A stretch of DNA of 59,443 nt from contig NZ_CAJXJX010000001.1 of assembly GCF_913055775.1 (NCBI RefSeq), forward strand, positions 1-59,443. Reading direction: 5' to 3'. The position numbers and the translations under genes were made by a program. The notes beneath the pieces were generated by a model. That model was not told where the DNA came from, did no database searches, and saw nothing but the letters and a program-made list of their open reading frames with translations. Of this stretch, positions 1 to 59,443 are shown piece by piece (positions within the stretch are counted from its first letter, which is position 1; each line of letters starts with the position of its first letter). The DNA is from an uncultured Demequina sp. Its GTDB lineage: Bacteria; Actinomycetota; Actinomycetes; Actinomycetales; Demequinaceae.

Positions 1-1816
1 AGTACGGCGTCGGCGCCCACGGGTGGTACAGCCGCGGCCAGAAGTTGGTGAGGTCCCACAGCACCCCCACGCCGCGGCGCGACTCCCGGTTCCCCGACGC
101 CGAGAACACGAAGTACAGGACCGACGCCGCGGGCACGAACAGCGCGAGCACCACCGCGCCCATCGTGAAGGCGGTCGCGGGCACGGACGGGTGATCGATC
201 CCCGCCGTGCCAGGGAGGTCGGTGTCGAGCCTCGCCCACGCGAGCAGGTCCACGCCGCCCTGGTCCACGAGCCACACCAGCGCCCCGACCGCAGCAATGC
301 CCACCGCCGCGATGGCCAGCGCGCCCCGCCTGCCGCGGCACACGCGCACCACCAGATAGGCCACGAACAGCCAGCCCACCGCGCCCAGCACCATCCGCGG
401 CTCGGTGAGAACGCTCGCCAGCCGCTCCGCCCAGGTCGCTCCCTCGAAGGCCAGGCGGAGGAGCTCGGCGAGCACCAGCACCAGCGCCGCGATGAGCAGC
501 CCTGTCCCGGCGCGGCGCAGATCGCCGGTGGCGCCGTTCACGGCGGCACGCAGACGGCGAGCGGCGTCCACCCCATGCTCGCCAGCGGGCGCGAGCGGCC
601 GGACCTCGCCCGCGATGCGCGCGGCCACCCACAGGGCGGCACAGGTCAGCACCACCGCGGAGTAGTCGATGAAACGGAACATGATCGCGGGCTCGGGGTC
701 CTCGAGGAAGGCCTGCGGGCTCCCCTCGGAGGCCAGTCCGAGCAAACCATAGGACAGCGCACCGAACGCCGAGTACGACATGAAGAAGCCCAGCGCCGCG
801 AAAGCCACCGAGTGCCCCGCCGATTCCCGCACGGGCATGCGCCGCTCCGCGAGCAGCGCCACGGCCAGCAGCACCGCAGCCGTGCCCGCGATCGTGAAGT
901 GAGCGACGGTGAGCGCCTCGGGCCGCACGGTCAGCGCGCCGTCGGGATCGCCGTGGGACTGGACGGGGAACACGCCGGCGCCGTCGAGCGCCAGGCCCGC
1001 TCCCACCATCACCAGCGCGGCGACGCCCGCGACGACGGCACGCCTGCCCTCGGGCGGCTCGACGTCCGGCCCCGACGTCCGCGTCTGGAGCGCCGCCGCC
1101 GTGCCGAGCGCGAGACCGACCATGGCGACAAGGATCCCGATCCCGGCCACGGGACCCAGCGGATCCGCCCCGGCGACGATCCCGCCCAGCAGCGCGACCG
1201 TGCTCAGCCCGATGCCCAGGTGCCCCGCGCTGAGGCCGTGCAGCGAGTGCGCCCTCCCGAACACGTCCTCGTGATCCTCGTGATCATCGGGGGCGCCGCC
1301 CACCTTCGACAACAGGTGCAGCCCCAGCGGCACGAGGGCCGCCAGCCCGACCGAGGTGACGGCGGCGAGAGTGGCGACCGGCGCATCGGCCGTCACCAGG
1401 CCCAGCACCGTCGCCGCCGCCTGCACCGCGATCGCGGATGCCAAGACGGTCGCCGCAACGGTCACGAGGCGCATCGCGACGCGACGCACCTGGTAGGCGC
1501 TCCCGCGCTGCGACGCACGCGAGGGTGAGGGCGTCATCCAGCCCGCGACGTTGATGAGCGCGAGCGGAGCGAGGAACAGCCACAGCGCGGTCACGCGGCT
1601 GCGGGAGGTGAGCCCTCCCCAGCTGAAGGCCTCCGCGATCCCGGCCTCCGCATCGGCCTGCCGTGCGCGGTAGAAGCCCGCGTTGGCGTCGCCCTCGACG
1701 CGCATGGGAAAGGCGCTGAGCAGGGCCTGCGGAGGCGTGCCCGACACCCCGTGCACGCGCACCTCGACCGTGCGTGGCGGGACGCGGACCTGGACCAGCT
1801 CCTCGACGGGCTCCAT
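1..1816 (-). CDS. Large actinobacterial integral membrane protein (3' end runs off the window)
   Basis: Hand translation of the minus frame, which is absent from the ORF track because it has no stop in the window. N-terminal VEVRVHGVSGTPP and, near the window edge, RRGVGVLWDLTNFWPRLYHPWAPTPY are motifs of a conserved actinobacterial multi-TM family. Alternative in-frame ATG at 1846. Confidence 0.75.
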   Translation of the reverse strand, partial: MEPVEELVQVRVPPRTVEVRVHGVSGTPPQALLSAFPMRVEGDANAGFYRARQADAEAGIAEAFSWGGLTSRSRVTALWLFLAPLALINVAGWMTPSPSRASQRGSAYQVRRVAMRLVTVAATVLASAIAVQAAATVLGLVTADAPVATLAAVTSVGLAALVPLGLHLLSKVGGAPDDHEDHEDVFGRAHSLHGLSAGHLGIGLSTVALLGGIVAGADPLGPVAGIGILVAMVGLALGTAAALQTRTSGPDVEPPEGRRAVVAGVAALVMVGAGLALDGAGVFPVQSHGDPDGALTVRPEALTVAHFTIAGTAAVLLAVALLAERRMPVRESAGHSVAFAALGFFMSYSAFGALSYGLLGLASEGSPQAFLEDPEPAIMFRFIDYSAVVLTCAALWVAARIAGEVRPLAPAGEHGVDAARRLRAAVNGATGDLRRAGTGLLIAALVLVLAELLRLAFEGATWAERLASVLTEPRMVLGAVGWLFVAYLVVRVCRGRRGALAIAAVGIAAVGALVWLVDQGGVDLLAWARLDTDLPGTAGIDHPSVPATAFTMGAVVLALFVPAASVLYFVFSASGNRESRRGVGVLWDLTNFWPRLYHPWAPTPY

Positions 1817-1920
1817 GGGCACGAAAGTACACGCGGGTGCCGACATGCCGTCGGGGAGCCGGCGCCGATGCGGCGAAGGGTCACCCTGCAAGGTTGCGCG
1901 GGGAGGGGCAGACTGAAGGC

Positions 1921-2520
1921 ATGGCGGAGTTGCTGCTGTTTCACCACGCGCATGGCCTCACCGAGGGGCTGTGCGCGCTGGCGGATCGGCTGCGGGCGGA
2001 TGGGCACGTGGTCCACTCGCCCGATGCCTATGCAGGCAGGACGTTCCGCAGCCTGGACGATGGGCTCGAGCACGCGGCCCGCATCGGCCACGACGCGATC
2101 CTCGAGGTCGCGGGCCGGGCGGCGCGGCTGCACCCCGGGGCCGACGTGGTCGTCGGGTTCGCGATGGGCGCGGGACCGGCGCAGTACCTGGCCCAGCATC
2201 TGCGGCGGGTGCGCGGGTGCGTGCTGATGGGCGGGGCGTCGCCGCCGGAGATGTACGGCTCGACGTGGCGGATGCACGTGCCGCTGCAGATCCACGTCGC
2301 CGATCCTGACGACTGGTGCCTGCCCGACGAGCTCCACGCCGTCGAGCGCGCCATCCCCCACGCCGAGGTCTACCGCTACCGCAACAAGCGGCACATGTTC
2401 GTGGACCCGGCGGTGCACGACTACGACGCCGATGCGGCCGATCAGTTCGAGGAGCGGCTCGACGATTGGCTGGCTCGGCTCGATGCGGGGCGCGCGGCGC
2501 CGGCTCGGGCGGCTATGTAG
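1921..2520 (+). CDS. Dienelactone hydrolase family protein
   Basis: MAELLLFHHAHGLT start, GFAMG nucleophile elbow, C-terminal HMFVD...YDADAA motif; ATG at 1921 within ORF 1774..2520. Confidence 0.8.
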   Translation: MAELLLFHHAHGLTEGLCALADRLRADGHVVHSPDAYAGRTFRSLDDGLEHAARIGHDAILEVAGRAARLHPGADVVVGFAMGAGPAQYLAQHLRRVRGCVLMGGASPPEMYGSTWRMHVPLQIHVADPDDWCLPDELHAVERAIPHAEVYRYRNKRHMFVDPAVHDYDADAADQFEERLDDWLARLDAGRAAPARAAM

Positions 2521-2543
2521 TCCTCGTCACGCGGCGGGCCTCG

Positions 2544-3488
2544 TCAGCCGTAGGACTCGCAGGCCCATCCGTCGCCGTCCCGGTCGAGGCGGTGGTAGTC
2601 GGTGCCGGTGATCTGCACCACCTGCTGGATGTCGCTGCAGTTCAGGTCGGGGCCGGGCTGGTTCCACGGTTCCGTCGCGGCGTCGGCGGTCGTCGAGCCG
2701 TCCGCCTCGGACTCCTCGGCTACCGCATCCTGCTGGGCTTCCGCGTCCTGCTCGGCTGCACCTGTCGCGCACACGTGCTCGGTGTTCTTCGAGATCGCGC
2801 GGTAGCGGTCCTGCTGGGGGTGGCGGTCGTAGCCGTCAAGGCTGTCGTACCGCGCGTTCGCGAGCCCGGCCTTGAGCACCGCGGTGCCCAGGTCCGTGCC
2901 GCCCACCGTGATGTATCGCAGCAGGCGGTCGTACTTGTCGACGTCGTCGACGCTGGCGGGGTTGACGAGCTCGACCTGCTTGTCCAGCACGAGGTCCGCG
3001 ACGAACGCCTTCGCTTCGCCGAAGCCGCACTCCCCGGTCTCGGGGGTGTCGTACCCGATCAGCCGGATCTTGCCGCCGTCGGAGGTGTAGACAGTGTCGC
3101 CGTCGACCACATGGGTGACGGTCACAGTCGCGGCGGGCTTCGCACCGCTGGTCGAGCCAGCCTGGGAGGCGCGGGCGTCGCCGTCGCCGGAGCTCTCGCT
3201 GGGCGCTTCGACATCCGTCTCGCTCTCGCCTGGCTCGCTGGGCGCCGATGCGGTTGCGGCGGGCTCCGACGGTTCCGTGTCGCTCGAGGAAGGATTGCTC
3301 CCGGGCGTGGGCTCGCCTGAGGGCTGGGCCGTGGGCTCGTCTGAGTGCTGGGCTGCGGCGGTGTCGGCGCCGGCCAGGTCCAGCGACGCCGCGTCGCCTC
3401 CCGACGGCACTGCGCACCCGGCGGCGACGATCGCGGTCGCCACGACCAGTGCTCCGGCCGCGATCGACCTCGGCATGCGGCCCCTCAT
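2544..3488 (-). CDS. Thermonuclease (SNase) family lipoprotein with C-terminal Excalibur-like Ca-binding motif
   Basis: Lipobox AAGC, low-complexity S/E/P linker, VVDGDT...IRLIGYDTPE and DKYDRLLRY SNase motifs, C-terminal DLNCSD...LDRDGDGWACE. Start may be 3476. Confidence 0.85.
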   Translation of the reverse strand: MRGRMPRSIAAGALVVATAIVAAGCAVPSGGDAASLDLAGADTAAAQHSDEPTAQPSGEPTPGSNPSSSDTEPSEPAATASAPSEPGESETDVEAPSESSGDGDARASQAGSTSGAKPAATVTVTHVVDGDTVYTSDGGKIRLIGYDTPETGECGFGEAKAFVADLVLDKQVELVNPASVDDVDKYDRLLRYITVGGTDLGTAVLKAGLANARYDSLDGYDRHPQQDRYRAISKNTEHVCATGAAEQDAEAQQDAVAEESEADGSTTADAATEPWNQPGPDLNCSDIQQVVQITGTDYHRLDRDGDGWACESYG

Positions 3489-3599
3489 CGCGTCACCTTG
3501 CCCCTCAGCTCGTTCGCGGTTGGGGACGACGCTACCGAGTCTGAGAATGACGGCGCGAGCGGGAGTGACGAAGTCCTCGCTGGCGGGGTCGAGCGCGAA

Positions 3600-4178
3600 C
3601 TACAGCGCTTCGGTGACGTCGGCGACTGCGGCGTCCAGCGCCTCGACCAGCTGCGCCGTGTCGACCGTGACCGCGACGCCGTGAGCGCCGCCGCCGATCG
3701 AGACAGGGCCCTCGCGAGACACGATGAGCCGGTCGGCGATGACGGGCCAGGGCTTGCCAGAAGGGCCCGGAAGCGAGCCGAAGGGGGTGATGGTCCCGCG
3801 CTCGTACCCCGTGACGTCCTTGGCGACGTCCTTGTCCGGCATCGACAGCCGGCTCACACCGAGGTGCTCCCGGAGCTTAGGCCACGAGATCTGCCGATCG
3901 CCGGGCACGAGCACGAACAGATAGTCACCCTCGGCTCGCCTCACCACCAGAGTCTTGAGGATCTGCCGGGGGTCGAGGCCCCGCGCCTCGGCGGCCTCCT
4001 CGAGCGACCGCACGGGACCGTGCGCCGTCACGTGGTGGTCGATGCCGGTCTCGGCGATCGCACGAATGGCGGGGGTATCGGGCGCGCGAGAATCGGGCGC
4101 GCGGGCGTCGGGAGCGGAGCTGCCGTGATCGGGGCCGCCGGGAGCAGGGTTATCCGACGCCGCGGAGTCAGTGGTCAT
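3600..4178 (-). CDS. YbaK/EbsC family aminoacyl-tRNA deacylase
   Basis: ILKTLVV, TGYERGTITPFG and IGGGAHG motifs of YbaK/ProX domains. Confidence 0.85.
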   Translation of the reverse strand: MTTDSAASDNPAPGGPDHGSSAPDARAPDSRAPDTPAIRAIAETGIDHHVTAHGPVRSLEEAAEARGLDPRQILKTLVVRRAEGDYLFVLVPGDRQISWPKLREHLGVSRLSMPDKDVAKDVTGYERGTITPFGSLPGPSGKPWPVIADRLIVSREGPVSIGGGAHGVAVTVDTAQLVEALDAAVADVTEAL

Positions 4179-4234
4179 GCCTACTCAACCCGCAACACCG
4201 CGCATCGCTTCCCGCTCTCGGCGCCGAGCCTCCG

Positions 4235-4621
4235 TCACCCGACCGGTCGGAGCGCATCCGGCGCGCCGGGCAACAGGCCCATCTGCACGGCCGTGGACTC
4301 TCCGCCCACGAGCACACCGCCGAAGTCGAGCTGGATGAGCGGCGCGACGTCGGTGGTGAACCACCCGGCGAATGCATCGGTCATGGTGGTGATCATGCCG
4401 GTCGCGACGAACATGTACGCCGCGATCAGCAGAGCGATGATCATCGCGCCACGCACGAGCGTGGACCACGCGAGGATGCCGACACGGGTCTGCGCGGCGT
4501 GCTGCGCGCGCAGTTCCGCATCGGTCTTGACAGGGCGCGCGGCGACCGCGGGCACGGGGACGCGAATGCGGTCCCGTACCGCTGGCCTGAGCGTCACCAC
4601 TGAGGGATGGGCGACTGTCAC
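4235..4621 (-). CDS. Hypothetical single-pass membrane protein
   Basis: GGAGG RBS upstream of GTG; one hydrophobic helix (GAMIIALLIAAYMFVATGMI). Confidence 0.6.
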   Translation of the reverse strand: MTVAHPSVVTLRPAVRDRIRVPVPAVAARPVKTDAELRAQHAAQTRVGILAWSTLVRGAMIIALLIAAYMFVATGMITTMTDAFAGWFTTDVAPLIQLDFGGVLVGGESTAVQMGLLPGAPDALRPVG

Positions 4622-4897
4622 GTTTCCTCCAGAGGGGCTGGTATCGGCGTGCCATCTACTTCCTTAACCGCCGCCCAGCTCGGCATCCCGCGCGGCGAGA
4701 AGCCGAACCGTTATGTACGGTTTGCGAAGTTGTCATCTGGCGGCCAGGACCCCTCGGGCGTCGCACGTGCGTCCCACGATCCGGGGTGCGGCCGCGGCCT
4801 CCGCGGCCGCGTCCGGACACGCGCGCGGCGCGTGCGAAGGGCCTACAACTCGGCTGGCGACGGTGGCGCTGACGACCGCGCGAGCTAGATTGGCGCC

Positions 4898-5131
4898 ATG
4901 ACCGACCCTGTCCTGGTCGCCGCTGACGGCGAGCCGCTGCTCCCCGCGAACTACGACGTCATGTGGACGATCATGATGGTCGCCTTCGCGGCAGGCATTG
5001 TCGTCACGCTCGTCGCGCTCGTGAAGGCCTACTTGCGCATGCGGGAGCGCGAGCGCGAGGAGAAGCGCCGCCGCGGTGACGACTCGGGCAACGGCGACTC
5101 AGGCGGCGCGGACATCCCTCCCGGCCGCTGA
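4898..5131 (+). CDS. Small membrane protein
   Basis: PLLPANYDVMWTI followed by a TM helix and charged tail; normal codon bias. Confidence 0.6.
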   Translation: MTDPVLVAADGEPLLPANYDVMWTIMMVAFAAGIVVTLVALVKAYLRMREREREEKRRRGDDSGNGDSGGADIPPGR

Positions 5132-5252
5132 CCCGGCACGGGGCCCAGCGTCAGACCGCAGCACCCGGCACCCCTTGCGCGGCCCGACGCAAGCGAGGAG
5201 CATGGATCGAGGTCCCCACCGCGCGCGCCAGCGCCCAGTTCCAGGGGGAACC

Positions 5253-5732
5253 ATGACCGCCATAGCCGAGGCAGCCGAGCGCTTCCTCTCGCACTCACGC
5301 ATCGCCGTCACCGGCGTGTCCCGCAATCCGGCCGGCCACGGCTCGAACTCGGTCTTCCAACGGCTGGGTGAGCGCGGCTACGACGCCGTGCCCATCAATC
5401 CGAACGCCGACGAGATCGGCGGCGTCACCGCCTACCCCGACCTGAAGTCAGTGCCGGGCGTGGTCGAGGCCGTCGTGATCGGCACCGCGCCGGATCGCGC
5501 GCTCGCCACCGTCAAGGAGGCGGTCGAACTCGGGATCGGCGAGGTGTGGATGCACCGCGCCTTCGATGACGGCAGCGTCGACGATGAGGCCGTCGCCTAC
5601 GGCCGCGAGCACGGGGTCACCGTCATCGACGGCGGGTGCCCGCTCATGTTCGGACCCACCGCAGACGGCTTCCACAAGCTCTTCATGTGCCCGTTCCTCA
5701 AGATGTCAGGCAAGGTGCCTCGGGAGGTCTAG
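5253..5732 (+). CDS. CoA-binding protein (CoA_binding_2 family)
   Basis: IAVTGVSRNP, YPDLKSVP, VWMH and VIDGGCPLMF motifs; AGGGGG RBS before ATG 5253. Confidence 0.85.
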   Translation: MTAIAEAAERFLSHSRIAVTGVSRNPAGHGSNSVFQRLGERGYDAVPINPNADEIGGVTAYPDLKSVPGVVEAVVIGTAPDRALATVKEAVELGIGEVWMHRAFDDGSVDDEAVAYGREHGVTVIDGGCPLMFGPTADGFHKLFMCPFLKMSGKVPREV

Positions 5733-6214
5733 AGGTAGGCGCCGTCCGCGTCGTCCGCGCCCCCGGGTCGGGAGAACCGGTCGCGGCCGATCGCGCGCAG
5801 CGTCGCGACCATCCACTCGCAGATCATCTCGTCGAAGTCGCCCTGCACACCGGAGAACGCGACGATCAGCCCGTCGCGGATGATCGCTCCCGGGTACTTG
5901 ATGTCGCCGGGCCGGTACAGGTGCGGGAAGTCCTGGCGCACGCGCGAACTATCCAGTCCGGTCCGGATCGTGACGGCGACCTTGCCCTCGACGTTGCGCA
6001 GGAACTCGGGGGCGGGCTCGCCCACGTGCGCCACGAACACGGGCGCCGCGGGGTCCGGCTCGGCAGGGTCGAGCACCATGATCGTGCCGCGCAGGCCGTT
6101 GGTCAGACCGGCGGCATGCGCCTTCTCGATCGCCGGCACCAGCACGTCCCACGCCTGCTCGCATGTCTCAGCGGTCACTCCCGGGAACACGGGTCCTCCT
6201 TGCAACTCCCTCAC
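5729..6214 (-). CDS. Hypothetical protein (weak resemblance to GlcG/HbpS fold)
   Basis: GTG start overlaps the DUF2130 stop (GTGA). C-terminal [23 protein letters not shown] loosely resembles the GlcG/HbpS GVSG..D end. Confidence 0.55.
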
Positions 6215-7542
6215 TGCTCCCCCGACTCCAGCTCCGCGAACTTCGCGGCCATGGTGGGGTTGCCTCGCGTGAGCTTCTTGATAGTGAGGTCGTCGGCCTT
6301 GTCGTTGGCCAGGCGCAGGTTGTTGGCCGACTTGTGGAGCGCCTGCTTGGTCTTCTCGAGGTCCTTGATGGCCTCGTCGATGCGCTTGACGGCCTCCTCG
6401 AAGCCGTCCGACGCCAGCCGCCAGTTGCGCCCGAACTTGTCCTTGAACTCGTCGAGCTCGGCTTCGAAGTTGGTGATGTCGATGTTCTGCGCGCGCACCA
6501 GCGCCAGCTCCTGCCTGTACTTCAGCGAGTTGAGAGCGGCGTTGCGCAGCAGCGTGATGATCGGGATGAAGAACTGGGGTCGCACCACGTACATCTTCGG
6601 GTAGCGGTGCGAGACGTCGACGATCCCGCCGTTGTAGAGGTCGTTCTCCGGCTCCAGCAGGGTCACGAGCACCGCGTACTCGCAGCCCTTCTCGTTGCGG
6701 TCCTTGTCGAGCTCCTTGAAGAAGTCCTCGTTCTTGTGCTTGGTCGCGGTGGTGTCGGCCTCGTTCTTCATCTCGAACATGATCGAGACGATCTCGGTGC
6801 CGTGCTCGTCCGCCTCGCGGAAGATGTAGTCGCCCTTGGACCCGCTCGAGGCGTCGTTGTCCTTCTCGAAGTACGCGTTCTGGAAGCCCATGGGGCGCAT
6901 GCGGTTGAACTCGTACTCGCAGTGCTGCTCGAGAGACTCGCCGATCATCTTGGTCGACAGCCGGGCCTTCATGTCCTTGAGGCGCTCGATGGCATCGTCG
7001 CGATCCTTGATCTGAATCTCGCGCGACGCGATCTCGGCGGCGTGCTTCTCCTTCAGCGAGGACTCGGCGTGCGACTTCTCGAGCGCGGCCTTCTCGAGGT
7101 CGCTCTTCAACTGCTGGATCTCCGAGGCCTGAGCGGCCGCAGCCTTCTGGAGCTCGCTCGTGAGCTTCGCTTCGGCCAGCTCGGCGGCCGATGCGCTGGT
7201 CGCCTTCGCCTGCTCCACCTGGCTGGCGAGCGCGTCGCGCTCCTTCTCGACGGCCTGCAGCGCCTCGGCCACGGCGAGCTGGCGCGCGACCTCGCCGGCG
7301 TCGAGCTTGGCCTTCAGGTCCTGGATCTCGGACTCCTTGGCGGCAGCAGCCTTCTGCGCTTCGCTTGCCGCCTTCGCGACGGCCAGCTCAACCGCCGCCT
7401 CCTTGTCGGCGTCGGCGAGGTGCAGGCGCTTCTCGAGTTCGGCGTCGAACTCCCGGGTCCGGACCTGACTGACGATGTCGGCGTAGCCAGCCTCGTCAAC
7501 CGTGAACGCCTTGCCGCAATGCGGGCAGGTGATCTCATGCAT
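6211..7542 (-). CDS. DUF2130 domain protein (Zn knuckle, coiled coil, PD-(D/E)XK-like C-terminus)
   Basis: [13 protein letters not shown] start with GGAGG RBS, long coiled coil, [45 protein letters not shown]. Confidence 0.85.
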
Positions 7543-9253
7543 CGATGGGCCTCCTCGTTGCCTGCGAGTGTAGGTGCGCAGGCGCATCGGGGACGCGCAC
7601 CACCTGCCGCAACCAGCGTTCCAGCTCCGATTCCAGTGTTCGCTCGAACTCGCGCTCGATCGGGTCCGGCGGTGCTCGCCAGTCATCGACCTCCGCGGGC
7701 ACCGAGACCCACGGGTCCCCCGCAGCCATGGCGCAGTTGGCCGATGCGGCCTCAGCATCGAGCAGCACAGCTTCCTCCTCGCCGGGCACACCTGCCGGCG
7801 CGGAGCCAGGTTCAGGTTCGGGTTCGAGCGGCAAGGCATCGAACAGTCTTCGGCCCCCGGGCCGCCGCTTGCGGCGGGGGTCAACGCTCGCGGGCGGTGT
7901 GAACCACACCTCGGACGCGGTCGCCTCGATTCTCCACCCTTGGTTGTGGAGATCCTGGTGGCACCGAACACAGAGCAGGACCCCGTTGTCCAAGTCCGAC
8001 CGCCCGCCTTGGGACCAGTGGACGATGTGATGGGCGTCGCACCACGACGGCGGCGCCCCACACATCGCGCAGCCTCCGTCGCGCTCGACCAGCGCGATCC
8101 GCTGGGGCTGCGTGAAGCTGCGCTTCGCGCGCCCCTGGTCCAGGACCTGGGACGGTCCGCCCATGACCTCCGGGATCACTCCGGCCCGTGCCGCCGCCCG
8201 GCGCAGCGCTCCGGCGTCCAGCCCGGTCGCGAATCCGTCCACGCCCGCCCCGGCAAGCCCCTCGCGCAGCTCCTCGACGTTGGTGCGCACCACCACCGTC
8301 ACACCTGCACGCGGCAGCACGTCCACCTCGCAGCCGCCCACGTGGCGCGCGAAGTCGCCCATGGCATCGGCCCTCACCTGCTCGGGGGTGCGCTCATCCA
8401 GCACCACCGACTCCCCCGCCTTGGCGAGGTCCTGCATCCTCTTGCGCAGGCGAAAGTGCTGACCGACCATCGCGTCCATCGCCATCAGCAGCGGCGCACC
8501 GTTCTCGGGATCAAGGCGACCGTTGATGGTGATCATTCCGTCCGCAGCCTCGCCGATGCGCAGGAATCGACGCTCACGCCGCTCCCGCGCCAGCTCCTCG
8601 AGATGCTCCCGGTCCAGCCGCTCCTCGGTCCGCGTGATCAGAGCCGCGAGCTTGTTCAGCCGCAGGTACCGCGCCGACGACACCAGATCCTTCTCCGCCC
8701 ACGCCACCGCCGCCGCGTCACAGCGCTTCGCGACCCGCTTGAGCATCCGCGTGATCATGGTCGAGGCCTCGACACTGAGATCCCCCGCGTTCACGGCGGC
8801 GGCCACGGCCGAGAACACCGGCCCCGTCTCTGCAGGCTCCTGGTCACGAGGGGGCTCATCACCGCCACTCGCGCGCTCGGCATCCCGCAACGTCTCGCCC
8901 AGCTCGATCAGGCGCCCCGCCTCAGCCTCCGAGCCACCGGTCTGACCCGACACGAGACCCCGCTCATCTCCCTTGCCCTTCCGGCGAGCGAGTCCCTGCT
9001 GCTTGATCTTCGTGCGCGACCGCGCAGCCTGCTCCGCCGCGACGACGGCCATCATCCGGTCCGCGTCCTTGCGCACCGCGCCCAGCGCGGTCCCCAGTGC
9101 CACCAGGTCATCATCCGCAAGGCCGCTCACGCCGGCGTGCGTCATCTCACGCCGCTCCGCCAGCGCGGCCCGCACGCGACCATCCCAATCGCCGCCAGCA
9201 GGCACGCCAGCGTCGCTCCCCGGGGGAGCGAGCAGAGCGGGTGCCTCGGTCAT
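7535..9253 (-). CDS. DUF222 + HNH endonuclease (REP13E12-like element)
   Basis: GRLDPENG and RADAM DUF222 motifs; [45 protein letters not shown] motif. Confidence 0.9.
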
Positions 9254-9259
9254 GGATCC

Positions 9260-9281
9260 ATCACATCAGAGGGGTCTGACA
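9260..9281 (-). promoter_or_regulatory. PafBC/RecA-NDp-like promoter of the DUF222-HNH gene (probably leaderless)
   Basis: Minus strand reads TGTCAG-ACCCCTCTGA-TGTGAT-GGATCC-ATG; the mycobacterial consensus is TGTCGG-N10-TANNNT. Confidence 0.6.
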
Positions 9282-9320
9282 TCGGCGGCGACGAGGCACG
9301 GTTCTCCACAGGAGGAAGGC

Positions 9321-9797
9321 TCAGCCCACCTCACCGAACGGGTACCGCACCGCCGCGAAAGGCCACTCCCGCGCGAGCCAACCCGGCAGGAACTCCCGCA
9401 CCGTCTCCCCCAAGCCAGCCGGCGCATCGGCCGCCACCCAGAAGCTGACGTCGGCGGCTGGGCCAGCCACCGCATCGGCGCCTTCAGGCGGATCGATGTA
9501 CACGCACCCATAGAGCGCAGCTTCAGAAGCGGGCAGGATCGCGTAGTTGAAGGACTCGTGCGTCACCATCTCGCGCGCGTGGCGGTCGAGGTCCTCGCGG
9601 TCGGCCTCGGCGGTCATGGTCGCCGGCGGCCAGCCCCACGCGTCGCCGTACTTGGCCCACAGCATCGGCTGGTTGCCCATGACAGCCACCATGTCGATGT
9701 CGGTGTCGTCAGGGCTGATGGGGCGCAGATGGACGCCGTCCGCCAGCGGCACGTGGAGGGGATGAGCGAAGCTCTCCGGGAGCCAGTCGAGGGTCAC
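9321..9797 (-). CDS. GNAT/RimJ-like N-acetyltransferase
   Basis: HLRPI..D...DM.AVM, SFNYAI, GCVYIDP and VSFWV motifs of a conserved GNAT subfamily. Confidence 0.75.
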   Translation of the reverse strand: MTLDWLPESFAHPLHVPLADGVHLRPISPDDTDIDMVAVMGNQPMLWAKYGDAWGWPPATMTAEADREDLDRHAREMVTHESFNYAILPASEAALYGCVYIDPPEGADAVAGPAADVSFWVAADAPAGLGETVREFLPGWLAREWPFAAVRYPFGEVG

Positions 9798-9891
9798 GAG
9801 GCGAATCTAGCGCCGGCGCGCCACACGGTGCAGCGCAAGCACGCGTTGCAGCACGAGCACACGGCACAGGGCCGATGCGCGCAGGCGGCAC

Positions 9892-11490
9892 TCACGTGAC
9901 GGTGCCGCCGCTCACGGTGAAGTTCCTGCCCTTGAAGAAGATGCTGCGGTAGGGCGAGGTGTAGAAGCGCTGGCCGGTGTTGCCGGTCAGCGTCGAGTTT
10001 CGGATGGTGAGCGAGCCCGTGAGGTTGTTGGAGACGTAGAACACGGCGGGACCGCCCTCGGGAGCCTTGTTGCCGGTGATGGTCGACCTCGTGATGGTGA
10101 CGTTCTGGTTGGTGCCATCGAAGTAGATGGCGCCGCCGTTGCCGCCGCGCCCGCTGGAGGCACCCTGGCCCGTGGCCACGTTGCCCGTGAACGTGGAGTC
10201 GGTGATGCTCATGGGGGCCTGAAGCGAGCTCACCGCTCCCCCGTTGGCGCACCTGTTGTCGGAGAAACGGGAGTCGGAGATGGTGACGCCTCCGCTCACG
10301 CCCGTCACGCGGATCGCGCCACCGCCGGCGTCGGAGTGGGCGGTCACGCAGCGGTTGGACGTGAACCACGCGTCCTCCACGGTGAGCGTGCCGCCGCGCA
10401 TCGCGATGGCGCCGCCACCGCCGCCGCCCGGGAGCACGGCGACTCCGGCAGGAGAAATGGAGGCGTTGCCCTGGGTGAAGCCGATGTTGCGGAACGTGAT
10501 GTGCGGCGTGGTCGAGTTCTGGCAGCTCGAGGACAGCCACCCGAACGACTCTTCACAGCTGTTGGCGTAGAAGATGCCGCGAGAGCCCCCGCCGCTCAAG
10601 GTGATGAGCCCTCCGCCGTCGAGCGTCATCGAGGCAACGCGGGTTCCCCCTTGCCAGAAGTGTTCACAGGTATCGGTGTTGCACGTCATCAGCGTCTGAT
10701 TGAGCCGGATGGTGAGGGCGCGTGGGCCGCAGTCGAAGGACACGTTCCCTCCACCGAGCACCGCGCGGGCCACGGCCGCCGAGGTGCACGACGCGGGGGT
10801 GCCGTTGCCCACCACCACATTCGAGCCGTTGCGCTTCACGACTCCGGCCCCGGTGCCGCCGGTCCGGTGCTCGAACCGGTACATGAAGGCCGCCATTGCA
10901 TCCCGCGCGATGTTCCACTGCGGCCGGTACGTGTTGTTGGACGACCAGCCTCGCGAGATCCCCGTCTGAGCGAGCCAGGTCATCTCCTTGTAGAACTTCG
11001 AGGTGGGAGAGATGTCCGCGAACGGGGACCAGCGCGGCGCCGTGTAGGAGGGTTTGCCGGCGAGGCGGTACAGGAAGGCCGCCATCGCGTCGCGCTTGAC
11101 CGGCTCGAAGGGTCGGTAGGTGCCGTCTGCGTATCCGGTGCTGATGCCCCTCTTCGCCAACCAGGTGATCTCTTTGTAGAACTTGGTGCGCGGCGTCACG
11201 TCGCGGAAGGGGGACTTCGCGGGCGCGGTGAACGCCGGCTCACCGGCCAGGCGATACATGAATGCCGCCATCGCGTCACGCGTGATGGGCAGGTGCGGCC
11301 GGAACGTCCCGTCCGAGTAGCCGGTGGAGATGCCCTGGCCCGCCAGCCACTCGATCTCCTTGGCGAACGGCGCGCCCTGGGGGACGTCCGAGAACGAGGG
11401 TGCTGCCGCGGCGCTCGAGGCGCTGACCAGCCCGCCGAGCATGAGAGCGAGAGCCGTGAAGGCGGATGCGGCAGCGCGGCGCCAGGTCAT
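9892..11490 (-). CDS. Secreted S-layer homology (3x SLH) protein with C-terminal beta-helix domain
   Basis: Signal peptide MTWRRAAA...AAA; three F.DV...ITRDAMAAF SLH repeats; GGAI/F..N repeats typical of pectin-lyase-like or Pmp beta helices. Confidence 0.85.
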   Translation of the reverse strand: MTWRRAAASAFTALALMLGGLVSASSAAAAPSFSDVPQGAPFAKEIEWLAGQGISTGYSDGTFRPHLPITRDAMAAFMYRLAGEPAFTAPAKSPFRDVTPRTKFYKEITWLAKRGISTGYADGTYRPFEPVKRDAMAAFLYRLAGKPSYTAPRWSPFADISPTSKFYKEMTWLAQTGISRGWSSNNTYRPQWNIARDAMAAFMYRFEHRTGGTGAGVVKRNGSNVVVGNGTPASCTSAAVARAVLGGGNVSFDCGPRALTIRLNQTLMTCNTDTCEHFWQGGTRVASMTLDGGGLITLSGGGSRGIFYANSCEESFGWLSSSCQNSTTPHITFRNIGFTQGNASISPAGVAVLPGGGGGGAIAMRGGTLTVEDAWFTSNRCVTAHSDAGGGAIRVTGVSGGVTISDSRFSDNRCANGGAVSSLQAPMSITDSTFTGNVATGQGASSGRGGNGGAIYFDGTNQNVTITRSTITGNKAPEGGPAVFYVSNNLTGSLTIRNSTLTGNTGQRFYTSPYRSIFFKGRNFTVSGGTVT

Positions 11491-11618
11491 GACTGAACCC
11501 CCGAACGAGTGACGAATCGGACTTACCGTATCGGCTCGACGCCCGTTTCGACAGGACCTTGCGCGAGTCGCTCGCTCCGTTCGCACCGCGAATGACGCGC
11601 GGCGCCGGGCGGGGCGCC

Positions 11619-12347
11619 CTACACGACGGCCGGCACCTCGCCATCCCGCGCCTGAACCGCGTGCGGCGTCCGCGGCGACTCCCGCAGCCGCGCGACCTGC
11701 CCGCCCCACGCGAGCGCCACCGCCACGGCACCGCCGGTGACGATCGCCTCGAGCAGACCCCACGCCGCATGCTGCGGCAGGAGGGCCTGTGCGACGGAGA
11801 CCGCCGCTCCCCCAGCGGCTTCCGCGGTGGCCAGGGTGAGGGCCGATGCGGTCACGCTCACCCACGCACCTGCCGCGGCCGCCACGGCGGCCACACCGGG
11901 CGATACGTCAGGCGGCACGTCAGGAGAGCCGCGCAGGCGCCCCACGACCAGCACGACGCCGCGATAGACCCCGTACCCCACCAGCACACCCACGACGCCC
12001 ATCACCAGCACGTTCACGCCCAGCGCGGCCATCCCGCCATCACCCAGCAGCACGGCCTCAAGAACCAGGACGCCCGCCATGGTGAGCACCGCGAGCGCCG
12101 GCCCCACGGCCACCGCCAGCAGCGTGCCTCCGATGAGGTGCGCGGTATGGCCTCCATACAGGGGCACGTCGGCCATGTGGGCCACCGCAACCGCGCCCGC
12201 GCCGGCCGCGGCAAGACCCCAGCGCGGCGCCCGGCCTCGCACGGCACCACGCCGCACCGCCACCGCGGACCACGCCACCGCGCCCACCGACGCCGCGCCG
12301 GCCACCGCCAGAACACCAGGGTCCAGAACCCCATCAGGAATGTGCAT
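11619..12347 (-). CDS. cbiM: ECF-type nickel/cobalt S component (NikM/CbiM)
   Basis: N-terminal MHIPDG metal-binding motif, HLIGG, DGG..ALGVN, multiple TM helices; GGGAG RBS. Confidence 0.85.
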   Translation of the reverse strand: MHIPDGVLDPGVLAVAGAASVGAVAWSAVAVRRGAVRGRAPRWGLAAAGAGAVAVAHMADVPLYGGHTAHLIGGTLLAVAVGPALAVLTMAGVLVLEAVLLGDGGMAALGVNVLVMGVVGVLVGYGVYRGVVLVVGRLRGSPDVPPDVSPGVAAVAAAAGAWVSVTASALTLATAEAAGGAAVSVAQALLPQHAAWGLLEAIVTGGAVAVALAWGGQVARLRESPRTPHAVQARDGEVPAVV

Positions 12348-12365
12348 GATCGTCTCCCTTGACCA

Positions 12366-13193
12366 TCAGCTCAGCACCGCCGCCGGCGCCGAGTACGTAC
12401 ACGCATTCACCGCGCCCAGCTCGTGCGCGGTCGATCTCTTGAGATCCGCCAGATCCAGCGGCGAGAGCCGGTCGCACACCCAGTCCCAGTGCAGCGACAC
12501 CACGTCCCCCACGGCCAAGCCGTCGACCAGCGCGTGCCCATCACGCCGCACGCGCACGCTCTCCAACACCGCAGCCCCGAGCCCCAGCCGGCGCCCGTTC
12601 CACGTCAGCGGCCGGCTCGCCACGGTGGCGGAATCACCGGTCACAGCAGTCACCTGCCCCCACCGGATCCGGCACCGGTCCAGCACCTCGAGCGGCTCAC
12701 GCCCGTACCCACCGCGCAGCAGCCCTACCCACGGGTAGACCGCAAAAACATGGAAGCTGTGGTGCGGCGTCGCGCCCACGCGCGCGGCCTCCACCAGCCG
12801 CTCGAACTCCTCGCGCGACAAGCGCGGCCTGAAGCGCGTCTCGAGCGAGTCGACGAAAACGGCACCACCGCATCGGCCCAAAGGAGGCCCTCCCAGCCAA
12901 TACGTCCGCACGACGAGCGGGTCCAGCGGCGCGCGCCCCAGGCACTCCGAGATGAGTTCGAGGTACGGCCACGCGCCCTCGAAGCCCTGCGCGACGTGCT
13001 CCAACTCTTGTCCGGAGGCGCCCTCGCTGACGCGCTCGAGCAGCTCGGACGCGCGGTCGGGACCGCAGTAGCCGCGCTCGTTCGGCGGCAGGGCGTAGCG
13101 CCCGAACAGCACGGCGCCGTCCGCCTCGACCGGCGCGGGATCGGCGGTGGGCCGGGTGGCGGTTGCGTCCGGCCGATGCGGGGTGACAGTCAT
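12366..13193 (-). CDS. DUF6390 family protein
   Basis: GAVLFGRYALPPNERGYCGP, AWPYLELI, PHHSFHVF and CRIRWG motifs; ATG overlaps the EamA stop (ATGA). Confidence 0.75.
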   Translation of the reverse strand: MTVTPHRPDATATRPTADPAPVEADGAVLFGRYALPPNERGYCGPDRASELLERVSEGASGQELEHVAQGFEGAWPYLELISECLGRAPLDPLVVRTYWLGGPPLGRCGGAVFVDSLETRFRPRLSREEFERLVEAARVGATPHHSFHVFAVYPWVGLLRGGYGREPLEVLDRCRIRWGQVTAVTGDSATVASRPLTWNGRRLGLGAAVLESVRVRRDGHALVDGLAVGDVVSLHWDWVCDRLSPLDLADLKRSTAHELGAVNACTYSAPAAVLS

Positions 13194-14113
13194 GTCGCAC
13201 CTCGCCTTCCGTACGCGCCCGGCAGGCGCGGGGCGAGCCAGATCATGACGCCCGCCGCGGCGATGAGCGCCAGCCAGGGGGCCGATGCGCCGACGGCCGC
13301 GCCGTCGAACGCGCCGGCCAAGGCGGCGGTCACGATCGCGCCGAGCACCAGCACCGCTGTGACGTCCACCGCGGGCGCCCGCCACAGCGCCTGGTGCCAG
13401 GTGAGGACGTAGCCCGCGAGCAGCACCCCGGTGAGCAGCACCCACCCCCACTGCACCGCGGTGGTCGGCCAGATCGCGCCCAGCGTCCCGGTCGCCGCGG
13501 ACCACAGAAGCAGCGCGAGAGTCCCGCCCGCCATGCGCCAGATCGACACCGTCCAGGGAGTCACGTCGCGCAGGAGCCGCTTGGCGACCACCACCTCGAC
13601 CGCCCACAGCAGAGTCGCGCCGGCGATGAGCGCCGTGCCCACGTCCGCGGCCAGCGCCACGTTGCCCGCGAGCCCGAACTGCGCCACCACGATCAGCGCG
13701 ACCGCGCCCACGTGCCACCACGTGAGCTTCTCCTTGAGCGCGATCACGGCGATCACGGCCACCCAGACGATGAGCGTCTTGTGCAGGAACGCCGCCTGCA
13801 CGGACGCCGTCGACGCCAGCCCCTCGAAGAACAGCACGAACGGCACCGCGCCTCCCAGGATGGCCACGTATGCCAACCCGACCCACTGCCCGGGGCGAGA
13901 CGGGCGGGTCACCGCCACCGCATCGGCGCTGCCCACCGCCCGCGCGAGCACGAACGCCAGCGCGATCACCACCGCCGCCATCGTGTTCTTGGCGGTCGTG
14001 TACGCGGAGGCGGACCCATACGCGGCCACGCCGTTGGAGTTGACCCAGATCGCGACGCCCGAGATCAGCGCGGTCACGCCCGCGAGCGCGAGGCCCCGGT
14101 TGCGCGTGCTCAT
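13190..14113 (-). CDS. DMT/EamA family transporter
   Basis: About 10 TM helices, LFFEGL...LKEKL EamA-type motif; coupled to hypC. Confidence 0.8.
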   Translation of the reverse strand: MSTRNRGLALAGVTALISGVAIWVNSNGVAAYGSASAYTTAKNTMAAVVIALAFVLARAVGSADAVAVTRPSRPGQWVGLAYVAILGGAVPFVLFFEGLASTASVQAAFLHKTLIVWVAVIAVIALKEKLTWWHVGAVALIVVAQFGLAGNVALAADVGTALIAGATLLWAVEVVVAKRLLRDVTPWTVSIWRMAGGTLALLLWSAATGTLGAIWPTTAVQWGWVLLTGVLLAGYVLTWHQALWRAPAVDVTAVLVLGAIVTAALAGAFDGAAVGASAPWLALIAAAGVMIWLAPRLPGAYGRRGAT

Positions 14114-14334
14114 GTCGACGCCTCCTTCCCGCGGATCTTGAGCGCGTCCACGGCCTGCGACTCCGTGAGCCGCTCGAGGGCGAAGCCCGCATGGACCACG
14201 ACCCAGTCGCCGGGCTCGATGTCGTCATCGGCGACGGTCATCTCGAGCACCTCCTGGCGCACGCCGTCGTGCTCGACGATGGCTCTGCCGTCGCGGTGGA
14301 CCTCGATCACCTGGGCGATGGTTCCGAGACACAT
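14110..14334 (-). CDS. hypC: Hydrogenase maturation chaperone HypC/HupF
   Basis: MCLG N-terminus and GDWVVVHAGFA motif; AAGGAGG RBS. Confidence 0.92.
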   Translation of the reverse strand: MCLGTIAQVIEVHRDGRAIVEHDGVRQEVLEMTVADDDIEPGDWVVVHAGFALERLTESQAVDALKIRGKEAST

Positions 14335-14822
14335 GACTCCTCCTTGATGCCTTCTTGGGCGAGCACGTCGGCCACGGCGGCGACGGCAGCGTCAATGTGT
14401 TCGCGTACGGGCACGGACAGGTGCCCGTACGCGAAGGTGCCGGCCTCAACGCCCACGATCGCGACGCGCTCGGGCAGGGTGTCGAGCGCGCGCGACAGCT
14501 CGACCGCGCCCGCGAGCCCGAAGGCGTGGCTCCCGCCGCGGCCGGATGCGGTGAAGGCGTGCGTCGGCAGCGGCGGCGCCTTGGCGCCAGCCTCCATCAC
14601 GCGCACTGTCCCGGGGTTGCGTCCGGACATCACGGCGTCGACCACCACGGCGGCACGCTTGCCCTCCCAGGTGTGCACCAGCGCGGTCGGGTCCTCGCGC
14701 GTGGTGACGGTCACCATGCCCCCAAAGGCCGCGCGGATGCGGTCCGCGACCACCTCGCCGATGGCGTCGTCTCCCCTGTCGGGCGATCCCAGCCCGATCA
14801 CGATCACGTCCCGGGCGCTCAT
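14307..14822 (-). CDS. Hydrogenase maturation endopeptidase
   Basis: VIGLGSPDRGDDAIG, VVVDAV and SHAFGL motifs; ATG overlaps the large-subunit stop. Confidence 0.9.
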   Translation of the reverse strand: MSARDVIVIGLGSPDRGDDAIGEVVADRIRAAFGGMVTVTTREDPTALVHTWEGKRAAVVVDAVMSGRNPGTVRVMEAGAKAPPLPTHAFTASGRGGSHAFGLAGAVELSRALDTLPERVAIVGVEAGTFAYGHLSVPVREHIDAAVAAVADVLAQEGIKEESCVSEPSPR

Positions 14823-16126
14823 GACCGCTCCACCCTCAGGTCCAGGAAGTGGGTCGCGCAGGAGATGCAGGGGTCGTAGTTGCGGATGGCCTCCTCGCAG
14901 CGGTGCGTGAGGGTGTGGTCGTCGAGGTCGACCCACTGCTGTGCGGCGGTGCGGAGGTCGTGCTCGATGCTGGCCTGGTTCTGGCTGGTGGGCGGCACGA
15001 TCTGCGCGTCCTCGATGATGCCGTCGGCGTCGATCCGGTAGCGGTGCCAGATGGTGCCGCGTGGAGCCTCGGACGCGCCCACGCCCTCCCCCGCCCGAGG
15101 CTCCACGGGCACCGACGGCGGGTGGCCGTCCGTCCAGCCGTCGATGATGCGCAGCGCCTCCTCGAACGCATACGCGAGCTCGACGCACCGCACGATGATG
15201 GACTTGAACGGGTTGCGGCAGGTCTCGGCCAGCCCCGCGGCGAGCGCGGCCTCCTGACACCGAGAACTTAGCTGGTCAAAGCTGTTGGAATACCGGGCGA
15301 GCGGACCGACGAAGTACATGCCGCCGTCGAAGGTCGCGTGCAGCGCGTTGGAGTGCTCGACGTGAAACTCTTTAATGTGTGAAGCAATCTCCGCCACCGG
15401 GAAACGCGTGCCGTTCGACGCCACCACCTCGGTCCCGCGCTCAAGCGGATACCACTGCGGGTGGCGCAGGGACACGTAGGTGTACGTCTGCTCCATGTCG
15501 GGGAAGTCGAAGCCGGCGACCAGTTCGACGGCGGCGAGCGCGTCCTCGAGCCCGCGCTCCAGGTCCGGGCGCAACCCCTGCAGCTCCGCGACGGTGGGCA
15601 TCCGGTAGAAGCCGCCCACCTTGACGTTCACGGGGTGGATCGCACGGCCTCCCACCACTTCCATCAGGTCGTTGCCGGCCTTCTTGAGCCGCAGCGCCAT
15701 CTTCACCACGTCGCCGTGCGTCTTGGCCATCTCGATGACGGACTCGTACCCAAGGAAGTCGGGCGCGTGCAGCATGAAGATGTGCAGCGCGTGAGACTCG
15801 ATCCACTCGCCGCAGTACAGCAGGCGGCGCATGTCCTGGATCGCGTCCGTGGTGGTGACGCCGCAGATGGTCTCCATCGCCTCCGTGGACGCCGACTGGT
15901 ACGCCACCGGGCAGATGCCGCAGATCCGCGCGGTGATGTCCGGAGGCTCCGTGTACTTGCGGCCGCGCAGGAAGCCCTCGTAGAAGCGCGGGGGCTCGAA
16001 GATGTTGAGCTTGACGTCGACCACCTGGCGATCGCGGATCTCGATGTGCATGCCGCCCTCGCCCTCGACGCGCGCGAGCATGCCGACGTTGAGAACCTGT
16101 CCGCCGTCCTTCAGCTGATGCGTCAT
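14819..16126 (-). CDS. hyhL: Group 3b [NiFe]-hydrogenase large (alpha) subunit
   Basis: ARVEGEG, L1 RICGICP, EAPRG, L2 DPCISCATH followed by a short cleavable tail. Confidence 0.93.
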
Positions 16127-16953
16127 GACGCGCCTCCCGTCTCGACGGCGTTGCTCGCGGCCTCGAACTCGGGCGCCCCCGCGTTGAAGGTGCGATAGAC
16201 GCGGACGATGTCCGCATCGGCCATGCCCAGTTCCGTCAGCTGCTGGGTGAGGGAGTCCGTGTTGGCGCTGTCCTGCGGGCCGAAGCAGCCGTAGCACCCG
16301 CGCCCATACGACGGACACAGCGCCCCGCAGCCGGCCTGCGTCACGGGTCCCAAACAAGGAGTTCCGGTCGCGATCGGAACACAGAGATTGCCCTTGAGCT
16401 TGCACTCCACGCACACCGAATACGACGGAATGCGCGGCTTGCGGCCGTTGAGGAACGCCGCGAGCACCTCGATGAGCTGCTTCTTGTCCACGGGGCAGCC
16501 GCGCAGCTCGTAGTCGACGTCCACGTGGCTCGCGATGGGCGTGCTCGTGTCCAGCGTCGACAGATACTCGGGGTGCGCGTAGACGATGGACCGGAACTCG
16601 TCGACGTCCGCAAAGTTGCGCAGCGCCTGGATGCCGCCGGCGGTGGCGCACGCGCCGATGGTCACCAGCGTCCCGGACTGCGCGCGGATCTCGTGGATGC
16701 GCTCCACGTCCTCGGGCGTGGTGATGGAGCCCTCGACCAGGCTCAGCTCGTAAGGGCCCTCAACCACGGCGCGGGTGGCCTCGGGGAAGTACGCGATGTG
16801 GACGTTCTCCGCGATGGACAGCAGCTCGTCCTCGCAGTTGAGGATGGAGAGCTGGCACCCGTCGCAGCTGGCGAACTTCCAGACGGCCAGCTTGGGGCGC
16901 GCCGATGCGGGGGCCGGGTTGGCGGTCGCGTGGTCGTGGGTGGCGGCGGTCAT
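16123..16953 (-). CDS. hyhS: Group 3b [NiFe]-hydrogenase small (delta) subunit
   Basis: [22 protein letters not shown] and the C-terminal Cys cluster CVEC...CLGP...CGALCP...CYGC. Confidence 0.92.
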
Positions 16954-16954
16954 C

Positions 16955-17869
16955 TCACAGCTCCCTCACGCTCATGAGCGGCTCGAGCCGGTCGTAGCTC
17001 AGCACGGGGCCGTCGACGCAGATGAACAGCTCGCGCAGCTGGCAGTGCCCGCAGAGGCCTATCCCGCACTTCATGGACCGCTCCATCGACATGCGGATGT
17101 GGTTCGCGGCGACGCCGCGCGCGGTGAGCGCCTGGGCGGACGCGCGCATCATCGCCTCCGGCCCGCACACGAACGCCCACGCGCTGCGTGGGTCGAAGCC
17201 GGCGCGACCGATGAGCTCGGTCACGAAGCCCACGCGACCCTTGTAGCCGTAGGGGGCGTTGTCGACGGTCATCTGGACGTTGACGTCGTTGAGGTCGGCC
17301 CAGCGGCGCATCTCGTCGCCGTAGAGGATGTCGTCGGGGGTCCTCGAGCCGTAGAGCAGCAGGACCTTGCCGTAGGCGTCGCGCTCGGCCAGCACGTCCA
17401 GGATGGCCGGCCGCAGGGGGGCCAAGCCGATGCCGCCGGTAACGAAGACGACGTCCCCGCCCCGCGCATCGGCCGCATCCCAGGTGGTCCCAAAGGGGCC
17501 ACGGACTCCAATCTCGGTGCCGGGCGCGGCATTCACCAGTGCGCGCGTGACGGCGCCGACGTTCCTGATGGTGTGTTCGAGAGGCTCGCCGGCGTCGGTG
17601 CCGCGCGGGTCGCCGGCGATGCTGATGGGCACCTCGCCCACGCCGAACGCGTGGAGCATCGTGAACTGGCCGGCGGCGAAGCGCAGCGGCTCGCCGTCGA
17701 GCGGCTCCAACAACAGGGTGAAGGTGTCGCGGGTGTCCTGGCGCACGCGGGTGATCGCGAAGCGGCGCGGCACCATCGGGGCCGGCGGCGGAGCGAGCGT
17801 GTCCGCAACTGACCCTGCCGCGACGGTCGCGCCGTGGCCGGGTATGGCTGGGTTGCGGATGTCGTCCAT
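16955..17869 (-). CDS. hyhG: Group 3b hydrogenase FAD/NAD(P)-binding (gamma) subunit
   Basis: GQFTML, RGPFG, GGIGLAP, VCGPE and [11 protein letters not shown]...CVDGP [2Fe-2S] motif. Confidence 0.92.
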
Positions 17870-17901
17870 GACACGCCTCCACTTGCGACGCTATGCCGCT
17901 G
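17856..17901. repeat. 46-bp exact direct repeat, copy 1 (-10, RBS and start of hyhG)
   Basis: CGGATGTCGTCCATGACACGCCTCCACTTGCGACGCTATGCCGCTG, identical to 19989..20034. Confidence 0.95.
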
Positions 17902-17915
17902 AGGTAGAAGCGCCA

Positions 17916-17929
17916 GGGACCAAGGTCCG
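17916..17929 (-). promoter_or_regulatory. DosR/DevR-like box upstream of hyhG
   Basis: GGGAC-CAAG-GTCCG against the consensus core GGGAC-N4-GTCCC; same spacing to ATG as the hyhB copy; -10 TAGCGT at 17888-17893. Confidence 0.65.
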
Positions 17930-18073
17930 GGGAGAGGCGTAGGGGTCACTCGCGGCTGCTTCACGAATTCTTGAAACAGCGTGAGAGCCGTTGTGCAAGA
18001 GCAGGCACGGCGCTCTCCGGAGCGGCGCGCCCCTCGACCTCGCCCCCGTACTCTTGATACTTGAAGAAGGGCG

Positions 18074-18283
18074 GTGAATGGCGTGTCTGGCTACGTGATC
18101 TCGTACCACCGCAAGAGCGGCGCGAGCGAAGTCAAGTCGTTCGAGGGTCCCAACGGTCACCGCGAGGCCTTCGCGGAACGGTTGCGTATCGAGAAGTCCA
18201 ACCACGACCCTGACCTTGAGATCGTGGGCGACTCTCTCGAGTCAGTCAAGCGCACGCATTCGCGATACTTCTCCCGCGCCTGA
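18074..18283 (+). CDS. Small hypothetical protein
   Basis: Compact ORF GYVISYHRKSG...DLEIV.DSLESVKRTHSRYF with GC3 bias and a purine-rich upstream segment (GAAGAAGGG); start may be GTG 18083. Confidence 0.6.
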   Translation: MNGVSGYVISYHRKSGASEVKSFEGPNGHREAFAERLRIEKSNHDPDLEIVGDSLESVKRTHSRYFSRA

Positions 18284-18297
18284 CAGCACGTTCGACA

Positions 18298-18732
18298 TCA
18301 CTGAATGTCGAACTCGTCCTCCAACTTGAGGAGCTCCTCGAGGGCCTCGCGCTGCGCGCGCACTCGCTTGGCGCGCAGGTCAGCGACGTCGGCAGTCTTG
18401 ACTCGGGTGTGCGTGCCCACCTTGTGTGAGGCCAGTTCCCCGTCGCGGATCAGCTTCATCAGCGTGGTGCGGCTGACGCCCAACTGCTCGGCAGCCACCG
18501 TCGTCGTGAGCTCCGGCGGCACGGAACCAACCGTGACACTGTGACCATCCGCAACTTCGTGGAGCACGCGCGAGAGGAACTGGACAAAGCCAGCGGAGAG
18601 CTCGGGAGCAGTTTGCAGGTCGAGCGATGCGCCGTGCGCAGGCATCGATCGCTCGAGGAAGTCGACGAGTAGTTGCGCCTCAGCACGCTCGGCCTCGTCA
18701 GCGAACACAGTGGACGATGCGGTCCCAGTCAC
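18298..18732 (-). CDS. Excisionase-family (HTH_17/MerR-like) DNA-binding protein
   Basis: ELTTTVAAEQLGVSRTTLMKLIRDGELASHKVGTHTRV motif; GGGAGG RBS before GTG 18732. Confidence 0.85.
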   Translation of the reverse strand: MTGTASSTVFADEAERAEAQLLVDFLERSMPAHGASLDLQTAPELSAGFVQFLSRVLHEVADGHSVTVGSVPPELTTTVAAEQLGVSRTTLMKLIRDGELASHKVGTHTRVKTADVADLRAKRVRAQREALEELLKLEDEFDIQ

Positions 18733-18762
18733 GGCAGCCTCCCAAGCCACGGTCAAGATACA

Positions 18763-18784
18763 AGTATGCGCGCCTACACTGACA
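18763..18784 (-). promoter_or_regulatory. PafBC/RecA-NDp-like promoter of the excisionase-family gene
   Basis: Minus strand reads TGTCAG-TGTAGGCGCG-CATACT, 30 nt upstream of the GTG. Confidence 0.6.
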
Positions 18785-18814
18785 TATGCAACTGAGTGCC
18801 AGTTACAACTGACA

Positions 18815-20002
18815 TTACCCTGCTTCTGCCGTGGCCGGAGTCGGAGCGACGCCGCGTGCGCGTCCCAGCGCCGCGGCCTCCTCCACGATGTCGATGCCCG
18901 CGGGGCACCACGTGATGCAGCGGCCGCATCCCACGCAGCCGAGCATGCCGAACTGGTCCTCCCAGGAGGACAGCTTGTGGGTGATCCACTGGCGGTAGCG
19001 CGACTTCGCGGACTCGCGCATGGGTCCGCCGTGGATGTAGCTGAACTGCTCGGAGAAGCACGAGTCCCACACGCGGTGGCGCTCGGCGTTCTCTCCGGTG
19101 AGGTCGGAGACGTCGGAGACGGTGGTGCAGAAGCACGTGGGGCATACGAGCGTGCAGTTGGTGCACGCGAGGCAGCGGGTAGCGATCTCCTCCCAGCGGG
19201 AGGATTCGGCTGATGCGCGCAGAGTGTCCGCGACCGTGTCCGTGTCGATGGCTCGGCTTTGTTGCGTGGCCGCGTGGGAGGTGACGGCGAGGGCCTCGTG
19301 CGCGTCGTCGAGGGTGGCCGGCGTGGTGTCGATCGCGTCCGCGACCTCGAGGCCGGCGGCGCTGCCGACCTCGAGGACAAAGTGGTGCAGGTCGGGGTCG
19401 CTCGGGGCGATCTCCGTGAGCAGCAGGTCATACGACGGTTCGCCGGTCTGGGGGTTGGTGTCGCTGGGGCGCGGGCCGGTGCCCATGGAGGCGCAGAAGC
19501 ACGTCGCGGCCGGGTCCGAGCAGGCGACCGCGACCACGAAGGTGCCGTCGCGGCGGGCGGCGTAGTGGGCGTCGATGTACTGTCGGCTGGCGAGCACAGT
19601 GTCGTGGATCTGGACGGCGCGCAGGTCGCACGAGCGCGTGCCGAGGAGTGCGATCTTGCGGCTGGTGTCGGGGGTGTCGCGCTCGACGGTGAAGTGGTCG
19701 TCCTCGCCGTTGTCGCGGCGGCCGCGCCAGATGACCTCCTCCGCCGGGAAGAACACGGGCTTCGAGGACTGGGCGGGGGCGGCGAAGCCAAAGTAGGCGC
19801 CATCGCCGCGCTCGCGCAGGCGGTACCGGGCGGGGTCCTGCTGGTCCCCGACCCCCTGCGGGAGGTCGGAGGCCGCACGGATCTCGCCGGTGACGATCGC
19901 ATCGCCCCGGACCGTGGGCCCCATCACCTGATAGCCGCGCTGCCGCAACTCGTCGATGAGGGCGCCGAGCCCCGATGTCGAGAGGATTCGGATGTCGTCC
20001 AT
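18815..20002 (-). CDS. hyhB: Group 3b hydrogenase 4Fe-4S dicluster (beta) subunit
   Basis: [32 protein letters not shown] and [12 protein letters not shown] motifs. Confidence 0.92.
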
Positions 20003-20034
20003 GACACGCCTCCACTTGCGACGCTATGCCGCTG
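19989..20034. repeat. 46-bp exact direct repeat, copy 2 (-10, RBS and start of hyhB)
   Basis: Identical to 17856..17901. Confidence 0.95.
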
Positions 20035-20048
20035 TGCGCGAGGCGCTA

Positions 20049-20062
20049 GGGACGTTGGTCCC
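20049..20062 (-). promoter_or_regulatory. DosR/DevR-like box upstream of hyhB
   Basis: Perfect core palindrome GGGAC-GTTG-GTCCC; -10 TAGCGT at 20021-20026. The group 3b hydrogenase of M. smegmatis is known to be DosR-regulated. Confidence 0.75.
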
Positions 20063-20346
20063 GACCTGCCGCGCGAGGCGATCTCAGCTACTAGGGTCGT
20101 CGAGGGCGGTGCGACCGAGATCACATCGGATCGTCTCGCCTGACTCCTTCGCACCGGCCGGTGTCGGGCCGCAAGCCCGCGACGTCCCGGAATGTGCCCA
20201 CCGGACGCTTCGCTCATCGCGACTCGAGACTGGAGCGATCTGCAGAAGCGCCCGATAAGAGTTGAGACGGCGACAATCGCCCGTCGCAAGCTCAAGTGCA
20301 AAGCTGAGCTCCACACCGAGCCGTCCGAGCGTGCACTGAAGGTCAC

Positions 20347-23300
20347 TTGGAGGTGTGTTACCGCGTGAACGAAACGGATGCCCGCACGTCTGCGACAACT
20401 CACGATGTCGTGCTCGCCTACAGACTCGCCAAGACCGATCTGTACTTCACCCAGAACGCTCGCGCTCTCGACTTGCTTGCGTACGAGGCTGACTTGGGCG
20501 AGCGCCTACGCTCGCTGCGCACCCGCATCAATGGCAAATGCAGCGATTGGGTCGATGACCCCGAGTTTGTCGGGGACAGCTACTTGGCGCCGAAGGGCTT
20601 GAAGGACTCGAACAACAGCACAACAGACGAGACCATTGAGCTTCGCCTGATGGCGCGCTGCAGCATCGATCTCCACGTCTTCTCCACCTACTGGATGATG
20701 ACCGTCGGCGAGAAGATCGATGCCGCGCTCTCAAGCAGCGTCCTCGGCTACAGGTTGCGCAGGACTACCCGCGAGCGGTTCAACCTTCTTGGGAGTGGGT
20801 CTTTCCCTTCATACATGCCGCGATACCGCAAGTGGCGCGATGGCCCACTGGAAGCGTCTAGAAAGGCGCTCGAAGACGGTCGGGAAGTGGCGGTGCTCAC
20901 GGGCGATGCCACCAGGTTCTTCCACTCGTTGGACCCGCGCTTCCTTGCAAACGCCGACTTCCTATTGCGATCGGGAGTAGAACTAAACGCGCACGAAACC
21001 CGCGTCAATCGCTTGTTCGTGCGAGCACTCGACAGTTGGAGAGAATGCGTGTCGCGCAAGCGGCCCTGGAATGCACAGGGCTTGCCAGTCGGGTTGCCTG
21101 CGAGCGCGGTAGTCGCCAACGCCGCACTTATCGAGCTCGACCGTCTCATCGAGACGGAGATCAAGCCGATCAAGTACGCACGCTACGTCGACGACATCTC
21201 AATAGTGCTCGAGAACGACGCCAGCTTCACGCAAGCAAGCGACGTATGGCGATGGATCGCACAGCGATCCGCGGGCGCGATCCAGGTCCTGGCGCGGGAC
21301 GAAGACTCCGCCGAGCCACGGGTGGAGCCGATCTCTCAGGTACTGACAGGCGACGTCGCAGTTTTCTCGCCCGCCTATCTGGGTGGCGCAAGCGTCAAGT
21401 TTGGGAATCGGAAGAACTCGCTTCTCAAGCTCGCAGGCACAAAGGGAGCAGACCAACTCAACGCGCTCGCAGAGCGCATCCGCGAATCGTCGAGCGAGTG
21501 GCGCTTGATGTCCACCGTCCCCGACAAGCCTGAGGCTGTAGGAGCCGAGGTCGCACGAGCTGTCCAACCCAGCGGAGACCACGGCGGAACTCTCCGCGAT
21601 GCGGACGTGGTCACGCTGACTCGATCACGGTTTGCGATCTGTGTGTCCGACTACGAGGCTTACGCTCAAGACCTCCCCTCGGCCTCGTGGGCCCCCCAGC
21701 GCCAGCGGTTCCTACGGGCTGTCAAGGATCAGGTTCTCGAGTCTGACGCGTTCTTCGAGCTCGGCTCTACCTTTTCGCGCGTCGTTGCTCTGGCCACCGC
21801 CTGTGGTGACTACGAGGAGGTCGCGGACCTTATCAATGGCGTTGCCACGTTCGTTGCACATGCCACGGCCACACATCCGGTGTCGATCGCGGGCGGCGTT
21901 GACCCCGGCGCCGGCCAAGCGACGATCGAATCAGTTTCCGTCTGGAATGCGTGGCGTCGAGATCTTGCCGAGGAGGCGTTTACGAGTGTTGTCGTGTCAC
22001 TGCCCGTCACCCGCCAAGAAGCTTGGGATATGGGCACAATTGCGGACGCTCTGTCCTCGTTGGACCCCACCAGGGATTGGTTTCGCCCGGACGACGAACT
22101 AACCGAGACCGTTCGCGCAATCAATGCTAGAGACCTCGGTTACGTGGCGCTTCGGCGCCAGTTCTTGCATGGGGAGAACGTGCGCCTCGGAGCAACGGGC
22201 CCTCTCCCGCGCCTTGGAAAGGGCGCCAAGTACCCCACTGCGCTGGTGGAGAGTGTGCAGGCGATCTCCGACATTCTCGCGATACCGGCTGGCGTCCAAG
22301 CAGGGGTGATGTTCGCCACTCGGCCTGTGCGTCTCGATGAGCTGTACCTAGCCCAGGCAGACGGCGACTCGAGGCCCGCGAGCGATTCGCTCACGCGCGC
22401 AATGATTGGTGCGCGTGGGTACGATCCGCGCGACTCTCTCGCTACCGCGGTCGACGAACCCACGACACGGTCCAGGACGCGAAACCTCACGCACTCGGTG
22501 CTGAGGGTAAAGGGGGGACGCAAGCTCTCCAGTGCCCGCAAGGTGCATGTGGCGCTCGGCGTTACGCAAAGCGAAGGCGACACCTGGAAAGGCGCGGCGC
22601 TAGGCGTCCCAGAACTGACGCTCGCCAAGCGAAATCGGCTCGCACGGCTCGTAAACGACGCGATAGGAACCCGGGATCCCATTGACTACTTCGTACTGCA
22701 CGAGCTTGCCATTCCAAGCGCGTGGTTCATGCGCATTGCGCTCAAGCTTCGCGCTCACAACATCGGGCTGATCTCGGGAGTGGAGTACGTACGCCGCGAC
22801 CCAAACCTTGTGGCGAATCAGGTCTGGGCCGCGCTGCCCATTCATCACGCCGAGGTACCGTCCATGTACATCCACAAGCAGGACAAACAACTGCCAGCTC
22901 CGCACGAGGAGGAAGCTCTTACTGAACTCGGAAATCTGCGCCTCGAGCCGAGCGCGAGCCGCAATGGTCCTGAGGACATTCCTGTCATAGACCACGGAGG
23001 CTTCTACTTCAGCCTCCTAATCTGCCACGAGCTGACCGACATTTCTGCGCGGGCGTACCTTCGTGGAAAAGTCGATGCCCTGTTTGTTCCCGAGCACAAC
23101 CAAGACACAAAGAGCTTCTCTTCTCTGGTGGAGTCGTCGGCGCTGGACATTCATGCCTACATCGTGCAGGCCAATGACAGGCGATTCGGAGACAGTAGAG
23201 TGCGTGCTCCGCGGAAGAAGGACTACCAACGAGACCTCGTGCGCGTATCCCGCGGTACACGCGACTATGTGGTCGCTGCGAAGCTCGATATCGATTCACT

Positions 23301-23454
23301 CCGGGTTCATCAAACCATGTATCGGCCGGACCCAAATGTGACTGGCTTCAAGCCCTGCCCAAGCGGATTCGAGATCACCCCGGCCCGCGCGAAGATACCC
23401 CCCGTCTCGCGACGCCAGACGGGCGATTCCGGCGGTCTCCCCCAGGAGGATTGA
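20347..23454 (+). CDS. Defence-associated reverse transcriptase fused to a C-terminal nitrilase (C-N hydrolase) domain; class 3 UG/Abi RT (UG1/DRT1, UG5 or UG6 type)
   Basis: RT motifs LTGDATRFFH, GLPVGLPASAVVAN, YARYVDD. Nitrilase triad in FVLHELAI (E), QDKQ (K), LLICHEL (C), plus VQANDRRFGDSR. Likely start is GTG 20365 after GGAGG at 20349. Confidence 0.88.
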   Translation: MEVCYRVNETDARTSATTHDVVLAYRLAKTDLYFTQNARALDLLAYEADLGERLRSLRTRINGKCSDWVDDPEFVGDSYLAPKGLKDSNNSTTDETIELRLMARCSIDLHVFSTYWMMTVGEKIDAALSSSVLGYRLRRTTRERFNLLGSGSFPSYMPRYRKWRDGPLEASRKALEDGREVAVLTGDATRFFHSLDPRFLANADFLLRSGVELNAHETRVNRLFVRALDSWRECVSRKRPWNAQGLPVGLPASAVVANAALIELDRLIETEIKPIKYARYVDDISIVLENDASFTQASDVWRWIAQRSAGAIQVLARDEDSAEPRVEPISQVLTGDVAVFSPAYLGGASVKFGNRKNSLLKLAGTKGADQLNALAERIRESSSEWRLMSTVPDKPEAVGAEVARAVQPSGDHGGTLRDADVVTLTRSRFAICVSDYEAYAQDLPSASWAPQRQRFLRAVKDQVLESDAFFELGSTFSRVVALATACGDYEEVADLINGVATFVAHATATHPVSIAGGVDPGAGQATIESVSVWNAWRRDLAEEAFTSVVVSLPVTRQEAWDMGTIADALSSLDPTRDWFRPDDELTETVRAINARDLGYVALRRQFLHGENVRLGATGPLPRLGKGAKYPTALVESVQAISDILAIPAGVQAGVMFATRPVRLDELYLAQADGDSRPASDSLTRAMIGARGYDPRDSLATAVDEPTTRSRTRNLTHSVLRVKGGRKLSSARKVHVALGVTQSEGDTWKGAALGVPELTLAKRNRLARLVNDAIGTRDPIDYFVLHELAIPSAWFMRIALKLRAHNIGLISGVEYVRRDPNLVANQVWAALPIHHAEVPSMYIHKQDKQLPAPHEEEALTELGNLRLEPSASRNGPEDIPVIDHGGFYFSLLICHELTDISARAYLRGKVDALFVPEHNQDTKSFSSLVESSALDIHAYIVQANDRRFGDSRVRAPRKKDYQRDLVRVSRGTRDYVVAAKLDIDSLRVHQTMYRPDPNVTGFKPCPSGFEITPARAKIPPVSRRQTGDSGGLPQED

Positions 23455-23493
23455 CTTGGCTTGCTACAACCGCGCGTGCGGGTCTCACGAGCC

Positions 23494-24237
23494 TCAAAGA
23501 TCCGAGGAGACCTGGGAATACAGCGACCCGCGGGCTTCGCGCATTTGACGCTCGAGGCGCTCGGAGAAAGCCGAGTCATTGACCCTAACACCCAGCTCGA
23601 CGTTGGCGTTCTCGGCGCTCCAGGACATGTTTGCACTCGTGACCACTACGAACCGATGATCGACTGAGATGAACTTGGCGTGATTGCGCACGGCCCTGCC
23701 ATCGAAGGGCTTGGTCGCGTAGATCTTTCCAGGAGCAAGCGTCTCGGCGATCTGCCTCGCATTCGGCCCGTAGCCACTGCCGGCTGCTTCTGCGTCGACG
23801 TAGACAGTGACCAAGACTCCGTCGCGCGATGCGGCCGCCTGGAGTTCGTCCCACATCCCGGATGACTCCTGGAAATTGAACGTTGATGCCACGACGGAGT
23901 GCCGCGCGCTCCGAACGAGATCTACCAGCGAGCCTGTCAACGCACCTGACTGAGCCAGGTGCCCCGGCATGGTCCAGATCGCGTCCACCGAGGTCACCTG
24001 CGACTTGGCACCCTCGATCGCCCACAGAGCCGCGACAAGGACCTCCCGTCGAGCACGCAAGCCGTGCGTCACAGCCAGTGCAGATACCTCAGCCCGCTGC
24101 TCCGCTCCCAGGACACTCAGCGCTGACCCGAAACTCTCGTCCGCATCAAGTGACGACGCAACAAGGCGTGCCTCCGTCCCGCTCAGAGTCTCTCCGAGAC
24201 GGCGCATTGCGTCCCCGAGGTCAGGAGAAGAAGCCAT
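23494..24237 (-). CDS. drmC: DISARM phospholipase D-family nuclease DrmC
   Basis: Single HKD motif HAKFISVD...TSANMS...NVELG; last gene after drmB. Confidence 0.88.
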   Translation of the reverse strand: MASSPDLGDAMRRLGETLSGTEARLVASSLDADESFGSALSVLGAEQRAEVSALAVTHGLRARREVLVAALWAIEGAKSQVTSVDAIWTMPGHLAQSGALTGSLVDLVRSARHSVVASTFNFQESSGMWDELQAAASRDGVLVTVYVDAEAAGSGYGPNARQIAETLAPGKIYATKPFDGRAVRNHAKFISVDHRFVVVTSANMSWSAENANVELGVRVNDSAFSERLERQMREARGSLYSQVSSDL

Positions 24238-26233
24238 ACCCGCCGTACCCAGGTAGGTCCACTACGAGCCGGCGGTCAAGGAAGCGGTTGGCCCGCTCGC
24301 ACGAGGTCTCGGACGCCATTGCGCAGGTGTGACACGCCGCCCCGTGGAGAAAGTCCTCCGGGTCCTTGGGCACTCGCTGCGCACATACTGGGTCGGACGA
24401 GCAGCGGTGCGAACGCGTCAGCGCCCGATCCACGATCCGGTTGAGCGACGACCGCTCGCTGAGGCTCACCAGGCCGCCGAGCGTCCCGTCCGAGTCCGAT
24501 GCGGTCGTCACGATGAGCAGACCCGCAGCAGCAGGGCGTTCGTCAGTCGCTTTCCATGCGTACACACGCTCGGACAGGCTTGCCGCCGAATAACCCGAGT
24601 ACATCGCCATCTCACGAATCAGCAGATGGCCAAACGTGTGCGCCAGCCAGTACCGCGCGGGCATGAACCTCGAGTCCGCGTCGACATCCTTCGAGGTCTC
24701 CGAGAACCGAGCATCGAAGTTCCGCTGGTGGGACGCCCGGTGCGCCTCCCAGAGGTCAGTCGACTCGATCTTGGCTTCCCACTCCGCAACCCGCGCTTCG
24801 TCAAGTTGGAGGAAGATGCCTTCGCCACGGTCTTCGGTCGCCACTGCCCACTCTGCACGGGCACTCCGAGTCAGCGGCACCAGCCTCGAAGGCAGGTCGT
24901 TCGCGCGCTCCATCTCGTCGATGCGCGTGAATCCCACAAGAGCATTAACCTTGCGCAGACTGTCGACCGCAAGCCCCCGGGACACCCCGAGTTCACGCAG
25001 ATCGCGATGGAGGTCGCCCAACCCAGTAAGCGCCAGGCCAGTCTGCTCATCTACATGATGAGCACCAGCGGGATCCCGCTGCAGGTAGTTCCACTCCGGT
25101 ACCAGTAGGTCGATCGGATCGAATCGCGCAAGCTCCGCTTGACGCTCTTCCTCGCTCGGCGGTGGCGCCATCGACGCGGCAATAGCAGCAACAAGGTCGT
25201 CGTCCGACAGATCCACCAGGCGCGATTCGACATCGTCCAGCTCCTCGCGGATGCGGTCCACATCGGCGTGGTACTTCTCGAGCTTCTTCGGACCGATCGC
25301 GGCCCGCAGCTCGTCACCACGAGTCATGACGGTTTCGGTCTCGCTCTCGGGCATCACGATGACCGACTGGGTGGCGGGAAACCACAGGTTCGAGGCACCG
25401 AGCAACATCACACGCGCCTGGTTCACGCACCCGTTCTTGGAGAAAGCCGCCAAGTGCGGGTGCCGCCCACGACAGCGCGGCAGCTTGTCGCGGCCAGCGT
25501 CACCTTGAGCCTCGTTCATGGGACGCCGAAGCCCACAGGCCTTGCACTCGATGGTGGCGGACGCACCCTTGCCGACGGTGCGCTCGAGCATCGCAAGTGG
25601 ACGAATCTCCGCTCCGGATGAGCACGCCTGCCCCTGGTGCACCCACCAGTCGTAAGGAAACTCGTCGAGGTGACCGTCGGTGCACGCCAATAGGTAACGT
25701 GCAGCGACTACTTGCGAGGGGTTCTTGCGGATGCGGCCGTCCGGACCTGGGCACTTCCGGTGCTCAAAGCGTGCCTCGTCGGGGCGGAAGGGGTTCGTGT
25801 TGACGTAGTTGAACTGGCTGAGTGGCCCCAGCTTGTTGCACCCGGTGCACCTGAGCCATTGCGGGAAGATCCGCGCCGGAACACCAAGGTCCTCGCCCTC
25901 CTTGTCCGCGAAGGACCGGCTCGGTGCCCAGGGGAAGGGGCGCAATTGTGTGACACCTGGGAGGAAGTTCTTCACTACTGCTAGGAGGCGCGGCGCGTGA
26001 ATCGTCGGCACGCTCTCACGTCGGTCCCAGATGCGGTCCCAGTCGTCGAGCCCTGCGGGCATGGCTGTCAGTTGCGGCAGGTCCATCACAGCGCCGGGAC
26101 CGTAGGTGTACAGCAACGACGACGGTCGAGCCGCGCCAACCTTTGCGCGATTGCGCGACGTCTTCTGCGCACTCGTCGCGTCCTGGTCCCCAAGCGGATC
26201 GAGGACTGCCTCATTCGGCGATGTCTCAGTCAT
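24221..26233 (-). CDS. drmB: DISARM DUF1998 protein DrmB
   Basis: RPSSLLYTYGPGA start motif, GHLDEFP, GEGIF and C-terminal CSSDPVC...HGAACHTC...ETSCE. Confidence 0.92.
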   Translation of the reverse strand: MTETSPNEAVLDPLGDQDATSAQKTSRNRAKVGAARPSSLLYTYGPGAVMDLPQLTAMPAGLDDWDRIWDRRESVPTIHAPRLLAVVKNFLPGVTQLRPFPWAPSRSFADKEGEDLGVPARIFPQWLRCTGCNKLGPLSQFNYVNTNPFRPDEARFEHRKCPGPDGRIRKNPSQVVAARYLLACTDGHLDEFPYDWWVHQGQACSSGAEIRPLAMLERTVGKGASATIECKACGLRRPMNEAQGDAGRDKLPRCRGRHPHLAAFSKNGCVNQARVMLLGASNLWFPATQSVIVMPESETETVMTRGDELRAAIGPKKLEKYHADVDRIREELDDVESRLVDLSDDDLVAAIAASMAPPPSEEERQAELARFDPIDLLVPEWNYLQRDPAGAHHVDEQTGLALTGLGDLHRDLRELGVSRGLAVDSLRKVNALVGFTRIDEMERANDLPSRLVPLTRSARAEWAVATEDRGEGIFLQLDEARVAEWEAKIESTDLWEAHRASHQRNFDARFSETSKDVDADSRFMPARYWLAHTFGHLLIREMAMYSGYSAASLSERVYAWKATDERPAAAGLLIVTTASDSDGTLGGLVSLSERSSLNRIVDRALTRSHRCSSDPVCAQRVPKDPEDFLHGAACHTCAMASETSCERANRFLDRRLVVDLPGYGGYGFFS

Positions 26234-29200
26234 CGTCACTTCCCTGGGATGCCTGCCAAGCAGGAGCATGCGTCAACTCGAAGGCCATCAGCTTCTCCTT
26301 GAGCGGCGTCACGAGCACGTTGATCTCCGGCTGCACCTCACGCATGGAGTTGGCGACGATGAGCGGAGGCGTGTCGGGCGTGTCGGACAGCGCTCGCGAA
26401 CTTTCAGGCGACAAGAGCAAGGCAGCCTGCTTCGTCTCATCGGTCACCCGCTCATAGACCAGTTCCTTGCCGTGCGAGACCGCGAACGCCTTTCGCTTCT
26501 CCCACTGGCCAAGCCGGTTCAGCAGCCGCTCGGACACCTCTTTCGCCTCCGACTCCCCGCCGGCCACTTTGGCACGCGAGACGATCACTTCGATCATGCC
26601 CTTGAGCCGGTCTTTGGCCGTCGACACATTGCCCGCACCCTTCTCGGTGGACACCGTGTCCTCCGCCCGAGTGTCGAGGACGCGTGCGGCACCCACAAGG
26701 ACACCATCAAACAGGCGCTCGATCGCTGTCAACGAGTACGGCGTGACCGAGAGCGGCTCCACCTGCGAGTAGAACGTCTCGTGGTAGTGACGGAACTGCT
26801 CGAAGTGCGCCAAGTCGCGGGGCCGTGCCCAGTTCCCCAGAGTCACGACGAGTCCGGGCCGGCCCGCGTCTCGACCCACACGAGAGGACGCCTGAATGTA
26901 CTCGGCGGTGTTCTTGGGCTGGCCCACCACCATCATCAAACCCAAGCGAGTGACGTCGACACCCACCTGAAGCATCGACGTCGCGAGCACCGTGTCGAAC
27001 GGAACGACGTCTCGATACGAGATCGTCTCTCCTGCCCTGCGGTTCTCGGCACGGGCGCGACGTGCCGCTGTCGTGTCCCACTCGGCACCAAACTCCACCG
27101 CCATTTGATCCAAGGTGGCGGTGATGTCGGTAGACGATGCGCGGGACGTCAGCTCTGCGATGTGCAGCCCGTTCGGTTCAGTGCCAAAGCGCTGCGGGAA
27201 GTTCTTTCCCGCTCGCTTCTTCCGCACGGCAGTCTGCACGTCATCGCGCATGTAGCGGGCCATGCCCGCCAGTTCACGGGTGGCATTGAAGTAGGCGACG
27301 AGCGTCATGTAGGGGTCCGCGCTGAATGGCGTGCTCGCCGAAGCCCGGTCCCCCAGCAGCTGGCCCGCCGAGAGCAGGGTCCCGGCAACGACAATCTCGG
27401 CAGCAGTCAGACGTACCCCCGTGGTGCTCACGCCCACGTAGCGGCGGCCGGGTGTCTCACGTGAGACCGGGACTTCGGCAGAGAAGTAGGTGTCGGAAAC
27501 GTCGAGAACCTGCGGAGGGAAGATCGTCGGCTTGCGGCCATACAGGCCCCGGATCTGCGCAGCAGCGTTGCGAACCGTAGCCGTCGACGCCACGACAAGC
27601 GCCCGCACCGGCCGTCCCTCGCCGTCCCTCCAGCTGCACATCAGGTCGATCGCCGTCTCAAAGGCGCCGACAGCGGTTCCCAGTGCGCCCGTGATGAGGT
27701 GTAGCTCGTCCTGGATGACCAGGTCGGGCGGACGTAGCCGCTCCACGGGGGCCTTGCCCTCGGCTGGTCGGCCATCCTTGGCCGGGTGCTTGCCGCCAGG
27801 CGACAGGTCACAGCCCGAGGAGTCGGGGTGCACGCAACCGTGTCGCGCGCACTTCTCCGTCACGTACCCGAATAGGGAGGCCGCCTCCCCTTCGCGCGCC
27901 AACCGCGCGAACTTGTCAACGGTGGCGATCACGAAGGAGGGCGTGAGTCGATAGATCTCCTCGTCGACGGTGAGGACCGGCAGCCCCTCCCCCGCAGAGC
28001 CACCTTCGGAGAAGGGACAATCGCCGAACTCATCGCCGCAGTACACGCGGATGCGGCGCTCGACGTCGGAACCCTTGACGTTCTTGGCGTCAATCGGCGA
28101 CCCGCACCATGGACAGCGCTTGAGCTGCAGGACCGTCAGTCCGCGCTTGCTGCCTTCAGACGATGCTTTCGCGAGTTGCGCAGCCGCCTCGGGGTAGCGC
28201 TTGGGGGACACGGCAGTGCCCACCCACAGGCCGATGCGGAAGGGCTCGTCGCCCCAGAACTCCGGAGCCCTGAGTCGTGCAACCTCCGCGGCACATACCA
28301 GCGCCGTCGCTCGCTGGAACTGCTGCGCCGTGAGCAGGCGGAGCGTGTAGCGCATTAGCACCGCGATGCCGGCGCACCCGTCGAGCTTGCCGTCGGGAGA
28401 CTCGATCACACCCTGGCGCCGCCGGATCGCGAACGTGAATGCAGCGAGGCCCAGGTAGGCCTCGGTCTTGCCACCACCGGTCGGGAAGAACAGAAGCTCG
28501 GCTCGGGCGACGTCGCTTGACCTACGGTCCAAGTGAGGCTTGGCCAGCGCTTCGATTTGCATGAGCACGAAGGCAATCTGGAACGTGCGCCACGAGTGCG
28601 CCTTGGGGCCGTCTGCCTTGACCTGCTCGACGGCCTGCGCCAATGACAACCCGGGCTTCGCCTTTCGCTTCTCAGCGGCCTGGCTCTGAATACGTTGGTC
28701 AGCCATCACACGGTTCATGAATCCGAAGCACAGTTGCGTTTCCGCGTCCACAGTGAGGAAGTCCAGGCCTGCGCGAAGTTGCACCGCAACGGCAGTAGCA
28801 TCCTCAACGGCGTCGAGGGCGGTCTCGCGCAGGTGCTCCGGCAGCCCCTCGGCTTCCAACTGACGCTCGGCAATCCACGCGTCATAGCCGTCGACGATGG
28901 GGCGCAGCGCGTTCGCCAACGCTGTGCCGTCACCGGCGTCGGCGAGATCGGCGAGTGCGAGCATGTCCAGAGTGGCACCTTCAATCTCGCGAGCGCGAGT
29001 CTGAGGCGTCTCGGAGACGGGCAGCCACGTGGTCCGCACGTGCGTCGTACGACGCGATTCAGGATTCATCGGCGCCCAGTCCACCGAGCACGTGCGGCCC
29101 ACGGCGAACTCGAGCCTGTCACGATACTGAAGCTCGAGTCGCGCGAGTTCGTAGTCGGTCTCAGCACCACCGTCCGCGAGCGGATCGGTGACCGGCAGGA

Positions 29201-29948
29201 ACACGTCGTTGCCACCGGCGTCGATGTCGAGACGCGTCTGATAAAGCCACGCATCGACGGGGATGCGACGCGGGGTGTGCTTGTCGTTGCACAGGGCGAG
29301 TTCGACGATGCGCATGTCGCCTTGGTCCATCACGTCGACACGGAGCACCACTCGGTCCTCGAGCACGATGGTCTCCGTCTCGCCGGGCGTGAACGACTGC
29401 ACCGGGACGATGCTGTGGTGAAGATGGTCCTTTCGCGCGTAGCGGCGTACGGGGCGGCCAGAAGGCGTCTCCTCGTCTGAGCGCTGCGAGTGATAGGTCC
29501 CCCACGAGGAGTGAACCGTCACCGACTCCAGGTCGCGGGGCACCTGGAAACGTAGCCCCATCGAGGCGGGGATCATGAGGCCGCGCCGCAGGGGGGCGTC
29601 CTCGCCTCCGTCGTCATCATTGGCGACGGGATCGTTGCCGTCCGGCTCGACGGGCACGCCGCGGTCGAGATGCTCGGAGTCATCAACAACTTCGCTGTCA
29701 GTCTCGTCGTCACCGCCCGCTGCAGGAGTGGGCCCTTCGACGAGTTTCGCGGGTGCGATGCGACCGACCAGGTATAGCGCGTCGGGCTGGGCCTCGAGCA
29801 CCTCGTTCTCGCCATTGGCGGGACCGAGCAGCTCGCGCTCGAGGATGTCGGTGAGGTTCTCTCGGTCGGTCCACGAGGCCCCATCCGGCGCGTGTGCCAG
29901 CGCGTATTCGACGGGACGGTCAGGCTTCGTGGTGGGCGTGTCCGTCAC
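26226..29948 (-). CDS. drmA: DISARM helicase DrmA
   Basis: FFPTGGGKTEAY Walker A, MRYTLRLLT.QQFQRA, QDELH, ATSMLQVGVD, YIQASSRVGR. Confidence 0.92.
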   Translation of the reverse strand: MTDTPTTKPDRPVEYALAHAPDGASWTDRENLTDILERELLGPANGENEVLEAQPDALYLVGRIAPAKLVEGPTPAAGGDDETDSEVVDDSEHLDRGVPVEPDGNDPVANDDDGGEDAPLRRGLMIPASMGLRFQVPRDLESVTVHSSWGTYHSQRSDEETPSGRPVRRYARKDHLHHSIVPVQSFTPGETETIVLEDRVVLRVDVMDQGDMRIVELALCNDKHTPRRIPVDAWLYQTRLDIDAGGNDVFLPVTDPLADGGAETDYELARLELQYRDRLEFAVGRTCSVDWAPMNPESRRTTHVRTTWLPVSETPQTRAREIEGATLDMLALADLADAGDGTALANALRPIVDGYDAWIAERQLEAEGLPEHLRETALDAVEDATAVAVQLRAGLDFLTVDAETQLCFGFMNRVMADQRIQSQAAEKRKAKPGLSLAQAVEQVKADGPKAHSWRTFQIAFVLMQIEALAKPHLDRRSSDVARAELLFFPTGGGKTEAYLGLAAFTFAIRRRQGVIESPDGKLDGCAGIAVLMRYTLRLLTAQQFQRATALVCAAEVARLRAPEFWGDEPFRIGLWVGTAVSPKRYPEAAAQLAKASSEGSKRGLTVLQLKRCPWCGSPIDAKNVKGSDVERRIRVYCGDEFGDCPFSEGGSAGEGLPVLTVDEEIYRLTPSFVIATVDKFARLAREGEAASLFGYVTEKCARHGCVHPDSSGCDLSPGGKHPAKDGRPAEGKAPVERLRPPDLVIQDELHLITGALGTAVGAFETAIDLMCSWRDGEGRPVRALVVASTATVRNAAAQIRGLYGRKPTIFPPQVLDVSDTYFSAEVPVSRETPGRRYVGVSTTGVRLTAAEIVVAGTLLSAGQLLGDRASASTPFSADPYMTLVAYFNATRELAGMARYMRDDVQTAVRKKRAGKNFPQRFGTEPNGLHIAELTSRASSTDITATLDQMAVEFGAEWDTTAARRARAENRRAGETISYRDVVPFDTVLATSMLQVGVDVTRLGLMMVVGQPKNTAEYIQASSRVGRDAGRPGLVVTLGNWARPRDLAHFEQFRHYHETFYSQVEPLSVTPYSLTAIERLFDGVLVGAARVLDTRAEDTVSTEKGAGNVSTAKDRLKGMIEVIVSRAKVAGGESEAKEVSERLLNRLGQWEKRKAFAVSHGKELVYERVTDETKQAALLLSPESSRALSDTPDTPPLIVANSMREVQPEINVLVTPLKEKLMAFELTHAPAWQASQGSDDD

Positions 29949-32900
29949 TCGACGTCACCTTCTTCCTCGTCGTCGTCTTCGACCAGTGCCGCGTCGCCTT
30001 GAGCGCCGGCACGTCGCAGATTCTCCTCCAACAGTCGATCGAGTACCTCGACGCGAGCGGCAGGGCTCACGGTCCAGCGTTCCATCTGACGGTAGGTGTG
30101 AAGACCGTGGTCGAGTGGAACGTCGTCCCAGCCGTAGGCCGCCATGACCGCCTCGTCGAGCTGGACGTGAATCTCTCGCATGCGCGCAACGTCAGCGTCA
30201 GCCGAGTCCACGACCGACGGGTCGTTCACGAGGTTGTAGAGCTTGGTGAGACCGAGATCGCGGCGCAGCATGATCTCGCGGCGCTCAGATTCCAACACAC
30301 GGCCAACCTCATCGAGCTCATCCGTCGACTCGGGCCGGGGGAAAGTCTCAAAGACGTCCGATGGCGTATAGCGCAGATCCTTGCGCATGGTGGTGCCGTA
30401 TTTTGATACCCACAACTGATGAAGGGAACTGCTGACTACCGCCTGGAACGCCCGAGACTCGGTCGCAAACACAATGAGCGCGTGGCTCGGAACGATTCCC
30501 GCGGATGCTCGCACGGGCATTAGGGTATTACTCGTCTGCGCAATCGCCACGTATTCGCTAAGACCTGCGATTGCCAAACGCATCTTTGCTCGACTTCGAA
30601 GAAACTGCCACCATGGCACTGATCCCGTCGATTTGGTCTTCTTTGCCCGATCAGGACGTACCATCCTGTCCAGCCGCATGAACGGCTCCTTGAAACACTC
30701 CGCTTCGCTCAATGTGCGGTCTCGCATGTCAATGACCCAACGCGACGGCGCACTGTCAGGTCGGGAGTTGAGATCGTCGCCGTTTAGGTAGGGCCGGACT
30801 ACTTCTCGGTTCTTTGGATCCGCCTTGATTAGCGCTTCCGCTTCGCTCGGGTCGAGCACAAAGCCGTCGCCAAAAACGATGCACCCCTGAAACGCGATGC
30901 CAGAATTCTCGCTCAGACGCGCGGGTCTCGCATCAATTCGCCCCGCGGCCTCGAGCAAGGATGAAATGCGTCGGACCTCCAGGCCGTCAGCGAATCTCGA
31001 CACCAGCTCCGAGACCGCGCCATCGCTCCCCCACAAAGCCGCGTACTCCAGGTTTGCACTCTTGGCAGGCCACGCGCGCGACTGGACACAACGTGCGATC
31101 GTGAAACCCGACGACACCAACTGATCGAGTCCGACTTCTCGCGTGTCCCCTTGCGCCACCGTATTTGTCGCAATAAGACCCAATGAGCCGTGAGGAGAGG
31201 CCAGCGAATGTGCACGTAGCAGGAAGTAGGCAACGAGGTCAGCGGATCCGCGAGTTCCGCCAGCGAGTACGTTTACGAACCAGTCGCGGACTCTGGCACC
31301 AACAGCAGCCGTCAGCTTCTGCCCGCCAAGAAATGGCGGATTGCCGATGACCGCGTCGAAGCCGCCGCGCTCCATGACGTCCGGCACGGCGAGCGGCCAA
31401 TGGAGAGGCTTCCAGCGCTCGTAGTCCGTCTCGACCTCGGGCGTGAGCCCCACGTCGACGATGGAGTCGAGCATCGTGGAGTCTCCTCCACCCGCGCCAT
31501 AAGCACGGTCGACAGCGATGCGAAGGCTCTCGTACGCCTCGTTCAGCTTCTTGCCTGGCTTGCCGCCGAGTGGAAGCCCTGCGGCGATGATCCCGTCCGC
31601 GACGTGCGCAAGTTGCGCGACGGTCTCCTGGTACTCGTCCCAGAGGCGCCGCTTCGTGCGCGATGAGCGTTGGGGATCCGCATCGTCCACCGCCGTCGCG
31701 AGGTTGCGCCGCAGGTCGACCGCACGACGAATCGTCGCATCCACGTCGAGCGACTCCACGTAGCCCGCTTCATCCCCTTCGGCCGCCCAGAGGAGGCCGG
31801 CGTGCTGGCTGCGCGACCGGGAAGCGACCGCATCGGGATCAATGTGCAGCGCCTCGAGCTGCTTCGTCGACGTGATGCCCAGGAGCGAGTTGCCATGCAA
31901 CACCTTGTCGTCCACGAAGGAGAACGGCAGGTCCGGGTCGAGCGAGACAAGCCACAGTGAGATCTTGCACATCTCGACTGCCATGCCGTTGATGTCAGCG
32001 CCGTACAGGCAGCGCGCGACCACCTGGCGGCGCGCTCTCACGCGGAGGTGCTCGGCCTGAGCGGATGCAACACCCTCATCCGTCCACGCCTCGATCACCT
32101 TGTCGGCGAGGTACTCCGCAGCCGAGACAAGAAACGCTCCAGAGCCGCAGGCGATGTCCGCGACCTTCAGATTGAGGATCTGATCCGAGGAGAGGAGGCG
32201 CCACTCGTCCCTGTTGGGCGTCTGATACGGCCCAGGCTGGTAGACCACGGGCTCGAGCGCGTGCAGCACTACTTCTCGCGCGAGGTCCTTGGGCGTGTAG
32301 TGCGCGCCTGACGTTGCTCGAGACGGCGTCTCGGCGACGATAAGGCCACCTACCGGAATGACCACCATGCGGTCACGGAGGTCGCGGCGGACAGCCCCAG
32401 CGAATGGTCGCAGACGGTCGCGCAGGACCAGGTCGCGCGTCACTGCCACGAGCGCCCTCTCGGCGTCGTCGTCAATGTCGGCTGCGAGTGCCTTTGCCAG
32501 AGCGGCTCCTGAGGGCGCCTTCGCCGCCGGCTGAGAAGCCTTGACCCATGCGAGCACGCTCTGGGAAAGCTTCTTGAGGTCGGGGCTCTCCGCGGCCAGG
32601 CCCTCCATCGTCTCAAGGGGGATCTCCGGTTCCTCACCTTCGCGTCCGAGCAGGCCCAGCGTCGTCTCATCGACCTCCCGCGCCGTATAGCCGAGCAGAC
32701 CCTCGTAGATGTAGCCGATCTGCTCGACATCCACGTCTCGGAACGAGACCGGACGCCGCTGACCGCCGATGGTGGCGTACTGCAGTGCCCGGAGCACTTC
32801 AAGCATGACGCGGTCGGAGACGGTCACGGCAAGGGCCCCGACCTCGTCGCGGGACTCGAGGAACTCAAACCTCGACGGGTCGAACAGGGACCCGCCGTAT

Positions 32901-34009
32901 GAGGGAAGCCGCATGTCTTCAGCACTGACGCCCTCGTATAGGGCACGCGAGGTCGCCAGAAGCCGGTGCCAGGTGTCGCTTGTCGCGTCGAGCGACTCGG
33001 CGTCTTCGTGGTTGAGGCGCCGTTCGAGGGCTCGCAACTGGCCGCCCATACCGTAACCATCGACGTAGAGCGCGGACTGCGGCATCATGGCGCGGTCCTC
33101 GGCGAAGAGCAGGAACACGACGCGCATCATCACCGTCACCGCCGCGTCATAGACGCGATGGCGATCCGCGGGCAGCGGATCCGGCTTGCCCGTCTCACGC
33201 GCTGACAGCAGTCCGTCCGAGAAGGCGCCCACCAGCAGTTCGACCGCCCGGCGCACCTGAGTGCCCAGGGCGACCGTGAGGTCCTCAGCTGCTGTCACCG
33301 AGTCCGCGAAAATGGCGGCCGTTCGCTCCTCGGGCTTGCCTCCTGCGAGTCGGATGGGGCTCAGGAGCGCGAGGAACCCGTCGCGCACGTCTGGCTCCTC
33401 GATCCACGTTTGGGCGTCGACGATTCCGGACGCCACCAGGGCATCCTCCGGCGCGCTGACAAGACCCCACCATCGGCCGTCCGTGACGACCCCGACGGGC
33501 ACCTTGTTCTCTCGCAACAGGTGTTCCATGCGATCGATGGGGCTCGCCGCCCAGCCATCGGTTCCTGGCTCGCGCAGGTTTGTGGCCGCGTCGACGGCTA
33601 GAACGAGCATGTGCGCCGAGCCTTCTCGCGAGAAGGCGAGCGTGGGAGCCACTGAGACGGAGCCGTCTGGAGACTCGATGGGCTTCAGGTGAGGCGAGGA
33701 TGCTGCGTCAACCAGATGGGTGCCCCACCCCGCTGTCGACTCGAGAACTACCCTGACCCACGCGTCCCGGGCGTCGCGGTACGAGACTGCCGCGCCCTCC
33801 GCTGAGGGGTCGCTCGTGTGCGCGTCCCACGTACGCTCAAACTGCGGCTTCGCGTCGCGAAGCGCGGCCTTGGCACCGTCGTCCATGGCCGGAACGCCTT
33901 GCGGCCACACCTTGCGCAATGCGGGGACGGACACGAAAGGTCCGTCGCGATCGACCAACTCGAGCCACTCGCGATAGCGCTGGGCAACCGGCTTCACAGG
34001 CGGCTTCAT
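29945..34009 (-). CDS. drmMI: DISARM class I adenine methyltransferase DrmMI (Eco57I-like)
   Basis: GAHYTP, DIACGSGAFL (SAM binding), GNPPF catalytic motif, C-terminal TRD; located between drmD and drmA with ATGA/GTGA overlaps. Confidence 0.88.
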   Translation of the reverse strand: MKPPVKPVAQRYREWLELVDRDGPFVSVPALRKVWPQGVPAMDDGAKAALRDAKPQFERTWDAHTSDPSAEGAAVSYRDARDAWVRVVLESTAGWGTHLVDAASSPHLKPIESPDGSVSVAPTLAFSREGSAHMLVLAVDAATNLREPGTDGWAASPIDRMEHLLRENKVPVGVVTDGRWWGLVSAPEDALVASGIVDAQTWIEEPDVRDGFLALLSPIRLAGGKPEERTAAIFADSVTAAEDLTVALGTQVRRAVELLVGAFSDGLLSARETGKPDPLPADRHRVYDAAVTVMMRVVFLLFAEDRAMMPQSALYVDGYGMGGQLRALERRLNHEDAESLDATSDTWHRLLATSRALYEGVSAEDMRLPSYGGSLFDPSRFEFLESRDEVGALAVTVSDRVMLEVLRALQYATIGGQRRPVSFRDVDVEQIGYIYEGLLGYTAREVDETTLGLLGREGEEPEIPLETMEGLAAESPDLKKLSQSVLAWVKASQPAAKAPSGAALAKALAADIDDDAERALVAVTRDLVLRDRLRPFAGAVRRDLRDRMVVIPVGGLIVAETPSRATSGAHYTPKDLAREVVLHALEPVVYQPGPYQTPNRDEWRLLSSDQILNLKVADIACGSGAFLVSAAEYLADKVIEAWTDEGVASAQAEHLRVRARRQVVARCLYGADINGMAVEMCKISLWLVSLDPDLPFSFVDDKVLHGNSLLGITSTKQLEALHIDPDAVASRSRSQHAGLLWAAEGDEAGYVESLDVDATIRRAVDLRRNLATAVDDADPQRSSRTKRRLWDEYQETVAQLAHVADGIIAAGLPLGGKPGKKLNEAYESLRIAVDRAYGAGGGDSTMLDSIVDVGLTPEVETDYERWKPLHWPLAVPDVMERGGFDAVIGNPPFLGGQKLTAAVGARVRDWFVNVLAGGTRGSADLVAYFLLRAHSLASPHGSLGLIATNTVAQGDTREVGLDQLVSSGFTIARCVQSRAWPAKSANLEYAALWGSDGAVSELVSRFADGLEVRRISSLLEAAGRIDARPARLSENSGIAFQGCIVFGDGFVLDPSEAEALIKADPKNREVVRPYLNGDDLNSRPDSAPSRWVIDMRDRTLSEAECFKEPFMRLDRMVRPDRAKKTKSTGSVPWWQFLRSRAKMRLAIAGLSEYVAIAQTSNTLMPVRASAGIVPSHALIVFATESRAFQAVVSSSLHQLWVSKYGTTMRKDLRYTPSDVFETFPRPESTDELDEVGRVLESERREIMLRRDLGLTKLYNLVNDPSVVDSADADVARMREIHVQLDEAVMAAYGWDDVPLDHGLHTYRQMERWTVSPAARVEVLDRLLEENLRRAGAQGDAALVEDDDEEEGDVE

Positions 34010-37000
34010 GACACCCTCCCTGCCGCCGCATCGGCCGGCGTCAGCGCGAACACGACGGCCGCCGCAGAGACGTACGGCTGCACATCCACGTACCGCGCCC
34101 GAAGCTCGGCGATCTCTCGCGCTTCCTCGTCGGCTAGTTCGTTGAGTCGCCGCTCAATCGACTCGATGTCCTTGCGGTACTGGCGCAACTGGTCGGGGTT
34201 CATCGAGAACAGGGCCTCGCGCTCCTCCTCGAGCGAGCGCCGCATCGTCGCCACGGACTCTTGCAAGTTGAGCCGGAATGCGCCATAGATTTGCTCCGCG
34301 CGCGCGATGTCCGCGGCCTCGCGCTTCTCAAGGTCGCTACTCACGCTCTCGCGCCGCGCATCGGCCCGGCGATGCATCGCGTTTTCCAAACGCGTCCGCA
34401 AACGCCCTCCCTCGGCAGTCCATAGCTGCGAGACGTGACTGCGAAGGTCTGCGTCGGCGAGCGTGAGATCCGGGTCGTCCAAGGTGCGTTCGAGCAGCGC
34501 CTCGACCTTCGCCTCCGCGAGCGCCTGACCTCGCAGACGTACGCCCGCGAGGAAGACCTCCTCATGAAGGCGGAGACCCCCGCGACCCACGAGTACGAGA
34601 CGGCTCGCGGCGGCGACGCAGGACTCCTCGAGATCGTCGACCACCACGGCCGTGACGCGGTTCATGGCGGCGTCGGCGCTGAAGAGCGATGCCCGCAGGG
34701 TTCGCGACGCCTTCCGCATGAGCGCATGACCCAGGTGCACCCGCACGATGGTCTCGTCGGGATCGTCCTCAGCGATGTCGTCTGCGAACGTGATGGGACG
34801 GAGCGTGTCCGGCTGCAGGCGCGTGGCGAGCCCTGACGTCGCGTTCTGCCAGCCGCGAGCCAACGGAGGGAGCTCGAATACCTCAGCGTCTGTCAGGTCA
34901 CTGCCGACCTCGCGAAGCGCAGGCTGCGCGGTCACGGCGAGGGCTGTGTCGACGACCCTCCTGCCGTTAGACGCAGTGAGGTGCATGCGCTCCTTCTGAG
35001 AGTCGAAGGTGCGAGCCAGTTGCGTGAGTTCTCGATTGAGCTGGGCGCTGCCCGCCATCGCGCGGTTGACGGCTTGGGTGTTCTTGTCCGCACCCGCCTT
35101 TTCCGTTGCTATCGCGATGCTGCCGAAGTGACCCTGAATGTCAGAGTCGATGACGGGGTTCACGGAACCGAGGTCACCCGCAATGGTGGACACCTTCTCG
35201 GCGACGCGCCGCATGAAGTCCATGTCTGCGGCATACGTCGCTGCGGTCGACTCGGGCAAGAACTGGAAGATCTGCGGAGTTTCGGTCTGTCCGTACCGGT
35301 CGATGCGGCCGATGCGCTGCTCGAGCCGCGACGGGTTGAACGGGACATCGAAGTTGACGAGACGATGGCAGTGATTCTGAAGGTCGATGCCCTCGCCTGC
35401 CGAGTCGGTGGCGACGAGCACGCGAATGGGATCCTGGGCGGGATTGGCGGTGAAACGCGCGCGCACGTCGGCGCGTTCCTCCGCATCCGTCGAGCCCTGG
35501 ATGACTCCCAGGCGAGACTCGTCGTATCCGCGCTGCCGGAGGTTGCTGACGATCCACTCGAGCGTGGAAGCGTACTCCGTGAAGATCACCACGCGCTCGT
35601 TGGACCAGTGAGGCTGGGCCGGGCGACAGATGGCGTCGAGCCACTCGATCAGGGCGCTCAGGCGGGAGTCCGGCTTGTGCTCGTACGACAGGCCCCATGC
35701 GCTGAGTGTCGCGATCTGCTCCGGCGTCGCCGCGACCAAGGGATTGTTGCCCTTCGACTTGCGGAGGGCATCGAACTCCGGGTGCTCGACGGCGCCCTCT
35801 TCCTCGTCGCTCTGGCTGCTCCCTAGGACTTCCAGGTAGTAGTCATCCTCCGGTTCCCACTCCGAGCTCCCTGTTGCGGCTTGGGCGTAGAGACTCAGCG
35901 TGGACGCGAACGCGTACGGACTCGACAGGAAACGCTTCTTGAGCAGCATCGACACGATGTCGCCGCCGCGCTTCGTGTCGTTGGCGCGTGCACTCTCGGT
36001 CAAGATGCTGTCGAGCGTTTCGAACGCCTCCGCCTCGTCATCAGAGGGGCTGAAGGTGATCGTCTTGACTTCGCGCTTGCGGAAGTTCTTCTCCGCGATG
36101 TCGCGCTTGAGTCGGCGCACGGTGACCTCGGCGAGAGCCTTCTCGTCGACGAGTGCGCCGCGGCTGAAGCGGCGGTCGTCGACCATCTCGAGGAGAGCGG
36201 TGAACGACTCGGTGTGCCCGTTGTGCGGCGTGGCGCTGAGGAACAGGCGATGCTCGCATTGCTTCGCTAGCGCGCGTACCGCTCTCGTGCGCTGGCTGTC
36301 CACTGCGTAGCCGCGAGCCTGGCCAACCCGCGACGGGCTCGAGGGCGCGGCATGGTGAGCCTCGTCGACTACGAGGATGTCGAACGCGTAACGCCGCGCT
36401 GAGTTTTCGATGCCGACGTCGCTCAGGACGTCGCGCACCAGGCGCTGGGCACGCAGGCCGGGGAGCCACGCCATGCTGATGATGACCCGGGGGAAGAGCT
36501 TGAGCGGGTTGGCCCCGAGCCCGTGGGTGCGGCGGACCTCTGCCATGAGCTCGCTGTTGACGATGACGAAGTCGAGACCGAACTTGTCCCGCATCTCCTC
36601 CTGCCACTTGGTGGCGAGGCTCGGAGGACACACGACCGCCACGGAGCGGGCCCGGTGACGGAGCAGGAGCTCCTGGATGACGAGACCGGCCTCGATGGTC
36701 TTTCCGAGGCCCACGTCATCTGCGAGCAGCAGGTTGGCGCGCGGTGCCTGAAGCGCCCTCCGCAGTGGCTCGAGTTGGTAGGCCTCGACGTTTGCGCCAG
36801 AACGGAAGGGAGCTTGGAAGGCCGAGGGGTTCGCGGTGGTGACCGCTCCCCACCGCACAGCGTCTACGTATGCCGCGAGCATGTTGGGGTCATCGAAGCC
36901 GTCTTCGGAGATCACCTCCGGCAGACCTTGATCCGGCGCGATCGAATGACCGACCTCGAGTTCCCAAACCACGTCGAGTTCCTCGCCCAGGCGGTCTTCC

Positions 37001-37158
37001 GCGAGGGACTGGAGCGACACCACGTGGTTGAGGCGCGGCCGACCGTCGTCTGCAGGGCTGCGTGGCAACGCCTGTTCTCGCACGTCGGAGACGGCCCAGA
37101 CCTCTCCGCGGACGTCAACGATCTGGCCGGGCTCTGGCGTGGTAGGTACGGCAGTCAA
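34006..37158 (-). CDS. drmD: DISARM SNF2-like helicase DrmD
   Basis: YQLEP, LLADDVGLGKT, DEAHH, LSATPHNG, EGIDLQ and RLEQRIGRIDR motifs; TTG start with AGGGAAG RBS and a TAGTCT -10 candidate at 37211-37216. Confidence 0.92.
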   Translation of the reverse strand: MTAVPTTPEPGQIVDVRGEVWAVSDVREQALPRSPADDGRPRLNHVVSLQSLAEDRLGEELDVVWELEVGHSIAPDQGLPEVISEDGFDDPNMLAAYVDAVRWGAVTTANPSAFQAPFRSGANVEAYQLEPLRRALQAPRANLLLADDVGLGKTIEAGLVIQELLLRHRARSVAVVCPPSLATKWQEEMRDKFGLDFVIVNSELMAEVRRTHGLGANPLKLFPRVIISMAWLPGLRAQRLVRDVLSDVGIENSARRYAFDILVVDEAHHAAPSSPSRVGQARGYAVDSQRTRAVRALAKQCEHRLFLSATPHNGHTESFTALLEMVDDRRFSRGALVDEKALAEVTVRRLKRDIAEKNFRKREVKTITFSPSDDEAEAFETLDSILTESARANDTKRGGDIVSMLLKKRFLSSPYAFASTLSLYAQAATGSSEWEPEDDYYLEVLGSSQSDEEEGAVEHPEFDALRKSKGNNPLVAATPEQIATLSAWGLSYEHKPDSRLSALIEWLDAICRPAQPHWSNERVVIFTEYASTLEWIVSNLRQRGYDESRLGVIQGSTDAEERADVRARFTANPAQDPIRVLVATDSAGEGIDLQNHCHRLVNFDVPFNPSRLEQRIGRIDRYGQTETPQIFQFLPESTAATYAADMDFMRRVAEKVSTIAGDLGSVNPVIDSDIQGHFGSIAIATEKAGADKNTQAVNRAMAGSAQLNRELTQLARTFDSQKERMHLTASNGRRVVDTALAVTAQPALREVGSDLTDAEVFELPPLARGWQNATSGLATRLQPDTLRPITFADDIAEDDPDETIVRVHLGHALMRKASRTLRASLFSADAAMNRVTAVVVDDLEESCVAAASRLVLVGRGGLRLHEEVFLAGVRLRGQALAEAKVEALLERTLDDPDLTLADADLRSHVSQLWTAEGGRLRTRLENAMHRRADARRESVSSDLEKREAADIARAEQIYGAFRLNLQESVATMRRSLEEEREALFSMNPDQLRQYRKDIESIERRLNELADEEAREIAELRARYVDVQPYVSAAAVVFALTPADAAAGRVS

Positions 37159-37262
37159 GGATCTTCCCTATCGCGAGGCAGCACGCGGGCGTGCAGTTGG
37201 AGCTTCTCGGAGACTATCGGGCGCGTCGATCCGCTGGCGAAGCCGTGTGACGCGCGTCGCAC

Positions 37263-39062
37263 TCAGGCACCTTCGCTGTGCGCTTCGGCCTCGATCATGA
37301 CGCTGTCTGGCGGCACCATGCCTCGGGTTACCATCCACTCCATCAGACGCTGAACGCCGTCGACCTTCTTCTTCGCATCCTGCGTGAGCTTCTTGCCCTG
37401 CCCGGAAGAGTCGTTGAGCTCCTCGAAGGCAAGCAGCTCGTCGGTCGCTTCGATGAGTGCATTGCCGGCAGCTACCCACTCAAAGCCCGGTGCCGTGTCG
37501 ACTCCAATGCGTTCGGCGACGAGGCGTGCCGCGAGGAGGTCTCGGAGTCCCGCGAGAACCGCCTCCGACGATTGAGCGCCGAGCGTTCTCCCGAGCGTGA
37601 CCGCGGCGCCACTCCCTACGCCGGCGACGCCACCAACCACCATCAGGCCGCCTGCGATGCCTCCCGGCCCCAAGGCCGACAGCCCTGCAAGAAAGGCTGC
37701 TCCTCCGGCAAGACCTGCAGGTGCAGCCGCGACGGCAAGAAACGGTGCTGCCACCACCGCCACACCTGCCAGAACAACTGCCGTTGCCAGCGTCGCGACG
37801 CGCTTGACTGCCCGTCCCTGTTCCTCCCCAACTGTCTTGACCTCGTCGACCGCACTCTCGACGATGTCGACGTAATTCTCGAGAATGCCAAAATCCATCG
37901 CTACTTGGCGACGCACTCCGGGCGCGACTTTGGAGTAGTCCACGCTGAATGGCAGTAAGGGATCCACTCGATAAAGGTGGACCAAGAACATCGGGATCTG
38001 TTCCGGAGCAACCCTGCCGTGCAGCCAAGGCTTCATGTCTCGGTCGAGGTCATTGAAGATCGGCCGCGACCCAGAATCCTCTGCGGCCTTCAGCGCCTGC
38101 GAGGCCAACCACTCGCGTATACCACGGACACGTTCCCGCTTGTCTTTAGCGCCTCGCTGAGGCGAAGTCTGCAGAGCCATCTCAATGCGGTAGGAGTGCT
38201 GCATCGTGACAGCGGTCAGGAGGTCGCTGCCCGACCACTCGTCCCGATCGGGACCTTCCCTAGACGGCACGACCCCGCGCTCTCGGACACCATAGAGGGC
38301 GTTGCCGATCTCCCTGCAAATCTGCGGCTGCTGCAGCGCATGCGCAACGCCGTGGTCCCTGAATCGCCCATTGAGCGCAAGATTGACAGCCTCCGGGATC
38401 GGGCCGCCAATCCCGCCCGCGTTCGGCACGAAGTCCAACGAGTTGTACACGTTGACCCACGCTTCCACCGCCGCAAGGTTCGCGTGCTTGTACGACTTCT
38501 CTGCGAACTTTCTGAAGGTTTGGCGCCCGAGCGGCGAGCCGAGAGTCAGGAGCAGCTTGATATTCATGCGCTCCGGAAGTTGACCGAGCAATTCCAACGC
38601 GACCGCGGTCCCAAGAGAGTGCGCGATAACGACCCAGTCACCTTCAGCGTTTCCGAGGCCGTGGAGTACACGCCTGATGATAGTTGGATGGCTGTCGGCG
38701 GCGAGGAACGCACGTACCTGGGCAAACATCGGGAAGGCCGCCACGCTCACCTTCTCCAGCGTCGCATCGTCCAGCGGCCCTCGGCCGGGAGCAAACCTCG
38801 CACCTGCGATGCGATGCGCCACCACGCTTTGCCGCGCAGCGAAGTCAGATCTGGCTACACGATCAGTGGCCTCGAGCGGCAATGTCCCTTCATCGCCGGC
38901 GCCGGTCGAGAGCAGATCGTCGTAGTGCGGTTCCACGGCATCCGTCAACTCAACGGGCGAACGCTGGCAGTCCGCCAGCGCCTCATTCAATGGCGTGCGC
39001 CAGTCCACTACCTCAGCACTATTGATTCCGTGCAGGAAAAGCACCCTCACTTGCTCTGCCAT
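37263..39062 (-). CDS. Uncharacterised alpha/beta-hydrolase (lipase-like) with a C-terminal Gly/Ala-rich hydrophobic hairpin
   Basis: FLHGI oxyanion motif, AHSLG nucleophile, candidate Asp (LDFVP) and His (DHG); long hydrophobic stretch AVVLAGVAVVAAPFL...GLSALGPGGIAGGLMVVGG. Confidence 0.75.
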   Translation of the reverse strand: MAEQVRVLFLHGINSAEVVDWRTPLNEALADCQRSPVELTDAVEPHYDDLLSTGAGDEGTLPLEATDRVARSDFAARQSVVAHRIAGARFAPGRGPLDDATLEKVSVAAFPMFAQVRAFLAADSHPTIIRRVLHGLGNAEGDWVVIAHSLGTAVALELLGQLPERMNIKLLLTLGSPLGRQTFRKFAEKSYKHANLAAVEAWVNVYNSLDFVPNAGGIGGPIPEAVNLALNGRFRDHGVAHALQQPQICREIGNALYGVRERGVVPSREGPDRDEWSGSDLLTAVTMQHSYRIEMALQTSPQRGAKDKRERVRGIREWLASQALKAAEDSGSRPIFNDLDRDMKPWLHGRVAPEQIPMFLVHLYRVDPLLPFSVDYSKVAPGVRRQVAMDFGILENYVDIVESAVDEVKTVGEEQGRAVKRVATLATAVVLAGVAVVAAPFLAVAAAPAGLAGGAAFLAGLSALGPGGIAGGLMVVGGVAGVGSGAAVTLGRTLGAQSSEAVLAGLRDLLAARLVAERIGVDTAPGFEWVAAGNALIEATDELLAFEELNDSSGQGKKLTQDAKKKVDGVQRLMEWMVTRGMVPPDSVMIEAEAHSEGA

Positions 39063-39067
39063 GGAGG

Positions 39068-42000
39068 CTAGCCTACAGATGGCGGCATTCGCCGGGAGCG
39101 CACGACGTCGAACCGCAGGGCGCGCGTCTTCGGCGCTGACAGGTCAACTCGCATCCACTCCGCCGACTCGCCGACCGCCCTTAGGAGATCGTCCTGCCGG
39201 GGTTGGCCAAGCAACTGACGGTAAGTGACGACCGTCCGAAGCAAGCGGTTGTAGTGCTGGAGCTCTCGACTCAGCGGCTGGGCAGGCACATAGCGCTCGA
39301 TAGCGGCGCCGTCGGAGCTCGGGTAGACCCAGAACGGCACGACCTCGGACTCGGCATCGGCCCGGCGTGCCACCGCGGACGAGAACGCGGCCTCCCAGGG
39401 GTCGTGGTAGCGGGCATTGAGAGCCGCCGCCCGATGATCATGCGCCACGTTCTTCCGCACTGCGTGACCCTTGTATCGATGGACCCGCCCCTCGCGCTGC
39501 TCAAGATCGACCGGGTTGCCGGGCAAGTTCCAGTGGACAATCGCGTGGCTATAAGTGTGAAAGTCCAAACCCTCCTGGCCCACGGACGTCGACGCAAGCA
39601 CAAACGGCCTGAATGGCGAGTTATAGGCGACGCGCACGGCACCTTCGCGCACCACTGCCTTGTCATCGGACTGCGCGCGGCCATAGCGCGCGGCGAAGTG
39701 ACTGCCGACGCGATGTGGCGTGAGCTCGATGCGCCCCGATTCGACCGAGACGTCTTCGACCACGTTGGTCGCGGTGCGTGTCGAGAGCGCCTCGCCGATC
39801 ACGGCAGATAGCCGGTCGGCGCGCGCGCCCGGAGCGGCATCCTGGAGCCCCTCCGACTCGAGCAGGACGTGGACATACTCATCGAGCACTGCCTGCAAGC
39901 CGCCGTCGATGCCGTGGTGCAAGACGCCGCGCCAGTACGCCTCGCCGTCGTGCGACCGCAGCAGCGCGATGATCTCCGGCTTGTTGAACATCGACCGCAG
40001 GCCCAGTGCGATCTCCACTGCGCCGCCTCGAAGTGCAGCGTCGCCGAGTGCATCAGCGCCGCCTGCAATGCGCGAGAGTGCGCGCAAGCCGACGACTCCA
40101 GGACCTGCGATAGCGACGTCAGTGAGCACCCCGGCGAGGTCGTGCGGAACGGCGCCCAGGCCGAGCGCGACCGCGCCGGACGGCTCTTCGACAGAGTCCA
40201 GACGTGCCAGAAGTTCGAGGTGCTCTCTCAGCCGGCTGGTGCCATCGCCCTCGTCGATCGCTCGCGCCCGGATCAAGCGCGAGAGCTCACGCGCGCTCAC
40301 GCCCTCGACGTGCCGGTCGAGCATCGCCGCCACAACCCAGTACCACCGCGAGTCCGTCGCGCCCCCGACGTCCGGAAGCGGCGGCAAGCGACCGAGCAGA
40401 GTCTCGATCCGCTCTCGAACAATCCCGATCATGTGTTCGCGATCCATCGGCATCGCGCCAACCTCTCGTGCGATGGCGAGCGGATCGGCGACGCGTGCAA
40501 GCGCGGTCGACGGGTAGAGCAGAGTCATGGTCGTGCCCGCAGGCCGGTACTGGAGCGGCGCGGTGGTGGCGCGCTGCTCGTCGTACGTCCGCCCGGCGAG
40601 CCCGGCGTGCTCGAGCGTCAGCCGCTCGGCCTCGTAGCTCGTCATCACTGCGATGGCCTTGGGAACCACAGCCCATGCCGAGAAGATCAGCCGCTTGGTG
40701 AAGCGACGCAGCTGCTCGTCCGCGTAGTCAGCTCCGAGCTCGTAGTAGGGCATCGACGGCGGGAGCCATGCGAGCTTCCATGCTCCGCGGTCGAGCACGT
40801 CGGCGAACAGCCCTCGGAGCTTGGCATTGCCTGGGTCGATTCGCGCGTACGACGCGATGTCGACTCGGCTGAGCATCCCGGACGCTTTCTCGAGGAGTCG
40901 TGCCAGCGACGGGTCACCGGTCTCGACAGCCGCCTCGAAGCGCTTGCGGATCTGGTAGGTCCCCCGCTCCATCAGGTTCAGCGGGTACGGACTTGAACGC
41001 CAGTACTCGAAGACATCGTGGCGGTCGAGATGCCTGGCAGCTGCGTCGAAGGTCACCCATGACCGTAGGTCCGCGCGATCGATCACCGCTCCGGGCATCG
41101 GCGCCTCGCGCAGCATCCCGTCACGGTCGGGTGTCGAGGCCAACCTCTCCATGCGGCTCATCACACGCCGCAGCGTCTGCTCGACGCGATCGCGGGCGCA
41201 GAGCGCCTCAGCGGTCGGCCCACCAGCCACTGCCGCTTCCCTCATCACGCGCAGATCGTCGCGGACACCCCGTGCCGCGTCCTCACCCGCGAGGAAGCCG
41301 ACGGTGCGTTGGAAGTCGTCGTAGTGGTCATCGCCACTCGGCTCGTCGGGAAGTGTGTACATCTTGAATGGAGTCGCGGACAAGAGCAGCACACGCGCCT
41401 TCTCGTGATCGAACACCTCTCGCGCGAGGTCCGATCCGTAGCCTTCGCCGTCGAGCACGTCCTTGAACCGCTGGAACTCATCGAGGATCACGAGGTCGGG
41501 CTCGAGGTGCTCGACCGCAGCGCGGGCGACCACGTGGCGTAGCCGGCCAACAAGGAGGTTGCGTTCGTTGCGGAGGGTCGAATTGGGTTGGCCGCGGGTC
41601 TTGCGAAACCTATCGACGCACGCCTCGAGTTCGTCAACGAGAGGTCGGCCCCGCGGCCCGATCGCGTGCTCAACGGCTCGACCGAAAGAGGAGACCAACT
41701 CATGGTCGAGGGTGCCGCGATCGAAGTCTCGGAGGTATTTCAGGAAGTTCTCCTCTCCCACTCGCCCCTGAAAGAAACGCCTCCAGGGGCGAGTCGCAAG
41801 CTTGCGCCTTCCCCAGTGCGCAGCAAGCATCCAGTAGAGAAGGACCCGCTCTGGGTACGCGCCGTCAGACGCGCCGTCGCTGAACGAGGTGCCAGGCGTG
41901 AACGAGATGAAGTTGACCTTCTCTGCGCGCAGGTCTTGCAGCGCCTTGGGTAGGAGCGTGAGCCGGTCAGCGTGCCGCAGCTCGGCGCCTCCGACGACAT

Positions 42001-42280
42001 TGAGACGGCTGAGGTTCTGTCGCGCGATCTGGGTGTTCGAGCAGATGTAGACGATGTCGATGCGGTCTTCCTTGTCCCACAAGTACTCGACAGCCTTGGC
42101 GATGACGCCCTTCGCAATCATGGTCTTGCCGAGCCCGACCTCGTCGGCCACGAGGAACCGCTTGGTCCAGTCCTCATCCGCCCATAGCCGCTGGAACGCG
42201 TAGTCGACCGTGCGACGCTGGAAGTCCTTGAGGCTGCCGAGAATTCTCTCGGTGTCTGGACGCTCTCGGGACGCACTCAT
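39068..42280 (-). CDS. SF2 helicase (third gene of the DUF6361-PLD-helicase module)
   Basis: LKDFQ, FLVADEVGLGKT, LDEFQRF, LSATP, GQEGLDFH and EQREGRVHRY motifs; ATG overlaps the PLD stop. Confidence 0.88.
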   Translation of the reverse strand: MSASRERPDTERILGSLKDFQRRTVDYAFQRLWADEDWTKRFLVADEVGLGKTMIAKGVIAKAVEYLWDKEDRIDIVYICSNTQIARQNLSRLNVVGGAELRHADRLTLLPKALQDLRAEKVNFISFTPGTSFSDGASDGAYPERVLLYWMLAAHWGRRKLATRPWRRFFQGRVGEENFLKYLRDFDRGTLDHELVSSFGRAVEHAIGPRGRPLVDELEACVDRFRKTRGQPNSTLRNERNLLVGRLRHVVARAAVEHLEPDLVILDEFQRFKDVLDGEGYGSDLAREVFDHEKARVLLLSATPFKMYTLPDEPSGDDHYDDFQRTVGFLAGEDAARGVRDDLRVMREAAVAGGPTAEALCARDRVEQTLRRVMSRMERLASTPDRDGMLREAPMPGAVIDRADLRSWVTFDAAARHLDRHDVFEYWRSSPYPLNLMERGTYQIRKRFEAAVETGDPSLARLLEKASGMLSRVDIASYARIDPGNAKLRGLFADVLDRGAWKLAWLPPSMPYYELGADYADEQLRRFTKRLIFSAWAVVPKAIAVMTSYEAERLTLEHAGLAGRTYDEQRATTAPLQYRPAGTTMTLLYPSTALARVADPLAIAREVGAMPMDREHMIGIVRERIETLLGRLPPLPDVGGATDSRWYWVVAAMLDRHVEGVSARELSRLIRARAIDEGDGTSRLREHLELLARLDSVEEPSGAVALGLGAVPHDLAGVLTDVAIAGPGVVGLRALSRIAGGADALGDAALRGGAVEIALGLRSMFNKPEIIALLRSHDGEAYWRGVLHHGIDGGLQAVLDEYVHVLLESEGLQDAAPGARADRLSAVIGEALSTRTATNVVEDVSVESGRIELTPHRVGSHFAARYGRAQSDDKAVVREGAVRVAYNSPFRPFVLASTSVGQEGLDFHTYSHAIVHWNLPGNPVDLEQREGRVHRYKGHAVRKNVAHDHRAAALNARYHDPWEAAFSSAVARRADAESEVVPFWVYPSSDGAAIERYVPAQPLSRELQHYNRLLRTVVTYRQLLGQPRQDDLLRAVGESAEWMRVDLSAPKTRALRFDVVRSRRMPPSVG

Positions 42281-44103
42281 GAGCGCTTCTCCGTGTGGAC
42301 GGACCACACGACGTTCCAGAGGTCCTCGAATCCCTCTGGCATCAGTTCGGCACCGCCGCGCGCCTGCCTGAGCTCGTCCATCGCCCCGGCGATGCGCGCA
42401 AGCGCCGCGTCGTCGCGCCCGACCGCGTGCACGAGCGGTTCGAACAGCGCCACGTCTTCGTTGGTACCGCGGTACCCGCCTTCCCAGGCCACCGCATCGG
42501 CGCCAGCAAGCTCCGCGAGCAGCGCGTCGTACGCGGGGTCACCGAGCAAGAAGATCAGGTATCGCAGCACGTCACGCTGAGACTTGAGCACCGAAGCGAA
42601 AGCGTTCTTGCGACGGTCGCCGACGTCGCCGGTGAGCTCCGCCTTCACCACGCACCGACGGCTCACCTTCGCGTCGCCAATGCCCGCCGTCGTCTCCAGG
42701 GCGACGAACGGCGTGACGTTATCCGTCGCCAGGGTCCAATCCATCACCTCAGCGAGCTCGCGAGCATGGCCGTCACGTGCGATGGAGATCGGCCATGCGA
42801 CGGTGCTGCCCGGCGGCTCGGGCGGCACCACCAGCGCGACAGCCACCTGCGCGCGATCGTCGTCGATCGTCGCGACGTGAGCAGAGACGCCTGCCTCCGC
42901 GATGGCGCGATGGAATGCCTCGATCTCATACGTGGTCGCGATCTGGGCGTCGTCGATCCCGTCCGCTTCGGCAGCCGATGCGGGCTCGAGCATACGTATG
43001 AGACCCGGCGCCTCTTCGGTCCCATCGAGTACTTGCTTGACGCCACATTCGCGCGTCGCGCCGCGCAGTACGACGTCGAACTCGACGTTCCCTCCCCAAC
43101 GCGCGCTCGTGAGGTTGGCACTGCCAGTGACGACCTCGGACGTGCCTCCGTCGAGATCCACGATGAAGGTCTTGGCATGAAGTCCTTCGTTGGCGCCGCC
43201 GAACTCGAAGCCGACGGCTTCGGCCTCGCCAACCTCCGCGCCGGCCTCTACCTCTGCCAAGCGCTGCAGGACGTTCGTGTCCCAGCCGGCGAGCGCATCG
43301 GCGCCAAGAAGGTCGAGCGACTCTTGCCGGGTGATCAGCGTCCGCGAGCTCGCAAGAGTGCCGAGCGAGCGAACCCCAGCGCGCGACAGGAACGGGCTGA
43401 TTGCGAGGACTCGTCGAGCACGGTCCGGGAAGGGCCACACTTCGGCGCCGTCAATGCCGATCGGCAGCAGCTCGCCCGAGGTGAAAGGCGCCGGCACGAC
43501 GAGCCGAGTCTCCCGGAGCGTGCTCGCGAGGCTGGCGATCTGCTGAGCGCGGTCCGTCGCAAGCGGGCGCAAGCCGAGACCGGGCAGGGCCTCAACGAAA
43601 CCGGCCATCGGCGCGGCGTCGATGGTCCCGCCCGGGGCCTCGTCGAGCACGAGCGCCGTATCCCACGACCGATCGAAGGTGATGTTCCGGCTCAGCACGA
43701 CGACCCGGTGAAGGAACGAGGACCGTGACTCGTCCGCGAATCGAAGCACCCAGACCTTGGGATGGAAGATCGCGCCGTCTCGTGGCGCCACCACCTCGCG
43801 GACGCTTTCCTCCACGAACAGCAAGATGCTGCGGTAGTTCGGCGGGACATGGATGCCGCCCGCCTGGCAGAACACTGTGGTCCGGTCCGCGTAGCGGCGT
43901 ACAGCCTCCAGCAATCGCACAGGGTCCGCTGCGTCCAGGTCCGAGCCGGCGATACGGTCCTCAAGCGCAAACGAGAGCGGCGCCAGAAGCATTGCGGTGA
44001 GGTCCATCGAGTACGTGGTGCCGACCGCGACGTCCACGCCCATGCCAGCGGGCGGGCGCAGCGCATCTGTGAGGAGCACGCGCGTCTCAGGGGTGAGTGT
44101 CAT
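42277..44103 (-). CDS. Phospholipase D-family nuclease-like protein with two HxK motifs
   Basis: FHPKVWVL...SRNIT and LHAKTFIVD...GSANLT...NVE; ATG 44103 overlaps the upstream stop. Confidence 0.85.
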   Translation of the reverse strand: MTLTPETRVLLTDALRPPAGMGVDVAVGTTYSMDLTAMLLAPLSFALEDRIAGSDLDAADPVRLLEAVRRYADRTTVFCQAGGIHVPPNYRSILLFVEESVREVVAPRDGAIFHPKVWVLRFADESRSSFLHRVVVLSRNITFDRSWDTALVLDEAPGGTIDAAPMAGFVEALPGLGLRPLATDRAQQIASLASTLRETRLVVPAPFTSGELLPIGIDGAEVWPFPDRARRVLAISPFLSRAGVRSLGTLASSRTLITRQESLDLLGADALAGWDTNVLQRLAEVEAGAEVGEAEAVGFEFGGANEGLHAKTFIVDLDGGTSEVVTGSANLTSARWGGNVEFDVVLRGATRECGVKQVLDGTEEAPGLIRMLEPASAAEADGIDDAQIATTYEIEAFHRAIAEAGVSAHVATIDDDRAQVAVALVVPPEPPGSTVAWPISIARDGHARELAEVMDWTLATDNVTPFVALETTAGIGDAKVSRRCVVKAELTGDVGDRRKNAFASVLKSQRDVLRYLIFLLGDPAYDALLAELAGADAVAWEGGYRGTNEDVALFEPLVHAVGRDDAALARIAGAMDELRQARGGAELMPEGFEDLWNVVWSVHTEKRS

Positions 44104-45302
44104 GCGGCGCCCCTCGCCTGGTAGAGGTCGCGCAGATGCGCTGAAGTGTTGGCCCAGCGGAAGTCGAGATGACCAAGGCCGCTCGATCCTGACCAGCGAT
44201 CGAGCGCCGACTGGTTCACGAACCGGGCACGGCTGCCCTTGATCTGGCGCTCGCGGGTCTCGGCGAGCCGCGCCGCGTCGCTGCTCGTCAGGAGATCGCC
44301 TCGGGAGCTCGCGATGTCCACCCAAGAATCCACGAAGGCCCGCGTCGTGTGGCGAAGCTGAGGGTTGTGAGTTCCGATGAGACGCCACCATGCAGCCCGG
44401 TCCCACGTCGCGGCGAGCTCGCGTGCGCCGGAGTCCTGCCACTCGGCGAGCGAATGCTCGTGGCCGACGAGCACATCCTCTCGTGCGCCTTTGCGCGCCA
44501 GCGCCACGTTGTAGACGAGTGCGGCGCCGTGAACAAGGACGCTGAAGCGCTGGGCGTGGTCGACGAGGTCGCGCAGATCCTGTGGGAGCTGATCCGTATT
44601 GCCAATTTCCCACGGGTAGCCCGCGGAATCCGGACCGTCCATGTTGGGCGGTGGGTTGCGCGTAAGCCACGCGAGAAGCGTTCCGCGTGTTCGCGAGGAG
44701 ATCCGGTACGAGAGGTACTCCTCCTCGCGGGCAGTCAGTTCGAAGGTCACCTGGCCCAGAAGTCCATCGGGTGGCGGAGGAAGCTCGGCGTCGATGCCGT
44801 CGCCGGGCAGCGTCATGTGCGAGTCGATGTCGTCGGCGTCGGCGGTCCTATCCCTCAGGGACCTGAAGTCCGACAGGCGACGGTAGTAGGCGTTCGGGGA
44901 AGATGCGTCCACCAAGCCCCAGTTGCCGAGCGCCGACCAGTAGACGTCACTAGGTAGCCTCTTGAGTGAACGCCGCGCGACGTTGCCCATGACGCCTTCG
45001 GTCTCACCACCCGCGAGCAGGCTGTCGATGAGGCGGTACTGCAGGTGCCGGAACTCCGCAGACATCTCCGCAGGCGTGTGCTTGCGCGACGCGGCTTGCA
45101 TGAGCCACGGCAGGAACAGGACATACCGAAGTCGTGTGTGCAGGGTGGACGTGCCGGGGAACATGGCATTCGCGAGGGTGTCGCGGATCGCGCCGATGCC
45201 CAGCTCGTCAATGGTCCCCTGCTCCCGGAAGAGGTCGACGACCTCCAGCATGCGGCGGCGCTGCTCGTCGTCATTGTCGAGCCATCCGAATGCCGAAGCC
45301 AT
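44100..45302 (-). CDS. DUF6361 family protein
   Basis: MASAFGWLD, DELGIGAIRD...FPGTSTLHTRLRY and PS.VYW..L..WG motifs. Confidence 0.8.
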   Translation of the reverse strand: MASAFGWLDNDDEQRRRMLEVVDLFREQGTIDELGIGAIRDTLANAMFPGTSTLHTRLRYVLFLPWLMQAASRKHTPAEMSAEFRHLQYRLIDSLLAGGETEGVMGNVARRSLKRLPSDVYWSALGNWGLVDASSPNAYYRRLSDFRSLRDRTADADDIDSHMTLPGDGIDAELPPPPDGLLGQVTFELTAREEEYLSYRISSRTRGTLLAWLTRNPPPNMDGPDSAGYPWEIGNTDQLPQDLRDLVDHAQRFSVLVHGAALVYNVALARKGAREDVLVGHEHSLAEWQDSGARELAATWDRAAWWRLIGTHNPQLRHTTRAFVDSWVDIASSRGDLLTSSDAARLAETRERQIKGSRARFVNQSALDRWSGSSGLGHLDFRWANTSAHLRDLYQARGAA

Positions 45303-45308
45303 GATGTG

Positions 45309-45384
45309 ATCCTGGCGCAATGGTGCGACATTTCCAACAGGTCGACGTGCCACGGTTGGCAATGTCACAGGGCTCTGCCAGGCT
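45309..45384. promoter_or_regulatory. Back-to-back PafBC/RecA-NDp-like promoters for the defence operon (-) and DUF429 (+)
   Basis: Minus: TGTCGC-ACCATTGCGC-CAGGAT-N6-ATG (45330..45309). Plus: TGTCAC-AGGGCTCTGC-CAGGCT-N6-ATG (45363..45384). The two arms form a 13/15 inverted repeat (45324-45338 / 45355-45369). Confidence 0.7.
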
Positions 45385-45390
45385 CACGCC

Positions 45391-46083
45391 ATGACAGTGT
45401 TGGGCTTGGACGGATGCAAGGGCGGATGGGCCGCCGTCGCCATTGACGACGAGGGTCTTGTTGGCTCGTTCGTGGCCGCGAGCATTGCCGATGTGGAAGC
45501 CGAGGCGAATGCGCGCTGGAACGTCGCGACGATTGTGGTCGATATCCCCATCGGACTGCCGGATAGAGGCCCTCGACAAGCCGACATCGAGGCTCGTAAG
45601 TTCATCGGGCCCCGCCGCAACAGCGTCTTCCCCACCCCTGTGCGCAACGCGGTCGAGTCGTCTACGTACCTCGAGGCATCAGCAGCATCAATCGCTGCGT
45701 CTGGCAAGAGCCTCAGCAAGCAGGCTTGGGCAATCACGCCGAAGATTCGCGAGGTGGATGCTCACATCAAGTCGGGTGACGCCTCCGCTCGCATTCTCGA
45801 AGGACACCCGGAAGTGTCATTCCGCGCAATGGCAGGAGAGTCGATCGACCACTACAAGAAGTCGCTGTCTGGTCTCCTCCTGAGGCGAGAGTTGCTTGCA
45901 AGCGAAGGAGTAGCGTTTCCTGAGGGCATCGAGCGCGAACTCAAGGGCTGCGACCTCGACGACCTCCACGATGCCGCCGCGATGGCATGGACGGCGCGGC
46001 GGGTTGAGCGTGGAGAGGTAGACAGCAAGCCGAACGCTCCCGAAGTCTTCTCCGATGGGCTGCCCAGTGCGATCTGGTACTAG
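45391..46083 (+). CDS. DUF429 family predicted RNase H-like nuclease
   Basis: VLGLDGCKGGW, VDIPIGL, R.AD..AR, EGHPEVSF and DDLHDA motifs. Confidence 0.85.
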   Translation: MTVLGLDGCKGGWAAVAIDDEGLVGSFVAASIADVEAEANARWNVATIVVDIPIGLPDRGPRQADIEARKFIGPRRNSVFPTPVRNAVESSTYLEASAASIAASGKSLSKQAWAITPKIREVDAHIKSGDASARILEGHPEVSFRAMAGESIDHYKKSLSGLLLRRELLASEGVAFPEGIERELKGCDLDDLHDAAAMAWTARRVERGEVDSKPNAPEVFSDGLPSAIWY

Positions 46084-46411
46084 CGAGAGCTCTAGGAGGG
46101 CCGCATATTCACGGCTCCTACGCTTCCTCAAGTGGATGCCGCCGTACGCCAGTTCTTCAGAGAAGGCCTATGCAAGGTCGAGCCAACGCTTTCTAGTCTG
46201 GAGCGGAGCGGTGGCTGCAACCTCGTGTTGCCTGGCAACAGGCCTAGTCTTTCTCCTGGTACTTTCTCTGACTTCGGAGTCAGCGGAGTCTCATATCGGC
46301 GCACTGTCGGTGCTGTCAATCCTGTGGCTCTGCTCAACAGCATGTTGGCTCATAGCCATGTCTCTCGCACCGAACCCCGACCTCGAGGTGCGGGTGAGTA
46401 TAGATGAGTGA
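46055..46411 (+). CDS. Hypothetical 2-TM protein (start uncertain)
   Basis: Two hydrophobic helices; stop overlaps the next ATG; atypical codon usage. Confidence 0.4.
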   Translation: MGCPVRSGTSESSRRAAYSRLLRFLKWMPPYASSSEKAYARSSQRFLVWSGAVAATSCCLATGLVFLLVLSLTSESAESHIGALSVLSILWLCSTACWLIAMSLAPNPDLEVRVSIDE

Positions 46412-46955
46412 GACAGTTTTCGGAGCAGTTGCATTGGCCCTCTTGTTGGCTTCGCTGCTCCTCAGTGCGGGATACGTCATCAAGGTTGTGGCACTAAGGC
46501 GGGAGTACACACGGCGTCTCTCTGGCGTGCCTCCGATAGAACGCAATCTCGAGTTCTCAGCGGTCGACCCAGAGGAGGTCGCATGGTCGCTCACTGAGTT
46601 GCAAGTCCGCGGGTACCCTTCGCGCAGCCAGTTTCAAGAGATGGAGGAGTCGTCACGGCTTATCTACGCTGCATCGCTCGAGGGCAAGGTGCGCACGAGT
46701 GGCCTCTGGGCGACCACGTTCGCGACCGTTTCGACGATTGTCGTGTCGATCGGCGCAACGCTGCTCGTCGGGAGGATCAGTGAGGGCAGCCCGCTGAGCG
46801 CGACGGAAATCGCGACGAACGTGCTCGTAGGAGCCGTTCTCGCGGCATTCGCGATGGTGCCTGGGTTCTCGGCAGTGATCGCGACGAACCAGCGACGGCG
46901 ATGGGAGAGCCTGCTCGAGTCCTACCGGAGCTCGGGGCGTGGAGGACAGCCCTGA
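46404..46955 (+). CDS. Hypothetical 3-TM membrane protein
   Basis: One N-terminal and two C-terminal TM helices; low-GC codon usage like the rest of the island. Confidence 0.6.
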   Translation: MSETVFGAVALALLLASLLLSAGYVIKVVALRREYTRRLSGVPPIERNLEFSAVDPEEVAWSLTELQVRGYPSRSQFQEMEESSRLIYAASLEGKVRTSGLWATTFATVSTIVVSIGATLLVGRISEGSPLSATEIATNVLVGAVLAAFAMVPGFSAVIATNQRRRWESLLESYRSSGRGGQP

Positions 46956-47022
46956 GCTCCGATACCCGCACGCCTCGAAACTCAAGCCAGCCCGCGCATC
47001 GGCCCTCCCGAGCCGCGTGCGC

Positions 47023-48456
47023 CTAAGCGCCCTCAGCCATCGGCAGCCGCCCAGACTTGACCGCCGCCAGCAGCGCCTCGTGGTCCGCTTCCGTCTGGTC
47101 GGCATAGGCGCGCGCGAAGCGGGCCATCGCCTTGTCGACGTTCTTGCCGGCGCCCAGGTAGCCGGCGATCATCGACGCTCCGCTGGTGCGCGCTTGGCCC
47201 TTCGCGAGCAGCCGCCCGGCCAGTCCCGCATAGTTGGCCAGCGCACTCGCGGAGATCTTCTTGAGCGACACCGCGCCCTTCATGTTGCGGAACTGGCGCA
47301 CGTAGAAGTCGCGGCTGTCCACGGTGGTCCAGCCCAGCAGCGGATCGCTCACGGTCTGCAGCGCCTGCTGGTACTCGACCACGCGCTCGCCCTGGTGCCC
47401 GTGACGTGCGTTCTCGCCGTGCACGTACTGCGCGAGCACCGAGCGTCGCGCCTGCTTGAGCTGCAGAAAGATCACGTCGTCCCCGCTCGAGCCCTCGAGC
47501 AGCGCCACATACGCGCGCAGGCCCACGGACCCCACGCCCACCACCTTGTGCGCCACATCCACCAGCGTGTAGCCGCCCAGCATGCGCCGCCAGTGCGGGT
47601 CCAGCGTCTGCAGGTAGTCGTCAAGGCCCTCGGCGAGCATCTCCGCCTCCGCGTCCGGCAGCCGGGGGATCAGCGGCGGCTCCTCGACAATGCGCCGCTC
47701 GCCCTTGTCCTCCGCGGTGAAGCGCGGCAGCGCACGGTCCGAGGTGCGCTTGCGCGCACGCTTGGCCGCCCGCTTGAGCTCGGAGTCCAGCGAGCTGTCC
47801 GAGGCGTGATGGGCCAGGCGGTCCATGTCGAGACGCTCGAACGATCGGCTGAACAGCGGCTGCTCGGCCAGGTAGCGCATCTCGTCGCGATACGCCCCTG
47901 CGCACGCGCGCACCGCCTCCTCGCACTTCTTCTCCGACGTGCCGTTCTCACGGCCCGCGACCCAGGTGCTGGCCACCAGCCGGCGCAGGTCCCACTCCCA
48001 GGCACCTGGGTGGGACTCGTCGAAGTCGTTGAGGTCCATCACCAGGTCGCGCTCGGGCGAGGCGTAGAAGCCCACATTGCCCAGGTGCGCATCCCCGCAC
48101 ACCACCGGCGTGATGCCGGTGGACGGCAGCCGAGCCACGTCGTCGGCCATCACCACCGCCGAGCCCCGCAGGAACCCGTACGGCGACGCCGCCATGCGCG
48201 CCACGCGCACGGCCACCAGGTCAGGGATGCGGCCCTCGTGGTTCTTCTCGATGAGCCCGATGGGGTCGCGGTCTTGTGCGCCGATGCGCCACTCGGCCAG
48301 GGCGCGACGCGGGACGTTCTTGCGTAGCGACTTGCCCAGCGCGTAGCGCTCGGCGCGGGTGTCCGGCCGGGTGCGCAGCGACTCGTAGGCGACGCGGTTG
48401 TCGTCCACGTCGGTCTCTGTCAGGACACCGTGTGACTGCGGCTCTTGCTGTTGCAC
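47023..48456 (-). CDS. DUF2252 family protein (kinase-like fold)
   Basis: RMAASPYGFLRGSA, CGDAHLGN, DLNDFDE and KVVGVGSVG motifs; GGAGGGGAG RBS before GTG 48456. Confidence 0.9.
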   Translation of the reverse strand: MQQQEPQSHGVLTETDVDDNRVAYESLRTRPDTRAERYALGKSLRKNVPRRALAEWRIGAQDRDPIGLIEKNHEGRIPDLVAVRVARMAASPYGFLRGSAVVMADDVARLPSTGITPVVCGDAHLGNVGFYASPERDLVMDLNDFDESHPGAWEWDLRRLVASTWVAGRENGTSEKKCEEAVRACAGAYRDEMRYLAEQPLFSRSFERLDMDRLAHHASDSSLDSELKRAAKRARKRTSDRALPRFTAEDKGERRIVEEPPLIPRLPDAEAEMLAEGLDDYLQTLDPHWRRMLGGYTLVDVAHKVVGVGSVGLRAYVALLEGSSGDDVIFLQLKQARRSVLAQYVHGENARHGHQGERVVEYQQALQTVSDPLLGWTTVDSRDFYVRQFRNMKGAVSLKKISASALANYAGLAGRLLAKGQARTSGASMIAGYLGAGKNVDKAMARFARAYADQTEADHEALLAAVKSGRLPMAEGA

Positions 48457-48603
48457 GTGCGCACTCCCCTCCGCCCCGCTCGGACCGAGGGAGACCCCGC
48501 CATCGTTGCACGCGCACCTCCCGCTCCCCCACCCTTGCCCGCACCAGGGGCGTTCGCTACTGTCAGAAGGCCAATCGCGCGTCCGACAAGCTGGGGGGGT
48601 CCC

Positions 48604-50046
48604 GTGCGACCCATGCTCGCCATCGCGGCTCTCGCCGCGAGCCTCACTGTCGCGACCGCGAGCGTCGCGGCCTCCGCGTCTCAAGAGGACATCGACGCGT
48701 TCATCGCTTCTGCGATGCCGCAGTCCAAGGTGCCGGGCCTGGCGTACTCCGTGGTCGAGGAGGGCAGCACCGCTGTGGCCGATGCGCGCGGCGTCACCCT
48801 CCAGGGCACAGACGTAGCGGTCACGCCGGACACTCCGTTTGTCATCGGCTCGATCTCGAAGAGCTTCACCGCACTCGCCGTGATGCAGCTGGTCGAGGCG
48901 GGCGAGGTCGAGTTCGACGGCGCGCTCGAGACGTACCTGGACGGGTTCGCCGGACAGCCGGCGGGGCCGGTCACGGTGCGCCAGCTCCTGAGCCACACCA
49001 GCGGATACTCCACCCTGCAGGGCAACACCCCGCCGGTCGAGACCACCGGCGACGCCGACGACCTCGCGCGCGCCGTCGACGCGCTTGCCGACGTCGCACC
49101 GGCCTATGCTCCAGGCTCGCAGTGGGAGTACTCCAACACGAACTACCAGATCGCGGGGCGGCTCATCGAGGTCGTCAGCGGCGAGGGCTTCGCGAACTAC
49201 GTCGAGTCGCACATCCTCGAGCCGCTGGGCATGGACAGCAGCTTCGTGGCGGACGGCGAGGAGCACCCGTCGATGGCCACCGGTCACACCCCGTGGTTCG
49301 TCACCAAGCGCCCGGTGCCGGACGGCCCCACCCAGCCCCTCTACGCACCGCAGGGCGGGGTGATCGCGAGCGCGAACGACCTGGCGCTGTACATGGCCGC
49401 GATGATGAACGGCGAGGACGACGTCCTCAGTGCCGAGGGCAAGGCCACGATGATGCGTCCTGCCAGCGCCGCCTTCTCGTGGTACGGGCTCGGCTGGTTC
49501 ATCGACACCGCCGCGGGCACCGTGTGGCACTCCGGATCCACGCCAGGCATCGAGACGCTGCTCACCATGGACCCGGGAGACGGCACGGGCGTCGCGGTGC
49601 TGACCAATGGCGGCAGCGGCATCGGCTTCGGCGAGACCACTGAGCTGCGCAACGGCATCACCGCCCTCGCGCTGGGGCGCGACTACGACGGCGAGGGCTC
49701 CGCCCTGGCGCAGCAGGCGCTGTTCGTGTCCCTCACCCTCCTTCCGCTGCTCTACCTCGCAGCGATGGCGTGGGCGTGGTGGCACCGCCCTGCGATCCGC
49801 GCCAAGCGGTCGAACATCGGCGGTCTCTTCAGCCTGTGGTTCCCGCTGCTGACCACCATCGCCGCCGCCGTGGTGATCCTGTGGCTGGTGCCCAACCTCA
49901 TGGGCGCTCCCCTGCCCACCCTCCGGGTCTTCCAGCCCGACATGGCACTCGTCATGACCGCCACGGCCGTCATGGGCGTGGTGTGGTCGGTGTTCCGGCT
50001 GACGGTCGCGTACACCGGGGGTCGGCGCATGGTGGAGCAGGGGTAG
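48604..50046 (+). CDS. Serine hydrolase (class C beta-lactamase/PBP family), membrane anchored
   Basis: Signal peptide, SISK, LLSHTSG, YSN and HSG motifs, three C-terminal TM helices. Confidence 0.88.
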   Translation: MRPMLAIAALAASLTVATASVAASASQEDIDAFIASAMPQSKVPGLAYSVVEEGSTAVADARGVTLQGTDVAVTPDTPFVIGSISKSFTALAVMQLVEAGEVEFDGALETYLDGFAGQPAGPVTVRQLLSHTSGYSTLQGNTPPVETTGDADDLARAVDALADVAPAYAPGSQWEYSNTNYQIAGRLIEVVSGEGFANYVESHILEPLGMDSSFVADGEEHPSMATGHTPWFVTKRPVPDGPTQPLYAPQGGVIASANDLALYMAAMMNGEDDVLSAEGKATMMRPASAAFSWYGLGWFIDTAAGTVWHSGSTPGIETLLTMDPGDGTGVAVLTNGGSGIGFGETTELRNGITALALGRDYDGEGSALAQQALFVSLTLLPLLYLAAMAWAWWHRPAIRAKRSNIGGLFSLWFPLLTTIAAAVVILWLVPNLMGAPLPTLRVFQPDMALVMTATAVMGVVWSVFRLTVAYTGGRRMVEQG

Positions 50047-50071
50047 TTCTCGCGGTCGCTGACCCGGCCGA

Positions 50072-50109
50072 TCTACCCTGTCTACCCTTTCGGGGGTAGA
50101 CTTCTACCC
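50072..50109. promoter_or_regulatory. Putative VapBC operator
   Basis: Inverted repeat GTCTACCC-N6-GGGTAGAC (50080-50101) plus further TCTACCC copies at 50072 and 50103, directly before the vapB ATG. Confidence 0.65.
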
Positions 50110-50385
50110 ATGGCATTGAACATCAAGAACGAGGCGACCGTCGCTCTCGTGCGCGAGCTGGCCGAGAAGACCGGCCAGTCCCAGACGAGCGCCATCGAGT
50201 CCGCGGTGCGCGAGGCGCTGCAGCGGGTCGCCGACGACGACCACGCGAGCCGCGCGCAGGAGCGCTACGACCGGGCGATGGCGATTGTCAAGGAGATCGA
50301 TGCATCGCTGACGGACGAGGATCGCGAGAGGCTCCGCACCGCACAGGACGACATGTACGACGAGGACGGTCTGCCCGTATGGTGA
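50110..50385 (+). CDS. vapB: VapB-family antitoxin (Rv0623-like)
   Basis: MALNIKNE...ELA..TGQSQT.AI and C-terminal YDEDGLP; overlaps vapC. Confidence 0.9.
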   Translation: MALNIKNEATVALVRELAEKTGQSQTSAIESAVREALQRVADDDHASRAQERYDRAMAIVKEIDASLTDEDRERLRTAQDDMYDEDGLPVW

Positions 50386-50777
50386 TCGACACCTCGGCGA
50401 TCATGGCAGTCCTGCTTGCGGAGCCTCGACGCCCGGAGGTGCTCCGCGCGATCGCGGACGCGCCGTCGTGCGTGATCGCGGCTCCCACGCGCGTGGAGCT
50501 CACCGTCGCGCTCCGGCACACCATCGGAAGCGCGGCGGAACGGCGCTCAGAGTCGTGGCTCAAACGCTTCGAGATCACCACGGAAACCTTCACCGCCGAA
50601 CACACGGCGATAGCGATCGATGGATTCCGCGACTACGGACGCGGCTCCGGCCACCCCGCCCGCCTCAATTTCGGAGACTGCTTCAGCTACGCACTCGCGA
50701 TCGCTCGGGAAGAGCCACTGCTGTTCGTGGGCGACGACTTCACCCACACCGACGTCCAGGTGGCGCTCCAGCGCTGA
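50379..50777 (+). CDS. vapC: VapC PIN-domain toxin
   Basis: MVIDTSAI, HPARLNFGDCFSYALA and LLFVGDDF..TD motifs. Confidence 0.92.
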   Translation: MVIDTSAIMAVLLAEPRRPEVLRAIADAPSCVIAAPTRVELTVALRHTIGSAAERRSESWLKRFEITTETFTAEHTAIAIDGFRDYGRGSGHPARLNFGDCFSYALAIAREEPLLFVGDDFTHTDVQVALQR

Positions 50778-50935
50778 CCCGACCCGCGCATCGGCCCAGC
50801 GCACGCCACTGAGTCCGTCGACTATCAAGAAGACGGACAATATCCTCCATCAAACGAGAACAGCATGGGCGCACTGTCGAAGTGCGCGTCGCGCCGACCA
50901 AGTGACCAGAAGCACCGGCCTGTGACCTAGCGCCA

Positions 50936-51892
50936 CTAGATCTCGATCCCCGCGGCCTCGGCCAGCGTCTCGTTCGCCACCCCATACGGCACGTGGACCC
51001 CCGCCACATGCGTCAGCGCCCCGGTCAGGTGCCCGTCCTGGTCGTCGAAGAACAGGTGCGGTCGCAAGACCTCCAACACGCGCGCCTTCTCAATCCCGCC
51101 CAGGAAGAACGCGTCATTGATGGTCACGCCCCACGAGCGCAGCGACTGCACGGCGCGCTCGTGCGCGGGCGCGGCACGGGCCGTCACCAGCGCGATGCGC
51201 ACGCGCGGCTCATAGTCCGGGTCCTCGGCCTGCAGGGCGGCCTCGATGCGCTGGATCCGATTCAGATCCTCGACCAGCGGCTTGAGCAGCCCGGGCGCGT
51301 GGGCGACGTCGCGCTTGGCGACCTCGTTCGCCACGAAGCCCTCGAGGCCGTCGGTCTGGAACACGCGCTCGGACTCGTCCGTGGCGAGCACCGCGTCGAA
51401 GTCAAAGGCGATCCTCAGATCCCGGTCCCCCACCTCATACGCCGCCGAGTTCGGCAGCACGTGCCCCGCAGGGTGTCCGGCGCGGACGGCGGCCAGCACA
51501 TCGTCCCTGTTCTGCGACAGGAACAGGCTCATGCCCAGCGCCGGGATGTAGTCCAGCGGCGACCGGCCCTGCGTGAAGAACGCGCGCGTCACCGGCAGCT
51601 GATGCGCCTCGATGGACCGCATCACCCTCAGCCCCGTGTTCGCGGCGTTGCGCGACAGCACGATGACCTCCACGAGCGGATCCCGCGGGCGCAGGTCGTT
51701 GAGCTGCAGCAGCCGCTGGATGAACGGGAACGCAGGCCCTGGCTCGAGCGTGACGTCGATGTGCCGGTCCTGGTAGTCCGAGTACGCCGCCACCCCGTTC
51801 TCCTGGAAGAACGCGTCCGACTCCGTCAGATCGAACAGCGCGGAGGACGCGACGCCCACCACCAGCCGGTCGGACAGGTCATAGGCGGGCAA
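50936..51892 (-). CDS. 5'-nucleotidase (PF06189-type)
   Basis: LVVGVASSALFDL, LRIAFDFDAVL, VTARAAPAHER and PHLFFDDQ motifs; TTG start with GGAGG RBS. Confidence 0.88.
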   Translation of the reverse strand: MPAYDLSDRLVVGVASSALFDLTESDAFFQENGVAAYSDYQDRHIDVTLEPGPAFPFIQRLLQLNDLRPRDPLVEVIVLSRNAANTGLRVMRSIEAHQLPVTRAFFTQGRSPLDYIPALGMSLFLSQNRDDVLAAVRAGHPAGHVLPNSAAYEVGDRDLRIAFDFDAVLATDESERVFQTDGLEGFVANEVAKRDVAHAPGLLKPLVEDLNRIQRIEAALQAEDPDYEPRVRIALVTARAAPAHERAVQSLRSWGVTINDAFFLGGIEKARVLEVLRPHLFFDDQDGHLTGALTHVAGVHVPYGVANETLAEAAGIEI

Positions 51893-51991
51893 GAAGACCT
51901 CCAGGGGCGTACGGCGGGACGATGCGCGGGCTGGCTTCCGCGGCGAGGTTCCACGATATCGGTGGCCGCGTGCGTGACGCACCCCGCAGAA

Positions 51992-54295
51992 TCACCCCAG
52001 CGCGCGCACCACTGCCACCGTGAACGACCACGGTGGCACCCGCCACGTCTCCTCGGGCGCCACATCGACCACCTGCGCATGAGGCGTGACGGGCGACGGC
52101 TGGAACGGCTCGCCTTCGTCGGGCCCTGCTCCGGCGAGAACCGTGGCGCTGCCGACCACCCGGCTGGGGCCGCCCGGCAGGGCGATCGACAGGTCGCGCG
52201 AGTCATCGGTCGCGTTCACGAGCCTGAGCACGTACTCCTCCTGCCCGTCGGCGGCGACTCGTGCGGCGCACCCGGCGACCACACGGCGCTCAGGGCGCCT
52301 GTCGTCGAGCACGTCATGGCGAAGCTCGCCATCGACCCACACTCGCAGCCGCTCGCCCTCGAGAGCGGCACGCACATGCACTGCCACACCGGTCGAGAGC
52401 CCGGACCACGGGTGCGGGCCGTCGACGTCGTTCGAGATGCCGTCGGAGTGCGCATGCACCACCGTCGACTGGTTCTGCCAGCCGCCGAGTTCCACCTCGA
52501 AGTAGTCCTCGTCGCCCGCGCCGCCGATCCGCACCGCCACACCCCGCTGACCGGTCACGCGCTCGAGCATGAAGTCGACGGCGCAGTCCGCACCGACCGG
52601 CCCCAGGACAGCCTCTCCCCCGTTCACGTCCACGTCTCCCACGGGCGCGCCATCGAGCGTCACATCCCAGACCCGCACATGCGCTCCGGTAGCGCTGATG
52701 CGCGCGATTCCCGGCTGGCGCGACGGCACTGACACGTCGAGATCTCCATCGAGGTCGACCTCGATCATGCGCTCGCCGCGTTCGACGGAGAACATCTGCT
52801 GGACGTAGTAGGACGGGCTTGGCAGGACGGTATCGGCGTCGAAGTAGATGAGGTCAGGGACCCACTGCGTCGTCCCGATCCTGGCGAGCAGCGGCGCGTA
52901 AGACGCCAAGGTCACGATGTCGCTGTTGCGTTCCATGCCGATCATGAACGCCGCCTCCGCGAGCGCCGAGCGCACGCGGTTGGTGCGGGCGGCGTACTCG
53001 CCGAAGTACACGGCTGGCCCCCCGCGGTCGTAGCTGTCGTACCGGTCGAGGTTCTGGTGGAACCACCGCGGGGTGCGATAGGCGTGCTCGTCCACGACCG
53101 CGACCCGCTGCTCGCGCGCGTACTCCCACCCGCGTTCGAAGTCCTGCCCGAAGGGCTGCGGGCCTGCAGTGCCGATCACGGTGACGTCGGGGTGCGCCGC
53201 CGCAAGCGCATCGGCGATCATCGCGAAGCGCACCTCGAAATCCTGAGTGATCTCGTCCTCGTTGCCCACCCCGATCATGCGCAGCCCGAAAGGCTCGGGG
53301 TGGCCCACCTCCGCGCGCCGCGCACCCCACCGGGTGCCGACGTCGCCATTGGCGAACTCGACCAGGTCGAGGATGTCCTGCACGTACGCGGGCATGTCCT
53401 CGAGCGGGATGCACGCGGCACGACCTCGGAGGTTCTGGCAGCTGACGCCCGCCGCCACAATGGGCATCGGGCTCGCACCGAGCCGTTCGCACAGCTCGAA
53501 ATACTCGACGTAGCCGATCTGTCGAGACTGGTGGTATCCCCACGTGTTGAAGCTGGGCTCCCGCTCGTGCCGGGGTCCCACGGTCTTCTTCCAGTCGTAG
53601 AGGTTCGCGAGGCCCAGCCCGTGCGCCACGCACCCTCCCGGGAAGCGCAGGAATGACGGCCGAAGTTCCTGCAGCACCTCCACGAGATCCTCCCGGAACG
53701 TGAGCGGCTCGCCGTCGTCGCCTCGGGGACGGAGCGACACCACGTCGATCTCCATGACCAGGCCGCGGGGGACGTCGATCTGCAGTCGCCCGTTGCCCCC
53801 GCGGTGAGCGGTGAGGTCGACGCCGACCTCGTTCCATCCACGCTCGGGAACCACTAGCTCGGCGGTCGCGATCGCGTCACCCGCGTCATCGACAATCGAG
53901 ACGGACGCGTGGCCCACGCCTTGGACCCGCCAGGTGAACGCCGCCAGACGGAAGGACTGGCCCGCGGCGACGCGGACAGCGTCGAAACCCTCGTTCTCCA
54001 AGCGCACCGGCCCAGCCAGGCGTACGTACGTGCCATTGTTCGGGTGCACGGGATCCTCGCTGCGGACCTCGACCGAGCCTGCTCCGGTGTGGTGCCACGC
54101 CGTCAATGGCCCCCAGCCAGGACGGTCGGCAGCGGTGAACTCGAAGTCTCCGTTGCGCAGCAGCTCAGCGTTGAGCCCGCCGTCGAGGCTCCAGTTGATG
54201 TCCTCGAAGAACAGCCCCCACAGGTCCGGCGCGACCTCCACTCCGGTGGGATCGCCGAGCGACACAGACAGGGACCGGGGATGGGTTTCAGACAT
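51992..54295 (-). CDS. Alpha-L-arabinofuranosidase (GH51)
   Basis: GLFFEDIN...GGL.AEL, RFPGGC, GNE (acid/base), GEYA (nucleophile), SYAPLL. Confidence 0.92.
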   Translation of the reverse strand: MSETHPRSLSVSLGDPTGVEVAPDLWGLFFEDINWSLDGGLNAELLRNGDFEFTAADRPGWGPLTAWHHTGAGSVEVRSEDPVHPNNGTYVRLAGPVRLENEGFDAVRVAAGQSFRLAAFTWRVQGVGHASVSIVDDAGDAIATAELVVPERGWNEVGVDLTAHRGGNGRLQIDVPRGLVMEIDVVSLRPRGDDGEPLTFREDLVEVLQELRPSFLRFPGGCVAHGLGLANLYDWKKTVGPRHEREPSFNTWGYHQSRQIGYVEYFELCERLGASPMPIVAAGVSCQNLRGRAACIPLEDMPAYVQDILDLVEFANGDVGTRWGARRAEVGHPEPFGLRMIGVGNEDEITQDFEVRFAMIADALAAAHPDVTVIGTAGPQPFGQDFERGWEYAREQRVAVVDEHAYRTPRWFHQNLDRYDSYDRGGPAVYFGEYAARTNRVRSALAEAAFMIGMERNSDIVTLASYAPLLARIGTTQWVPDLIYFDADTVLPSPSYYVQQMFSVERGERMIEVDLDGDLDVSVPSRQPGIARISATGAHVRVWDVTLDGAPVGDVDVNGGEAVLGPVGADCAVDFMLERVTGQRGVAVRIGGAGDEDYFEVELGGWQNQSTVVHAHSDGISNDVDGPHPWSGLSTGVAVHVRAALEGERLRVWVDGELRHDVLDDRRPERRVVAGCAARVAADGQEEYVLRLVNATDDSRDLSIALPGGPSRVVGSATVLAGAGPDEGEPFQPSPVTPHAQVVDVAPEETWRVPPWSFTVAVVRALG

Positions 54296-54364
54296 GACTT
54301 CCGTTCTGGACCGCGCACGCAGGCGCAGGAGGACAAGGGTTAGGGGGCACCGGACGGAGGGCTT

Positions 54365-54787
54365 TCATGCAGCCGATGCGCGGACACTCGCCGCTCGGGC
54401 GAGCGCACGGCGCTGGGCCACGACCAGGGCGACCGTCACCATGAGCAGGATCGCGCCAATGACGTCACGCGTGAGGACGGCCCCGGCGCCGCAGGCGACG
54501 AGCCATGCGACCGGCGCGCCCGACCACGGCATGGGACGTCGCCACGCCATCCACACCGTGACGAAGCCGGCGATCAGGAGCACGGAGCCGTAGATGCCGA
54601 TCACTGCGGAGGTCTCGGAGATCAGCAGAGCCGTGCTCTCCGCCGAGCCCGATTCGAGAAGCGACGTTCCCGTCGACCGGAACCACAGCAGGTACGGAAC
54701 CAGGGTCACGACCGCGAGAACCACCATCCACGTCCCGCTCGCGAACACCATGCGTCGAGGCACTATTGACATGCGCATCTGTGTCAT
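54365..54787 (-). CDS. Hypothetical membrane protein in the sugar operon
   Basis: About four TM helices; ATG overlaps the permease stop (ATGA). Confidence 0.6.
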   Translation of the reverse strand: MTQMRMSIVPRRMVFASGTWMVVLAVVTLVPYLLWFRSTGTSLLESGSAESTALLISETSAVIGIYGSVLLIAGFVTVWMAWRRPMPWSGAPVAWLVACGAGAVLTRDVIGAILLMVTVALVVAQRRALARAASVRASAA

Positions 54788-55701
54788 CCCTTCAACCCCG
54801 CCGTCAGGTTCAGAGAACTCACGAAGTAGCGCTGAGCAACCAGGAACAGTGCGGTGGTGGGAATCATCGCGATCACCGCGCTCGCCATCAACTGCCCCAA
54901 CGCCGTGTAGTCCCCGAAGAGGTTCTGCAGCAGCTGCAGCCCCGCCGTGATGGGCATGTTCGAGATGTCGTTGAACACGATCGTCGGCCACAGGAAGTCA
55001 TTCCAGGACCCGGTGAAGGCGAACAAGAAGATGACGATCAGAATCGGCCGGATCATCGGCAGGATGATGCGCATGAAGATCGTGAAGTCCCCCGCGCCAT
55101 CAATCCTTGCCGCCTCATCCATCTCGCGAGGGATCCCGCTCATGAAGCTCCGCACCAGGAAGATGTTCGCTGCGGTGGCGACACCCGGCACGATCATCGC
55201 CCACGGCGAGTTCACCCAGCCCAGCGTCTGAACCACCTTGTACAGCGGGATCAAGTTCACCACGCTCGGGAACAGCGAGACAGCCAGGAGAACGAAGAAC
55301 AGCACATCGCGACCGGGGAAGCGCATGCGGGTGTAGCCGTAGCCGGCGATCGACACGACCACCACCATCAGGACTGCGTGGCCGGTGGACATCACCAGCG
55401 AGTTGCCGAACCACCGCATCACCGGATACGTCGAGACGCCGTCGAAGAGCGCCAGGTAGTTCTCAGCGACCCAGTTCGCGGGCAGCAGACTGAAACCGGA
55501 GAACGCGATCTCGGTCGGCGACTTGAACGACGTGGTGAGCGCGAAGAGCATCGGGATGATCCAGATCGCGGCGAGCGCCGTGACCAGGGTCATCGCGATG
55601 GCGAGGAGGATCACGCTGGAACGGCTGCGGTGACGCTTTCCGGTGGACTGCGGCGTCGCGTCCTCGACGCCCGCTTGCTTGACCTGCATCACGTCAGTCA
55701 T
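54784..55701 (-). CDS. Carbohydrate ABC transporter permease (MalG-like)
   Basis: EAA loop EMDEAARIDGA and WNDFLWP. Confidence 0.92.
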   Translation of the reverse strand: MTDVMQVKQAGVEDATPQSTGKRHRSRSSVILLAIAMTLVTALAAIWIIPMLFALTTSFKSPTEIAFSGFSLLPANWVAENYLALFDGVSTYPVMRWFGNSLVMSTGHAVLMVVVVSIAGYGYTRMRFPGRDVLFFVLLAVSLFPSVVNLIPLYKVVQTLGWVNSPWAMIVPGVATAANIFLVRSFMSGIPREMDEAARIDGAGDFTIFMRIILPMIRPILIVIFLFAFTGSWNDFLWPTIVFNDISNMPITAGLQLLQNLFGDYTALGQLMASAVIAMIPTTALFLVAQRYFVSSLNLTAGLKG

Positions 55702-56569
55702 CGCTGCTCCTGAACATCACTCGGAACTGGATCGCCGAAATCGCCATGAGCACCAGCCCCAGCATCACCGACATCGCGGCCGCGATACCGGCGATCGCCG
55801 GGCCGTCGCCGAACGCCAGGTCGCGGATGTCCATCATGAGGACCGTCGTCGTACCTGCAGGCCCACCCTCGGTCATCATCACGGGCTGGCCGTAGACGTT
55901 GAACGACAGAGCCGTCGTCATCACGAGCGTGTAGAGGAGGGGGAACCGGATCGACGGCAGCACCACCGCGAAGAACTGGCGCACAGACCCGGCGCCATCG
56001 AGCTGCGCGGCCTCACGCAGCTGTTCGGGAACGTTGGCGATGGCGGAGCGGTAGATGATGAGGTTGCCGCCGATTCCAGCCCACACCGTCAGGGTGAAGA
56101 TCGTGACCCATGCCCATGGCTGTGTGGTGGTGAACGAGATGTCGGTCCCAAACACGTTGTTGATGAAGCCGAAGTCACGATTGAACATCAGGCTCCACGC
56201 GAGCGCGCCGGCGGACACCGAGATCAGGCCAGGGATGTAGAAGACTCCTTGAAAGATGTTCGCGCCTCTGTCGTTGATGCCTCCGATCGCGAGCGCGAGC
56301 AGCAGAGGGACGACGATCAGAAGCGGCACGGCGATGCCCACGAAGATGAGCGTGTTCGCCAACCCCGAGCGGAACTGCGAGTAGAACGGTGACTCGGGCT
56401 CGAAAAGGATCTGCTGGAAGTTGTCGAACCCGACCCACGTCGGCTCGCCGATGATGTTCCATCGTGTGAACGCGATGTAGAAGCCGTAGACGGTGGGGAT
56501 CAGCGCGAAGATCGCGAAGATCACCAGGTGTGGCCCGATGAAGGGCAGCGCGCGCAGCGTGGCTTTCAC
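55694..56569 (-). CDS. Carbohydrate ABC transporter permease (MalF-like)
   Basis: WVGFDNF, EAAQLDGA and MTEGGP motifs; GTG start with GGGAG RBS. Confidence 0.92.
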   Translation of the reverse strand: MKATLRALPFIGPHLVIFAIFALIPTVYGFYIAFTRWNIIGEPTWVGFDNFQQILFEPESPFYSQFRSGLANTLIFVGIAVPLLIVVPLLLALAIGGINDRGANIFQGVFYIPGLISVSAGALAWSLMFNRDFGFINNVFGTDISFTTTQPWAWVTIFTLTVWAGIGGNLIIYRSAIANVPEQLREAAQLDGAGSVRQFFAVVLPSIRFPLLYTLVMTTALSFNVYGQPVMMTEGGPAGTTTVLMMDIRDLAFGDGPAIAGIAAAMSVMLGLVLMAISAIQFRVMFRSSDD

Positions 56570-56619
56570 GGTTTCTCCCGAGTCGGCGGGGGCGGCCCAG
56601 GGCCGCCCCCGCGTGCTCG

Positions 56620-57879
56620 TCAGTTGCCGGAGGCCGCTTCGGCCTCGGCGATCTTGCCGGCAACCTCGTTCTGCATCGCCGCCAGCGCCTCTTCGACGGG
56701 GATCCGGCCGCGCACGATGTCCTGCGAGTTGTCCCACAGCGCGCTCATCACGTAGGAGGTGTAGATGTACTCGCCTGTCGCCAGGGTCGACCGCGCCTCC
56801 TCCGTGTTGGTGAGCAGCGCCTGGGGCAGCTCAGAGTAGGCAGGGTCCTCGAACGCGACGTTGCTGGCAACGACCTGCCCAGCCTCACCCCAGTAGGCGG
56901 AGTTCAACCGCAGGTATTCGAGGAAGTCGGCCGCGCATCGGTCCGCAGCCTCGCTTCGCCCGCCATCGATCAGCTGCACAAACGAGTGCGACTCGAGCAT
57001 GTTCACGGGCGACGACGCATCCGCCTGGAGGTTGTACGACAGCCCCCAGTTCAGTCCGTCGATCGAGTTGCGGTTCGAGATCGCCCACGTGCCGTCGGGG
57101 AACACGAGCGCCTGGCCGCTGTTGAATACCTGGTAGTCGTCCGAGTCCTCGGGCGCGATCAGTCCAGCCTCGTCCAGAGCGAGCAGGTCGGAGTAGATGT
57201 CGACCATCGCCTGCTGGGTGAGGTCGAGCTCACCACCGGGCGCGAACTCGCTGCCCACGTTGAACAGTTGGGACTCGACAACCGCGGGCACGAACAGGCC
57301 CGGCATCGCGTACACCCCATCAGGGAGCTGGCCCTCGACCTCGAAGAGCTCCTCCGTTGTCACAATGCCGTCGTCGAGCCAGTGCTCCACGCCGTAATCG
57401 GCGAGAAGATCGGCGTTGTAGTACGTGACGATCCCATGCAAGTCCAGGGGCACGGCGTACTCGACGCCGTCGAACACGCCAGCATCCCAGGCGACGTCGA
57501 GGTAGTTGTCGCGGTTCAGCTCGGGGTTGATCTCCTGCAGACTCGCCAGGGGCTCCAGCAGTCCAGCTCCGCCAAACTCAGTCACACGCGGGCCGTGGAT
57601 CAGCAGCAGTTCAGGTATGTCCTCACCCGTGTTCACGACGCTGTAGAGGCGCGGATAGAGGTCGTCAGCCGGAATCGGCTGGAAGTCAACCACGCAGGCC
57701 TCGGCCTGGCCGTTGAAGTCGCTAACGAGCGTGCTCATGAACTCGCCGTCGGCACCGGTCAGGGGGTTCCAGAACGTCACCTCGCCGCTCTCCTCCTCGC
57801 CCGCGGAGCACGCGGACACCACCAGGGCCGTGGCCGCCACCGCACACACCGTCGCTACCACTCGCGTCGGATTCACCAT
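56620..57879 (-). CDS. Sugar ABC transporter solute-binding lipoprotein
   Basis: Lipobox VSAC, VTFWNPLTGADG, YAVPLD; AAGGAG RBS. Confidence 0.9.
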   Translation of the reverse strand: MVNPTRVVATVCAVAATALVVSACSAGEEESGEVTFWNPLTGADGEFMSTLVSDFNGQAEACVVDFQPIPADDLYPRLYSVVNTGEDIPELLLIHGPRVTEFGGAGLLEPLASLQEINPELNRDNYLDVAWDAGVFDGVEYAVPLDLHGIVTYYNADLLADYGVEHWLDDGIVTTEELFEVEGQLPDGVYAMPGLFVPAVVESQLFNVGSEFAPGGELDLTQQAMVDIYSDLLALDEAGLIAPEDSDDYQVFNSGQALVFPDGTWAISNRNSIDGLNWGLSYNLQADASSPVNMLESHSFVQLIDGGRSEAADRCAADFLEYLRLNSAYWGEAGQVVASNVAFEDPAYSELPQALLTNTEEARSTLATGEYIYTSYVMSALWDNSQDIVRGRIPVEEALAAMQNEVAGKIAEAEAASGN

Positions 57880-57935
57880 CAAGAACTCCTTTGTCTTGTT
57901 CGCCGCCTCATTGCGGTCAATCGCCAGATGCGCCT

Positions 57936-57963
57936 GATGTATCGTTACATGTAGCGATACATC
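57936..57963. promoter_or_regulatory. LacI-family operator
   Basis: GATGTATCGTTACATGTAGCGATACATC is a 26/28 palindrome made of tandem CG-centred LacI-type sites, between the divergent SBP and LacI genes. Confidence 0.75.
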
Positions 57964-58037
57964 GATGCTAGACTCGGCTCGCCGTCGAGTCAAGTCCTCG
58001 GCCCACGAACGCTGGCCTGCAGGCGCAAAGGAGTGCT

Positions 58038-59060
58038 GTGGCAGTAACCATGAGGGACGTCGCGAACGCGGCAGGCGTGTCTCCCATGACCGTCTCGAAC
58101 GTGCTGCGAGATGTGCCGACCGTTGACGAGGAACTCCGTGCGCGCGTGCTGCGTGCTGTCGACGAACTCGGCTACGAACTCAGCCTGACCGCGCGACAGC
58201 TCCGTTCCGGTCGCAGCGGCCTCGTCACGGTGATCGGGCTGGACATCAACGATCCGTACTTCTCCGCGCTCGCCTCGTCACTCGCGGCGGGATTCGCTTC
58301 CGAGGGGATTCACTGCGTCATCGAGCAGAGCCGCTTCAACCCCGGTGGCGAGCGCGGCGCACTCACCGGCGCACACCTCAAGCGCTTCGACGGCGTGGTG
58401 CTGAGCTCCGTGGGACTGTCCTACGAACAGATGGACAGCCTCGATGTGAACCTGCCGCTCGTCATCATGGGCGAGCACGAGGCGCCACCTCGGTTCGACC
58501 ACATCATGATGGCGAACATCGACGGCTCTCGGCAGGCGGTCGAGCACCTGCTCGCGTCAGGCTGCCGTCGGGTGATGATGCTCGGCGGCTCCGAGACCAC
58601 GACCACCCACGGCATGGCTGAGGCGCGCACGGCAGGGTGGCGCCAGGCCCACAGTGAGGCGGGGCTGGTCGCCGACGAAGCGCTGGTCATCCCTACGCCG
58701 CACTACACGCCCACGGAGGCACGCACGCTCGTCGCCGAGCACCTGCGCGTCGATCGAAGCATCGACGGCATCTTCGCCGTAGCCGACGCCATCGCCATAG
58801 GCGCGCTCGCGGGTGCCCGGGACGTGCACCGCGAAGTGCCCACCGAACTCCAGGTGGTCGGATTCGACAACCTCGCGATCGACACCCTGCTCAACCCTGC
58901 ACTCTCGTCAGTCGACCCCGGCATGGACTGGATGTCACAGATGGCCGTCCGCCTGCTGCGGGATCGCATCGCCTCGCACGGCGCCGAGCACGAATCCGAG
59001 CACCTGGTCTCCCCGGCTCGGCTGGTGGTCAGAGAGTCGAGCGGCCGCTCGGAGGCATAG
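58038..59060 (+). CDS. LacI family transcriptional regulator
   Basis: TMRDVANAAGVSPMTVSNVL HTH, VVGFDN, LVVRES. Confidence 0.95.
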   Translation: MAVTMRDVANAAGVSPMTVSNVLRDVPTVDEELRARVLRAVDELGYELSLTARQLRSGRSGLVTVIGLDINDPYFSALASSLAAGFASEGIHCVIEQSRFNPGGERGALTGAHLKRFDGVVLSSVGLSYEQMDSLDVNLPLVIMGEHEAPPRFDHIMMANIDGSRQAVEHLLASGCRRVMMLGGSETTTTHGMAEARTAGWRQAHSEAGLVADEALVIPTPHYTPTEARTLVAEHLRVDRSIDGIFAVADAIAIGALAGARDVHREVPTELQVVGFDNLAIDTLLNPALSSVDPGMDWMSQMAVRLLRDRIASHGAEHESEHLVSPARLVVRESSGRSEA

Positions 59061-59227
59061 ACGCGATCTGACGGGTGCTCGGATGGCCACCACCGGAGTG
59101 GCCGCTTCGAAGCACGGCGTGCCACGCTTTCCTCAGATCTCCCCACGCTCTCCCCATTGGCGAAACCGCACATTCCGGGCACTCTTGATAAGGCCCGAAT
59201 CGGGCACGCACCACAAGGGGGACCACC

Positions 59228-59443
59228 ATGACCATCTCGCCACCCGCGCACGCGGCCGCCGACGACTGGACCGAGCACGTCTTCTCGGCAGCGCTCGGCG
59301 CGATCGACATCCTCGCCATCCACCTGGGCGACCGCCTGGGCTGGTACCGCGCCCTCGCAGTCACGGGGCCGCTCACCGCCGACGAGCTCGCCGAGCGCAC
59401 CCAGACCCACCCCCGCTACGCGCGCGAGTGGCTCGAGCAGCAG
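59228..59443 (+). CDS. SAM-dependent methyltransferase, N-terminal winged-helix part (partial)
   Basis: Hand translation MTISPPAH...IHLGDRLGWYRAL...ELAERT.THPRYAREWLEQQ, typical of Rv2258c-like methyltransferases; AGGGGGA RBS. Confidence 0.75.
   Translation, partial: MTISPPAHAAADDWTEHVFSAALGAIDILAIHLGDRLGWYRALAVTGPLTADELAERTQTHPRYAREWLEQQ

What the first reader, a model, noticed from the sequence alone, without database searches (positions are those of the whole stretch)
17806..20062. Hydrogenase operon split by an insert and apparently repaired by a duplicated promoter fused to a collapsed hyhB copy
Seen: hyhG and hyhB share an identical 46-bp block (-10, RBS, MDDIR codons). The hyhG leader then reads CCGGCCACGGC...GCAGGG-TCAGTTG, matching the END of hyhB, CCGGCCACGGC-AGAA-GCAGGG-TAATG-TCAGTTG. 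The old coupled junction (TAATG plus the first codons MSV) still sits orphaned after hyhB at about 18806-18817. Inference: promoter+hyhB+junction was duplicated, the second hyhB was deleted down to about 18 codons and its stop removed. This gave hyhG a chimeric N-terminus and restored expression of hyhGSL past the intervening genes.
Basis: partly seen in the sequence, partly recalled or inferred. Interest (0 to 1): 0.75.

Follow-up and report, generated by a model that had tools for sequence, protein, structure and literature searches.

The report
Hydrogenase operon split by old duplication
In about half of the Demequina species that carry this hydrogenase, this one included, the first gene sits apart from the rest and each part has its own copy of one promoter, likely because an old duplication collapsed to a stub and left a slot that now fills with changing toxin-antitoxin and defence genes.

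Summary
The 46-bp repeat is real (two copies by read depth) and lies in a 73-bp promoter copy with a DosR/OsdR-like box. It is not a private repair. Of 27 Demequina genomes with this group-3b-type operon, 14 are split, each with the second promoter; none of the 13 intact ones has it. Relatives show the stages: intact junction (G066), coupled MDDIR mini-gene (G064), in-frame fusion (10, this one included), promoter directly on the native start (3). Duplication and collapse of promoter+hyhB is therefore supported, but it is old, and the spacer holds variable cargo.

The 'orphan TAATG-MSV' is the hyhB stop plus a predicted operator of the inserted HTH gene, and 0 of 13 intact loci start MSVADT. 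The exact identity of the two copies here is likely gene conversion. Known processes (duplication then reciprocal loss; recombination hotspots) explain it, and the preserved series is a neat natural example.

In passing: hypD was not found in 64 genus genomes. The scan reported that HypC-EamA-DUF6390 module before on other DNA, and a duplicated-promoter split [FeFe] operon elsewhere.

The parts
18815..20002 (-). hyhB, beta (Fe-S) subunit of a group-3b-type hydrogenase, 395 aa
   Evidence: Fer4_22; sulfhydrogenase beta / AsrA models below cut-off; single copy in the genome
19989..20062 (-). Promoter copy P1: palindromic box 20049-20062, TAGCGT 20021-20026, GGAGG 20009-20013, start of hyhB
   Evidence: same layout in 27 genus loci; promoter function inferred, not measured
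17856..17929 (-). Promoter copy P2: box 17916-17929, TAGCGT 17888-17893, GGAGG 17876-17880, ATG 17869; 17856-17901 identical to P1
   Evidence: present in 14 of 14 split genomes and 0 of 13 intact
17777..17869 (-). 31-codon chimeric leader of HyhG (remnant of hyhB codons 1-17, then remnant of the old hyhB end/hyhG start); predicted unstructured
   Evidence: in-register identities; alignment to G064 and G066; pLDDT <50 for residues 1-27
16955..17869 (-). hyhG, gamma (FAD/NAD(P)-binding) subunit, 304 aa including the leader
18797..18814 (.).
   Evidence: rank 5 of 2.71 M positions with a matrix from 26 non-window homologue promoters
18774..18791 (.). Second predicted operator, 23 bp from the first
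   Evidence: rank 4; a second site at 22-23 bp in 14 of 26 homologue promoters, often weak
18298..18732 (-). Cargo: excisionase-like HTH gene, 144 aa; its usual downstream PIN-domain partner is missing here
   Evidence: HTH_17 and TIGR01764; downstream genes of homologues, 3 of 3 tested are PIN_3
18074..18283 (+). Cargo: small 69-aa gene without a family match; a 72% identical homologue is in the same slot of G026, next to a RelA/SpoT-domain gene
14819..16953 (-). hyhD (small subunit, 16123-16953) and hyhA (large subunit, ending at 14819; RICGIC and DPCISCATH motifs, C-terminal extension)
12366..14822 (-). Maturation protease, HypC, EamA permease, DUF6390 (rest of the P2-driven unit)

Best explanation
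hyhB and hyhG-D-A each sit behind a copy of the same promoter block, an arrangement shared by 14 of 27 Demequina operons, and it likely arose from an old duplication of promoter+hyhB whose downstream hyhB copy collapsed to a stub that fused to hyhG. Steps: (1) shown: intact operons exist in 13 genomes and are the rule outside the genus; (2) inferred: a segment holding neighbouring DNA, the promoter and hyhB was duplicated in tandem; (3) shown as preserved stages in relatives, order inferred: the downstream hyhB shrank to a coupled mini-gene, then fused in frame or vanished, which locks the arrangement because each half now holds a needed gene; (4) inferred: both halves stay co-induced under low oxygen through the copied box, so DNA between them is no longer polar and turns over freely (shown: the cargo differs, even in a 93% identical relative); (5) inferred: the hyhB-end/cargo/P2 block moves between lineages, or is lost again, by recombination in hyhB and hyhG; (6) inferred: the perfect 46 bp here is recent gene conversion between the copies. 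The present HTH insert is a late occupant, not the cause.
For: Split in 14 of 27, P2 in all 14 and in none of 13 intact loci. Stages: G066 intact with ATGA overlap; G064 mini-gene MDDIR...AAGAP* overlapping the hyhG start; 10 fusions of 75-135 nt, all in frame without a stop and with no SD-like word before the core ATG; 3 with P2 directly on MTTTAT. This leader matches six others in register (33-35 of 54 nt; hyhB starts 19-25; null maximum 31 of 1,954 windows). One cargo family lies upstream of P1 in 7 intact genomes and inside the gap in 2 split ones; a TacA-GNAT pair lies upstream in 1 and inside in 2. G003's hyhB 3' end switches towards the main split clade (0.89/0.78 vs 0.87/0.64 to its own clade). 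The 46-bp block has 0 differences here against 5-12 in the other ten MDDIR-type genomes and mixes states of sister-clade P1 and of other genomes' P2. Run X2, from another study, has one 1,956-nt contig joining P2, 1,188 other letters, the HTH gene and the hyhB end. All 27 genomes keep hyhB.
Against: The split genomes are not one clade: 5 changes on rpoB, 4 on hyhB and hyhG; monophyly is rejected on rpoB and hyhB, though not on hyhG once G066 is added (p=0.16). A single origin therefore needs transfers or reversions, and only G003 shows a recombination trace; this genome's hyhB end shows none. The cargo families also occur downstream of the operon or in the same region of a genome lacking hyhG, which weakens 'gap = former upstream DNA'. 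The mosaic signal rests on 5 sites. Leaders are GC-rich and low in complexity. No transcript data support either promoter.
Confidence: 0.62

Rival explanations
1. Repeated independent duplications: the promoter+hyhB start is duplicated again and again in this region, and this genome's split arose on its own branch, which would also explain the perfect 46 bp without gene conversion.
For: Split genomes fall in separate clades and this genome is sister to four intact ones. P1 and P2 group together in G032 (97/87 support). G071 has a third, truncated promoter+hyhB copy 18.5 kb upstream of its full hyhB. Under one scoring the leader matches this genome's own hyhB end better than 1,952 of 1,953 gene ends.
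Against: The leader and the upstream part of P2 resemble other genomes' P2 more than this genome's own P1 (0.63 vs 0.44; 0.68 vs 0.63). G003's P2 is closer to foreign P2 (0.82) than to its own P1 (0.67).
Confidence: 0.2
2. Insertion first, repair later: foreign DNA cut the operon after hyhB, and a later duplication of promoter+hyhB restored expression downstream.
For: It gives the same end structure. The operon borders defence and toxin-antitoxin cargo that turns over fast. A two-gene membrane pair occupies the gap in 8 of 14 split genomes and could be the first insert.
Against: It needs two events with a silent interval, whereas a duplication gives gap and promoter in one. No genome has a gap without P2 (0 of 14). 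The claimed orphan junction scores as an operator.
Confidence: 0.13
3. Assembly artefact, or two independently evolved promoters that merely share regulator motifs.
For: The unitig graph of X1 breaks at the 46-bp node, so that run alone cannot phase the repeat.
Against: Twofold depth of the node with equal depth of the flanks; diverged flanks of the repeat; a bridging contig in X2; 13 other genomes with the same order; shared spacer bases and MDDIR codons, which the other box-bearing promoters of this genome lack.
Confidence: 0.03

Closest known systems
SNAP model: duplication, then inactivation of a different needed gene in each copy (PMC7055797; passages read)
   Same: A duplication is fixed because each copy keeps a gene the other lost, which leaves a new gene order.
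   Different: The paper models segments of tens of kb and reports early stages in isolates. Here the unit is small, includes a promoter, and later stages are preserved across species. Selection for dosage is not shown.
Promoter capture by the rnk-citG tandem duplication in Cit+ E. coli (PMC5918244; passages read)
   Same: A tandem duplication puts a promoter and a truncated fusion ORF in front of a downstream gene.
   Different: There a foreign promoter gives new regulation and the duplication collapses readily. Here the operon's own promoter is copied, regulation is predicted to be unchanged, and the state is stable across species.
Integrase-free hotspots renewed by recombination in flanking core genes (PMC5635113; passages read)
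   Same: Rapidly changing cargo between two conserved genes, no integrase among the annotated cargo, and a recombination trace in one flank (G003).
   Different: The flanks are two subunit genes of one enzyme, and the slot appears to exist because of an internal promoter copy.
Operon death by insertion (PMC1480536; passages read)
   Same: Former operon partners remain near each other with genes between them.
   Different: Dead operons there lose co-expression; here both halves keep the same promoter block.
Mycobacterium smegmatis Hyh, group 3b [NiFe]-hydrogenase under DosS/T-DosR (bioRxiv 10.1101/2023.09.11.557286; passages read)
   Same: Four subunits of the sulfhydrogenase type, conserved large-subunit cysteines, and a DosR/OsdR-like box.
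   Different: The operon is split, and hypA, B, D, E and F were not found in this genome.

Membership tests
Group 3b [NiFe]-hydrogenase (HyhBGSL) | Four subunits beta, gamma, delta, alpha of the sulfhydrogenase type | tested here: met
   Best or near-best NCBIfam hits are Shy/Hyd subunits, all below the equivalog cut-offs of those models; Pfam domains fit
Group 3b [NiFe]-hydrogenase (HyhBGSL) | Large subunit with N- and C-terminal CxxC motifs and a cleavable tail, plus a maturation protease | tested here: met
   RICGIC and DPCISCATH with a 9-residue tail; TIGR00072 above cut-off
Group 3b [NiFe]-hydrogenase (HyhBGSL) | Canonical HypA-F maturation genes in the genome | tested here: not met
   Only HypC; hypD, F, A and B not found and hypE only below cut-off; hypD in 0 of 64 genus genomes, controls positive
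Group 3b [NiFe]-hydrogenase (HyhBGSL) | H2 production or oxidation with NAD(P) | not testable with these tools
   needs an assay
DosR/DevR/OsdR-regulated promoter | Palindromic GGGAC...GTCCC-type box upstream of the -10 element | tested here: met
   Both copies; by eye 12 of 16 (P1) and 10 of 16 (P2) identical to the predicted OsdR site AGGGACCTTCGGCCCC listed in PMC5069765. Similar boxes precede the cytochrome bd genes and other redox genes (gene names recalled from sequence, not scanned)
DosR/DevR/OsdR-regulated promoter | Cognate sensor and regulator, binding and hypoxic induction | tested here: inconclusive
   A two-GAF ORF follows the cytochrome bd cluster but has only 329 aa in this assembly; regulator not searched; no RNA data
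SNAP-type rearrangement | Duplication followed by reciprocal loss of needed genes | tested here: met
   One copy keeps hyhB and lacks hyhG; the other keeps hyhG and a hyhB stub
SNAP-type rearrangement | Positive selection for the duplicated state | not testable with these tools
   historical fitness cannot be measured here
Recombination-driven hotspot | High cargo turnover between conserved flanks | tested here: met
   Gaps of 1.0-14.1 kb with differing gene sets; X2 differs from the window
Recombination-driven hotspot | Elevated recombination in the flanking genes | tested here: inconclusive
   A trace in G003 only, of three genomes examined; gene trees otherwise follow rpoB
Integrative mobile element | Integrase/transposase and attachment repeats bounding the insert | tested here: not met
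   No such gene in the window's gap or among 33 of 58 cargo ORFs scanned; a candidate hairpin word proved to be a lineage-wide frequent word

The most novel reading that the evidence does not exclude
The repeat-bounded unit promoter-hyhB-cargo acts as a self-renewing, integrase-free cassette. It can loop out between the promoter copies and re-enter relatives through hyhB homology, regenerating the split and carrying toxin-antitoxin and defence genes, while the need for hyhB selects against its loss. That would make an essential subunit gene the anchor of a defence hotspot inside an operon. G071's extra truncated promoter+hyhB copy and the scattered distribution of split genomes fit this.
Probability: 0.15. 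Interest if true: 0.72.

Novelty: new variant of a known kind. Interest (0 to 1): 0.42.

Why it matters
It offers a small, datable natural series for how a duplication becomes a permanent operon split without loss of co-regulation: intact, coupled mini-gene, fusion and clean promoter transfer all survive in sequenced relatives, several of them apparently from isolates (near-complete genomes in few contigs). It suggests how a neutral landing site for toxin-antitoxin and defence genes can open inside an operon. It also cautions that an exact short repeat in one genome need not mean a recent event. No new biochemistry follows from the split itself; the missing maturation genes are the larger puzzle at this locus.

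Tried and rejected
1. Orphan hyhG start MSV after hyhB: rejected.
2. Leader matching this genome's own hyhB end as proof: not robust across seven scorings.
3. GCATCGTCC/GGACGATGC hairpin as a cassette or att site: rejected; the word occurs inside genes throughout some lineages. Leader similarities resting on it were not used.
4. The first rpoB tree mixed strands and was discarded; redone. G052 was left out of the hyhG tree (frameshifted).
5. The sigma-70 scan found no promoter and no terminator on the operon strand; it is uninformative for actinobacterial promoters.
6. No RNA holder listed.
7. The low pLDDT of the leader may reflect thin alignment there, so it is weak evidence.
8. A third operator near 18751-18768, seen by alignment, did not score.
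9. DUF6390: no convincing solved-structure match (best E 0.055), no paper, Atlas unavailable.
10. Two papers sought by id were not held.
11. Print searches: Demequina + hydrogenase gave 2 listings, neither on this operon by title and abstract start; searches showed no report of this split in their listings. Subscription journals are largely not covered and supplements were not read.
12. Look-up by place in earlier findings returned nothing.
Full report
OBSERVATION. On the minus strand the window reads hyhB (18815-20002), an HTH gene (18298-18732), a small opposite-strand gene (18074-18283), then hyhG, hyhD, hyhA, protease, hypC, EamA and DUF6390. The starts of hyhB and hyhG share exactly 46 bp (17856-17901 and 19989-20034). 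The repeat extends to 73 bp at 88% and has no other copy in the genome, which is 2.71 Mb and 97% complete. The extension holds a GGGAC-N4-GTCC palindrome. Similar palindromes precede the cytochrome bd genes and other redox genes of this genome (names recalled from sequence), and predicted OsdR/DevR sites look alike (PMC5069765, passages). M. smegmatis induces its group 3b enzyme through DosR under hypoxia (bioRxiv 10.1101/2023.09.11.557286, passages). Hypoxic control of both copies is inferred, not shown.

NOT AN ARTEFACT. In run X1 (possibly the source) the 46-bp node has depth 61.9 and the three flanking unitigs 31-32.6; that graph cannot phase the repeat. Run X2, from another study, has one 1,956-nt contig carrying P2 (4 differences in 63 nt), 1,188 other letters where the window has 360, and the HTH gene with the hyhB end (49 differences in 705 nt).

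RELATIVES. The genus is Demequina (titles). hyhG was found in 27 of 64 genus genomes, and all 27 have hyhB nearby. In 13 the genes are contiguous (38-132 nt from the hyhB stop to the hyhG core). In 14, this one included, they are 1.0-14.1 kb apart, and all 14 have a second copy of box, -10 hexamer, GGAGG and ATG before hyhG. Among 61 further loci, nearly all from outside the genus, 50 have one roughly 150-codon gene between hyhB and hyhG (Crp-like by recall), 8 are contiguous, 3 lack hyhB in the DNA held, and none is split.

PRESERVED STAGES. G066 is intact, its hyhB ending AAGAAS* with an ATGA overlap on hyhG. G064 has P2, then a mini-gene MDDIR...AAGAP* whose stop overlaps the hyhG start; this end aligns to the G066 junction. 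Ten genomes have an in-frame fusion with leaders of 75-135 nt, no stops and no SD-like word before the core ATG. G019's leader lies in register with G064's mini-gene and lacks two bases at the old stop/start. Three genomes have P2 directly on a native-type start MTTTAT. Leader codons 6-17 still resemble the hyhB start (MDDIRIPEPLGLDARVA vs MDDIRILEPKGLDALIA; 25 of 36 nt in G019, 20 of 36 here).

(a) The 'orphan junction'. Homologues of the HTH gene occur in 20 of 401 order genomes and 9 of 64 genus genomes, counting this one. A matrix learned from 26 non-window upstream regions gives an 18-bp palindrome of the form TTGCACTTATAAGTGCAA. Its 4th and 5th best matches in the whole genome are 18774-18791 and 18797-18814, 23 bp apart, the spacing of a second site in 14 of 26 homologues. 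The second begins at the base after the hyhB stop and contains the 'MSV' codons. (b) Intact loci start hyhG with MTTA/MTTT, MSTA, MSGAG, MAGVG/MMAGVG, MTSMG or MTATA, never MSVADT (0 of 13). (c) The match of the leader to this genome's own hyhB end is equalled by 1 to 593 of 1,953 gene ends depending on scoring. By contrast the leader aligns ungapped from the ATG with six other genomes' leaders at 33-35 of 54 nt (null maximum 31). The GCGGCAGG in the leader does fall in register with the end of G064's mini-gene, so it probably is an old hyhB end, inherited rather than copied locally. (d) The present insert is not the cause. Gap cargo elsewhere includes HicAB, TacA-GNAT, nucleotidyltransferase-HepT, RES, RelA/SpoT, Wadjet-type genes, a sigma factor set and a membrane pair (33 of 58 ORFs scanned). 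The HTH gene here has lost the PIN partner that follows most homologues.

HISTORY. The rpoB, hyhB and hyhG trees largely agree, and this genome is sister to four intact genomes. The split needs 4-5 changes. Monophyly is rejected on rpoB and hyhB, and on hyhG only without G066. Yet P2 sequences cross clades: G003's P2 is 0.82 identical to foreign P2 and 0.67 to its own P1, and its hyhB 3' end shifts towards the main split clade. Here, the upstream part and leader of P2 resemble foreign P2, while the core is identical to own P1. That core has 0 differences against 5-12 in ten other genomes and mixes two states of G036-type P2 with three of sister-clade P1. The simplest reading is one old origin, spread or reversal by recombination in the flanking genes, and gene conversion here. 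Repeated origin is not excluded: G071, which lacks hyhG, has three promoter copies, one with a truncated hyhB. For duplication first: no gap exists without P2, and one cargo family lies upstream of P1 in 7 intact genomes but inside the gap in 2 split ones. Against over-reading this: such families also lie downstream or elsewhere in the region.

FUNCTION. Predicted: both halves are induced together; HyhG carries a 31-residue leader without predicted structure, of a length comparable to the variable tails of intact relatives, and so probably neutral; inserts between the halves are not polar. Recombination between the copies would delete hyhB, and 27 of 27 keep it, which suggests selection for the full enzyme. 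A caveat: hypD was not found in any of 64 genus genomes, nor hypF, A, B or a true hypE here. Among 50 other genomes, 14 of 15 whose locus carries the EamA cassette lack hypD against 2 of 35 without it (completeness not given, kin not independent). The scan had noted this module on other DNA, which I saw after my own hypD test.

COMPARISON AND VERDICT. The process matches the SNAP model (PMC7055797), promoter capture with a truncated fusion ORF (PMC5918244) and recombination-fed hotspots (PMC5635113). It differs from ordinary operon death, where co-expression falls (PMC1480536). All four were read as passages only. I found no paper on this split in the searches listed under Tried and rejected. 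New variant of a known kind; interest 0.42.

Noticed in passing
window 12366-14822 and genus-wide: The operon ends in protease, HypC, EamA and DUF6390, while hypD was not found in 64 of 64 genus genomes and hypA, B, E, F not in this one. Among 50 other genomes, 14 of 15 with the EamA cassette at the locus lack hypD against 2 of 35 without it. This suggests an undescribed maturation route; the scan reported it earlier on other DNA.
   Followed up: partly
window 20347-45368: A 25-kb defence island directly upstream of P1: RT_UG5-nitrilase reverse transcriptase, a DISARM class I set (DrmD, MI, A, B, C), an unassigned 599-aa ORF (37263-39062) and ZacA-B-C. G083 has the RT, DrmC and DrmA at a similar place.
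   Followed up: partly
L194/L195 (G071:C1 about 1224000-1247000): Decayed locus with three promoter copies: one before a truncated hyhB (codons 1-93), one before full hyhB, and one before an MGDMR leader followed by loss of hyhG, D and A.
   Followed up: partly
window 18774-18814 and L168-L193: A conserved palindromic operator (TTGCACTTATAAGTGCAA type, often paired at 22-23 bp) upstream of actinobacterial HTH_17-PIN_3 modules; not checked against the literature.
   Followed up: partly
G009, G033, G064, G066, G067 loci: A homologue of the window's 5'-nucleotidase gene (50936-51982) is inserted between hyhG and hyhD.
   Followed up: no
loci of G004, G009, G019, G026, G030, G032, G033, G035, G036, G064, G066, G067, G006, G070: The word GCATCGTC/GACGATGC occurs 11-22 times per 20-30 kb, against 1-6 in the other loci and 4 per 20 kb in this genome; possibly a lineage-specific uptake or methylation-related word.
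   Followed up: no
G003, G006, G070, G087 loci: A HypC-like gene lies upstream of hyhB instead of directly after the protease.
   Followed up: no
G000:C85:8573-9562: A two-GAF ORF after the cytochrome bd cluster ends at 329 aa; a DosS-like sensor would normally continue into a kinase domain.
   Followed up: no

What the first reader, a model, noticed from the sequence alone, without database searches (positions are those of the whole stretch)
20347..23454. Stand-alone RT-nitrilase defence gene converging on DISARM
Seen: intact YVDD RT site and E-K-C nitrilase triad, with unusual His residues next to two catalytic positions (LHEL, ICHEL). There is no small membrane partner gene, and its stop is 39 nt from the drmC stop. 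Known: RT-nitrilase fusions are class 3 UG/Abi RTs, and DRT1 was described with a small TM partner; the nitrilase substrate is not established to my knowledge. Inference: a single-gene actinobacterial variant in which RT product may switch on a C-N hydrolase effector, possibly an abortive back-up to DISARM.
Basis: partly seen in the sequence, partly recalled or inferred. Interest (0 to 1): 0.75.

Follow-up and report, generated by a model that had tools for sequence, protein, structure and literature searches.

The report
DRT11-type RT-nitrilase with altered pocket
This is an intact gene of an already described anti-phage family (a reverse transcriptase fused to a nitrilase enzyme, like DRT11), and its one unusual trait is a set of changed residues at positions predicted to line the nitrilase's substrate pocket, found otherwise in only one close relative.

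Summary
The gene is real and intact (likely start GTG 20365, 1029 aa). It is a UG5-large RT-nitrilase: full-length UG5 model 767 bits against 88 for Drt1a, and 35% identical over 97% of its length to DRT11 of Sinorhizobium meliloti. DRT11 is the published single-gene, TM-less system whose YVAA and Cys-to-Ala mutants lose defence. Lack of a TM partner is the norm (31 of 299 UG5-large have one, PMC9226505), so 'stand-alone' is not new. The DISARM link looks like shared hotspot cargo: in the genus, DISARM occurs without this gene in 2 genomes and a UG5 gene without DISARM in 1. P785H, S894H, W917H and G969R are shared only with a Demequina copy; H894 and H917 occur in 0 of 413 other UG5-type nitrilases. 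The catalytic E-K-E-C tetrad is intact and that nitrilase is strongly conserved between the two copies. Most likely this is pocket repacking toward a DRT1-like arrangement; a changed substrate is possible but untested. The scan noted this family before on other DNA. Verdict: new member of a known kind, modest interest.

The parts
20365..23454 (+).
   Evidence: model pLDDT 88.7, pTM 0.91
20349..20354 (+). Shine-Dalgarno-like GGAGGT, 10 nt before GTG 20365
   Evidence: start inferred
20365..21336 (+). RT domain (residues 7-330), catalytic D187 at 20905-20907 and YVDD at 21184-21195
   Evidence: RVT_1 E 2e-5, under cut-off; UG5 model 286 bits; D282/D283 align to DRT11 D296/D297
21337..22536 (+). 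Mostly helical connector (residues 331-730); holds S383 (SEW motif), invariant in the 139-row alignment
   Evidence: role inferred from DRT1's helical-repeat domain
22537..23391 (+). C-N hydrolase (nitrilase-superfamily) domain, residues 731-1015
   Evidence: pLDDT 90.3; Z 23.9, rmsd 2.7 over 240 residues to amidase 4kzf, many tied; 9YFD, E 4.9e-17
22699..22704 (+). H785 (family Pro) and catalytic E786
22885..22908 (+). Catalytic K847 and E854
23023..23040 (+). Catalytic C893, H894 (family Ser), D898 (family mostly Asn)
   Evidence: C893 = DRT11 C876; = DRT1 C1116
23095..23097 (+). H917 (family Trp), predicted pocket-lining loop
   Evidence: pocket role by homology to the loop described in PMC7616060, inferred
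23251..23253 (+). R969 (family Gly), with S968 (family Lys/Arg): the basic residue sits one position later
23347..23370 (+). C-terminal FKPxPxGF motif; K1002 and S1006 align with DRT1 lid residues K1219 and A1223
   Evidence: profile alignment; PMC13275509
23494..37158 (-). Neighbour, not part of the gene's system: class I DISARM (drmC 23494-24237, drmB 24221-26269, drmA 26226-29948, drmMI 29945-34009, drmD 34006-37158)
37263..46083 (.). Rest of the defence island: unknown 599-aa ORF, PADLOC ZacC/ZacB/ZacA genes (39068-45368, minus strand), DUF429 gene (45391-46083, plus strand)
   Evidence: syntenic in L006/L037

Best explanation
This is a single-gene UG5-large (DRT11-type) reverse transcriptase-nitrilase that likely defends against phage by abortive infection, needing both active sites, with a nitrilase pocket that is likely repacked rather than broken. 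Shown here: family membership, intact RT and nitrilase catalytic residues, no TM partner, purifying selection on the nitrilase. Inferred from DRT11: defence needs YVDD and the catalytic Cys, no ncRNA, protection only at low MOI. Inferred more loosely from DRT1 (UG1): the RT makes short untemplated, protein-primed ssDNA on itself; this drives oligomers with the nitrilase at the core, held shut by the C-terminal lid (K1002/S1006 here); phage replication proteins release it; the nitrilase then cleaves an amide- or amine-bearing metabolite or makes a toxin and stops the cell. The substrate is unknown for the whole class. The His changes likely move aromatic bulk from position 917 to 894, resembling DRT1 (Y1117, Y1140). 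It likely acts independently of DISARM, as separate cargo of one defence hotspot.
For: UG5 model 767 bits over residues 11-1021, Drt1a 88 bits; DRT11 scores 1016 on the same model and true UG1 proteins 1317-1890 on Drt1a. 35.1% identity over 97% to the DRT11 locus; the residues mutated in DRT11 map to D282, D283, C893. RT tree: the protein sits inside the group holding DRT11 (SH-aLRT 94), UG1 outside (97). Nitrilase of the two His-type copies: 87% identical, dN/dS about 0.05, with 4-fold sites near saturation (0.33 vs 0.26 random), so selection and not recent exchange. Covariation: 8 of 9 sequences with Y/F/H at 894 lack Trp at 917, against 13 of 267 others. D898 and S1006 also resemble DRT1 D1121 and A1223. 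Independence from DISARM.
Against: No activity was measured and no RNA data were found. The biochemical steps come from DRT1 (local matches only, E 3e-10) and from DRT5L, which I did not align, so they may not carry over; DRT1's priming Ser is stated not to be conserved in other class 3 DRTs. The covariation rests on about three lineages plus one exception, not independent rows. The only close relative (L006) has a frame break near codon 90. RT and connector diverge unusually fast relative to the nitrilase in this pair. Distances between the His residues could not be measured, since model coordinates are not returned.
Confidence: 0.66

Rival explanations
1. Same defence logic, but the remodelled pocket (H785, H894, H917, R969, K761/R762) has switched the nitrilase to a different substrate from canonical UG5-large, possibly an acidic or phosphorylated one, or has added a metal site.
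For: Four of the five departures at columns at least 90% conserved are these His/Arg changes. The position after the catalytic Cys and the following P-x-x loop line the substrate cavity in a solved nitrilase (PMC7616060). The nitrilase tree shows a long stem (0.74) then near-stasis (pair distance 0.15), against RT 0.51 and 0.57, the pattern of a shifted then fixed function.
Against: Five departures in 60 columns is not exceptional: at least 30 other rows have five or more. Departures are spread over all domains (18 of 94 RT, 20 of 70 connector, 17 of 99 nitrilase). His at 917 also occurs in distant UG5-type loci L025/L027 and in UG1 L038, and His at 785 in 4 others with canonical Ser/Trp. Only two sequences carry the set.
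Confidence: 0.18
2. The lineage is losing its dependence on the RT: the nitrilase is kept and works with little or no RT input, while RT and connector drift.
For: Nitrilase minus RT identity is 24.5 points for this pair, the largest of 7140 pairs (mean 5.9, sd 3.7; pairs not independent). The relative's frame break lies in the RT N-terminus and leaves a 935-codon ORF with the nitrilase whole.
Against: D187 and YVDD are kept in both copies; RT dN/dS is about 0.2; the window's gene is unbroken; RT-dead DRT1 and DRT11 give no defence (PMC13275509, PMC13436386). The break may be an assembly error or simple loss of function.
Confidence: 0.08
3. The gene is a dedicated abortive back-up coupled to DISARM.
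For: Convergent with drmC in both His-type loci (39 nt here, 43 nt in L006). The His-type pair has so far been seen only beside DISARM.
Against: The two loci are one shared island (drmC to DUF429 syntenic), so one event. Of 64 genus genomes, 4 have drmC and 3 have the UG5 gene; G072 and G066 have DISARM only, G079 the UG5 gene only, all in the same chromosomal hotspot. No drm match in 22 other UG5 loci (L007, L008, L034, L009-L027; many short). Opposite strands. The drm genes are 84-97% identical between the two genomes while this protein is 66%, so they do not share one history.
Confidence: 0.05
4. The nitrilase is inactive because of the His substitutions and the gene is decaying; or the RT is a retron or group II intron enzyme.
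For: Departures at near-invariant positions; weak matches to retron St85 and group II RT models.
Against: Tetrad intact; nitrilase dN/dS about 0.05; confident fold. Retron and group II scores are 35 of 235 and 26 of 300 bits needed.
Confidence: 0.03

Closest known systems
DRT11, UG5-large RT-nitrilase of Sinorhizobium meliloti RMO17 (WP_040120558.1; PMC13436386)
   Same: Single gene, about 1000 aa, RT-connector-nitrilase; YVDD and catalytic Lys/Cys/Glu align one to one; no TM gene; defence-island setting; same best HMM; 35% identity over 97% (RT region 43%, connector 28%, nitrilase 47%).
   Different: Pocket positions P771/S877/N881/W900/G952 of DRT11 are H/H/D/H/R here; actinobacterial chromosome hotspot beside DISARM rather than a rhizobial megaplasmid beside toxin-antitoxin genes; untested.
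UG5-large RT-nitrilase + 1TM of E. coli P2/P4 hotspots (PMC9122126)
   Same: UG5 RT with C-terminal nitrilase, validated antiphage.
   Different: That system has a TM gene, reported as required (PMC9226505); none here. I did not fetch its sequence.
DRT1 / UG1 (PDB 9YFD; PMC13275509)
   Same: Class 3 RT-helical-nitrilase layout; C893 = C1116; lid residues K1002/S1006 align with K1219/A1223; an aromatic ring after the Cys and Asp at 898, as in DRT1; most drt1 genes also lack the TM gene.
   Different: Different RT clade; 1029 aa versus 1200-1300; Drt1a model only 88 bits, partial; priming Ser402 could not be mapped (one search aligned the nitrilase only).
DISARM class I (drmD, MI, A, B, C)
   Same: The adjacent operon is a complete class I DISARM.
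   Different: The RT-nitrilase is not a DISARM component and co-occurs with it in one shared island only.

Membership tests
UG5-large / DRT11 | N-terminal RT fused to a C-terminal C-N hydrolase in one protein of about 1000 aa or more | tested here: met
   1029 aa
UG5-large / DRT11 | Best full-length match to the UG5-nitrilase profile | tested here: met
   PDLC03780 767 bits over 11-1021; DRT11 itself 1016 bits
UG5-large / DRT11 | RT groups with UG5-large and apart from UG1 | tested here: met
   Quick IQ-TREE tree of 85 RT cores: group with DRT11 SH-aLRT 94, UG1 97; no bootstrap; 4 of 89 rows dropped; long branches flagged; no AU test
UG5-large / DRT11 | Intact YVDD and nitrilase catalytic residues | tested here: met
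UG5-large / DRT11 | TM partner optional (absent in DRT11) | tested here: met
   No hydrophobic ORF beside the gene; positive control 3 of 3 UG1 loci
UG5-large / DRT11 | No ncRNA template | tested here: inconclusive
   No Rfam hit in the window; upstream 330 nt folds at z -0.9; upstream poorly conserved in L006; no RNA data
UG5-large / DRT11 | Antiphage activity needing both active sites, abortive pattern | not testable with these tools
   needs phage assays
DRT1 / UG1 | Full-length Drt1a profile match and 1200-1300 aa | tested here: not met
   88 bits, residues 775-985 only; 1029 aa versus 1317-1890 bits for UG1 controls
DRT1 / UG1 | RT in the UG1 clade | tested here: not met
DRT1 / UG1 | C-terminal lid residues (K1219, A1223) | tested here: met
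   K1002 and S1006 by profile alignment to 9YFD
DRT1 / UG1 | Priming serine S402, DNA adducts and filaments | tested here: inconclusive
   Profile comparison aligned only the nitrilase; S383 is a candidate only; adducts not testable
Retron or group II intron RT | Curated profile cut-offs; msr-msd or intron RNA | tested here: not met
   35.2 of 235 and 26.2 of 300 bits; no Rfam match
DISARM component | Same operon and consistent co-occurrence with drm genes | tested here: not met
   Opposite strand

The most novel reading that the evidence does not exclude
A two-member Demequina sublineage of DRT11-type enzymes has rebuilt its nitrilase pocket with three histidines and an arginine, then frozen it under strong selection while the RT kept drifting. 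It attacks a different substrate from canonical UG5-large, and reciprocal pocket swaps with DRT11 would help pin down the unknown target of antiphage nitrilases.
Probability: 0.18. Interest if true: 0.55.

Novelty: new member of a known kind. Interest (0 to 1): 0.28.

Why it matters
The architecture, the lack of a TM partner and the two-active-site requirement are already published (DRT11), so the gene itself adds only an untested actinobacterial member. The substrate of class 3 DRT nitrilases is an open question (stated in PMC13275509). A natural variant with an intact tetrad but changed pocket positions (H894 and H917 in 0 of 413 other UG5-type nitrilases) gives a ready comparison for substrate trapping and pocket swaps. 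That is a useful reagent, not a new kind of system.

Tried and rejected
Retron or group II intron identity: rejected. DRT1/UG1 membership: rejected. Hidden TM partner on either side: none. ncRNA: no Rfam match, no folding signal, no conserved upstream. Promoter and terminator scan: one chance-level promoter-like site inside the gene, no terminator between the convergent stops. No tRNA in the window and no repeat pair bounding the island. Recent exchange of the nitrilase half as the cause of its high identity: rejected, 4-fold sites are equally saturated in all domains. More His-type members: none in 1.84 billion representatives (best 150 listed), three searches of the 90% collection, genome contigs (1 locus), metagenome contigs (19 distant loci), viral contigs, phages (no match), or 401-genome draws of order and phylum. 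Pfam does not detect this nitrilase even at E 10. Foldseek on the full model listed DRT6, DRT4, AbiA and amidases; 9YFD was not among the rows shown. Mapping the DRT1 priming serine failed. Sequencing runs: no RNA holder listed; the one DNA run may be the source of the window, so it is not independent. The Atlas search on the homologue returned only CN-hydrolase-like and RT-nitrilase clusters.
Full report
Observation. A stop-free frame runs 20347-23454 on the plus strand. The start is more likely GTG 20365 (1029 aa): a GGAGGT lies 10 nt upstream, the closest relative's ATG is in the same register, and an NCBI cluster member is 1029 aa and otherwise identical. I number residues from 20347. YVDD (280-283), D187, E786, K847, E854 and C893 are present. 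The stop is 39 nt from the stop of drmC. The neighbours are a full class I DISARM, a 599-aa ORF with no family hit, PADLOC ZacC/B/A genes and DUF429. GC falls from about 0.68-0.72 to 0.61-0.62 over the gene; GC3 is 0.71 against 0.92 in the hydrogenase genes, as expected of acquired DNA.

Family. The protein matches PADLOC RT_UG5-nitrilase over residues 11-1021 at 767 bits; Drt1a gives 88 bits on part of the nitrilase. As controls, DRT11 scores 1016 on the UG5 model and three plasmid UG1 proteins score 1317-1890 on Drt1a. Retron and group II intron models stay far under cut-off. A plasmid search returned 5 records; one is the DRT11 locus itself, 35.1% identical over 97%. The residues mutated in that study (D296/D297, C876) align with D282/D283 and C893. 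In a quick maximum-likelihood tree of 85 RT cores (4 of 89 rows dropped because my motif search missed them; SH-aLRT only; long branches flagged), the protein lies inside the group holding DRT11 (94), with UG1 outside (97). AlphaFold models are confident (full length pLDDT 88.7; nitrilase 90.3), and the C-terminal domain has the nitrilase fold (Z 23.9, rmsd 2.7 over 240 residues; many amidases tied).

What is published. PMC13436386 (main text read whole, parts 1-6 of 7) names DRT11: a 1005-aa single-gene UG5-large RT-nitrilase without a TM gene, protective at low MOI, dead as DD-to-AA or C876A, with no ncRNA detected. PMC9226505 (passages) counts a TM gene in 31 of 299 UG5-large and 33 of 175 UG1 members, and reports it as needed in the E. 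coli E101 system (also PMC9122126, passages). PMC13275509 (parts 1-4 of 11: introduction, results, discussion, start of methods; plus passages) shows that DRT1 makes protein-primed, untemplated, A-rich DNA adducts that drive dormant filaments with the nitrilase shut by swapped C-termini; that DRT5S and DRT5L also make covalent DNA; that T4 Dda is needed for activation; and that the substrate is unknown. I saw only a snippet of the DRT5L sequence (12 of 17 supplementary files searched) and did not align it, so its closeness to this protein is untested. 'Stand-alone, no TM partner' is therefore ordinary.

TM and RNA partners. Same-strand ORFs after the stop peak at hydropathy 0.44 and 0.61; the same test finds 2.27-2.48 after 3 of 3 UG1 loci and nothing above 1.5 after the other 18 UG5-type loci tested, several of which end soon after the gene. 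No Rfam match, no folding signal upstream (z -0.9) and little upstream conservation were found; no RNA data were available.

The His residues. That count left out the translations of loci L009-L027 and L038-L040: among those, His at 917 occurs in the near-identical distant UG5-type loci L025 and L027 and in UG1 L038. The full set is shared only with the Demequina sp. SO4-18 protein (P0003, locus L006; 66-67% identical), which also converges on drmC but has a frame break near codon 90. In a solved nitrilase the residue after the catalytic Cys and the next P-x-x loop line the substrate cavity (PMC7616060, passages; PMC12961655, passages), so 894 and 917 are likely pocket positions. This is by homology: model coordinates are not returned and I measured no distances.

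For function. Between the two copies the nitrilase is 87% identical with dN/dS about 0.05, the RT 63% (0.21) and the connector 56% (0.22). Four-fold sites are near saturation everywhere (0.33-0.36 against 0.26-0.29 random), so these ratios are rough, but recent exchange is excluded. The nitrilase-minus-RT gap is the largest of 7140 non-independent pairs. The nitrilase has a long stem and short tips (0.74 and 0.15) where the RT has 0.51 and 0.57. The altered pocket is thus being kept.

Against reading too much into it. Only 5 of 60 well-conserved nitrilase columns differ, and at least 30 other rows differ at five or more. The lineage departs from its 118 nearest relatives in all three domains (55 of 263 columns). 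Aromatic residues at 894 go with loss of Trp at 917 in 8 of 9 cases against 13 of 267 (about three lineages, one exception), and DRT1 has Tyr at both (Y1117, Y1140), with D1121 and A1223 matching D898 and S1006. Compensatory repacking toward a DRT1-like pocket is the simplest reading; a substrate switch stays open. With one pair I cannot tell extra constraint on the nitrilase from faster drift of the RT.

DISARM. The island from drmC to DUF429 is syntenic in the window and in L006/L037, so the adjacency is one event. In 64 genomes of the genus, drmC is in 4 and the UG5 nitrilase in 3: two have DISARM only (G072, G066; drmA 49% identical) and one (G079) has a canonical-pocket UG5 gene among restriction genes with no drmC. 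All lie in the same hotspot, near homologues of genes from window 1.9-20 kb or 48-52 kb. None of 22 other UG5 loci shows a drm gene, though many are short. The drm proteins are 84-97% identical between the two genomes, against 66% for this protein. The gene is rare: 3 of 401 genomes in an order draw, all in this genus, and 1 of 401 (the window's own) in a phylum draw; named Microbacterium, Cryobacterium and Rhodococcus hits show it occurs elsewhere in actinobacteria.

Novelty. Paper searches listed no study of an actinobacterial UG5-large or of a His-type pocket; subscription papers are mostly missing from the library. The genus name was not found in the supplements held for PMC9226505 (one file, possibly cut and perhaps without organism names, since Microbacterium was absent too) or PMC13436386 (2060 characters held), so whether this protein is already in those catalogues is open. 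Earlier notes of this scan hold the words 'reverse transcriptase nitrilase' in 90 findings, one filed as ordinary UG5-large. The host genus (Demequina) is inferred from the named close relative; the name 'Azaca' for the Zac genes is recalled and comes from no call.

Verdict. New member of a known kind (UG5-large/DRT11); membership about 0.97; works like DRT11 with a repacked pocket about 0.66; changed substrate about 0.18. Interest 0.28.

Noticed in passing
window 17856-17901 and 19989-20034: A perfect 46-bp direct repeat covers the start codons of two hydrogenase-operon genes (ORFs starting 17869 and 20002, minus strand). Between them lies an HTH_17 (excisionase-like) match at about 18367-18510; most of window 17780-18860 has no counterpart in G083. 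Looks like a small duplication or insertion inside the operon.
   Followed up: partly
window 37263-39062 (-): A 599-aa ORF between zacC and drmD has no Pfam, NCBIfam or PADLOC hit, yet is 83-93% identical in L037 at the same place. Candidate unannotated defence gene.
   Followed up: no
window 39068-45368 (-): Complete three-gene ZacA/ZacB/ZacC system (Azaca, name recalled) directly upstream of DISARM on the same strand.
   Followed up: partly
L006 about 10260-10290: The only close relative of the RT-nitrilase has a frame break near codon 90; databases hold only its 928-aa downstream product. Real or an assembly error is unknown.
   Followed up: partly
window 21493-21495: S383 of the SEW motif is invariant in the 139-row alignment and lies about 100 residues after YVDD; a candidate priming serine by loose analogy to DRT1 S402. 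Untested.
   Followed up: no
proteins P0186, P0242, P0252, P0156, P0175, P0197, P0241: Other UG5-large members replace the conserved Trp at position 917 with Lys, Asn or Leu; these may be further pocket subtypes.
   Followed up: no
window 14307-20002 (-): A NiFe hydrogenase/sulfhydrogenase-like operon borders the island and marks the same defence hotspot in G083, G072 and G066.
   Followed up: partly
L034 10161-13238 (G079): A second, canonical-pocket UG5-large gene in the same genus, 36% identical, beside a type IIG restriction-methylase, with no TM gene and no drmC in that genome.
   Followed up: yes

What the first reader, a model, noticed from the sequence alone, without database searches (positions are those of the whole stretch)
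23494..45302. Nine-gene co-directional defence array joining a DUF6361-PLD-helicase module to class I DISARM
Seen: DUF6361, PLD and helicase overlap by ATGA; 5 nt gap to the hydrolase; 104 nt gap to drmD; then drmD-MI-A-B-C all overlap. In total three SF2 helicases, two PLD nucleases and one methyltransferase over about 22 kb. Known: DISARM I is drmD/MI/A/B/C. The three-gene module matches my recollection of Azaca (zacABC), which is not confirmed here. Inference: a layered system pairing methylation-based self/non-self defence with an MTase-free helicase-nuclease that might handle modified phage DNA.
Basis: partly seen in the sequence, partly recalled or inferred. Interest (0 to 1): 0.75.

Follow-up and report, generated by a model that had tools for sequence, protein, structure and literature searches.

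The report
Azaca, DISARM and orphan lipase island
Two already described anti-virus systems (Azaca and class I DISARM) sit end to end in a bacterial defence island and likely act as separate layers rather than one nine-gene machine; the one new piece is the uncharacterised lipase-fold gene between them, a candidate stand-alone defence gene.

Summary
The nine genes and their junctions are as described. Three are Azaca (PADLOC ZacA/B/C) and five are class I DISARM, all with catalytic motifs present. The claimed joint system is not supported. In 401 genomes of the order, 23 carry zacC and 38 carry drmA; 4 carry both (2.2 expected, P=0.16). Outside this lineage only one adjacency exists, in divergent orientation and on other branches of both trees. 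Congeners carry other defence cargo beside the same hydrogenase operon. zacA, the hydrolase and drmD each have a predicted promoter conserved in the congener G455.

That gene matches no Pfam, NCBIfam or PADLOC family. It belongs to a family of at least 137 full-length sequences with a near-invariant Ser-Asp-His triad, an alpha/beta-hydrolase fold and a Gly/Ala-rich hydrophobic segment. Its relatives lie near strong PADLOC hits in 12 of 22 loci against 3 of 19 random windows (9 of 20 against 1 of 19 curated), with changing partners. It is likely a stand-alone, membrane-acting defence gene, untested.

Verdict: an ordinary defence island with one good candidate new gene.

The parts
44100..45302 (-). 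zacA (DUF6361), 400 aa
   Evidence: Pfam DUF6361 E 5e-64; PADLOC ZacA E 4.6e-125; start backed by a leaderless promoter conserved in G455
45309..45337 (-). predicted leaderless promoter of zacABC: TTGGAA, 17 nt, CAGGAT, 6 nt, ATG
   Evidence: both hexamers and both spacings identical in G455 while the spacer letters differ; similar -10 hexamers 6 nt before zacA in G420, G419, G423; prediction only
42277..44103 (-). zacB, PLD-family nuclease with two HxK motifs (HPK 114, HAKTFIVD 309), 608 aa
   Evidence: PADLOC ZacB E 2.3e-165; motifs; first motif in 15 of 15 and second in 14 of 15 other Azaca loci tested by pattern
39068..42280 (-). zacC, SF2 helicase/ATPase, 1070 aa
   Evidence: PADLOC ZacC 1105.7 bits; Walker A GLGKT, DEFQ, SAT and motif VI present
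39070..39075 (-). predicted -10 hexamer (TAGGCT) 7 nt before the hydrolase start, inside the last zacC codons; no Shine-Dalgarno
   Evidence: same hexamer and spacing in G455 although the sequence upstream differs; TAGCCT 6 nt before the start in G409, which has no zacC; TAnnnT background 0.1% per position in the island; prediction only
37263..39062 (-). uncharacterised 599-aa protein: N-terminal alpha/beta-hydrolase (S149-D210-H237), C-terminal helical domain with a Gly/Ala-rich hydrophobic segment (about 421-490); candidate stand-alone defence gene
   Evidence: no Pfam/PADLOC/NCBIfam hit; family; triad S 136/137, D 136/137, H 137/137; model pLDDT 83; fold Z 12.4; dN/dS 0.18; neighbourhood test
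37211..37216 (-). predicted -10 hexamer (TAGTCT) in the 104-nt gap, 52 nt before drmD
   Evidence: G455 has TAGGAT in the same register with diverged sequence upstream; chance of TAnnnT in a random 104-nt genome stretch is 5%; prediction only
34006..37158 (-). drmD, SNF2-like helicase, 1050 aa
   Evidence: NCBIfam NF038317 1212.6 bits, cut-off 610
29945..34009 (-). drmMI, N6-adenine methyltransferase with variable target-recognition region, 1354 aa
   Evidence: PADLOC DrmMI 1575.6 bits; DIACGSG and NPPF motifs; residues 901-1200 only 46-61% identical to G455 against 87-98% for 1-900
26226..29948 (-). drmA helicase, 1240 aa
   Evidence: NCBIfam NF038325 1311.3 bits, cut-off 950
24221..26233 (-). 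drmB (DUF1998/MZB), 670 aa
   Evidence: NCBIfam NF038324 654.3 bits, cut-off 240
23494..24237 (-). drmC, PLD nuclease (HAKFISVD), 247 aa
   Evidence: NCBIfam NF038319 158.6 bits, cut-off 133; motif
20347..23454 (+). UG5 reverse transcriptase-nitrilase, convergent with drmC; same island, separate system
   Evidence: PADLOC RT_UG5-nitrilase E 7.9e-231; YVDD and ICHE motifs
45391..46083 (+). DUF429 gene, divergent from zacA; recurrent neighbour at this hotspot
   Evidence: Pfam DUF429 E 1e-49; near Azaca in G455, G420, G423 and near DISARM in G415

Best explanation
This is a defence island in which two known systems, Azaca and class I DISARM, lie end to end with an unrelated lipase-fold gene between them, and the three likely work as separately transcribed, independent layers rather than as one nine-gene machine. 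Shown here: gene identities, catalytic motifs, purifying selection, and lack of conserved linkage. Inferred from homologues: DrmMI marks host DNA with m6A at a non-palindromic motif, and DrmAB is switched on by incoming unmethylated DNA with a 5' overhang. ZacABC would form one complex whose ATPase-dependent PLD nuclease cuts phage DNA, possibly preferring hypermodified DNA as the Bacillus system does with T4. Inferred from anatomy and neighbourhood only: the 599-aa protein is likely a serine lipase/esterase held at the membrane by its Gly/Ala-rich hydrophobic segment, which would damage the host membrane on infection (abortive infection). I put that defence role at about 55%.
For: Identity. 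No excess co-occurrence: zacC in 23 of 401 and drmA in 38 of 401 genomes, both in 4, expected 2.2, P=0.16; without the own genome 3 against 2.0, P=0.33. Complete DISARM beside Azaca in 2 of 24 other Azaca loci with fetched flanks: G455, a congener with the same array, and G785, divergent and without the hydrolase. G785 groups away from G000/G455 in the ZacC and DrmA trees, and starred branches force two origins in each. The site is a hotspot beside a hydrogenase operon: G420 holds DarG + type I RM + Azaca there; G415 and G429 hold a C5 methylase + DISARM and lack zacC. Island GC3 is 0.71-0.82 against 0.85-0.92 in four flanking genes. Three promoter-like elements are conserved in G455. Published Azaca needs only ZacABC and DISARM works without Azaca. 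The hydrolase family has changing defence neighbours.
Against: All nine genes are co-directional with small gaps. The terminator scan found no candidate in either gap, so read-through into one long transcript is possible. The array has been kept whole in two species with dS 0.44-1.28. Two independent Azaca-DISARM adjacencies among about 24 loci could reflect weak selection for pairing. The promoters are consensus predictions. Genomes are related, so the P values are rough. The ZacC tree is the quick IQ-TREE search and the DrmA tree is FastTree; the one-clade test did not finish.
Confidence: 0.8

Rival explanations
1. One reading: Azaca and DISARM are a selected, co-regulated pair. DISARM stops unmethylated phage DNA and Azaca destroys modified DNA that escapes, with synergy that keeps them linked.
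For: Co-directional packing. Two independent adjacencies, G000/G455 and G785. BmAzaca prefers hypermodified T4 DNA. Methyltransferase motifs lie within the flanks of 10 of 24 Azaca loci against 1 of 19 shorter random windows. Synergy between co-localised systems is documented for Druantia III/ARMADA II (PMC13463889, passages).
Against: No excess genome co-occurrence. 34 of 38 drmA genomes lack zacC and 19 of 23 zacC genomes lack drmA. The methyltransferases near Azaca are of several kinds (type I RM, type IIG, C5), as expected of any island gene. One search used unequal window sizes (906 kb against 285 kb) and a crude pattern that missed the type IIG enzyme of G423.
Confidence: 0.12
2. The hydrolase is an accessory subunit of DISARM (or a fourth Azaca gene) and not a system of its own.
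For: It lies 5 nt from zacC and 104 nt from drmD. Of 6 genomes with a full-length copy in the 401-genome sample, 4 have drmA within about 30 kb on the same contig: G000, G455, G539 (18 kb) and G409 (27 kb).
Against: 33 of 38 drmA genomes and 21 of 23 zacC genomes have no profile match to the family. None of the 12 scanned genome-contig loci has a DISARM or Azaca operon among the scanned neighbours (one SNF2 helicase in L111 scores on a DrmD model but best on DpdE). Partners vary: McrBC, type I RM, Zorya, BREX, Gabija, TerY-P, PDC-S14, PDC-S37. It has its own predicted promoter.
Confidence: 0.08
3. The hydrolase is mobile but non-defensive cargo, for example a membrane lipid-remodelling or nutrient lipase that inserts in the same variable sites. 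This rival concerns only the middle gene.
For: 10 of 22 loci have no PADLOC hit at E<=1e-50 nearby. Several sit among housekeeping genes: cysS (L101), smc-ftsY (L138), glycerate kinase (L124). One lies in a conjugative element (L077). The ESM Atlas gives a weak likeness to DUF726 (0.77, lead only). With the strict test count and the raw control the enrichment is not significant (9 of 20 against 3 of 19, P=0.08).
Against: Raw 12 of 22 against 3 of 19 (P=0.02) and curated 9 of 20 against 1 of 19 (P=0.008). In several loci it is the immediate, co-directional neighbour of a defence gene (L105, L111, L112, L113, L102). Patchy spread: 7 of 401 genomes.
Confidence: 0.35

Closest known systems
Azaca (ZacA DUF6361, ZacB PLD, ZacC SF2 helicase). 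Naming by Millman et al. 2022 is recalled; biochemistry from bioRxiv 10.1101/2025.07.10.664194 (abstract, introduction, one results section and passages read)
   Same: All three genes, order, overlaps and catalytic motifs; near full-length PADLOC matches.
   Different: Nothing in the genes. Substrate preference of this actinobacterial copy is untested; T4 preference was shown for Bacillus and Klebsiella systems in E. coli.
Class I DISARM (drmD-drmMI-drmA-drmB-drmC); bioRxiv 10.1101/2021.12.28.474362 (passages) and PMC9142583 (abstract)
   Same: Five genes in the canonical order; DrmD, DrmA, DrmB and DrmC above NCBIfam cut-offs, DrmMI by PADLOC.
   Different: No drmMII cytosine methylase here, unlike the Serratia system and probably G415/G429. 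The target motif is unknown and likely differs from G455, whose recognition region has diverged.
Protease-activated alpha/beta-hydrolase death effector (Evans et al., PMC12642450, abstract and passages)
   Same: An alpha/beta-hydrolase of Actinobacteria used in anti-phage defence, nearest to lipases, substrate unknown.
   Different: That effector is about 33 kDa and is paired with a protease. This protein is 599 aa with an extra helical and hydrophobic domain, and no protease gene adjoins it in the window.
Multi-system defence islands with tested synergy, e.g. [quoted passage not shown]
   Same: Several complete systems packed at one variable chromosomal site.
   Different: That trio recurs in 426 strains; the tandem array here was found in two congeners only.
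UG5-large RT-nitrilase DRT11 (PMC13436386, abstract)
   Same: The convergent 1035-aa gene is an RT-nitrilase fusion of the UG5 class with no transmembrane partner gene identified beside it.
   Different: Not compared by sequence with DRT11; outside the finding.

Membership tests
Azaca | ZacA with DUF6361 | tested here: met
   Pfam E 5e-64, PADLOC E 4.6e-125 over 393 of 396 positions
Azaca | ZacB PLD nuclease with HxK motifs | tested here: met
   PADLOC E 2.3e-165; HPK 114 and HAKTFIVD 309
Azaca | ZacC SF2 helicase with Walker A/B | tested here: met
   PADLOC 1105.7 bits; GLGKT, DEFQ
Azaca | three-gene operon in order A-B-C | tested here: met
   ATGA overlaps
Azaca | ZacABC complex cuts phage DNA, preferring modified DNA | not testable with these tools
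   shown only for BmAzaca
DISARM class I | core drmA, drmB (DUF1998), drmC (PLD) | tested here: met
   NCBIfam scores above cut-offs
DISARM class I | drmD and N6-adenine methylase drmMI precede the core | tested here: met
   definition
DISARM class I | m6A methylation of a host motif and phage protection | not testable with these tools
   needs methylome sequencing and plaque assays
   4 of 401 genomes hold both, 2.2 expected; tandem array only in G000 and G455
   two origins forced by starred branches in both trees; quick methods, one-clade test unfinished
   three predicted promoters but no terminator candidate in the gaps
alpha/beta-hydrolase superfamily (middle gene) | fold and Ser-Asp-His triad with a nucleophile elbow | tested here: met
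   Z 12.4, rmsd 3.5, 175 aligned to 1uxo; AHSLG, D210, H237 near-invariant
Protease-activated alpha/beta-hydrolase module | adjacent caspase-like or other protease gene | tested here: not met
   window neighbours are zacC and drmD; no such protease family among the neighbours scanned with Pfam (not all neighbours were scanned)
DUF726 | match to PF05277 | tested here: not met
   0 of 22 members at E<=0.01; Atlas feature score 0.77 only
Catalogued defence genes (PADLOC-DB 2.0.0) | match to any of 5027 models | tested here: not met
   no hit for the window protein at E<=0.001 or for 12 relatives at E<=1e-20; later catalogues were not available
Known pore-forming or membrane domain (C-terminal half) | structural match of residues 270-599 | tested here: inconclusive
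   only generic helical-bundle matches, best Z 8.8; Foldseek best E 0.34; the hydrophobic segment has pLDDT under 50

The most novel reading that the evidence does not exclude
The 599-aa middle gene is the first-noted member of an undescribed single-gene anti-phage system of Actinomycetota: a serine lipase fused to an unclassified helical domain with a glycine-rich membrane segment, which plugs into many different defence islands under its own promoter and kills infected cells by attacking their membrane.
Probability: 0.5. Interest if true: 0.62.

Novelty: new member of a known kind. Interest (0 to 1): 0.38.

Why it matters
As a whole the region is a normal defence island, useful mainly as a ready natural test of whether a modification-targeting system (Azaca) and a methylation-based system (DISARM) add up or synergise. 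The lasting lead is the middle gene. It defines a sizeable unnamed actinobacterial family with an intact active site and island-type neighbours, and one gene plus one catalytic mutant would test it. If it protects, it adds a lipase-type effector to the small set of defence systems known from Actinomycetota.

Tried and rejected
Conserved nine-gene operon: rejected by the genome survey and trees.

Mobile-element boundaries: the repeat search of 19-48 kb showed only short chance-like repeats among those listed; no tRNA and no Rfam match; no integrase among the scanned window proteins.

The sigma-70 consensus scan was at chance level and missed the promoters later seen by comparison. The leaderless -10 pattern is not family-wide: at the likely start it appears only in the three genes from the own genus (G000, G455, G409); most other loci have a Shine-Dalgarno-like sequence, and one (L106) could not be parsed.

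Hydrolase searches that led nowhere: no PDB sequence match; no phage match; plasmids gave two partial matches with the window protein and none with P0023; viral contigs gave three partial matches; no second copy in the own genome. The C-terminal domain has no clear fold match.

Loci dropped before the neighbourhood count: L103 and L110 (contigs of about 4 kb), L114 and L115 (45-residue matches), L126 (N-terminal domain only), and 11 of 16 metagenome loci (short or partial). One of 20 drawn control windows overlapped a test locus and was left out. L138 counts as a raw positive but is chromosomal smc. Control hits L143 (dGTPase) and L161 (cysteine desulfurase-like) were judged housekeeping.

Literature: searches and term look-ups in five papers found no description of this hydrolase family. 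Searches listed no paper on an Azaca-DISARM pairing. Most subscription papers are not searched. bioRxiv supplements are closed, and the predicted-family tables of 10.1101/2025.01.08.631966 may already list this family. No complex prediction was run, as no binding is claimed.
Full report
Observation. PADLOC assigns the first three to ZacA, ZacB and ZacC over nearly their full length. NCBIfam places DrmD, DrmA, DrmB and DrmC above curated cut-offs, and DrmMI scores 1575.6 bits on the PADLOC model. Walker A/B, SAT and motif VI of ZacC and DrmD, Walker A/B of DrmA, the HxK motifs of ZacB and DrmC, and the two methyltransferase motifs are present. The 599-aa fourth gene matches nothing in Pfam, PADLOC or NCBIfam. 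The island also holds a convergent UG5 RT-nitrilase and a divergent DUF429 gene. Its genes have GC3 0.71-0.82 against 0.85-0.92 in four flanking genes. The nearest named homologue of the middle gene is from Demequina (86% identity), so the host is likely that genus.

Is the pairing conserved? The same draw of 401 genomes of the order was searched for ZacC (23 genomes), DrmA (38) and the hydrolase family (7, one of them partial). Four genomes hold both zacC and drmA against 2.2 expected (P=0.16; without the own genome 3 against 2.0, P=0.33). In G419 the two are on different contigs. Flanks of 11-40 kb were fetched for 24 other Azaca loci, and complete DISARM adjoins Azaca in two of them. G455, of the same genus, has the same array. 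G785, of another family, has DISARM and Azaca pointing away from each other, two small genes apart, with no hydrolase. In both the ZacC tree (25 rows, quick IQ-TREE) and the DrmA tree (20 rows, FastTree) G785 falls away from G000/G455 and well-supported branches force two origins; the formal one-clade test did not finish. The tandem array is therefore one lineage's arrangement.

History of the locus. Against G455 all nine genes are under purifying selection (dN/dS 0.03-0.18). Most have dS of 0.44-0.80, near the 0.55-0.61 of the flanking hydrogenase genes, which fits inheritance from a common ancestor. zacC (1.28), DUF429 (1.49) and the RT (1.88) are more diverged, which suggests allele replacement. 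The DrmMI recognition region has diverged far more than the rest of the protein. The site beside the hydrogenase operon is a hotspot. G420 carries DarG, a type I RM system and Azaca there; G415 and G429 carry a cytosine methylase and DISARM without Azaca.

Control of expression. Comparison with G455 shows three promoter-like elements kept while neighbouring letters changed. These are a -35/-10 pair 6 nt before the zacA start, a TAGGCT hexamer 7 nt before the hydrolase start with no ribosome-binding site, and a TAGnnT hexamer in the gap before drmD. The G409 hydrolase, in a genome without zacC, has the same leaderless pattern. These are predictions. No terminator candidate lies in the gaps, so read-through is not excluded.

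The middle gene. A profile search of 1.84 billion representatives gave 343 proteins at E<=1e-30. I aligned 137 full-length sequences. S149, D210 and H237 are kept in 136, 136 and 137 of 137; 99% have a strongly hydrophobic 19-residue stretch, and the 425-490 segment is about half Gly/Ala with a median of no charged residues. The model (pLDDT 83) has an N-terminal alpha/beta-hydrolase domain (Z 12.4; nearest Foldseek rows are small lipases, none significant). The helical C-terminal half has only generic matches.

Neighbourhood test. Neighbours within about 7.5 kb of 22 family loci, including the window, were scanned (short or distant ORFs were left out of some scans). Twelve have a PADLOC hit at E<=1e-50, against 3 of 19 random 15-kb windows (P=0.02). 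After dropping the window, merging two congeners and removing housekeeping look-alikes on both sides, the count is 9 of 20 against 1 of 19 (P=0.008); with the strict test count and the raw control it is P=0.08. Partners differ at almost every locus: McrBC (five loci), type I RM, Zorya, BREX, Gabija, TerY-P, PDC-S14, PDC-S37. This is the usual signature of a stand-alone defence gene. Against it, about half the loci have no known defence neighbour. In favour of a DISARM tie, drmA lies 18 kb and 27 kb away in G539 and G409, but 33 of 38 drmA genomes lack the family.

How it most likely works. For DISARM, published work shows m6A marking by DrmMI and stronger action on unmethylated DNA, with drmC dispensable (bioRxiv 10.1101/2021.12.28.474362, passages). 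DrmAB is auto-inhibited until it binds DNA with a 5' overhang (PMC9142583, abstract). For Azaca, all three proteins and the ZacC Walker A motif are needed to cut DNA, with a preference for hypermodified T4 DNA (bioRxiv 10.1101/2025.07.10.664194). Carrying these over to this locus is inference from strong homology. For the hydrolase, membrane-directed lipase activity causing abortive infection is my inference from the fold, the triad, the hydrophobic segment and the neighbourhood; the trigger is unknown. The nearest precedent is the smaller protease-activated alpha/beta-hydrolase effector (PMC12642450), which this protein is not.

Novelty and verdict. Azaca and DISARM are known, and dense multi-system islands are known (PMC13463889). 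The unnamed hydrolase family was not found described in the searches listed under Tried and rejected, though newer catalogues and closed supplements may hold it. It is the part worth an experiment. Earlier notes of this scan reached the same view of Azaca-like cassettes beside DISARM in other genomes; they are unchecked leads and are not counted as support.

Noticed in passing
window 20347-23454 (+): Intact UG5 RT-nitrilase, convergent with drmC, with no transmembrane partner identified; resembles in layout the minimal DRT11 of PMC13436386 (abstract). The G455 copy is 66% identical and has a frame break near its start (L024), either real or an assembly error.
   Followed up: partly
window 29945-31300 (drmMI residues about 901-1200): The target-recognition region is 46-61% identical to G455 against 87-98% for residues 1-900, which suggests a specificity swap.
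   Followed up: partly
window 45391-46083 (+): DUF429 gene recurs near Azaca or DISARM in four other genomes of the genus (G455, G420, G423, G415); no PADLOC model. A possible defence-associated nuclease.
   Followed up: partly
window about 12366-20002 (-): NiFe-hydrogenase operon (Fer4_22, NAD-binding, small and large subunits, maturation protease, DUF6390) anchors the defence hotspot in G000, G415, G420 and G429; in G455 about 13 kb of other genes intervene.
   Followed up: partly
window 50936-51982 (-): 5'-nucleotidase matching the PADLOC candidate PDC-S08 (E 1.7e-130); also found in G419 and G415 near defence loci.
   Followed up: no
window 50110-50777 (+): VapBC-type pair (Rv0623-like antitoxin and PIN domain).
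   Followed up: no
window 7535-9253 (-): DUF222-HNH repeat-element gene with at least one more copy in the genome (contig C16).
   Followed up: no
window 18298-18720 (-): Excisionase-like HTH_17 gene inside the hydrogenase operon region, just downstream of the Fer4_22 gene.
   Followed up: no
L060/L080 (G785): Independent Azaca and class I DISARM adjacency in divergent orientation, with two small genes without Pfam match between them.
   Followed up: yes
L077 (G409) 4561-13939: A hydrolase relative lies among conjugation genes (coupling protein, AAA_10 ATPase), so the family can travel on integrative conjugative elements.
   Followed up: partly
L137 6449-9951: A hydrolase relative is divergent from a Tdp1-like PLD gene and a 509-aa unknown gene with no PADLOC hit at 1e-20; counted as negative here but possibly an uncatalogued defence pair.
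   Followed up: no
P0036, P0127: Two relatives carry N-terminal extensions of about 190-300 residues with no Pfam match; possible sensor fusions.
   Followed up: partly
L109: The record is titled Sporosarcina but the stretch is 64% GC; possible contamination or recent transfer.
   Followed up: no

Follow-up and report, generated by a model that had tools for sequence, protein, structure and literature searches.

Several described systems bear a likeness to the locus studied here. Pairs of a caspase and an alpha/beta-hydrolase in conflict systems were predicted by Kaur et al. (PMC7159879, accessible text), and Evans et al. (PMC12642450, accessible text) found two cuts in the 296-aa LcHydrolase, at Arg73 and at Arg117, and killing of E. 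coli once the middle piece is out; the accessible part of that paper presents its substrate as an open question, the protein resembling both lipases and oligopeptidases. Killing of infected cells at the membrane by a phospholipase has a precedent in the CBASS effector CapV, a patatin-like enzyme that depends on a cyclase and on 3'3'-cGAMP (PMC12480259, accessible text). Toxins of the ClyA family (MakA, NheB, HblL1) have a Gly/Ala-rich hydrophobic hairpin between long helices. For the Zac system, the accessible text of 10.1101/2025.07.10.664194 reports that all three proteins are required and that the ZacABC complex cleaves phage DNA in vitro. The gene considered here lies in a stretch of 59,443 nucleotides from an uncultured Demequina sp. 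(the window), flanked on one side by Azaca and on the other by a class I DISARM system (Table 1). It is a member of an unnamed, patchily spread actinobacterial family and is stand-alone and mobile; what appears to be new, as judged from sequence, is the placing of a known effector domain in a protease-free, single-gene architecture.

Table 1. Features of the gene and of its neighbours in the window
Feature	Position	Strand	Basis or remark
599-aa CDS, hydrolase + helical domain + Gly/Ala hairpin family	37263..39062	(-)	ATG start
Alpha/beta-hydrolase domain, residues 1-260	38283..39062	(-)	AF2 model, VIA-align, hhalign
Variable helical insert, residues 51-125	38688..38912	(-)	Low pLDDT at 90-98 and 105-109; position vs relatives
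Ser149 codon, predicted nucleophile (HSLG)	38616..38618	(-)	Ser in 183/186
Asp210 codon, predicted triad acid	38433..38435	(-)	Asp in 186/186
His237 codon, predicted triad base	38352..38354	(-)	His in 185/186
All-helical domain, first part, residues 267-420	37803..38264	(-)	AF2 model of residues 267-590 alone, most pLDDT values over 90
Uncharged Gly/Ala segment, residues 422-491, predicted membrane hairpin within helical domain	37590..37799	(-)	pLDDT below 50
C-terminal three-helix bundle, residues about 499-579	37326..37568	(-)	AF2 models
Azaca zacA (DUF6361), zacB (PLD), zacC (helicase)	39068..45368	(-)	PADLOC, Pfam; upstream neighbour
DISARM class I drmD, drmMI, drmA, drmB, drmC	23494..37158	(-)	PADLOC; downstream neighbour
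UG5 reverse transcriptase-nitrilase	20347-23454		PADLOC

The start codon follows the zacC stop (39068) after 5 nt, just as an earlier note made from the sequence alone had recorded, and 104 nt separate the gene's end from the longest drmD start (37158). Its closest named homologue in a word-index search is labelled Demequina sp. Comparison with the orthologue in genome G055 (86% identity) gives pS 0.33, pN 0.079 and dN/dS 0.19, with identities of 89, 94 and 74% at codon positions 1, 2 and 3 and no amino-acid change at all in residues 421-495 (dN 0). The ORF is a real gene under selection, and because selection acts on this frame the long antisense ORFs that overlap it are most likely shadows. 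Its codons had been described as more AT-rich than those of either neighbour, and its GC3 of 0.708 does lie below that of zacC (0.798) and drmD (0.822), but three other island genes are just as low, namely drmC (0.710) and the DRT and DUF429 genes (0.714 each), so that low GC3 marks a mosaic island and not this gene alone. The genome median GC3 is 0.90, with values this low in 2.3% of 554 long ORFs, and the island has a GC content of 64.6% against 70.0% and 67.5% on its two sides. A sigma-70 promoter and terminator scan around the gene gave no match, such a scan being uninformative at such GC.

AlphaFold2 predicts an alpha/beta-hydrolase fold at residues 1-260 and a helical remainder, with very low confidence at 416-485, in keeping with the lipase fold proposed in the earlier note. 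The complete candidate Ser-Asp-His triad that the note had read from the sequence also holds up: the motifs AHSLG, LDFVP and DHG start at residues 147, 209 and 236, and Ser149, Asp210 and His237 are invariant in 22 close homologues. Of 186 long members in an alignment (proteins measuring 520-900 aa, together with single-ORF copies of fetched loci), 183 keep the whole triad, and the other three have Gly instead of Ser. By its predicted fold and a conserved predicted triad with Ser at the nucleophile elbow the protein is assigned to the alpha/beta serine hydrolase superfamily.

The class of substrate is less sharply indicated. VIA-align places esterases, thioesterases, deacylases, lipases, phospholipase-like domains and Nir2 DDHD level with one another for residues 1-260 (Z 10.3-12.5), and since these rows are tied among hydrolase classes the fold names no substrate. 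The shared fold extends to Nir2 DDHD (Z 11.7, rmsd 3.6, 191 aligned) and to YdeN of the YdeN/RBBP9-like group (Z 12.5, rmsd 3.4, 172 aligned), rows that score level with those of many unrelated hydrolases, identities being 10-18%. DUF726 clusters reached a feature score of 0.76-0.77, which is below the reliable range and makes them a lead only; with a cut-off of E 0.1 the DUF726 Pfam model (PF05277) was listed for none of 22 members, and a DUF726 search of 151 genomes was silent everywhere, controls too. An EDS1-like or SesB-like relation is a further conceivable one. The tied fold matches would suit a defence protein that acts on a peptide bond, a protein acyl group or a small ester, with the hairpin serving to localise it or to sense injection; the resemblance of LcHydrolase to lipases and oligopeptidases alike (PMC12642450, accessible text) and the existence of relatives without the hairpin (see below) point the same way. 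We nonetheless regard such a non-lipid target as unlikely, given that the top Foldseek rows are mostly lipases (every E above 0.01) and that a conserved membrane-type segment most simply fits a membrane substrate.

Besides full-length members, the family profile also finds hydrolase domains of about 300 residues that are without the C-terminal half. A caspase or trypsin is fused or adjacent to 8 of 25 distinct short hydrolases as against 0 of 75 full-length loci, in a check made with one caspase and one trypsin query; Pfam listed no caspase- or trypsin-type protease among the scanned neighbours of full-length loci, and several of the short hydrolases lie upstream of WD40-repeat proteins. Aligning the N-domain profile with the 25 short relatives by hhalign gives a probability of 100% and E 4e-45 over 244 columns, a score that is partly by construction, the short relatives having been found through the family's own profile; BLASTP between the query N-domain and one of them, L084, gives 30% at E 1e-10. 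LcHydrolase itself matches L041 and L084 motif for motif, by eye only, and in L041, L045 and L048 there is a pair of Arg/Lys-Gly motifs with a spacing of 42-43 residues. This homology to protease-gated alpha/beta-hydrolase death effectors had been missed in the earlier note.

With L041 and L084 as proxies, and LcHydrolase compared by eye, the LcHydrolase-LcCaspase system and our gene have homologous hydrolase domains, in which the motifs come in one order and a variable insert separates the first strands from the nucleophile, and both have a defence-type context in Actinobacteria. They differ in that the gene product has about 600 aa, not about 300, with an extra helical domain and a hydrophobic hairpin, and in the protease that the full-length loci lack. 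The insert is roughly 20 residues shorter in the family than in the LcHydrolase type (the anchors differed), and Arg-Gly cleavage motifs of that type occupy no conserved column. RG occurs in the insert of 78 of 182 members, where 85 would be expected, and in 9 of 20 short relatives, where 10 would be, so that the count is powerless; the query's R94-G95-P96 aligns in BLASTP with the second site of L084. Lacking a protease neighbour and a conserved Arg-Gly column, and having the shorter insert, the family falls outside the protease-linked module. The gene product may work like LcHydrolase without being a member of that module. Its residues 51-125 lie in the region excised from LcHydrolase and are, by this analogy, a candidate autoinhibitory element.

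Residues 267-590 folded alone (138 sequences) give a confident helical domain, with pTM 0.76 and pLDDT mostly above 90, in which the hydrophobic segment is an insertion modelled at pLDDT below 50. The Gly/Ala hairpin had been put at about 60 residues; an uncharged run is indeed present and is slightly longer, at 70, and what had been described as a coiled C-terminus is predicted to be a three-helix bundle. Among 181 members the median length of the longest uncharged run is 69 residues, and 19-residue hydropathy exceeds 1.6 in 98%. The flank of the hairpin on the N-side is basic (mean +1.9) and that on the C-side is not (mean -1.0). Conservation is highest in the hairpin core, residues 446-475, at 0.73, compared with 0.50 in the catalytic core. 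Six relatives nevertheless retain the hydrolase and the helical domain, the latter in both its parts, and have no uncharged run of 25 residues; the profile matches them at 1-455, and five match again at about 508-593. Because these relatives keep the flanking domain parts, the hairpin is best described as a detachable insert, and their existence means that anchoring is not essential family-wide.

Structure prediction followed by Foldseek had been proposed as a check; the model of the C-domain has no Foldseek match at E 0.001. What VIA-align returned for the C-domain were generic three-helix bundles alone, covering its last 100 residues (Z up to 8.6); neither program identified a known fold, which does not make the fold a new one. 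A 446-aa actinobacterial cluster in the Atlas has a TM of 0.70 to the C-domain. A different N-terminal domain carried on the C-domain was sought in two C-domain sequence searches, which gave only family members of 581-600 aa, and a C-domain trimer prediction scored 0.02, which says nothing either way.

The earlier note had also considered a pore-like effector, and it could be imagined that the helical domain and its Gly/Ala hairpin form pores or disrupt membranes, with the hydrolase as regulator or helper. The hairpin core is conserved above the enzyme domain and unchanged relative to G055, the catalytic Ser has become Gly in three members, and the hydrophobic hairpins of the ClyA-type toxins MakA, NheB and HblL1 give weak matches to the family profile (E 0.001-0.03, positions 409-491). 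That match, however, is confined to about 80 residues of low-complexity Gly/Ala sequence, and the gene product, unlike these toxins, has an enzyme domain and a defence-island context. Natural variants drop the hairpin and retain the triad, which is otherwise kept in nearly all members, and the C-domain-only matches in the protein set, of 184-347 aa, are consistent with fragments. We consider a primary pore-forming role quite improbable.

The family is considerably larger than the 22 proteins (query counted) found by the word-index search. Among 50%-cluster representatives there are 537, 211 and 36 matches at E 1e-3, 1e-10 and 1e-30 respectively, the best 150 being mostly of 550-690 aa, and the Atlas clusters are all bacterial and mostly Actinomycetota. 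Full-length copies are present in 3 of 78 genomes of the window's family, 6 of 401 of its order and 3 of 401 of the phylum (G000 and one copy cut by a contig end included). Matches at E 1e-60 occur in 41 of 301 genomes in the family of a Mycobacterium record (G840; mycobacteria and relatives), 8 of 251 in that of a Nocardioides record and 9 of 301 in that of a Curtobacterium record, each count including the seed genome and some copies that are partial or broken. Several copies are interrupted by stops, and one lies on a conjugative element. The query has no match in Pfam (E 0.01), PADLOC, NCBIfam or PHROGs, and members give sub-threshold matches only, to PGAP1, Ser_hydrolase and Abhydrolase_1; collections of phages, plasmids and viral contigs yielded hydrolase-domain matches only and no full-length copy. 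The libraries searched contain no curated model of the family, so that defence annotation as it stands would overlook it. The full-length family is undescribed in the literature searched, which held few subscription journals, excepting the supplementary neighbourhoods of PMC12642450, where a mention is possible; in a report of six Streptomyces systems (10.1101/2025.01.08.631966) the accessible main text has neither 'hydrolase' nor 'lipase'.

Enrichment of homologues in defence islands had been suggested as a further check. At 52 loci we scored, on either side of the gene, the nearest two ORFs of at least 150 aa. These loci are all non-seed matches of the three families just named except G1061 and G1107 (contig ends) and G843 (the same locus as L014), and they were compared with 37 control spots 100 kb away on the same contigs; labels for the neighbours came from Pfam, PADLOC and BLAST against proteins that already had a label. 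A defence gene adjoins the family member at 27 of 52 loci and at none of the 37 control spots (Fisher 1e-8); in the 34 genomes with both, the paired figures are 19 and 0. Dropping five weak positives leaves 22 of 52, and four ambiguous loci were scored negative. The count was scored by hand with simple ORF calling and kin that are non-independent, and it is biased towards the test set in that the BLAST library came from family loci and PADLOC was run on 77 test and 13 control neighbours. The partners are varied: DUF4011/MTES helicases, GmrSD, Mrr/type I RM, Lamassu-like SMC, LeoA, NERD-UvrD, DISARM and Azaca. Of the 14 loci of a first scan, seven have McrBC, type I RM, BREX, Zorya-like or TerY-P genes as neighbours.

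While enrichment of this kind suits defence cargo, 25 of the 52 loci have no diagnostic defence gene adjoining and are bordered by housekeeping genes (dnaX, glyS, ffh, pyrD and greA, for example), and some sites are common to related genomes (ffh in L150, L152 and L154; greA-cbs in L167, L168 and L187). A quick tree largely follows the host family, and matches are most frequent in G840's family, that is, among lipid-rich mycobacteria and their relatives. All of this could be accommodated by an actinobacterial lipase of housekeeping, envelope or lipid-body type that moves with variable regions and sits in defence islands without defending anything. We think this fairly unlikely: the control spots have no defence neighbours, most searched genomes in every group lack the gene, neighbours differ between sister branches, and related hydrolase domains adjoin caspase- and trypsin-type conflict modules. 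The neighbourhood is the pattern expected of single-gene defence cargo, although it does not prove function, and the gene is probably a defence gene of some kind. Of the two placements offered in the earlier note, an independent single-gene defence is thus the one favoured by the enrichment, the changing partners and the patchy spread.

The other placement, as a fourth component of a DUF6361 module, fares poorly. PADLOC identifies the module as Azaca, a known system of three genes (ZacA 5e-125, ZacB 2e-165, ZacC E 0), and its genes are neighbours that stand outside the gene's own unit. An accessory Azaca or DISARM subunit, co-transcribed and acting with the helicase, would account for the 5-nt spacing and for the identical order in G000 and G055, and among the 52 other loci zacC is directly upstream in L143, Azaca is merely nearby in L141 and L153, and DISARM genes are in the flanks (about 7 kb) of L158 and L177. 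DUF6361 is, however, present in 6 of the 78 genomes of the window's family, and four of these six Azaca genomes are without the gene, G000 and G055 alone having it; zacC is followed by other genes in G019, G020 and G023, and the contig of G044 ends inside zacB. No Azaca gene was found in the fetched flanks, again about 7 kb, of the remaining 49 loci, the Azaca-adjacent copies fall on three separate branches of the quick tree, and the closest non-orthologous relative, in G009, is on a conjugative element with TraG, TrwC, ParB and ArdC around it and no Azaca. The product has no PADLOC match as ZacA, ZacB or ZacC and does not co-occur regularly with zacABC, whose products cleave DNA in vitro as a three-protein complex (10.1101/2025.07.10.664194, accessible text). 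Nor is it DrmA, DrmB, DrmC, DrmD or DrmMI, as all five exist separately, and it does not travel with DISARM, in agreement with the earlier statement that it is no part of that system. Both flanking systems are complete without the gene, and we give hardly any credence to its being a subunit of either.

How might such a protein defend the cell? We give an even chance to a self-contained, membrane-anchored, latent lipase-type effector of abortive infection. The predicted hairpin would hold the serine-hydrolase domain at the inner membrane, an anchoring suggested by composition, namely the uncharged run between a basic and a non-basic flank. The hydrolase would be latent before infection, possibly by way of the 51-125 insert, and infection would switch it on, whereupon host lipid esters would be cut, the membrane damaged and the infection aborted. 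Latency and the lipid substrate are proposed by analogy with LcHydrolase and CapV, and with no conserved Arg-Gly columns in the family latency is only assumed; the defence role is indicated by gene context. CapV, as a latent lipid hydrolase that kills at the membrane, is the working model here (PMC12480259, accessible text), and it differs from the gene product, which has an alpha/beta-hydrolase fold and a built-in membrane segment; the scanned neighbours include no cyclase, unlike the CBASS setting of CapV. As to the trigger, the fused helical domain might, speculatively, replace a protease-sensor partner, by binding a phage product or by sensing membrane stress, or alternatively a phage protease might make the cut.

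A bolder and more tentative scenario, possible but to our minds somewhat doubtful, is that a protease-gated effector shed its caspase/NLR partner and fused to a helical sensor and hairpin, so becoming a self-triggering membrane lipase that would sense infection at the envelope and break down the membrane of its own cell, providing one-gene immunity in actinobacteria. The hairpin-less and catalytically dead variants would then be natural tools for dissecting it. If the protein is protease-independent, it illustrates how a zymogen module of two genes can be reduced to a single protein that gates itself. The built-in membrane segment points to lipids, and makes the substrate question left open in the accessible text on the related LcHydrolase (PMC12642450) directly testable. 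The family would also bear on predicting phage susceptibility of actinobacteria; it occurs in about 14% of the genomes sampled from the mycobacterial family and in 1-4% of those from the other actinobacterial groups sampled.

At the junction between zacC and the hydrolase-hairpin gene, the C-terminus of ZacC continues for 21 residues beyond the end of its PADLOC match. This tail is unlike that of G055, the genome carrying the closest orthologue, and the sequences become common again only just before the start codon of the hydrolase-hairpin gene; the divergent tail may mark the insertion junction.

Features of the window at the zacC junction, the island edge and beside DISARM
Feature	Coordinates	Strand	Remarks
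ZacC C-terminal tail	39068-39130	-	
DUF429 gene	45391-46083	+	beside zacA; counterparts at loci L031, L231 and L234
183-aa ORF	46404-46955	+	at edge of defence island
RT_UG5-nitrilase gene	20347-23454	+	defence-associated reverse transcriptase and nitrilase fusion; PADLOC, E 8e-231

The closest non-orthologous copy (L032/L033 in G009, the genome of the next relative) sits within a conjugative element with genes for TraG, TrwC, ParB, ArdC and a C5 methylase. Across the family, the commonest neighbour is a large DUF4011/MTES_1575 helicase-nuclease, mostly encoded on the opposite strand (loci L136, L144, L146, L161, L169, L173, L180, L182, L079, L081 and L067). Two copies, L009 and L010, come from records labelled Bifidobacterium breve and Sporosarcina, and their neighbours (LppM, acyl-ACP desaturase) or GC content (64%), together with their position in the tree, resemble those of other actinobacteria; either mis-binning or transfer is possible.

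The family also varies in its architecture. Six proteins of 493-555 aa (P0127, P0082, P0157, P0121, P0116 and P0165) form a subfamily that lacks the hairpin and retains both the triad and the helical domain. The catalytic serine is replaced by glycine in P0054, P0100 and the L152 copy, and in P0100 the histidine is also missing and there is an N-terminal extension of 290 aa containing hydrophobic stretches. The copies at L136, L158, L169 and L187 are broken by stop codons or divided into two ORFs, and such interrupted or split copies are a common picture in decaying defence genes. Among the relatives at L083, L065, L075, L078 and L087, the hydrolase domain is either fused to trypsin or encoded 5′ of caspase/WD40 proteins, and the trypsin-hydrolase fusions could be self-activating zymogens.

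On the zacA side, the DUF429 gene is divergent from or adjoins zacA at four of the six Azaca loci of the window's bacterial family (the window and the three counterpart loci), at two of which it is adjoined by a NERD-like gene; it is a possible Azaca accessory. The 183-aa ORF has no match in Pfam, PADLOC or PHROGs. At the other end of the island, the RT_UG5-nitrilase gene and DISARM are convergent, and we note that G055 also carries an RT_UG5-nitrilase gene.

Follow-up and report, generated by a model that had tools for sequence, protein, structure and literature searches.

A position-conserved PafBC-type promoter suggests likely DNA-damage control of one lineage of the Azaca anti-phage operon

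In mycobacteria, single-stranded DNA (ssDNA) binds to the WYL domains of PafBC, the helix-turn-helix (HTH) of PafB reads a GTC at position -26, and the HTH of PafC holds domain 4 of SigA (accessible sections of PMC8635444 and PMC11804915); the T of this GTC is held by E42 and A43 of M. smegmatis PafB. The corresponding promoters of M. smegmatis and M. tuberculosis, also termed RecA-NDp, follow the pattern tGTCgg(N10)tA(N3)T (PMC8635444, PMC8151990, PMC11804915), and the published mycobacterial tables, in their accessible parts, also hold TGTCAC and TGTCGC variants and -10 hexamers of CA type. PafBC occurs in almost all actinobacteria and has so far been regarded as a regulator of repair; according to a 2025 publication, repair genes are all that SOS, PprI-DdrO and PafBC control (PMC12392091). 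In addition, pafBC has been linked to (mycobacterio)phage resistance (Rafique 2025, as cited in the accessible part of PMC12848934). Among the M. tuberculosis PafBC candidates, Rv2024c, Rv0059/Rv0060 and the 13E12-repeat genes are listed as hypothetical proteins (PMC8151990 Table S7), of which Rv2024c is mamB, a type IIG methyltransferase (PMC4737169), and the accessible part of the same table shows no induction of Mrr, type I restriction-modification (RM) or cas genes (PMC8151990).

Two further kinds of WYL-domain regulators act on immune systems. DdaA of Moraxellaceae, a chromosomal damage activator that replaces SOS, has its motif in anti-phage promoters and was found by mutants and phage assays to drive RM (27% of systems) and CRISPR (90%), as described in the accessible text of PMC12392091. 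CapW and BrxR are repressors encoded beside the systems that they control, in which ssDNA sensing couples damage to an immune operon (accessible text of PMC11662680). As for Azaca, ZacABC homologs form a three-protein nuclease preferring modified T4 DNA (bioRxiv 10.1101/2025.07.10.664194); no description of its transcriptional control was found in the literature searched.

Here we analysed a stretch of 59,443 nucleotides from an uncultured Demequina sp. (the window), which contains a defence island around an Azaca operon. An earlier note on this DNA had proposed that twin leaderless promoters between zacA and a divergent DUF429 gene, together with similar sites before two further genes, wire the whole array to PafBC. 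The genes concerned are as follows.

7535..9253, minus strand: DUF222-HNH gene, outside the island
18298..18756, minus strand: HTH_17 gene
20347..23454, plus strand: UG5 reverse transcriptase-nitrilase (DRT family; PADLOC RT_UG5-nitrilase, 767 bits)
23494..37158, minus strand: class I DISARM (drmD, drmMI, drmA, drmB, drmC; PADLOC, NCBIfam)
37263..39062, minus strand: 599-aa ORF directly 3' of zacC, likely co-transcribed, syntenic in G455
39068..42280, minus strand: zacC, SF2 helicase (PADLOC ZacC, 1105.7 bits)
42277..44103, minus strand: zacB, PLD-family nuclease, its start overlapping the zacA stop (PADLOC ZacB, 549.8 bits)
44100..45302, minus strand: zacA (DUF6361), first Azaca gene (PADLOC ZacA, 416.6 bits; Pfam PF19888)
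45391..46083, plus strand: DUF429 gene, divergent from zacA, encoding a predicted RNase H-like nuclease (Pfam PF04250)

The three zac genes form one operon with overlapping junctions, which encodes the DUF6361, PLD and SF2 helicase proteins characteristic of Azaca. The nuclease motifs of ZacB are intact (HxK at 114 and 309, GSAN at 327), with the Asp of HKD lying away from its canonical place, and so are the Walker motifs of ZacC (GLGKT at 49, DEFQ at 267). DrmD, DrmA, DrmB and DrmC score above the NCBIfam cut-offs and DrmMI was recognised by PADLOC, in agreement with a class I DISARM. The ZacA profile match begins at residue 1, and residue 5 of the DUF429 protein aligns to profile position 1, so that ATG 45302 and ATG 45391 are likely the true starts. 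The GC content of the island is 61-67%, compared to 70% for the genome. The closest relative of ZacA shares 89% identity and comes from Demequina, as do several more of the top matches, and the whole island recurs in identical order in G455, a genome of the same genus as the window; at L151:11336-14376, near the N-terminus, the alignment of the G455 UG5 reverse transcriptase is split over two reading frames, owing to a frameshift or an assembly error. Near its Azaca, a third genome, G420, has DarTG together with type I RM-like genes (L153:1472-6565), and this site lies next to the hydrogenase Fe-S gene that also flanks the island of the window, which we read as a defence hotspot. Rv0059/Rv0060 of M. 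tuberculosis are presumably darTG as well.

The 599-aa ORF has no match in Pfam, PADLOC or NCBIfam and is 87% identical to its syntenic G455 counterpart. It contains a GxSxG-like AHSLG motif, and its Atlas feature neighbours are named alpha/beta hydrolase, mostly from Actinomycetota; we take an alpha/beta-hydrolase-like N-terminus as a lead only. Lying between Azaca and DISARM, the ORF is possibly an unrecognised defence gene. DUF429, a predicted RNase H-like nuclease family (accessible text of PMC3985635), lies divergently beside zacA in 12 loci, and the protein of the window has no sequence match in the PDB.

The sites at issue are listed below.

9260..9281, minus strand: DUF222-HNH site, TGTCAG-N10-TGTGAT-N6-ATG (9253), common to all eight paralogs in the genome
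18763..18784, minus strand: HTH_17 site, TGTCAG-N10-CATACT-N6-TTG, within ATGTCAGT direct repeats
45309..45330, minus strand: PafBC-type promoter of zacA, TGTCGC (45330-45325), N10, weak -10 CAGGAT (45314-45309), 6 nt to ATG (predicted leaderless start 45302)
45327..45366, unstranded: 12-bp inverted repeat, arms 45327-45338 and 45355-45366, one mismatch, 16-nt gap
45363..45384, plus strand: PafBC-type promoter of the DUF429 gene, TGTCAC (45363-45368), N10, -10 CAGGCT (45379-45384), 6 nt to ATG (45391)

All four motifs lie at the positions and with the geometry that the earlier note had given them, and the divergent spacer is 88 bp long. The zacA site has GTC at -26 in a hexamer 10 nt before the -10, and both CAGGAT and CAGGCT fit the -10 form tANNNT, whose first position, here C, is weakly conserved. 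One side of the spacer satisfies the motif rule in 0.16% of 200,000 mononucleotide shuffles and both sides in none, under a rule that was defined after the site had been seen. The twin promoters are both present; however, the two halves of the spacer are inverted copies with 25 of 36 positions identical, so the arrangement counts as evidence only once, and the likely origin of the DUF429 promoter is a duplication of the zacA promoter in inverted orientation. The claim that neither gene has a ribosome-binding site needs a qualification, as an AGGA lies within CAGGAT, 7 nt before the zacA ATG. We rejected CAGGAT as a Shine-Dalgarno sequence, because homologs retain its A and T and not the AGGA.

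PafBC itself is encoded in the genome of the window (G000, 97% complete). A WYL search found two genes, both on contig C134 before tatA-tatC, which are pafB and pafC in tandem in the order hisG-pafB-pafC-tatA-tatC (neighbours named by eye). Both products have WYL and WCX domains and the second also HTH_PafC (Pfam); Pfam and the PDB named both proteins, for which NCBIfam gave no name. Alignment to the solved PafB chains, numbered against PMC8635444 and PMC11804915, showed that PafB keeps the equivalents of R46, R50, K52 and R56, in addition to those of the ssDNA-binding R208, R211 and R214, plus Y196. The genome therefore encodes a cognate PafB/PafC pair in which the GTC-reading arginines are retained, with differences at the equivalents of E42 and A43: the recognition helix of the C134 PafB (residues ~55-60) has Ala/Ser at these positions and is preceded by a 10-residue insertion. 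As the earlier note had stated, the island encodes no local regulator, in that it contains no WYL gene.

A genome-wide scan indicated that the motif marks the DNA-repair regulon of G000. TGTC-N12-TANNNT has 41 matches, whereas the 14 alternative spacings give 6-19 each; relative to the called starts (2467, from the gene calling done for G000 in this analysis), the motif is most frequent at -28/-29. Of these starts, 325 have TANNNT at -12/-13, indicating that leaderless starts are common. Among intergenic leaderless sites, 36 occur at spacer 12 and 6-17 at other spacings, with ~11.5 of the 36 expected by chance. In a sample of 20 regions chosen by eye from the match list (23 proteins scanned), such sites precede Pfam-confirmed uvrD, recA, uvrB, polA, dnaX, dnaN, SRAP and AlkZ-like genes, as well as genes for RadA-like, RecQ-like helicase, gyrase-B-like, exonuclease-GIY-YIG, PD-(D/E)XK nuclease and RNase T-type exonuclease proteins; unrelated genes, e.g. 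an aminotransferase gene, also lie behind them. SOS-like boxes, searched with a pattern that we presume to be valid here, stand before recA and elsewhere in the genome. A position weight matrix (PWM) built from 14 sites, which serves for ranking only since its training set was selected by motif, gave scores of 11.4 for zacA (28th of 2467 called starts), 13.2 for DUF429, 13.8 for HTH_17 and 10.5 for DUF222; the leave-one-out range is 6.5-19.1, with zacA in its lower part. The looser forms of the motif are less informative. In G000, a CA-type -10 goes with no excess of GTC (4 of 78 at spacer 12, 0-4 at the remaining spacers), and GCC as a tolerated variant shows none either (29 versus 18-33), for which reason GCC sites were not counted as support. 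The loose TGTC-N12-[CT]ANNNT gave 361 matches genome-wide versus 280-331 at other in-frame spacings, an absence of enrichment due to coding periodicity, so this pattern was left out as evidence. From G000 alone, the case is moderate.

Several other sites in this genome are of interest in their own right. At 1824-1845 of the window (minus strand), TGTCGG-N10-TACTTT-N7-ATG precedes an unrelated membrane-protein gene that is truncated by the start of the contig; this site, unmentioned in the earlier note, is nearer to the published consensus than any of its four. Directly upstream of dinB lies a gene for a PD-(D/E)XK_5 endonuclease (L004:1445-2155, minus strand; G000 C3:6644-7354), itself preceded by a strong leaderless PafBC site. 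Moreover, G000 has divergent PafBC-type sites ~21 bp apart at C9:13542/13563 and C10:24300/24322, in each case with one site before a repair gene and the other before an unrelated gene (a small ORF and an aminotransferase gene, respectively).

The main evidence for a PafBC-type promoter is a position-exact footprint before zacA homologs. The loci came from genome searches (6 of 401, 6 of 78 and 14 of 201 genomes), one named genome and 69 metagenome loci; of these 97 loci, 90 included the start plus 45 nt or more of upstream sequence, and dereplication left 62 representatives, 25 of which are leaderless-type, defined by a NANNNT hexamer 6-7 nt before the start. GTC stands at spacer 12 in 15 of these 25 promoters (14 of 24 without the window's own locus), while the other spacers from 8 to 16 give 0-1 of 25 and the G000 background 30 of 524; the Fisher p of 8e-12 is overstated, the loci being related. 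Raw counts over the 41 leaderless-type loci are 26 GTC, 4 GCC and 11 other, the four GCC loci being folded under a GTC representative. The hexamer positions of the 15 that played no part in the selection converge on TGTCGG (T in 10, G in 12 and G in 13 of 15), and their mean pairwise identity is 0.63, as against 0.35 for the spacer and 0.28 for the upstream region. The first base of the -10 is C in 14 of the 15. This CA-type -10 is compatible with PafBC because the start of M. tuberculosis Rv1482c, which RNA-seq data make a PafBC candidate, is preceded at 7 nt by TGTCGG-N10-CACACT (accessible part of PMC8151990); L052 and L080 zacA have CACACT as well, the same -10 as in Rv1482c. Three of the 15 come from genomes of two families and 12 from metagenome contigs without known taxonomy, and PafC HTH was found in all five genomes tested, four of which carry the motif.

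The footprint is confined to one lineage. GTC occurs in 15 of 32 representatives with at least 44% identity to the window's ZacA and in none of 30 below, fragments inflating these identities. None of 12 held-out distant zacA loci at 30-43% identity carries the site, with PafC found in all five tested hosts of held-out GTC-less loci, and the site is absent from eight non-actinobacterial zacA loci (8 of 48 plasmid records examined). Leadered zacA genes gave no signal, with GTC-N12-TA in 3 of 37 versus 0-3 at other spacings. In a quick ZacA tree of 51 rows, which left out 11 representatives shorter than 300 aa (five of them with GTC), the 10 GTC rows are scattered within a 23-row group (SH-aLRT 83) and require 7 changes versus 9.4 when shuffled. 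This pattern would correspond to one gain and several losses, and one ancestral gain may explain all occurrences. Altogether, a PafBC-type promoter on one Azaca lineage is likely real, position-conserved and subject to the predicted control.

We thus favour, with a probability of roughly two in three, a mechanism in which PafBC loaded with ssDNA would bind GTC at -26 and recruit SigA RNA polymerase to the weak -10, giving a leaderless zacABC transcript. The ssDNA that loads PafBC would arise from damage, prophage induction or phage replication; transcription, which at PafBC promoters begins 6-7 nt after the -10, would start at the A of the ATG and cover the Azaca operon and the 599-aa ORF. The weak CA-type -10 would hold the nuclease low until damage or phage replication yields ssDNA, the TTGG -35-like hexamer, present in the two closest loci only, may add a basal level, and the DUF429 promoter would probably be co-induced. 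It is plausible that a nuclease lacking a self-mark would be inducible while the methyltransferase-based DISARM next to it is expressed separately. As the signature precedes the operon and is kept by relatives of one lineage, DNA damage likely switches on Azaca in this actinobacterium, a prediction drawn from sequence.

The best-surviving alternative, which we consider unlikely, is that both promoters are ordinary SigA promoters with PafBC-free expression, and that GTC is a lineage relic or a minor modifier. The inverted repeat, in a feature absent from the earlier note, sets TTGGAA or TTGGCA exactly 17 nt before each -10 as a possible SigA -35, and this TTGG(A/C)A is also kept at 17 nt in L023. 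Moreover, four of the five other same-genus zacA promoters do without GTC while keeping the leaderless -10, which, if they work, agrees with such expression, as does the lack of enrichment of CA-type GTC sites in G000. However, lack of a -35 consensus is a trait of PafBC promoters, and a TTG -35 is missing from 13 of the 15 zacA promoters that carry GTC; only the window and its closest relative, two of the 15, have such a -35 or an SD-like 4-mer. In G000, only one of 30 GTC leaderless promoters has a TTG -35. In addition, a relic should decay like the spacer, whereas the hexamer is clearly better conserved than the spacer in the 15 promoters.

Still less probable is the island-wide form of the proposal, in which PafBC would induce the entire array on one transcript from zacA through DISARM, plus other nuclease or mobile-type genes. 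All genes from zacA to drmC lie on one strand with overlapping or abutting junctions save one 104-bp gap, no terminator-like site was found in 36900-37500, and the gene order is kept in G455. By contrast, the 104-bp gap before drmD has its own candidate TA-type -10, TAGTCT at ~37216-37211, without GTC at -26, and the gap in G455 likewise has a TA-type -10 without GTC (both by eye); other long loci have Azaca without a following DISARM. DISARM as a general PafBC target was rejected, since no convincing site precedes 15 actinobacterial drmD genes (15 of 17 over-cut-off matches, with the N-terminus in the locus), and no PafBC-type site was found upstream of the UG5 reverse transcriptase, which lies on the opposite strand. 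The claim that the whole array is wired to PafBC is therefore not supported for DISARM, the reverse transcriptase and HTH_17, none of which has a conserved site. DISARM and the UG5 reverse transcriptase are probably not direct PafBC targets, with read-through into DISARM conceivable.

That the 12-bp inverted repeat is the operator of a dimeric regulator of both divergent genes, with the TGTC match a by-product, is very improbable: its near-perfect arms around a 16-nt gap are retained in L023 while the middle has diverged, but the similarity spans the full 36-nt halves including the -10, as an inverted copy predicts, the arm pattern occurs in these two places alone in the genome, other zacA loci keep GTC and not the arms, and the island encodes no regulator.

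Beyond zacA, the other three sites fared differently. The motif at DUF429 is present as claimed, but only patchily kept: it is retained in the closest relative of the window and, with another spacer, in L031, and absent from L080 and L118, which share the 88-bp layout. We rejected the idea that DUF429 genes in general are PafBC targets, as only two of the order's 30 top-ranking DUF429 loci, the window's own among them, have the site. The DUF222 site has a -10, TGTGAT, that lacks the invariant A of tANNNT (-10 part of the PWM score, -0.4). All eight DUF222-HNH paralogs (G000 C1, C2, C12, C16, C20, C48, C58 and C89) have TGTCA[GC]-N10 followed by a -10 with TG or TT instead of TA (TGTGAT, TGAGAT, TGGGAT, TTGACT), an unusual variant of the PafBC-type promoter. 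Because the 13E12-repeat genes, which we take to be DUF222-HNH genes, are among the M. tuberculosis PafBC candidates, this link is expected rather than new. What the earlier note called an excisionase-like gene encodes an HTH_17 protein, most homologs of which are encoded ahead of PIN-type genes; the gene sits among hydrogenase genes outside the island, contrary to the claim that all four sites precede nuclease, defence or mobile-type genes. HTH_17 as a mobile-element target was rejected, the site being kept in none of 14 other loci, and it probably stands outside the system. The ATGTCAGT direct repeats upstream (18760-18820) may be an operator of this orphan HTH_17 gene itself.

Relatives' Azaca loci also have strong leaderless PafBC-type sites before neighbouring genes, namely a 208-aa protein of unknown function in the G455 island (L151:9128-9754, minus strand), an endo/exonuclease/phosphatase (L154:8560-9609, minus strand) and an ADP-ribosylglycohydrolase (L155:16679-17821, plus strand). 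Across eight long loci chosen for zacA, there are eight sites at spacer 12 versus 0-2 at other spacings. We tentatively extend the preferred PafBC mechanism to a mobile Azaca lineage whose portable PafBC promoter with its weak -10 might plug into the ssDNA alarm of any actinobacterial host; PafBC might then be an immune as well as a repair regulator, with the defence-island nucleases and hydrolases of L151, L154 and L155 in the same inducible arm.

The conserved PafBC cis-element of a defence operon that has a name offers a concrete and cheaply testable route from ssDNA sensing to immunity, and a first handle on Azaca regulation. It also carries a warning that such systems may look inactive if cloned without their promoter or outside Actinobacteria. 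The earlier note had held the regulatory link to be undescribed. In a search outside subscription papers, no publication came up that puts a PafBC site ahead of Azaca or of any other actinobacterial defence operon with a name. In general the link is less unprecedented than that, as DdaA drives RM and CRISPR (PMC12392091) and mamB and others are already PafBC candidates (PMC8151990). Indeed mamB, Rv0059/Rv0060 and the 13E12 genes put defence- or HNH-type genes into the PafBC table, the accessible part of which does not interpret them as immunity.

Compared to published Azaca (bioRxiv 10.1101/2025.07.10.664194), the window shares the order of DUF6361, PLD nuclease and SF2 helicase genes and the catalytic motifs, anti-phage activity being known for other homologs, and differs in having the 599-aa ORF after zacC. 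CapW and BrxR resemble the proposal in coupling damage to an immune operon through ssDNA sensing by a WYL protein (accessible text of PMC11662680), but they are local repressors encoded beside their systems, whereas the island has no WYL gene and the predicted control is activation by a core regulator of the host. The proposal for Azaca works like DdaA (accessible text of PMC12392091), and yet the window does not fall within a DdaA regulon: the regulator is a PafB/PafC pair, SOS-like boxes coexist with it, and the target is Azaca. With the mycobacterial PafBC promoters (accessible sections of PMC8635444, PMC8151990 and PMC11804915), the zacA site shares GTC, N10 and a SigA -10, often 6-7 nt from the start. 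It differs in that the zacA -10 is almost always of the weak CA form, that the window adds a -35-like hexamer, and that the target, known here from sequence, is an accessory anti-phage nuclease-helicase operon rather than a repair gene. The likely control by PafBC is narrower than the island-wide claim, concerning one Azaca lineage with a close precedent in another phylum.
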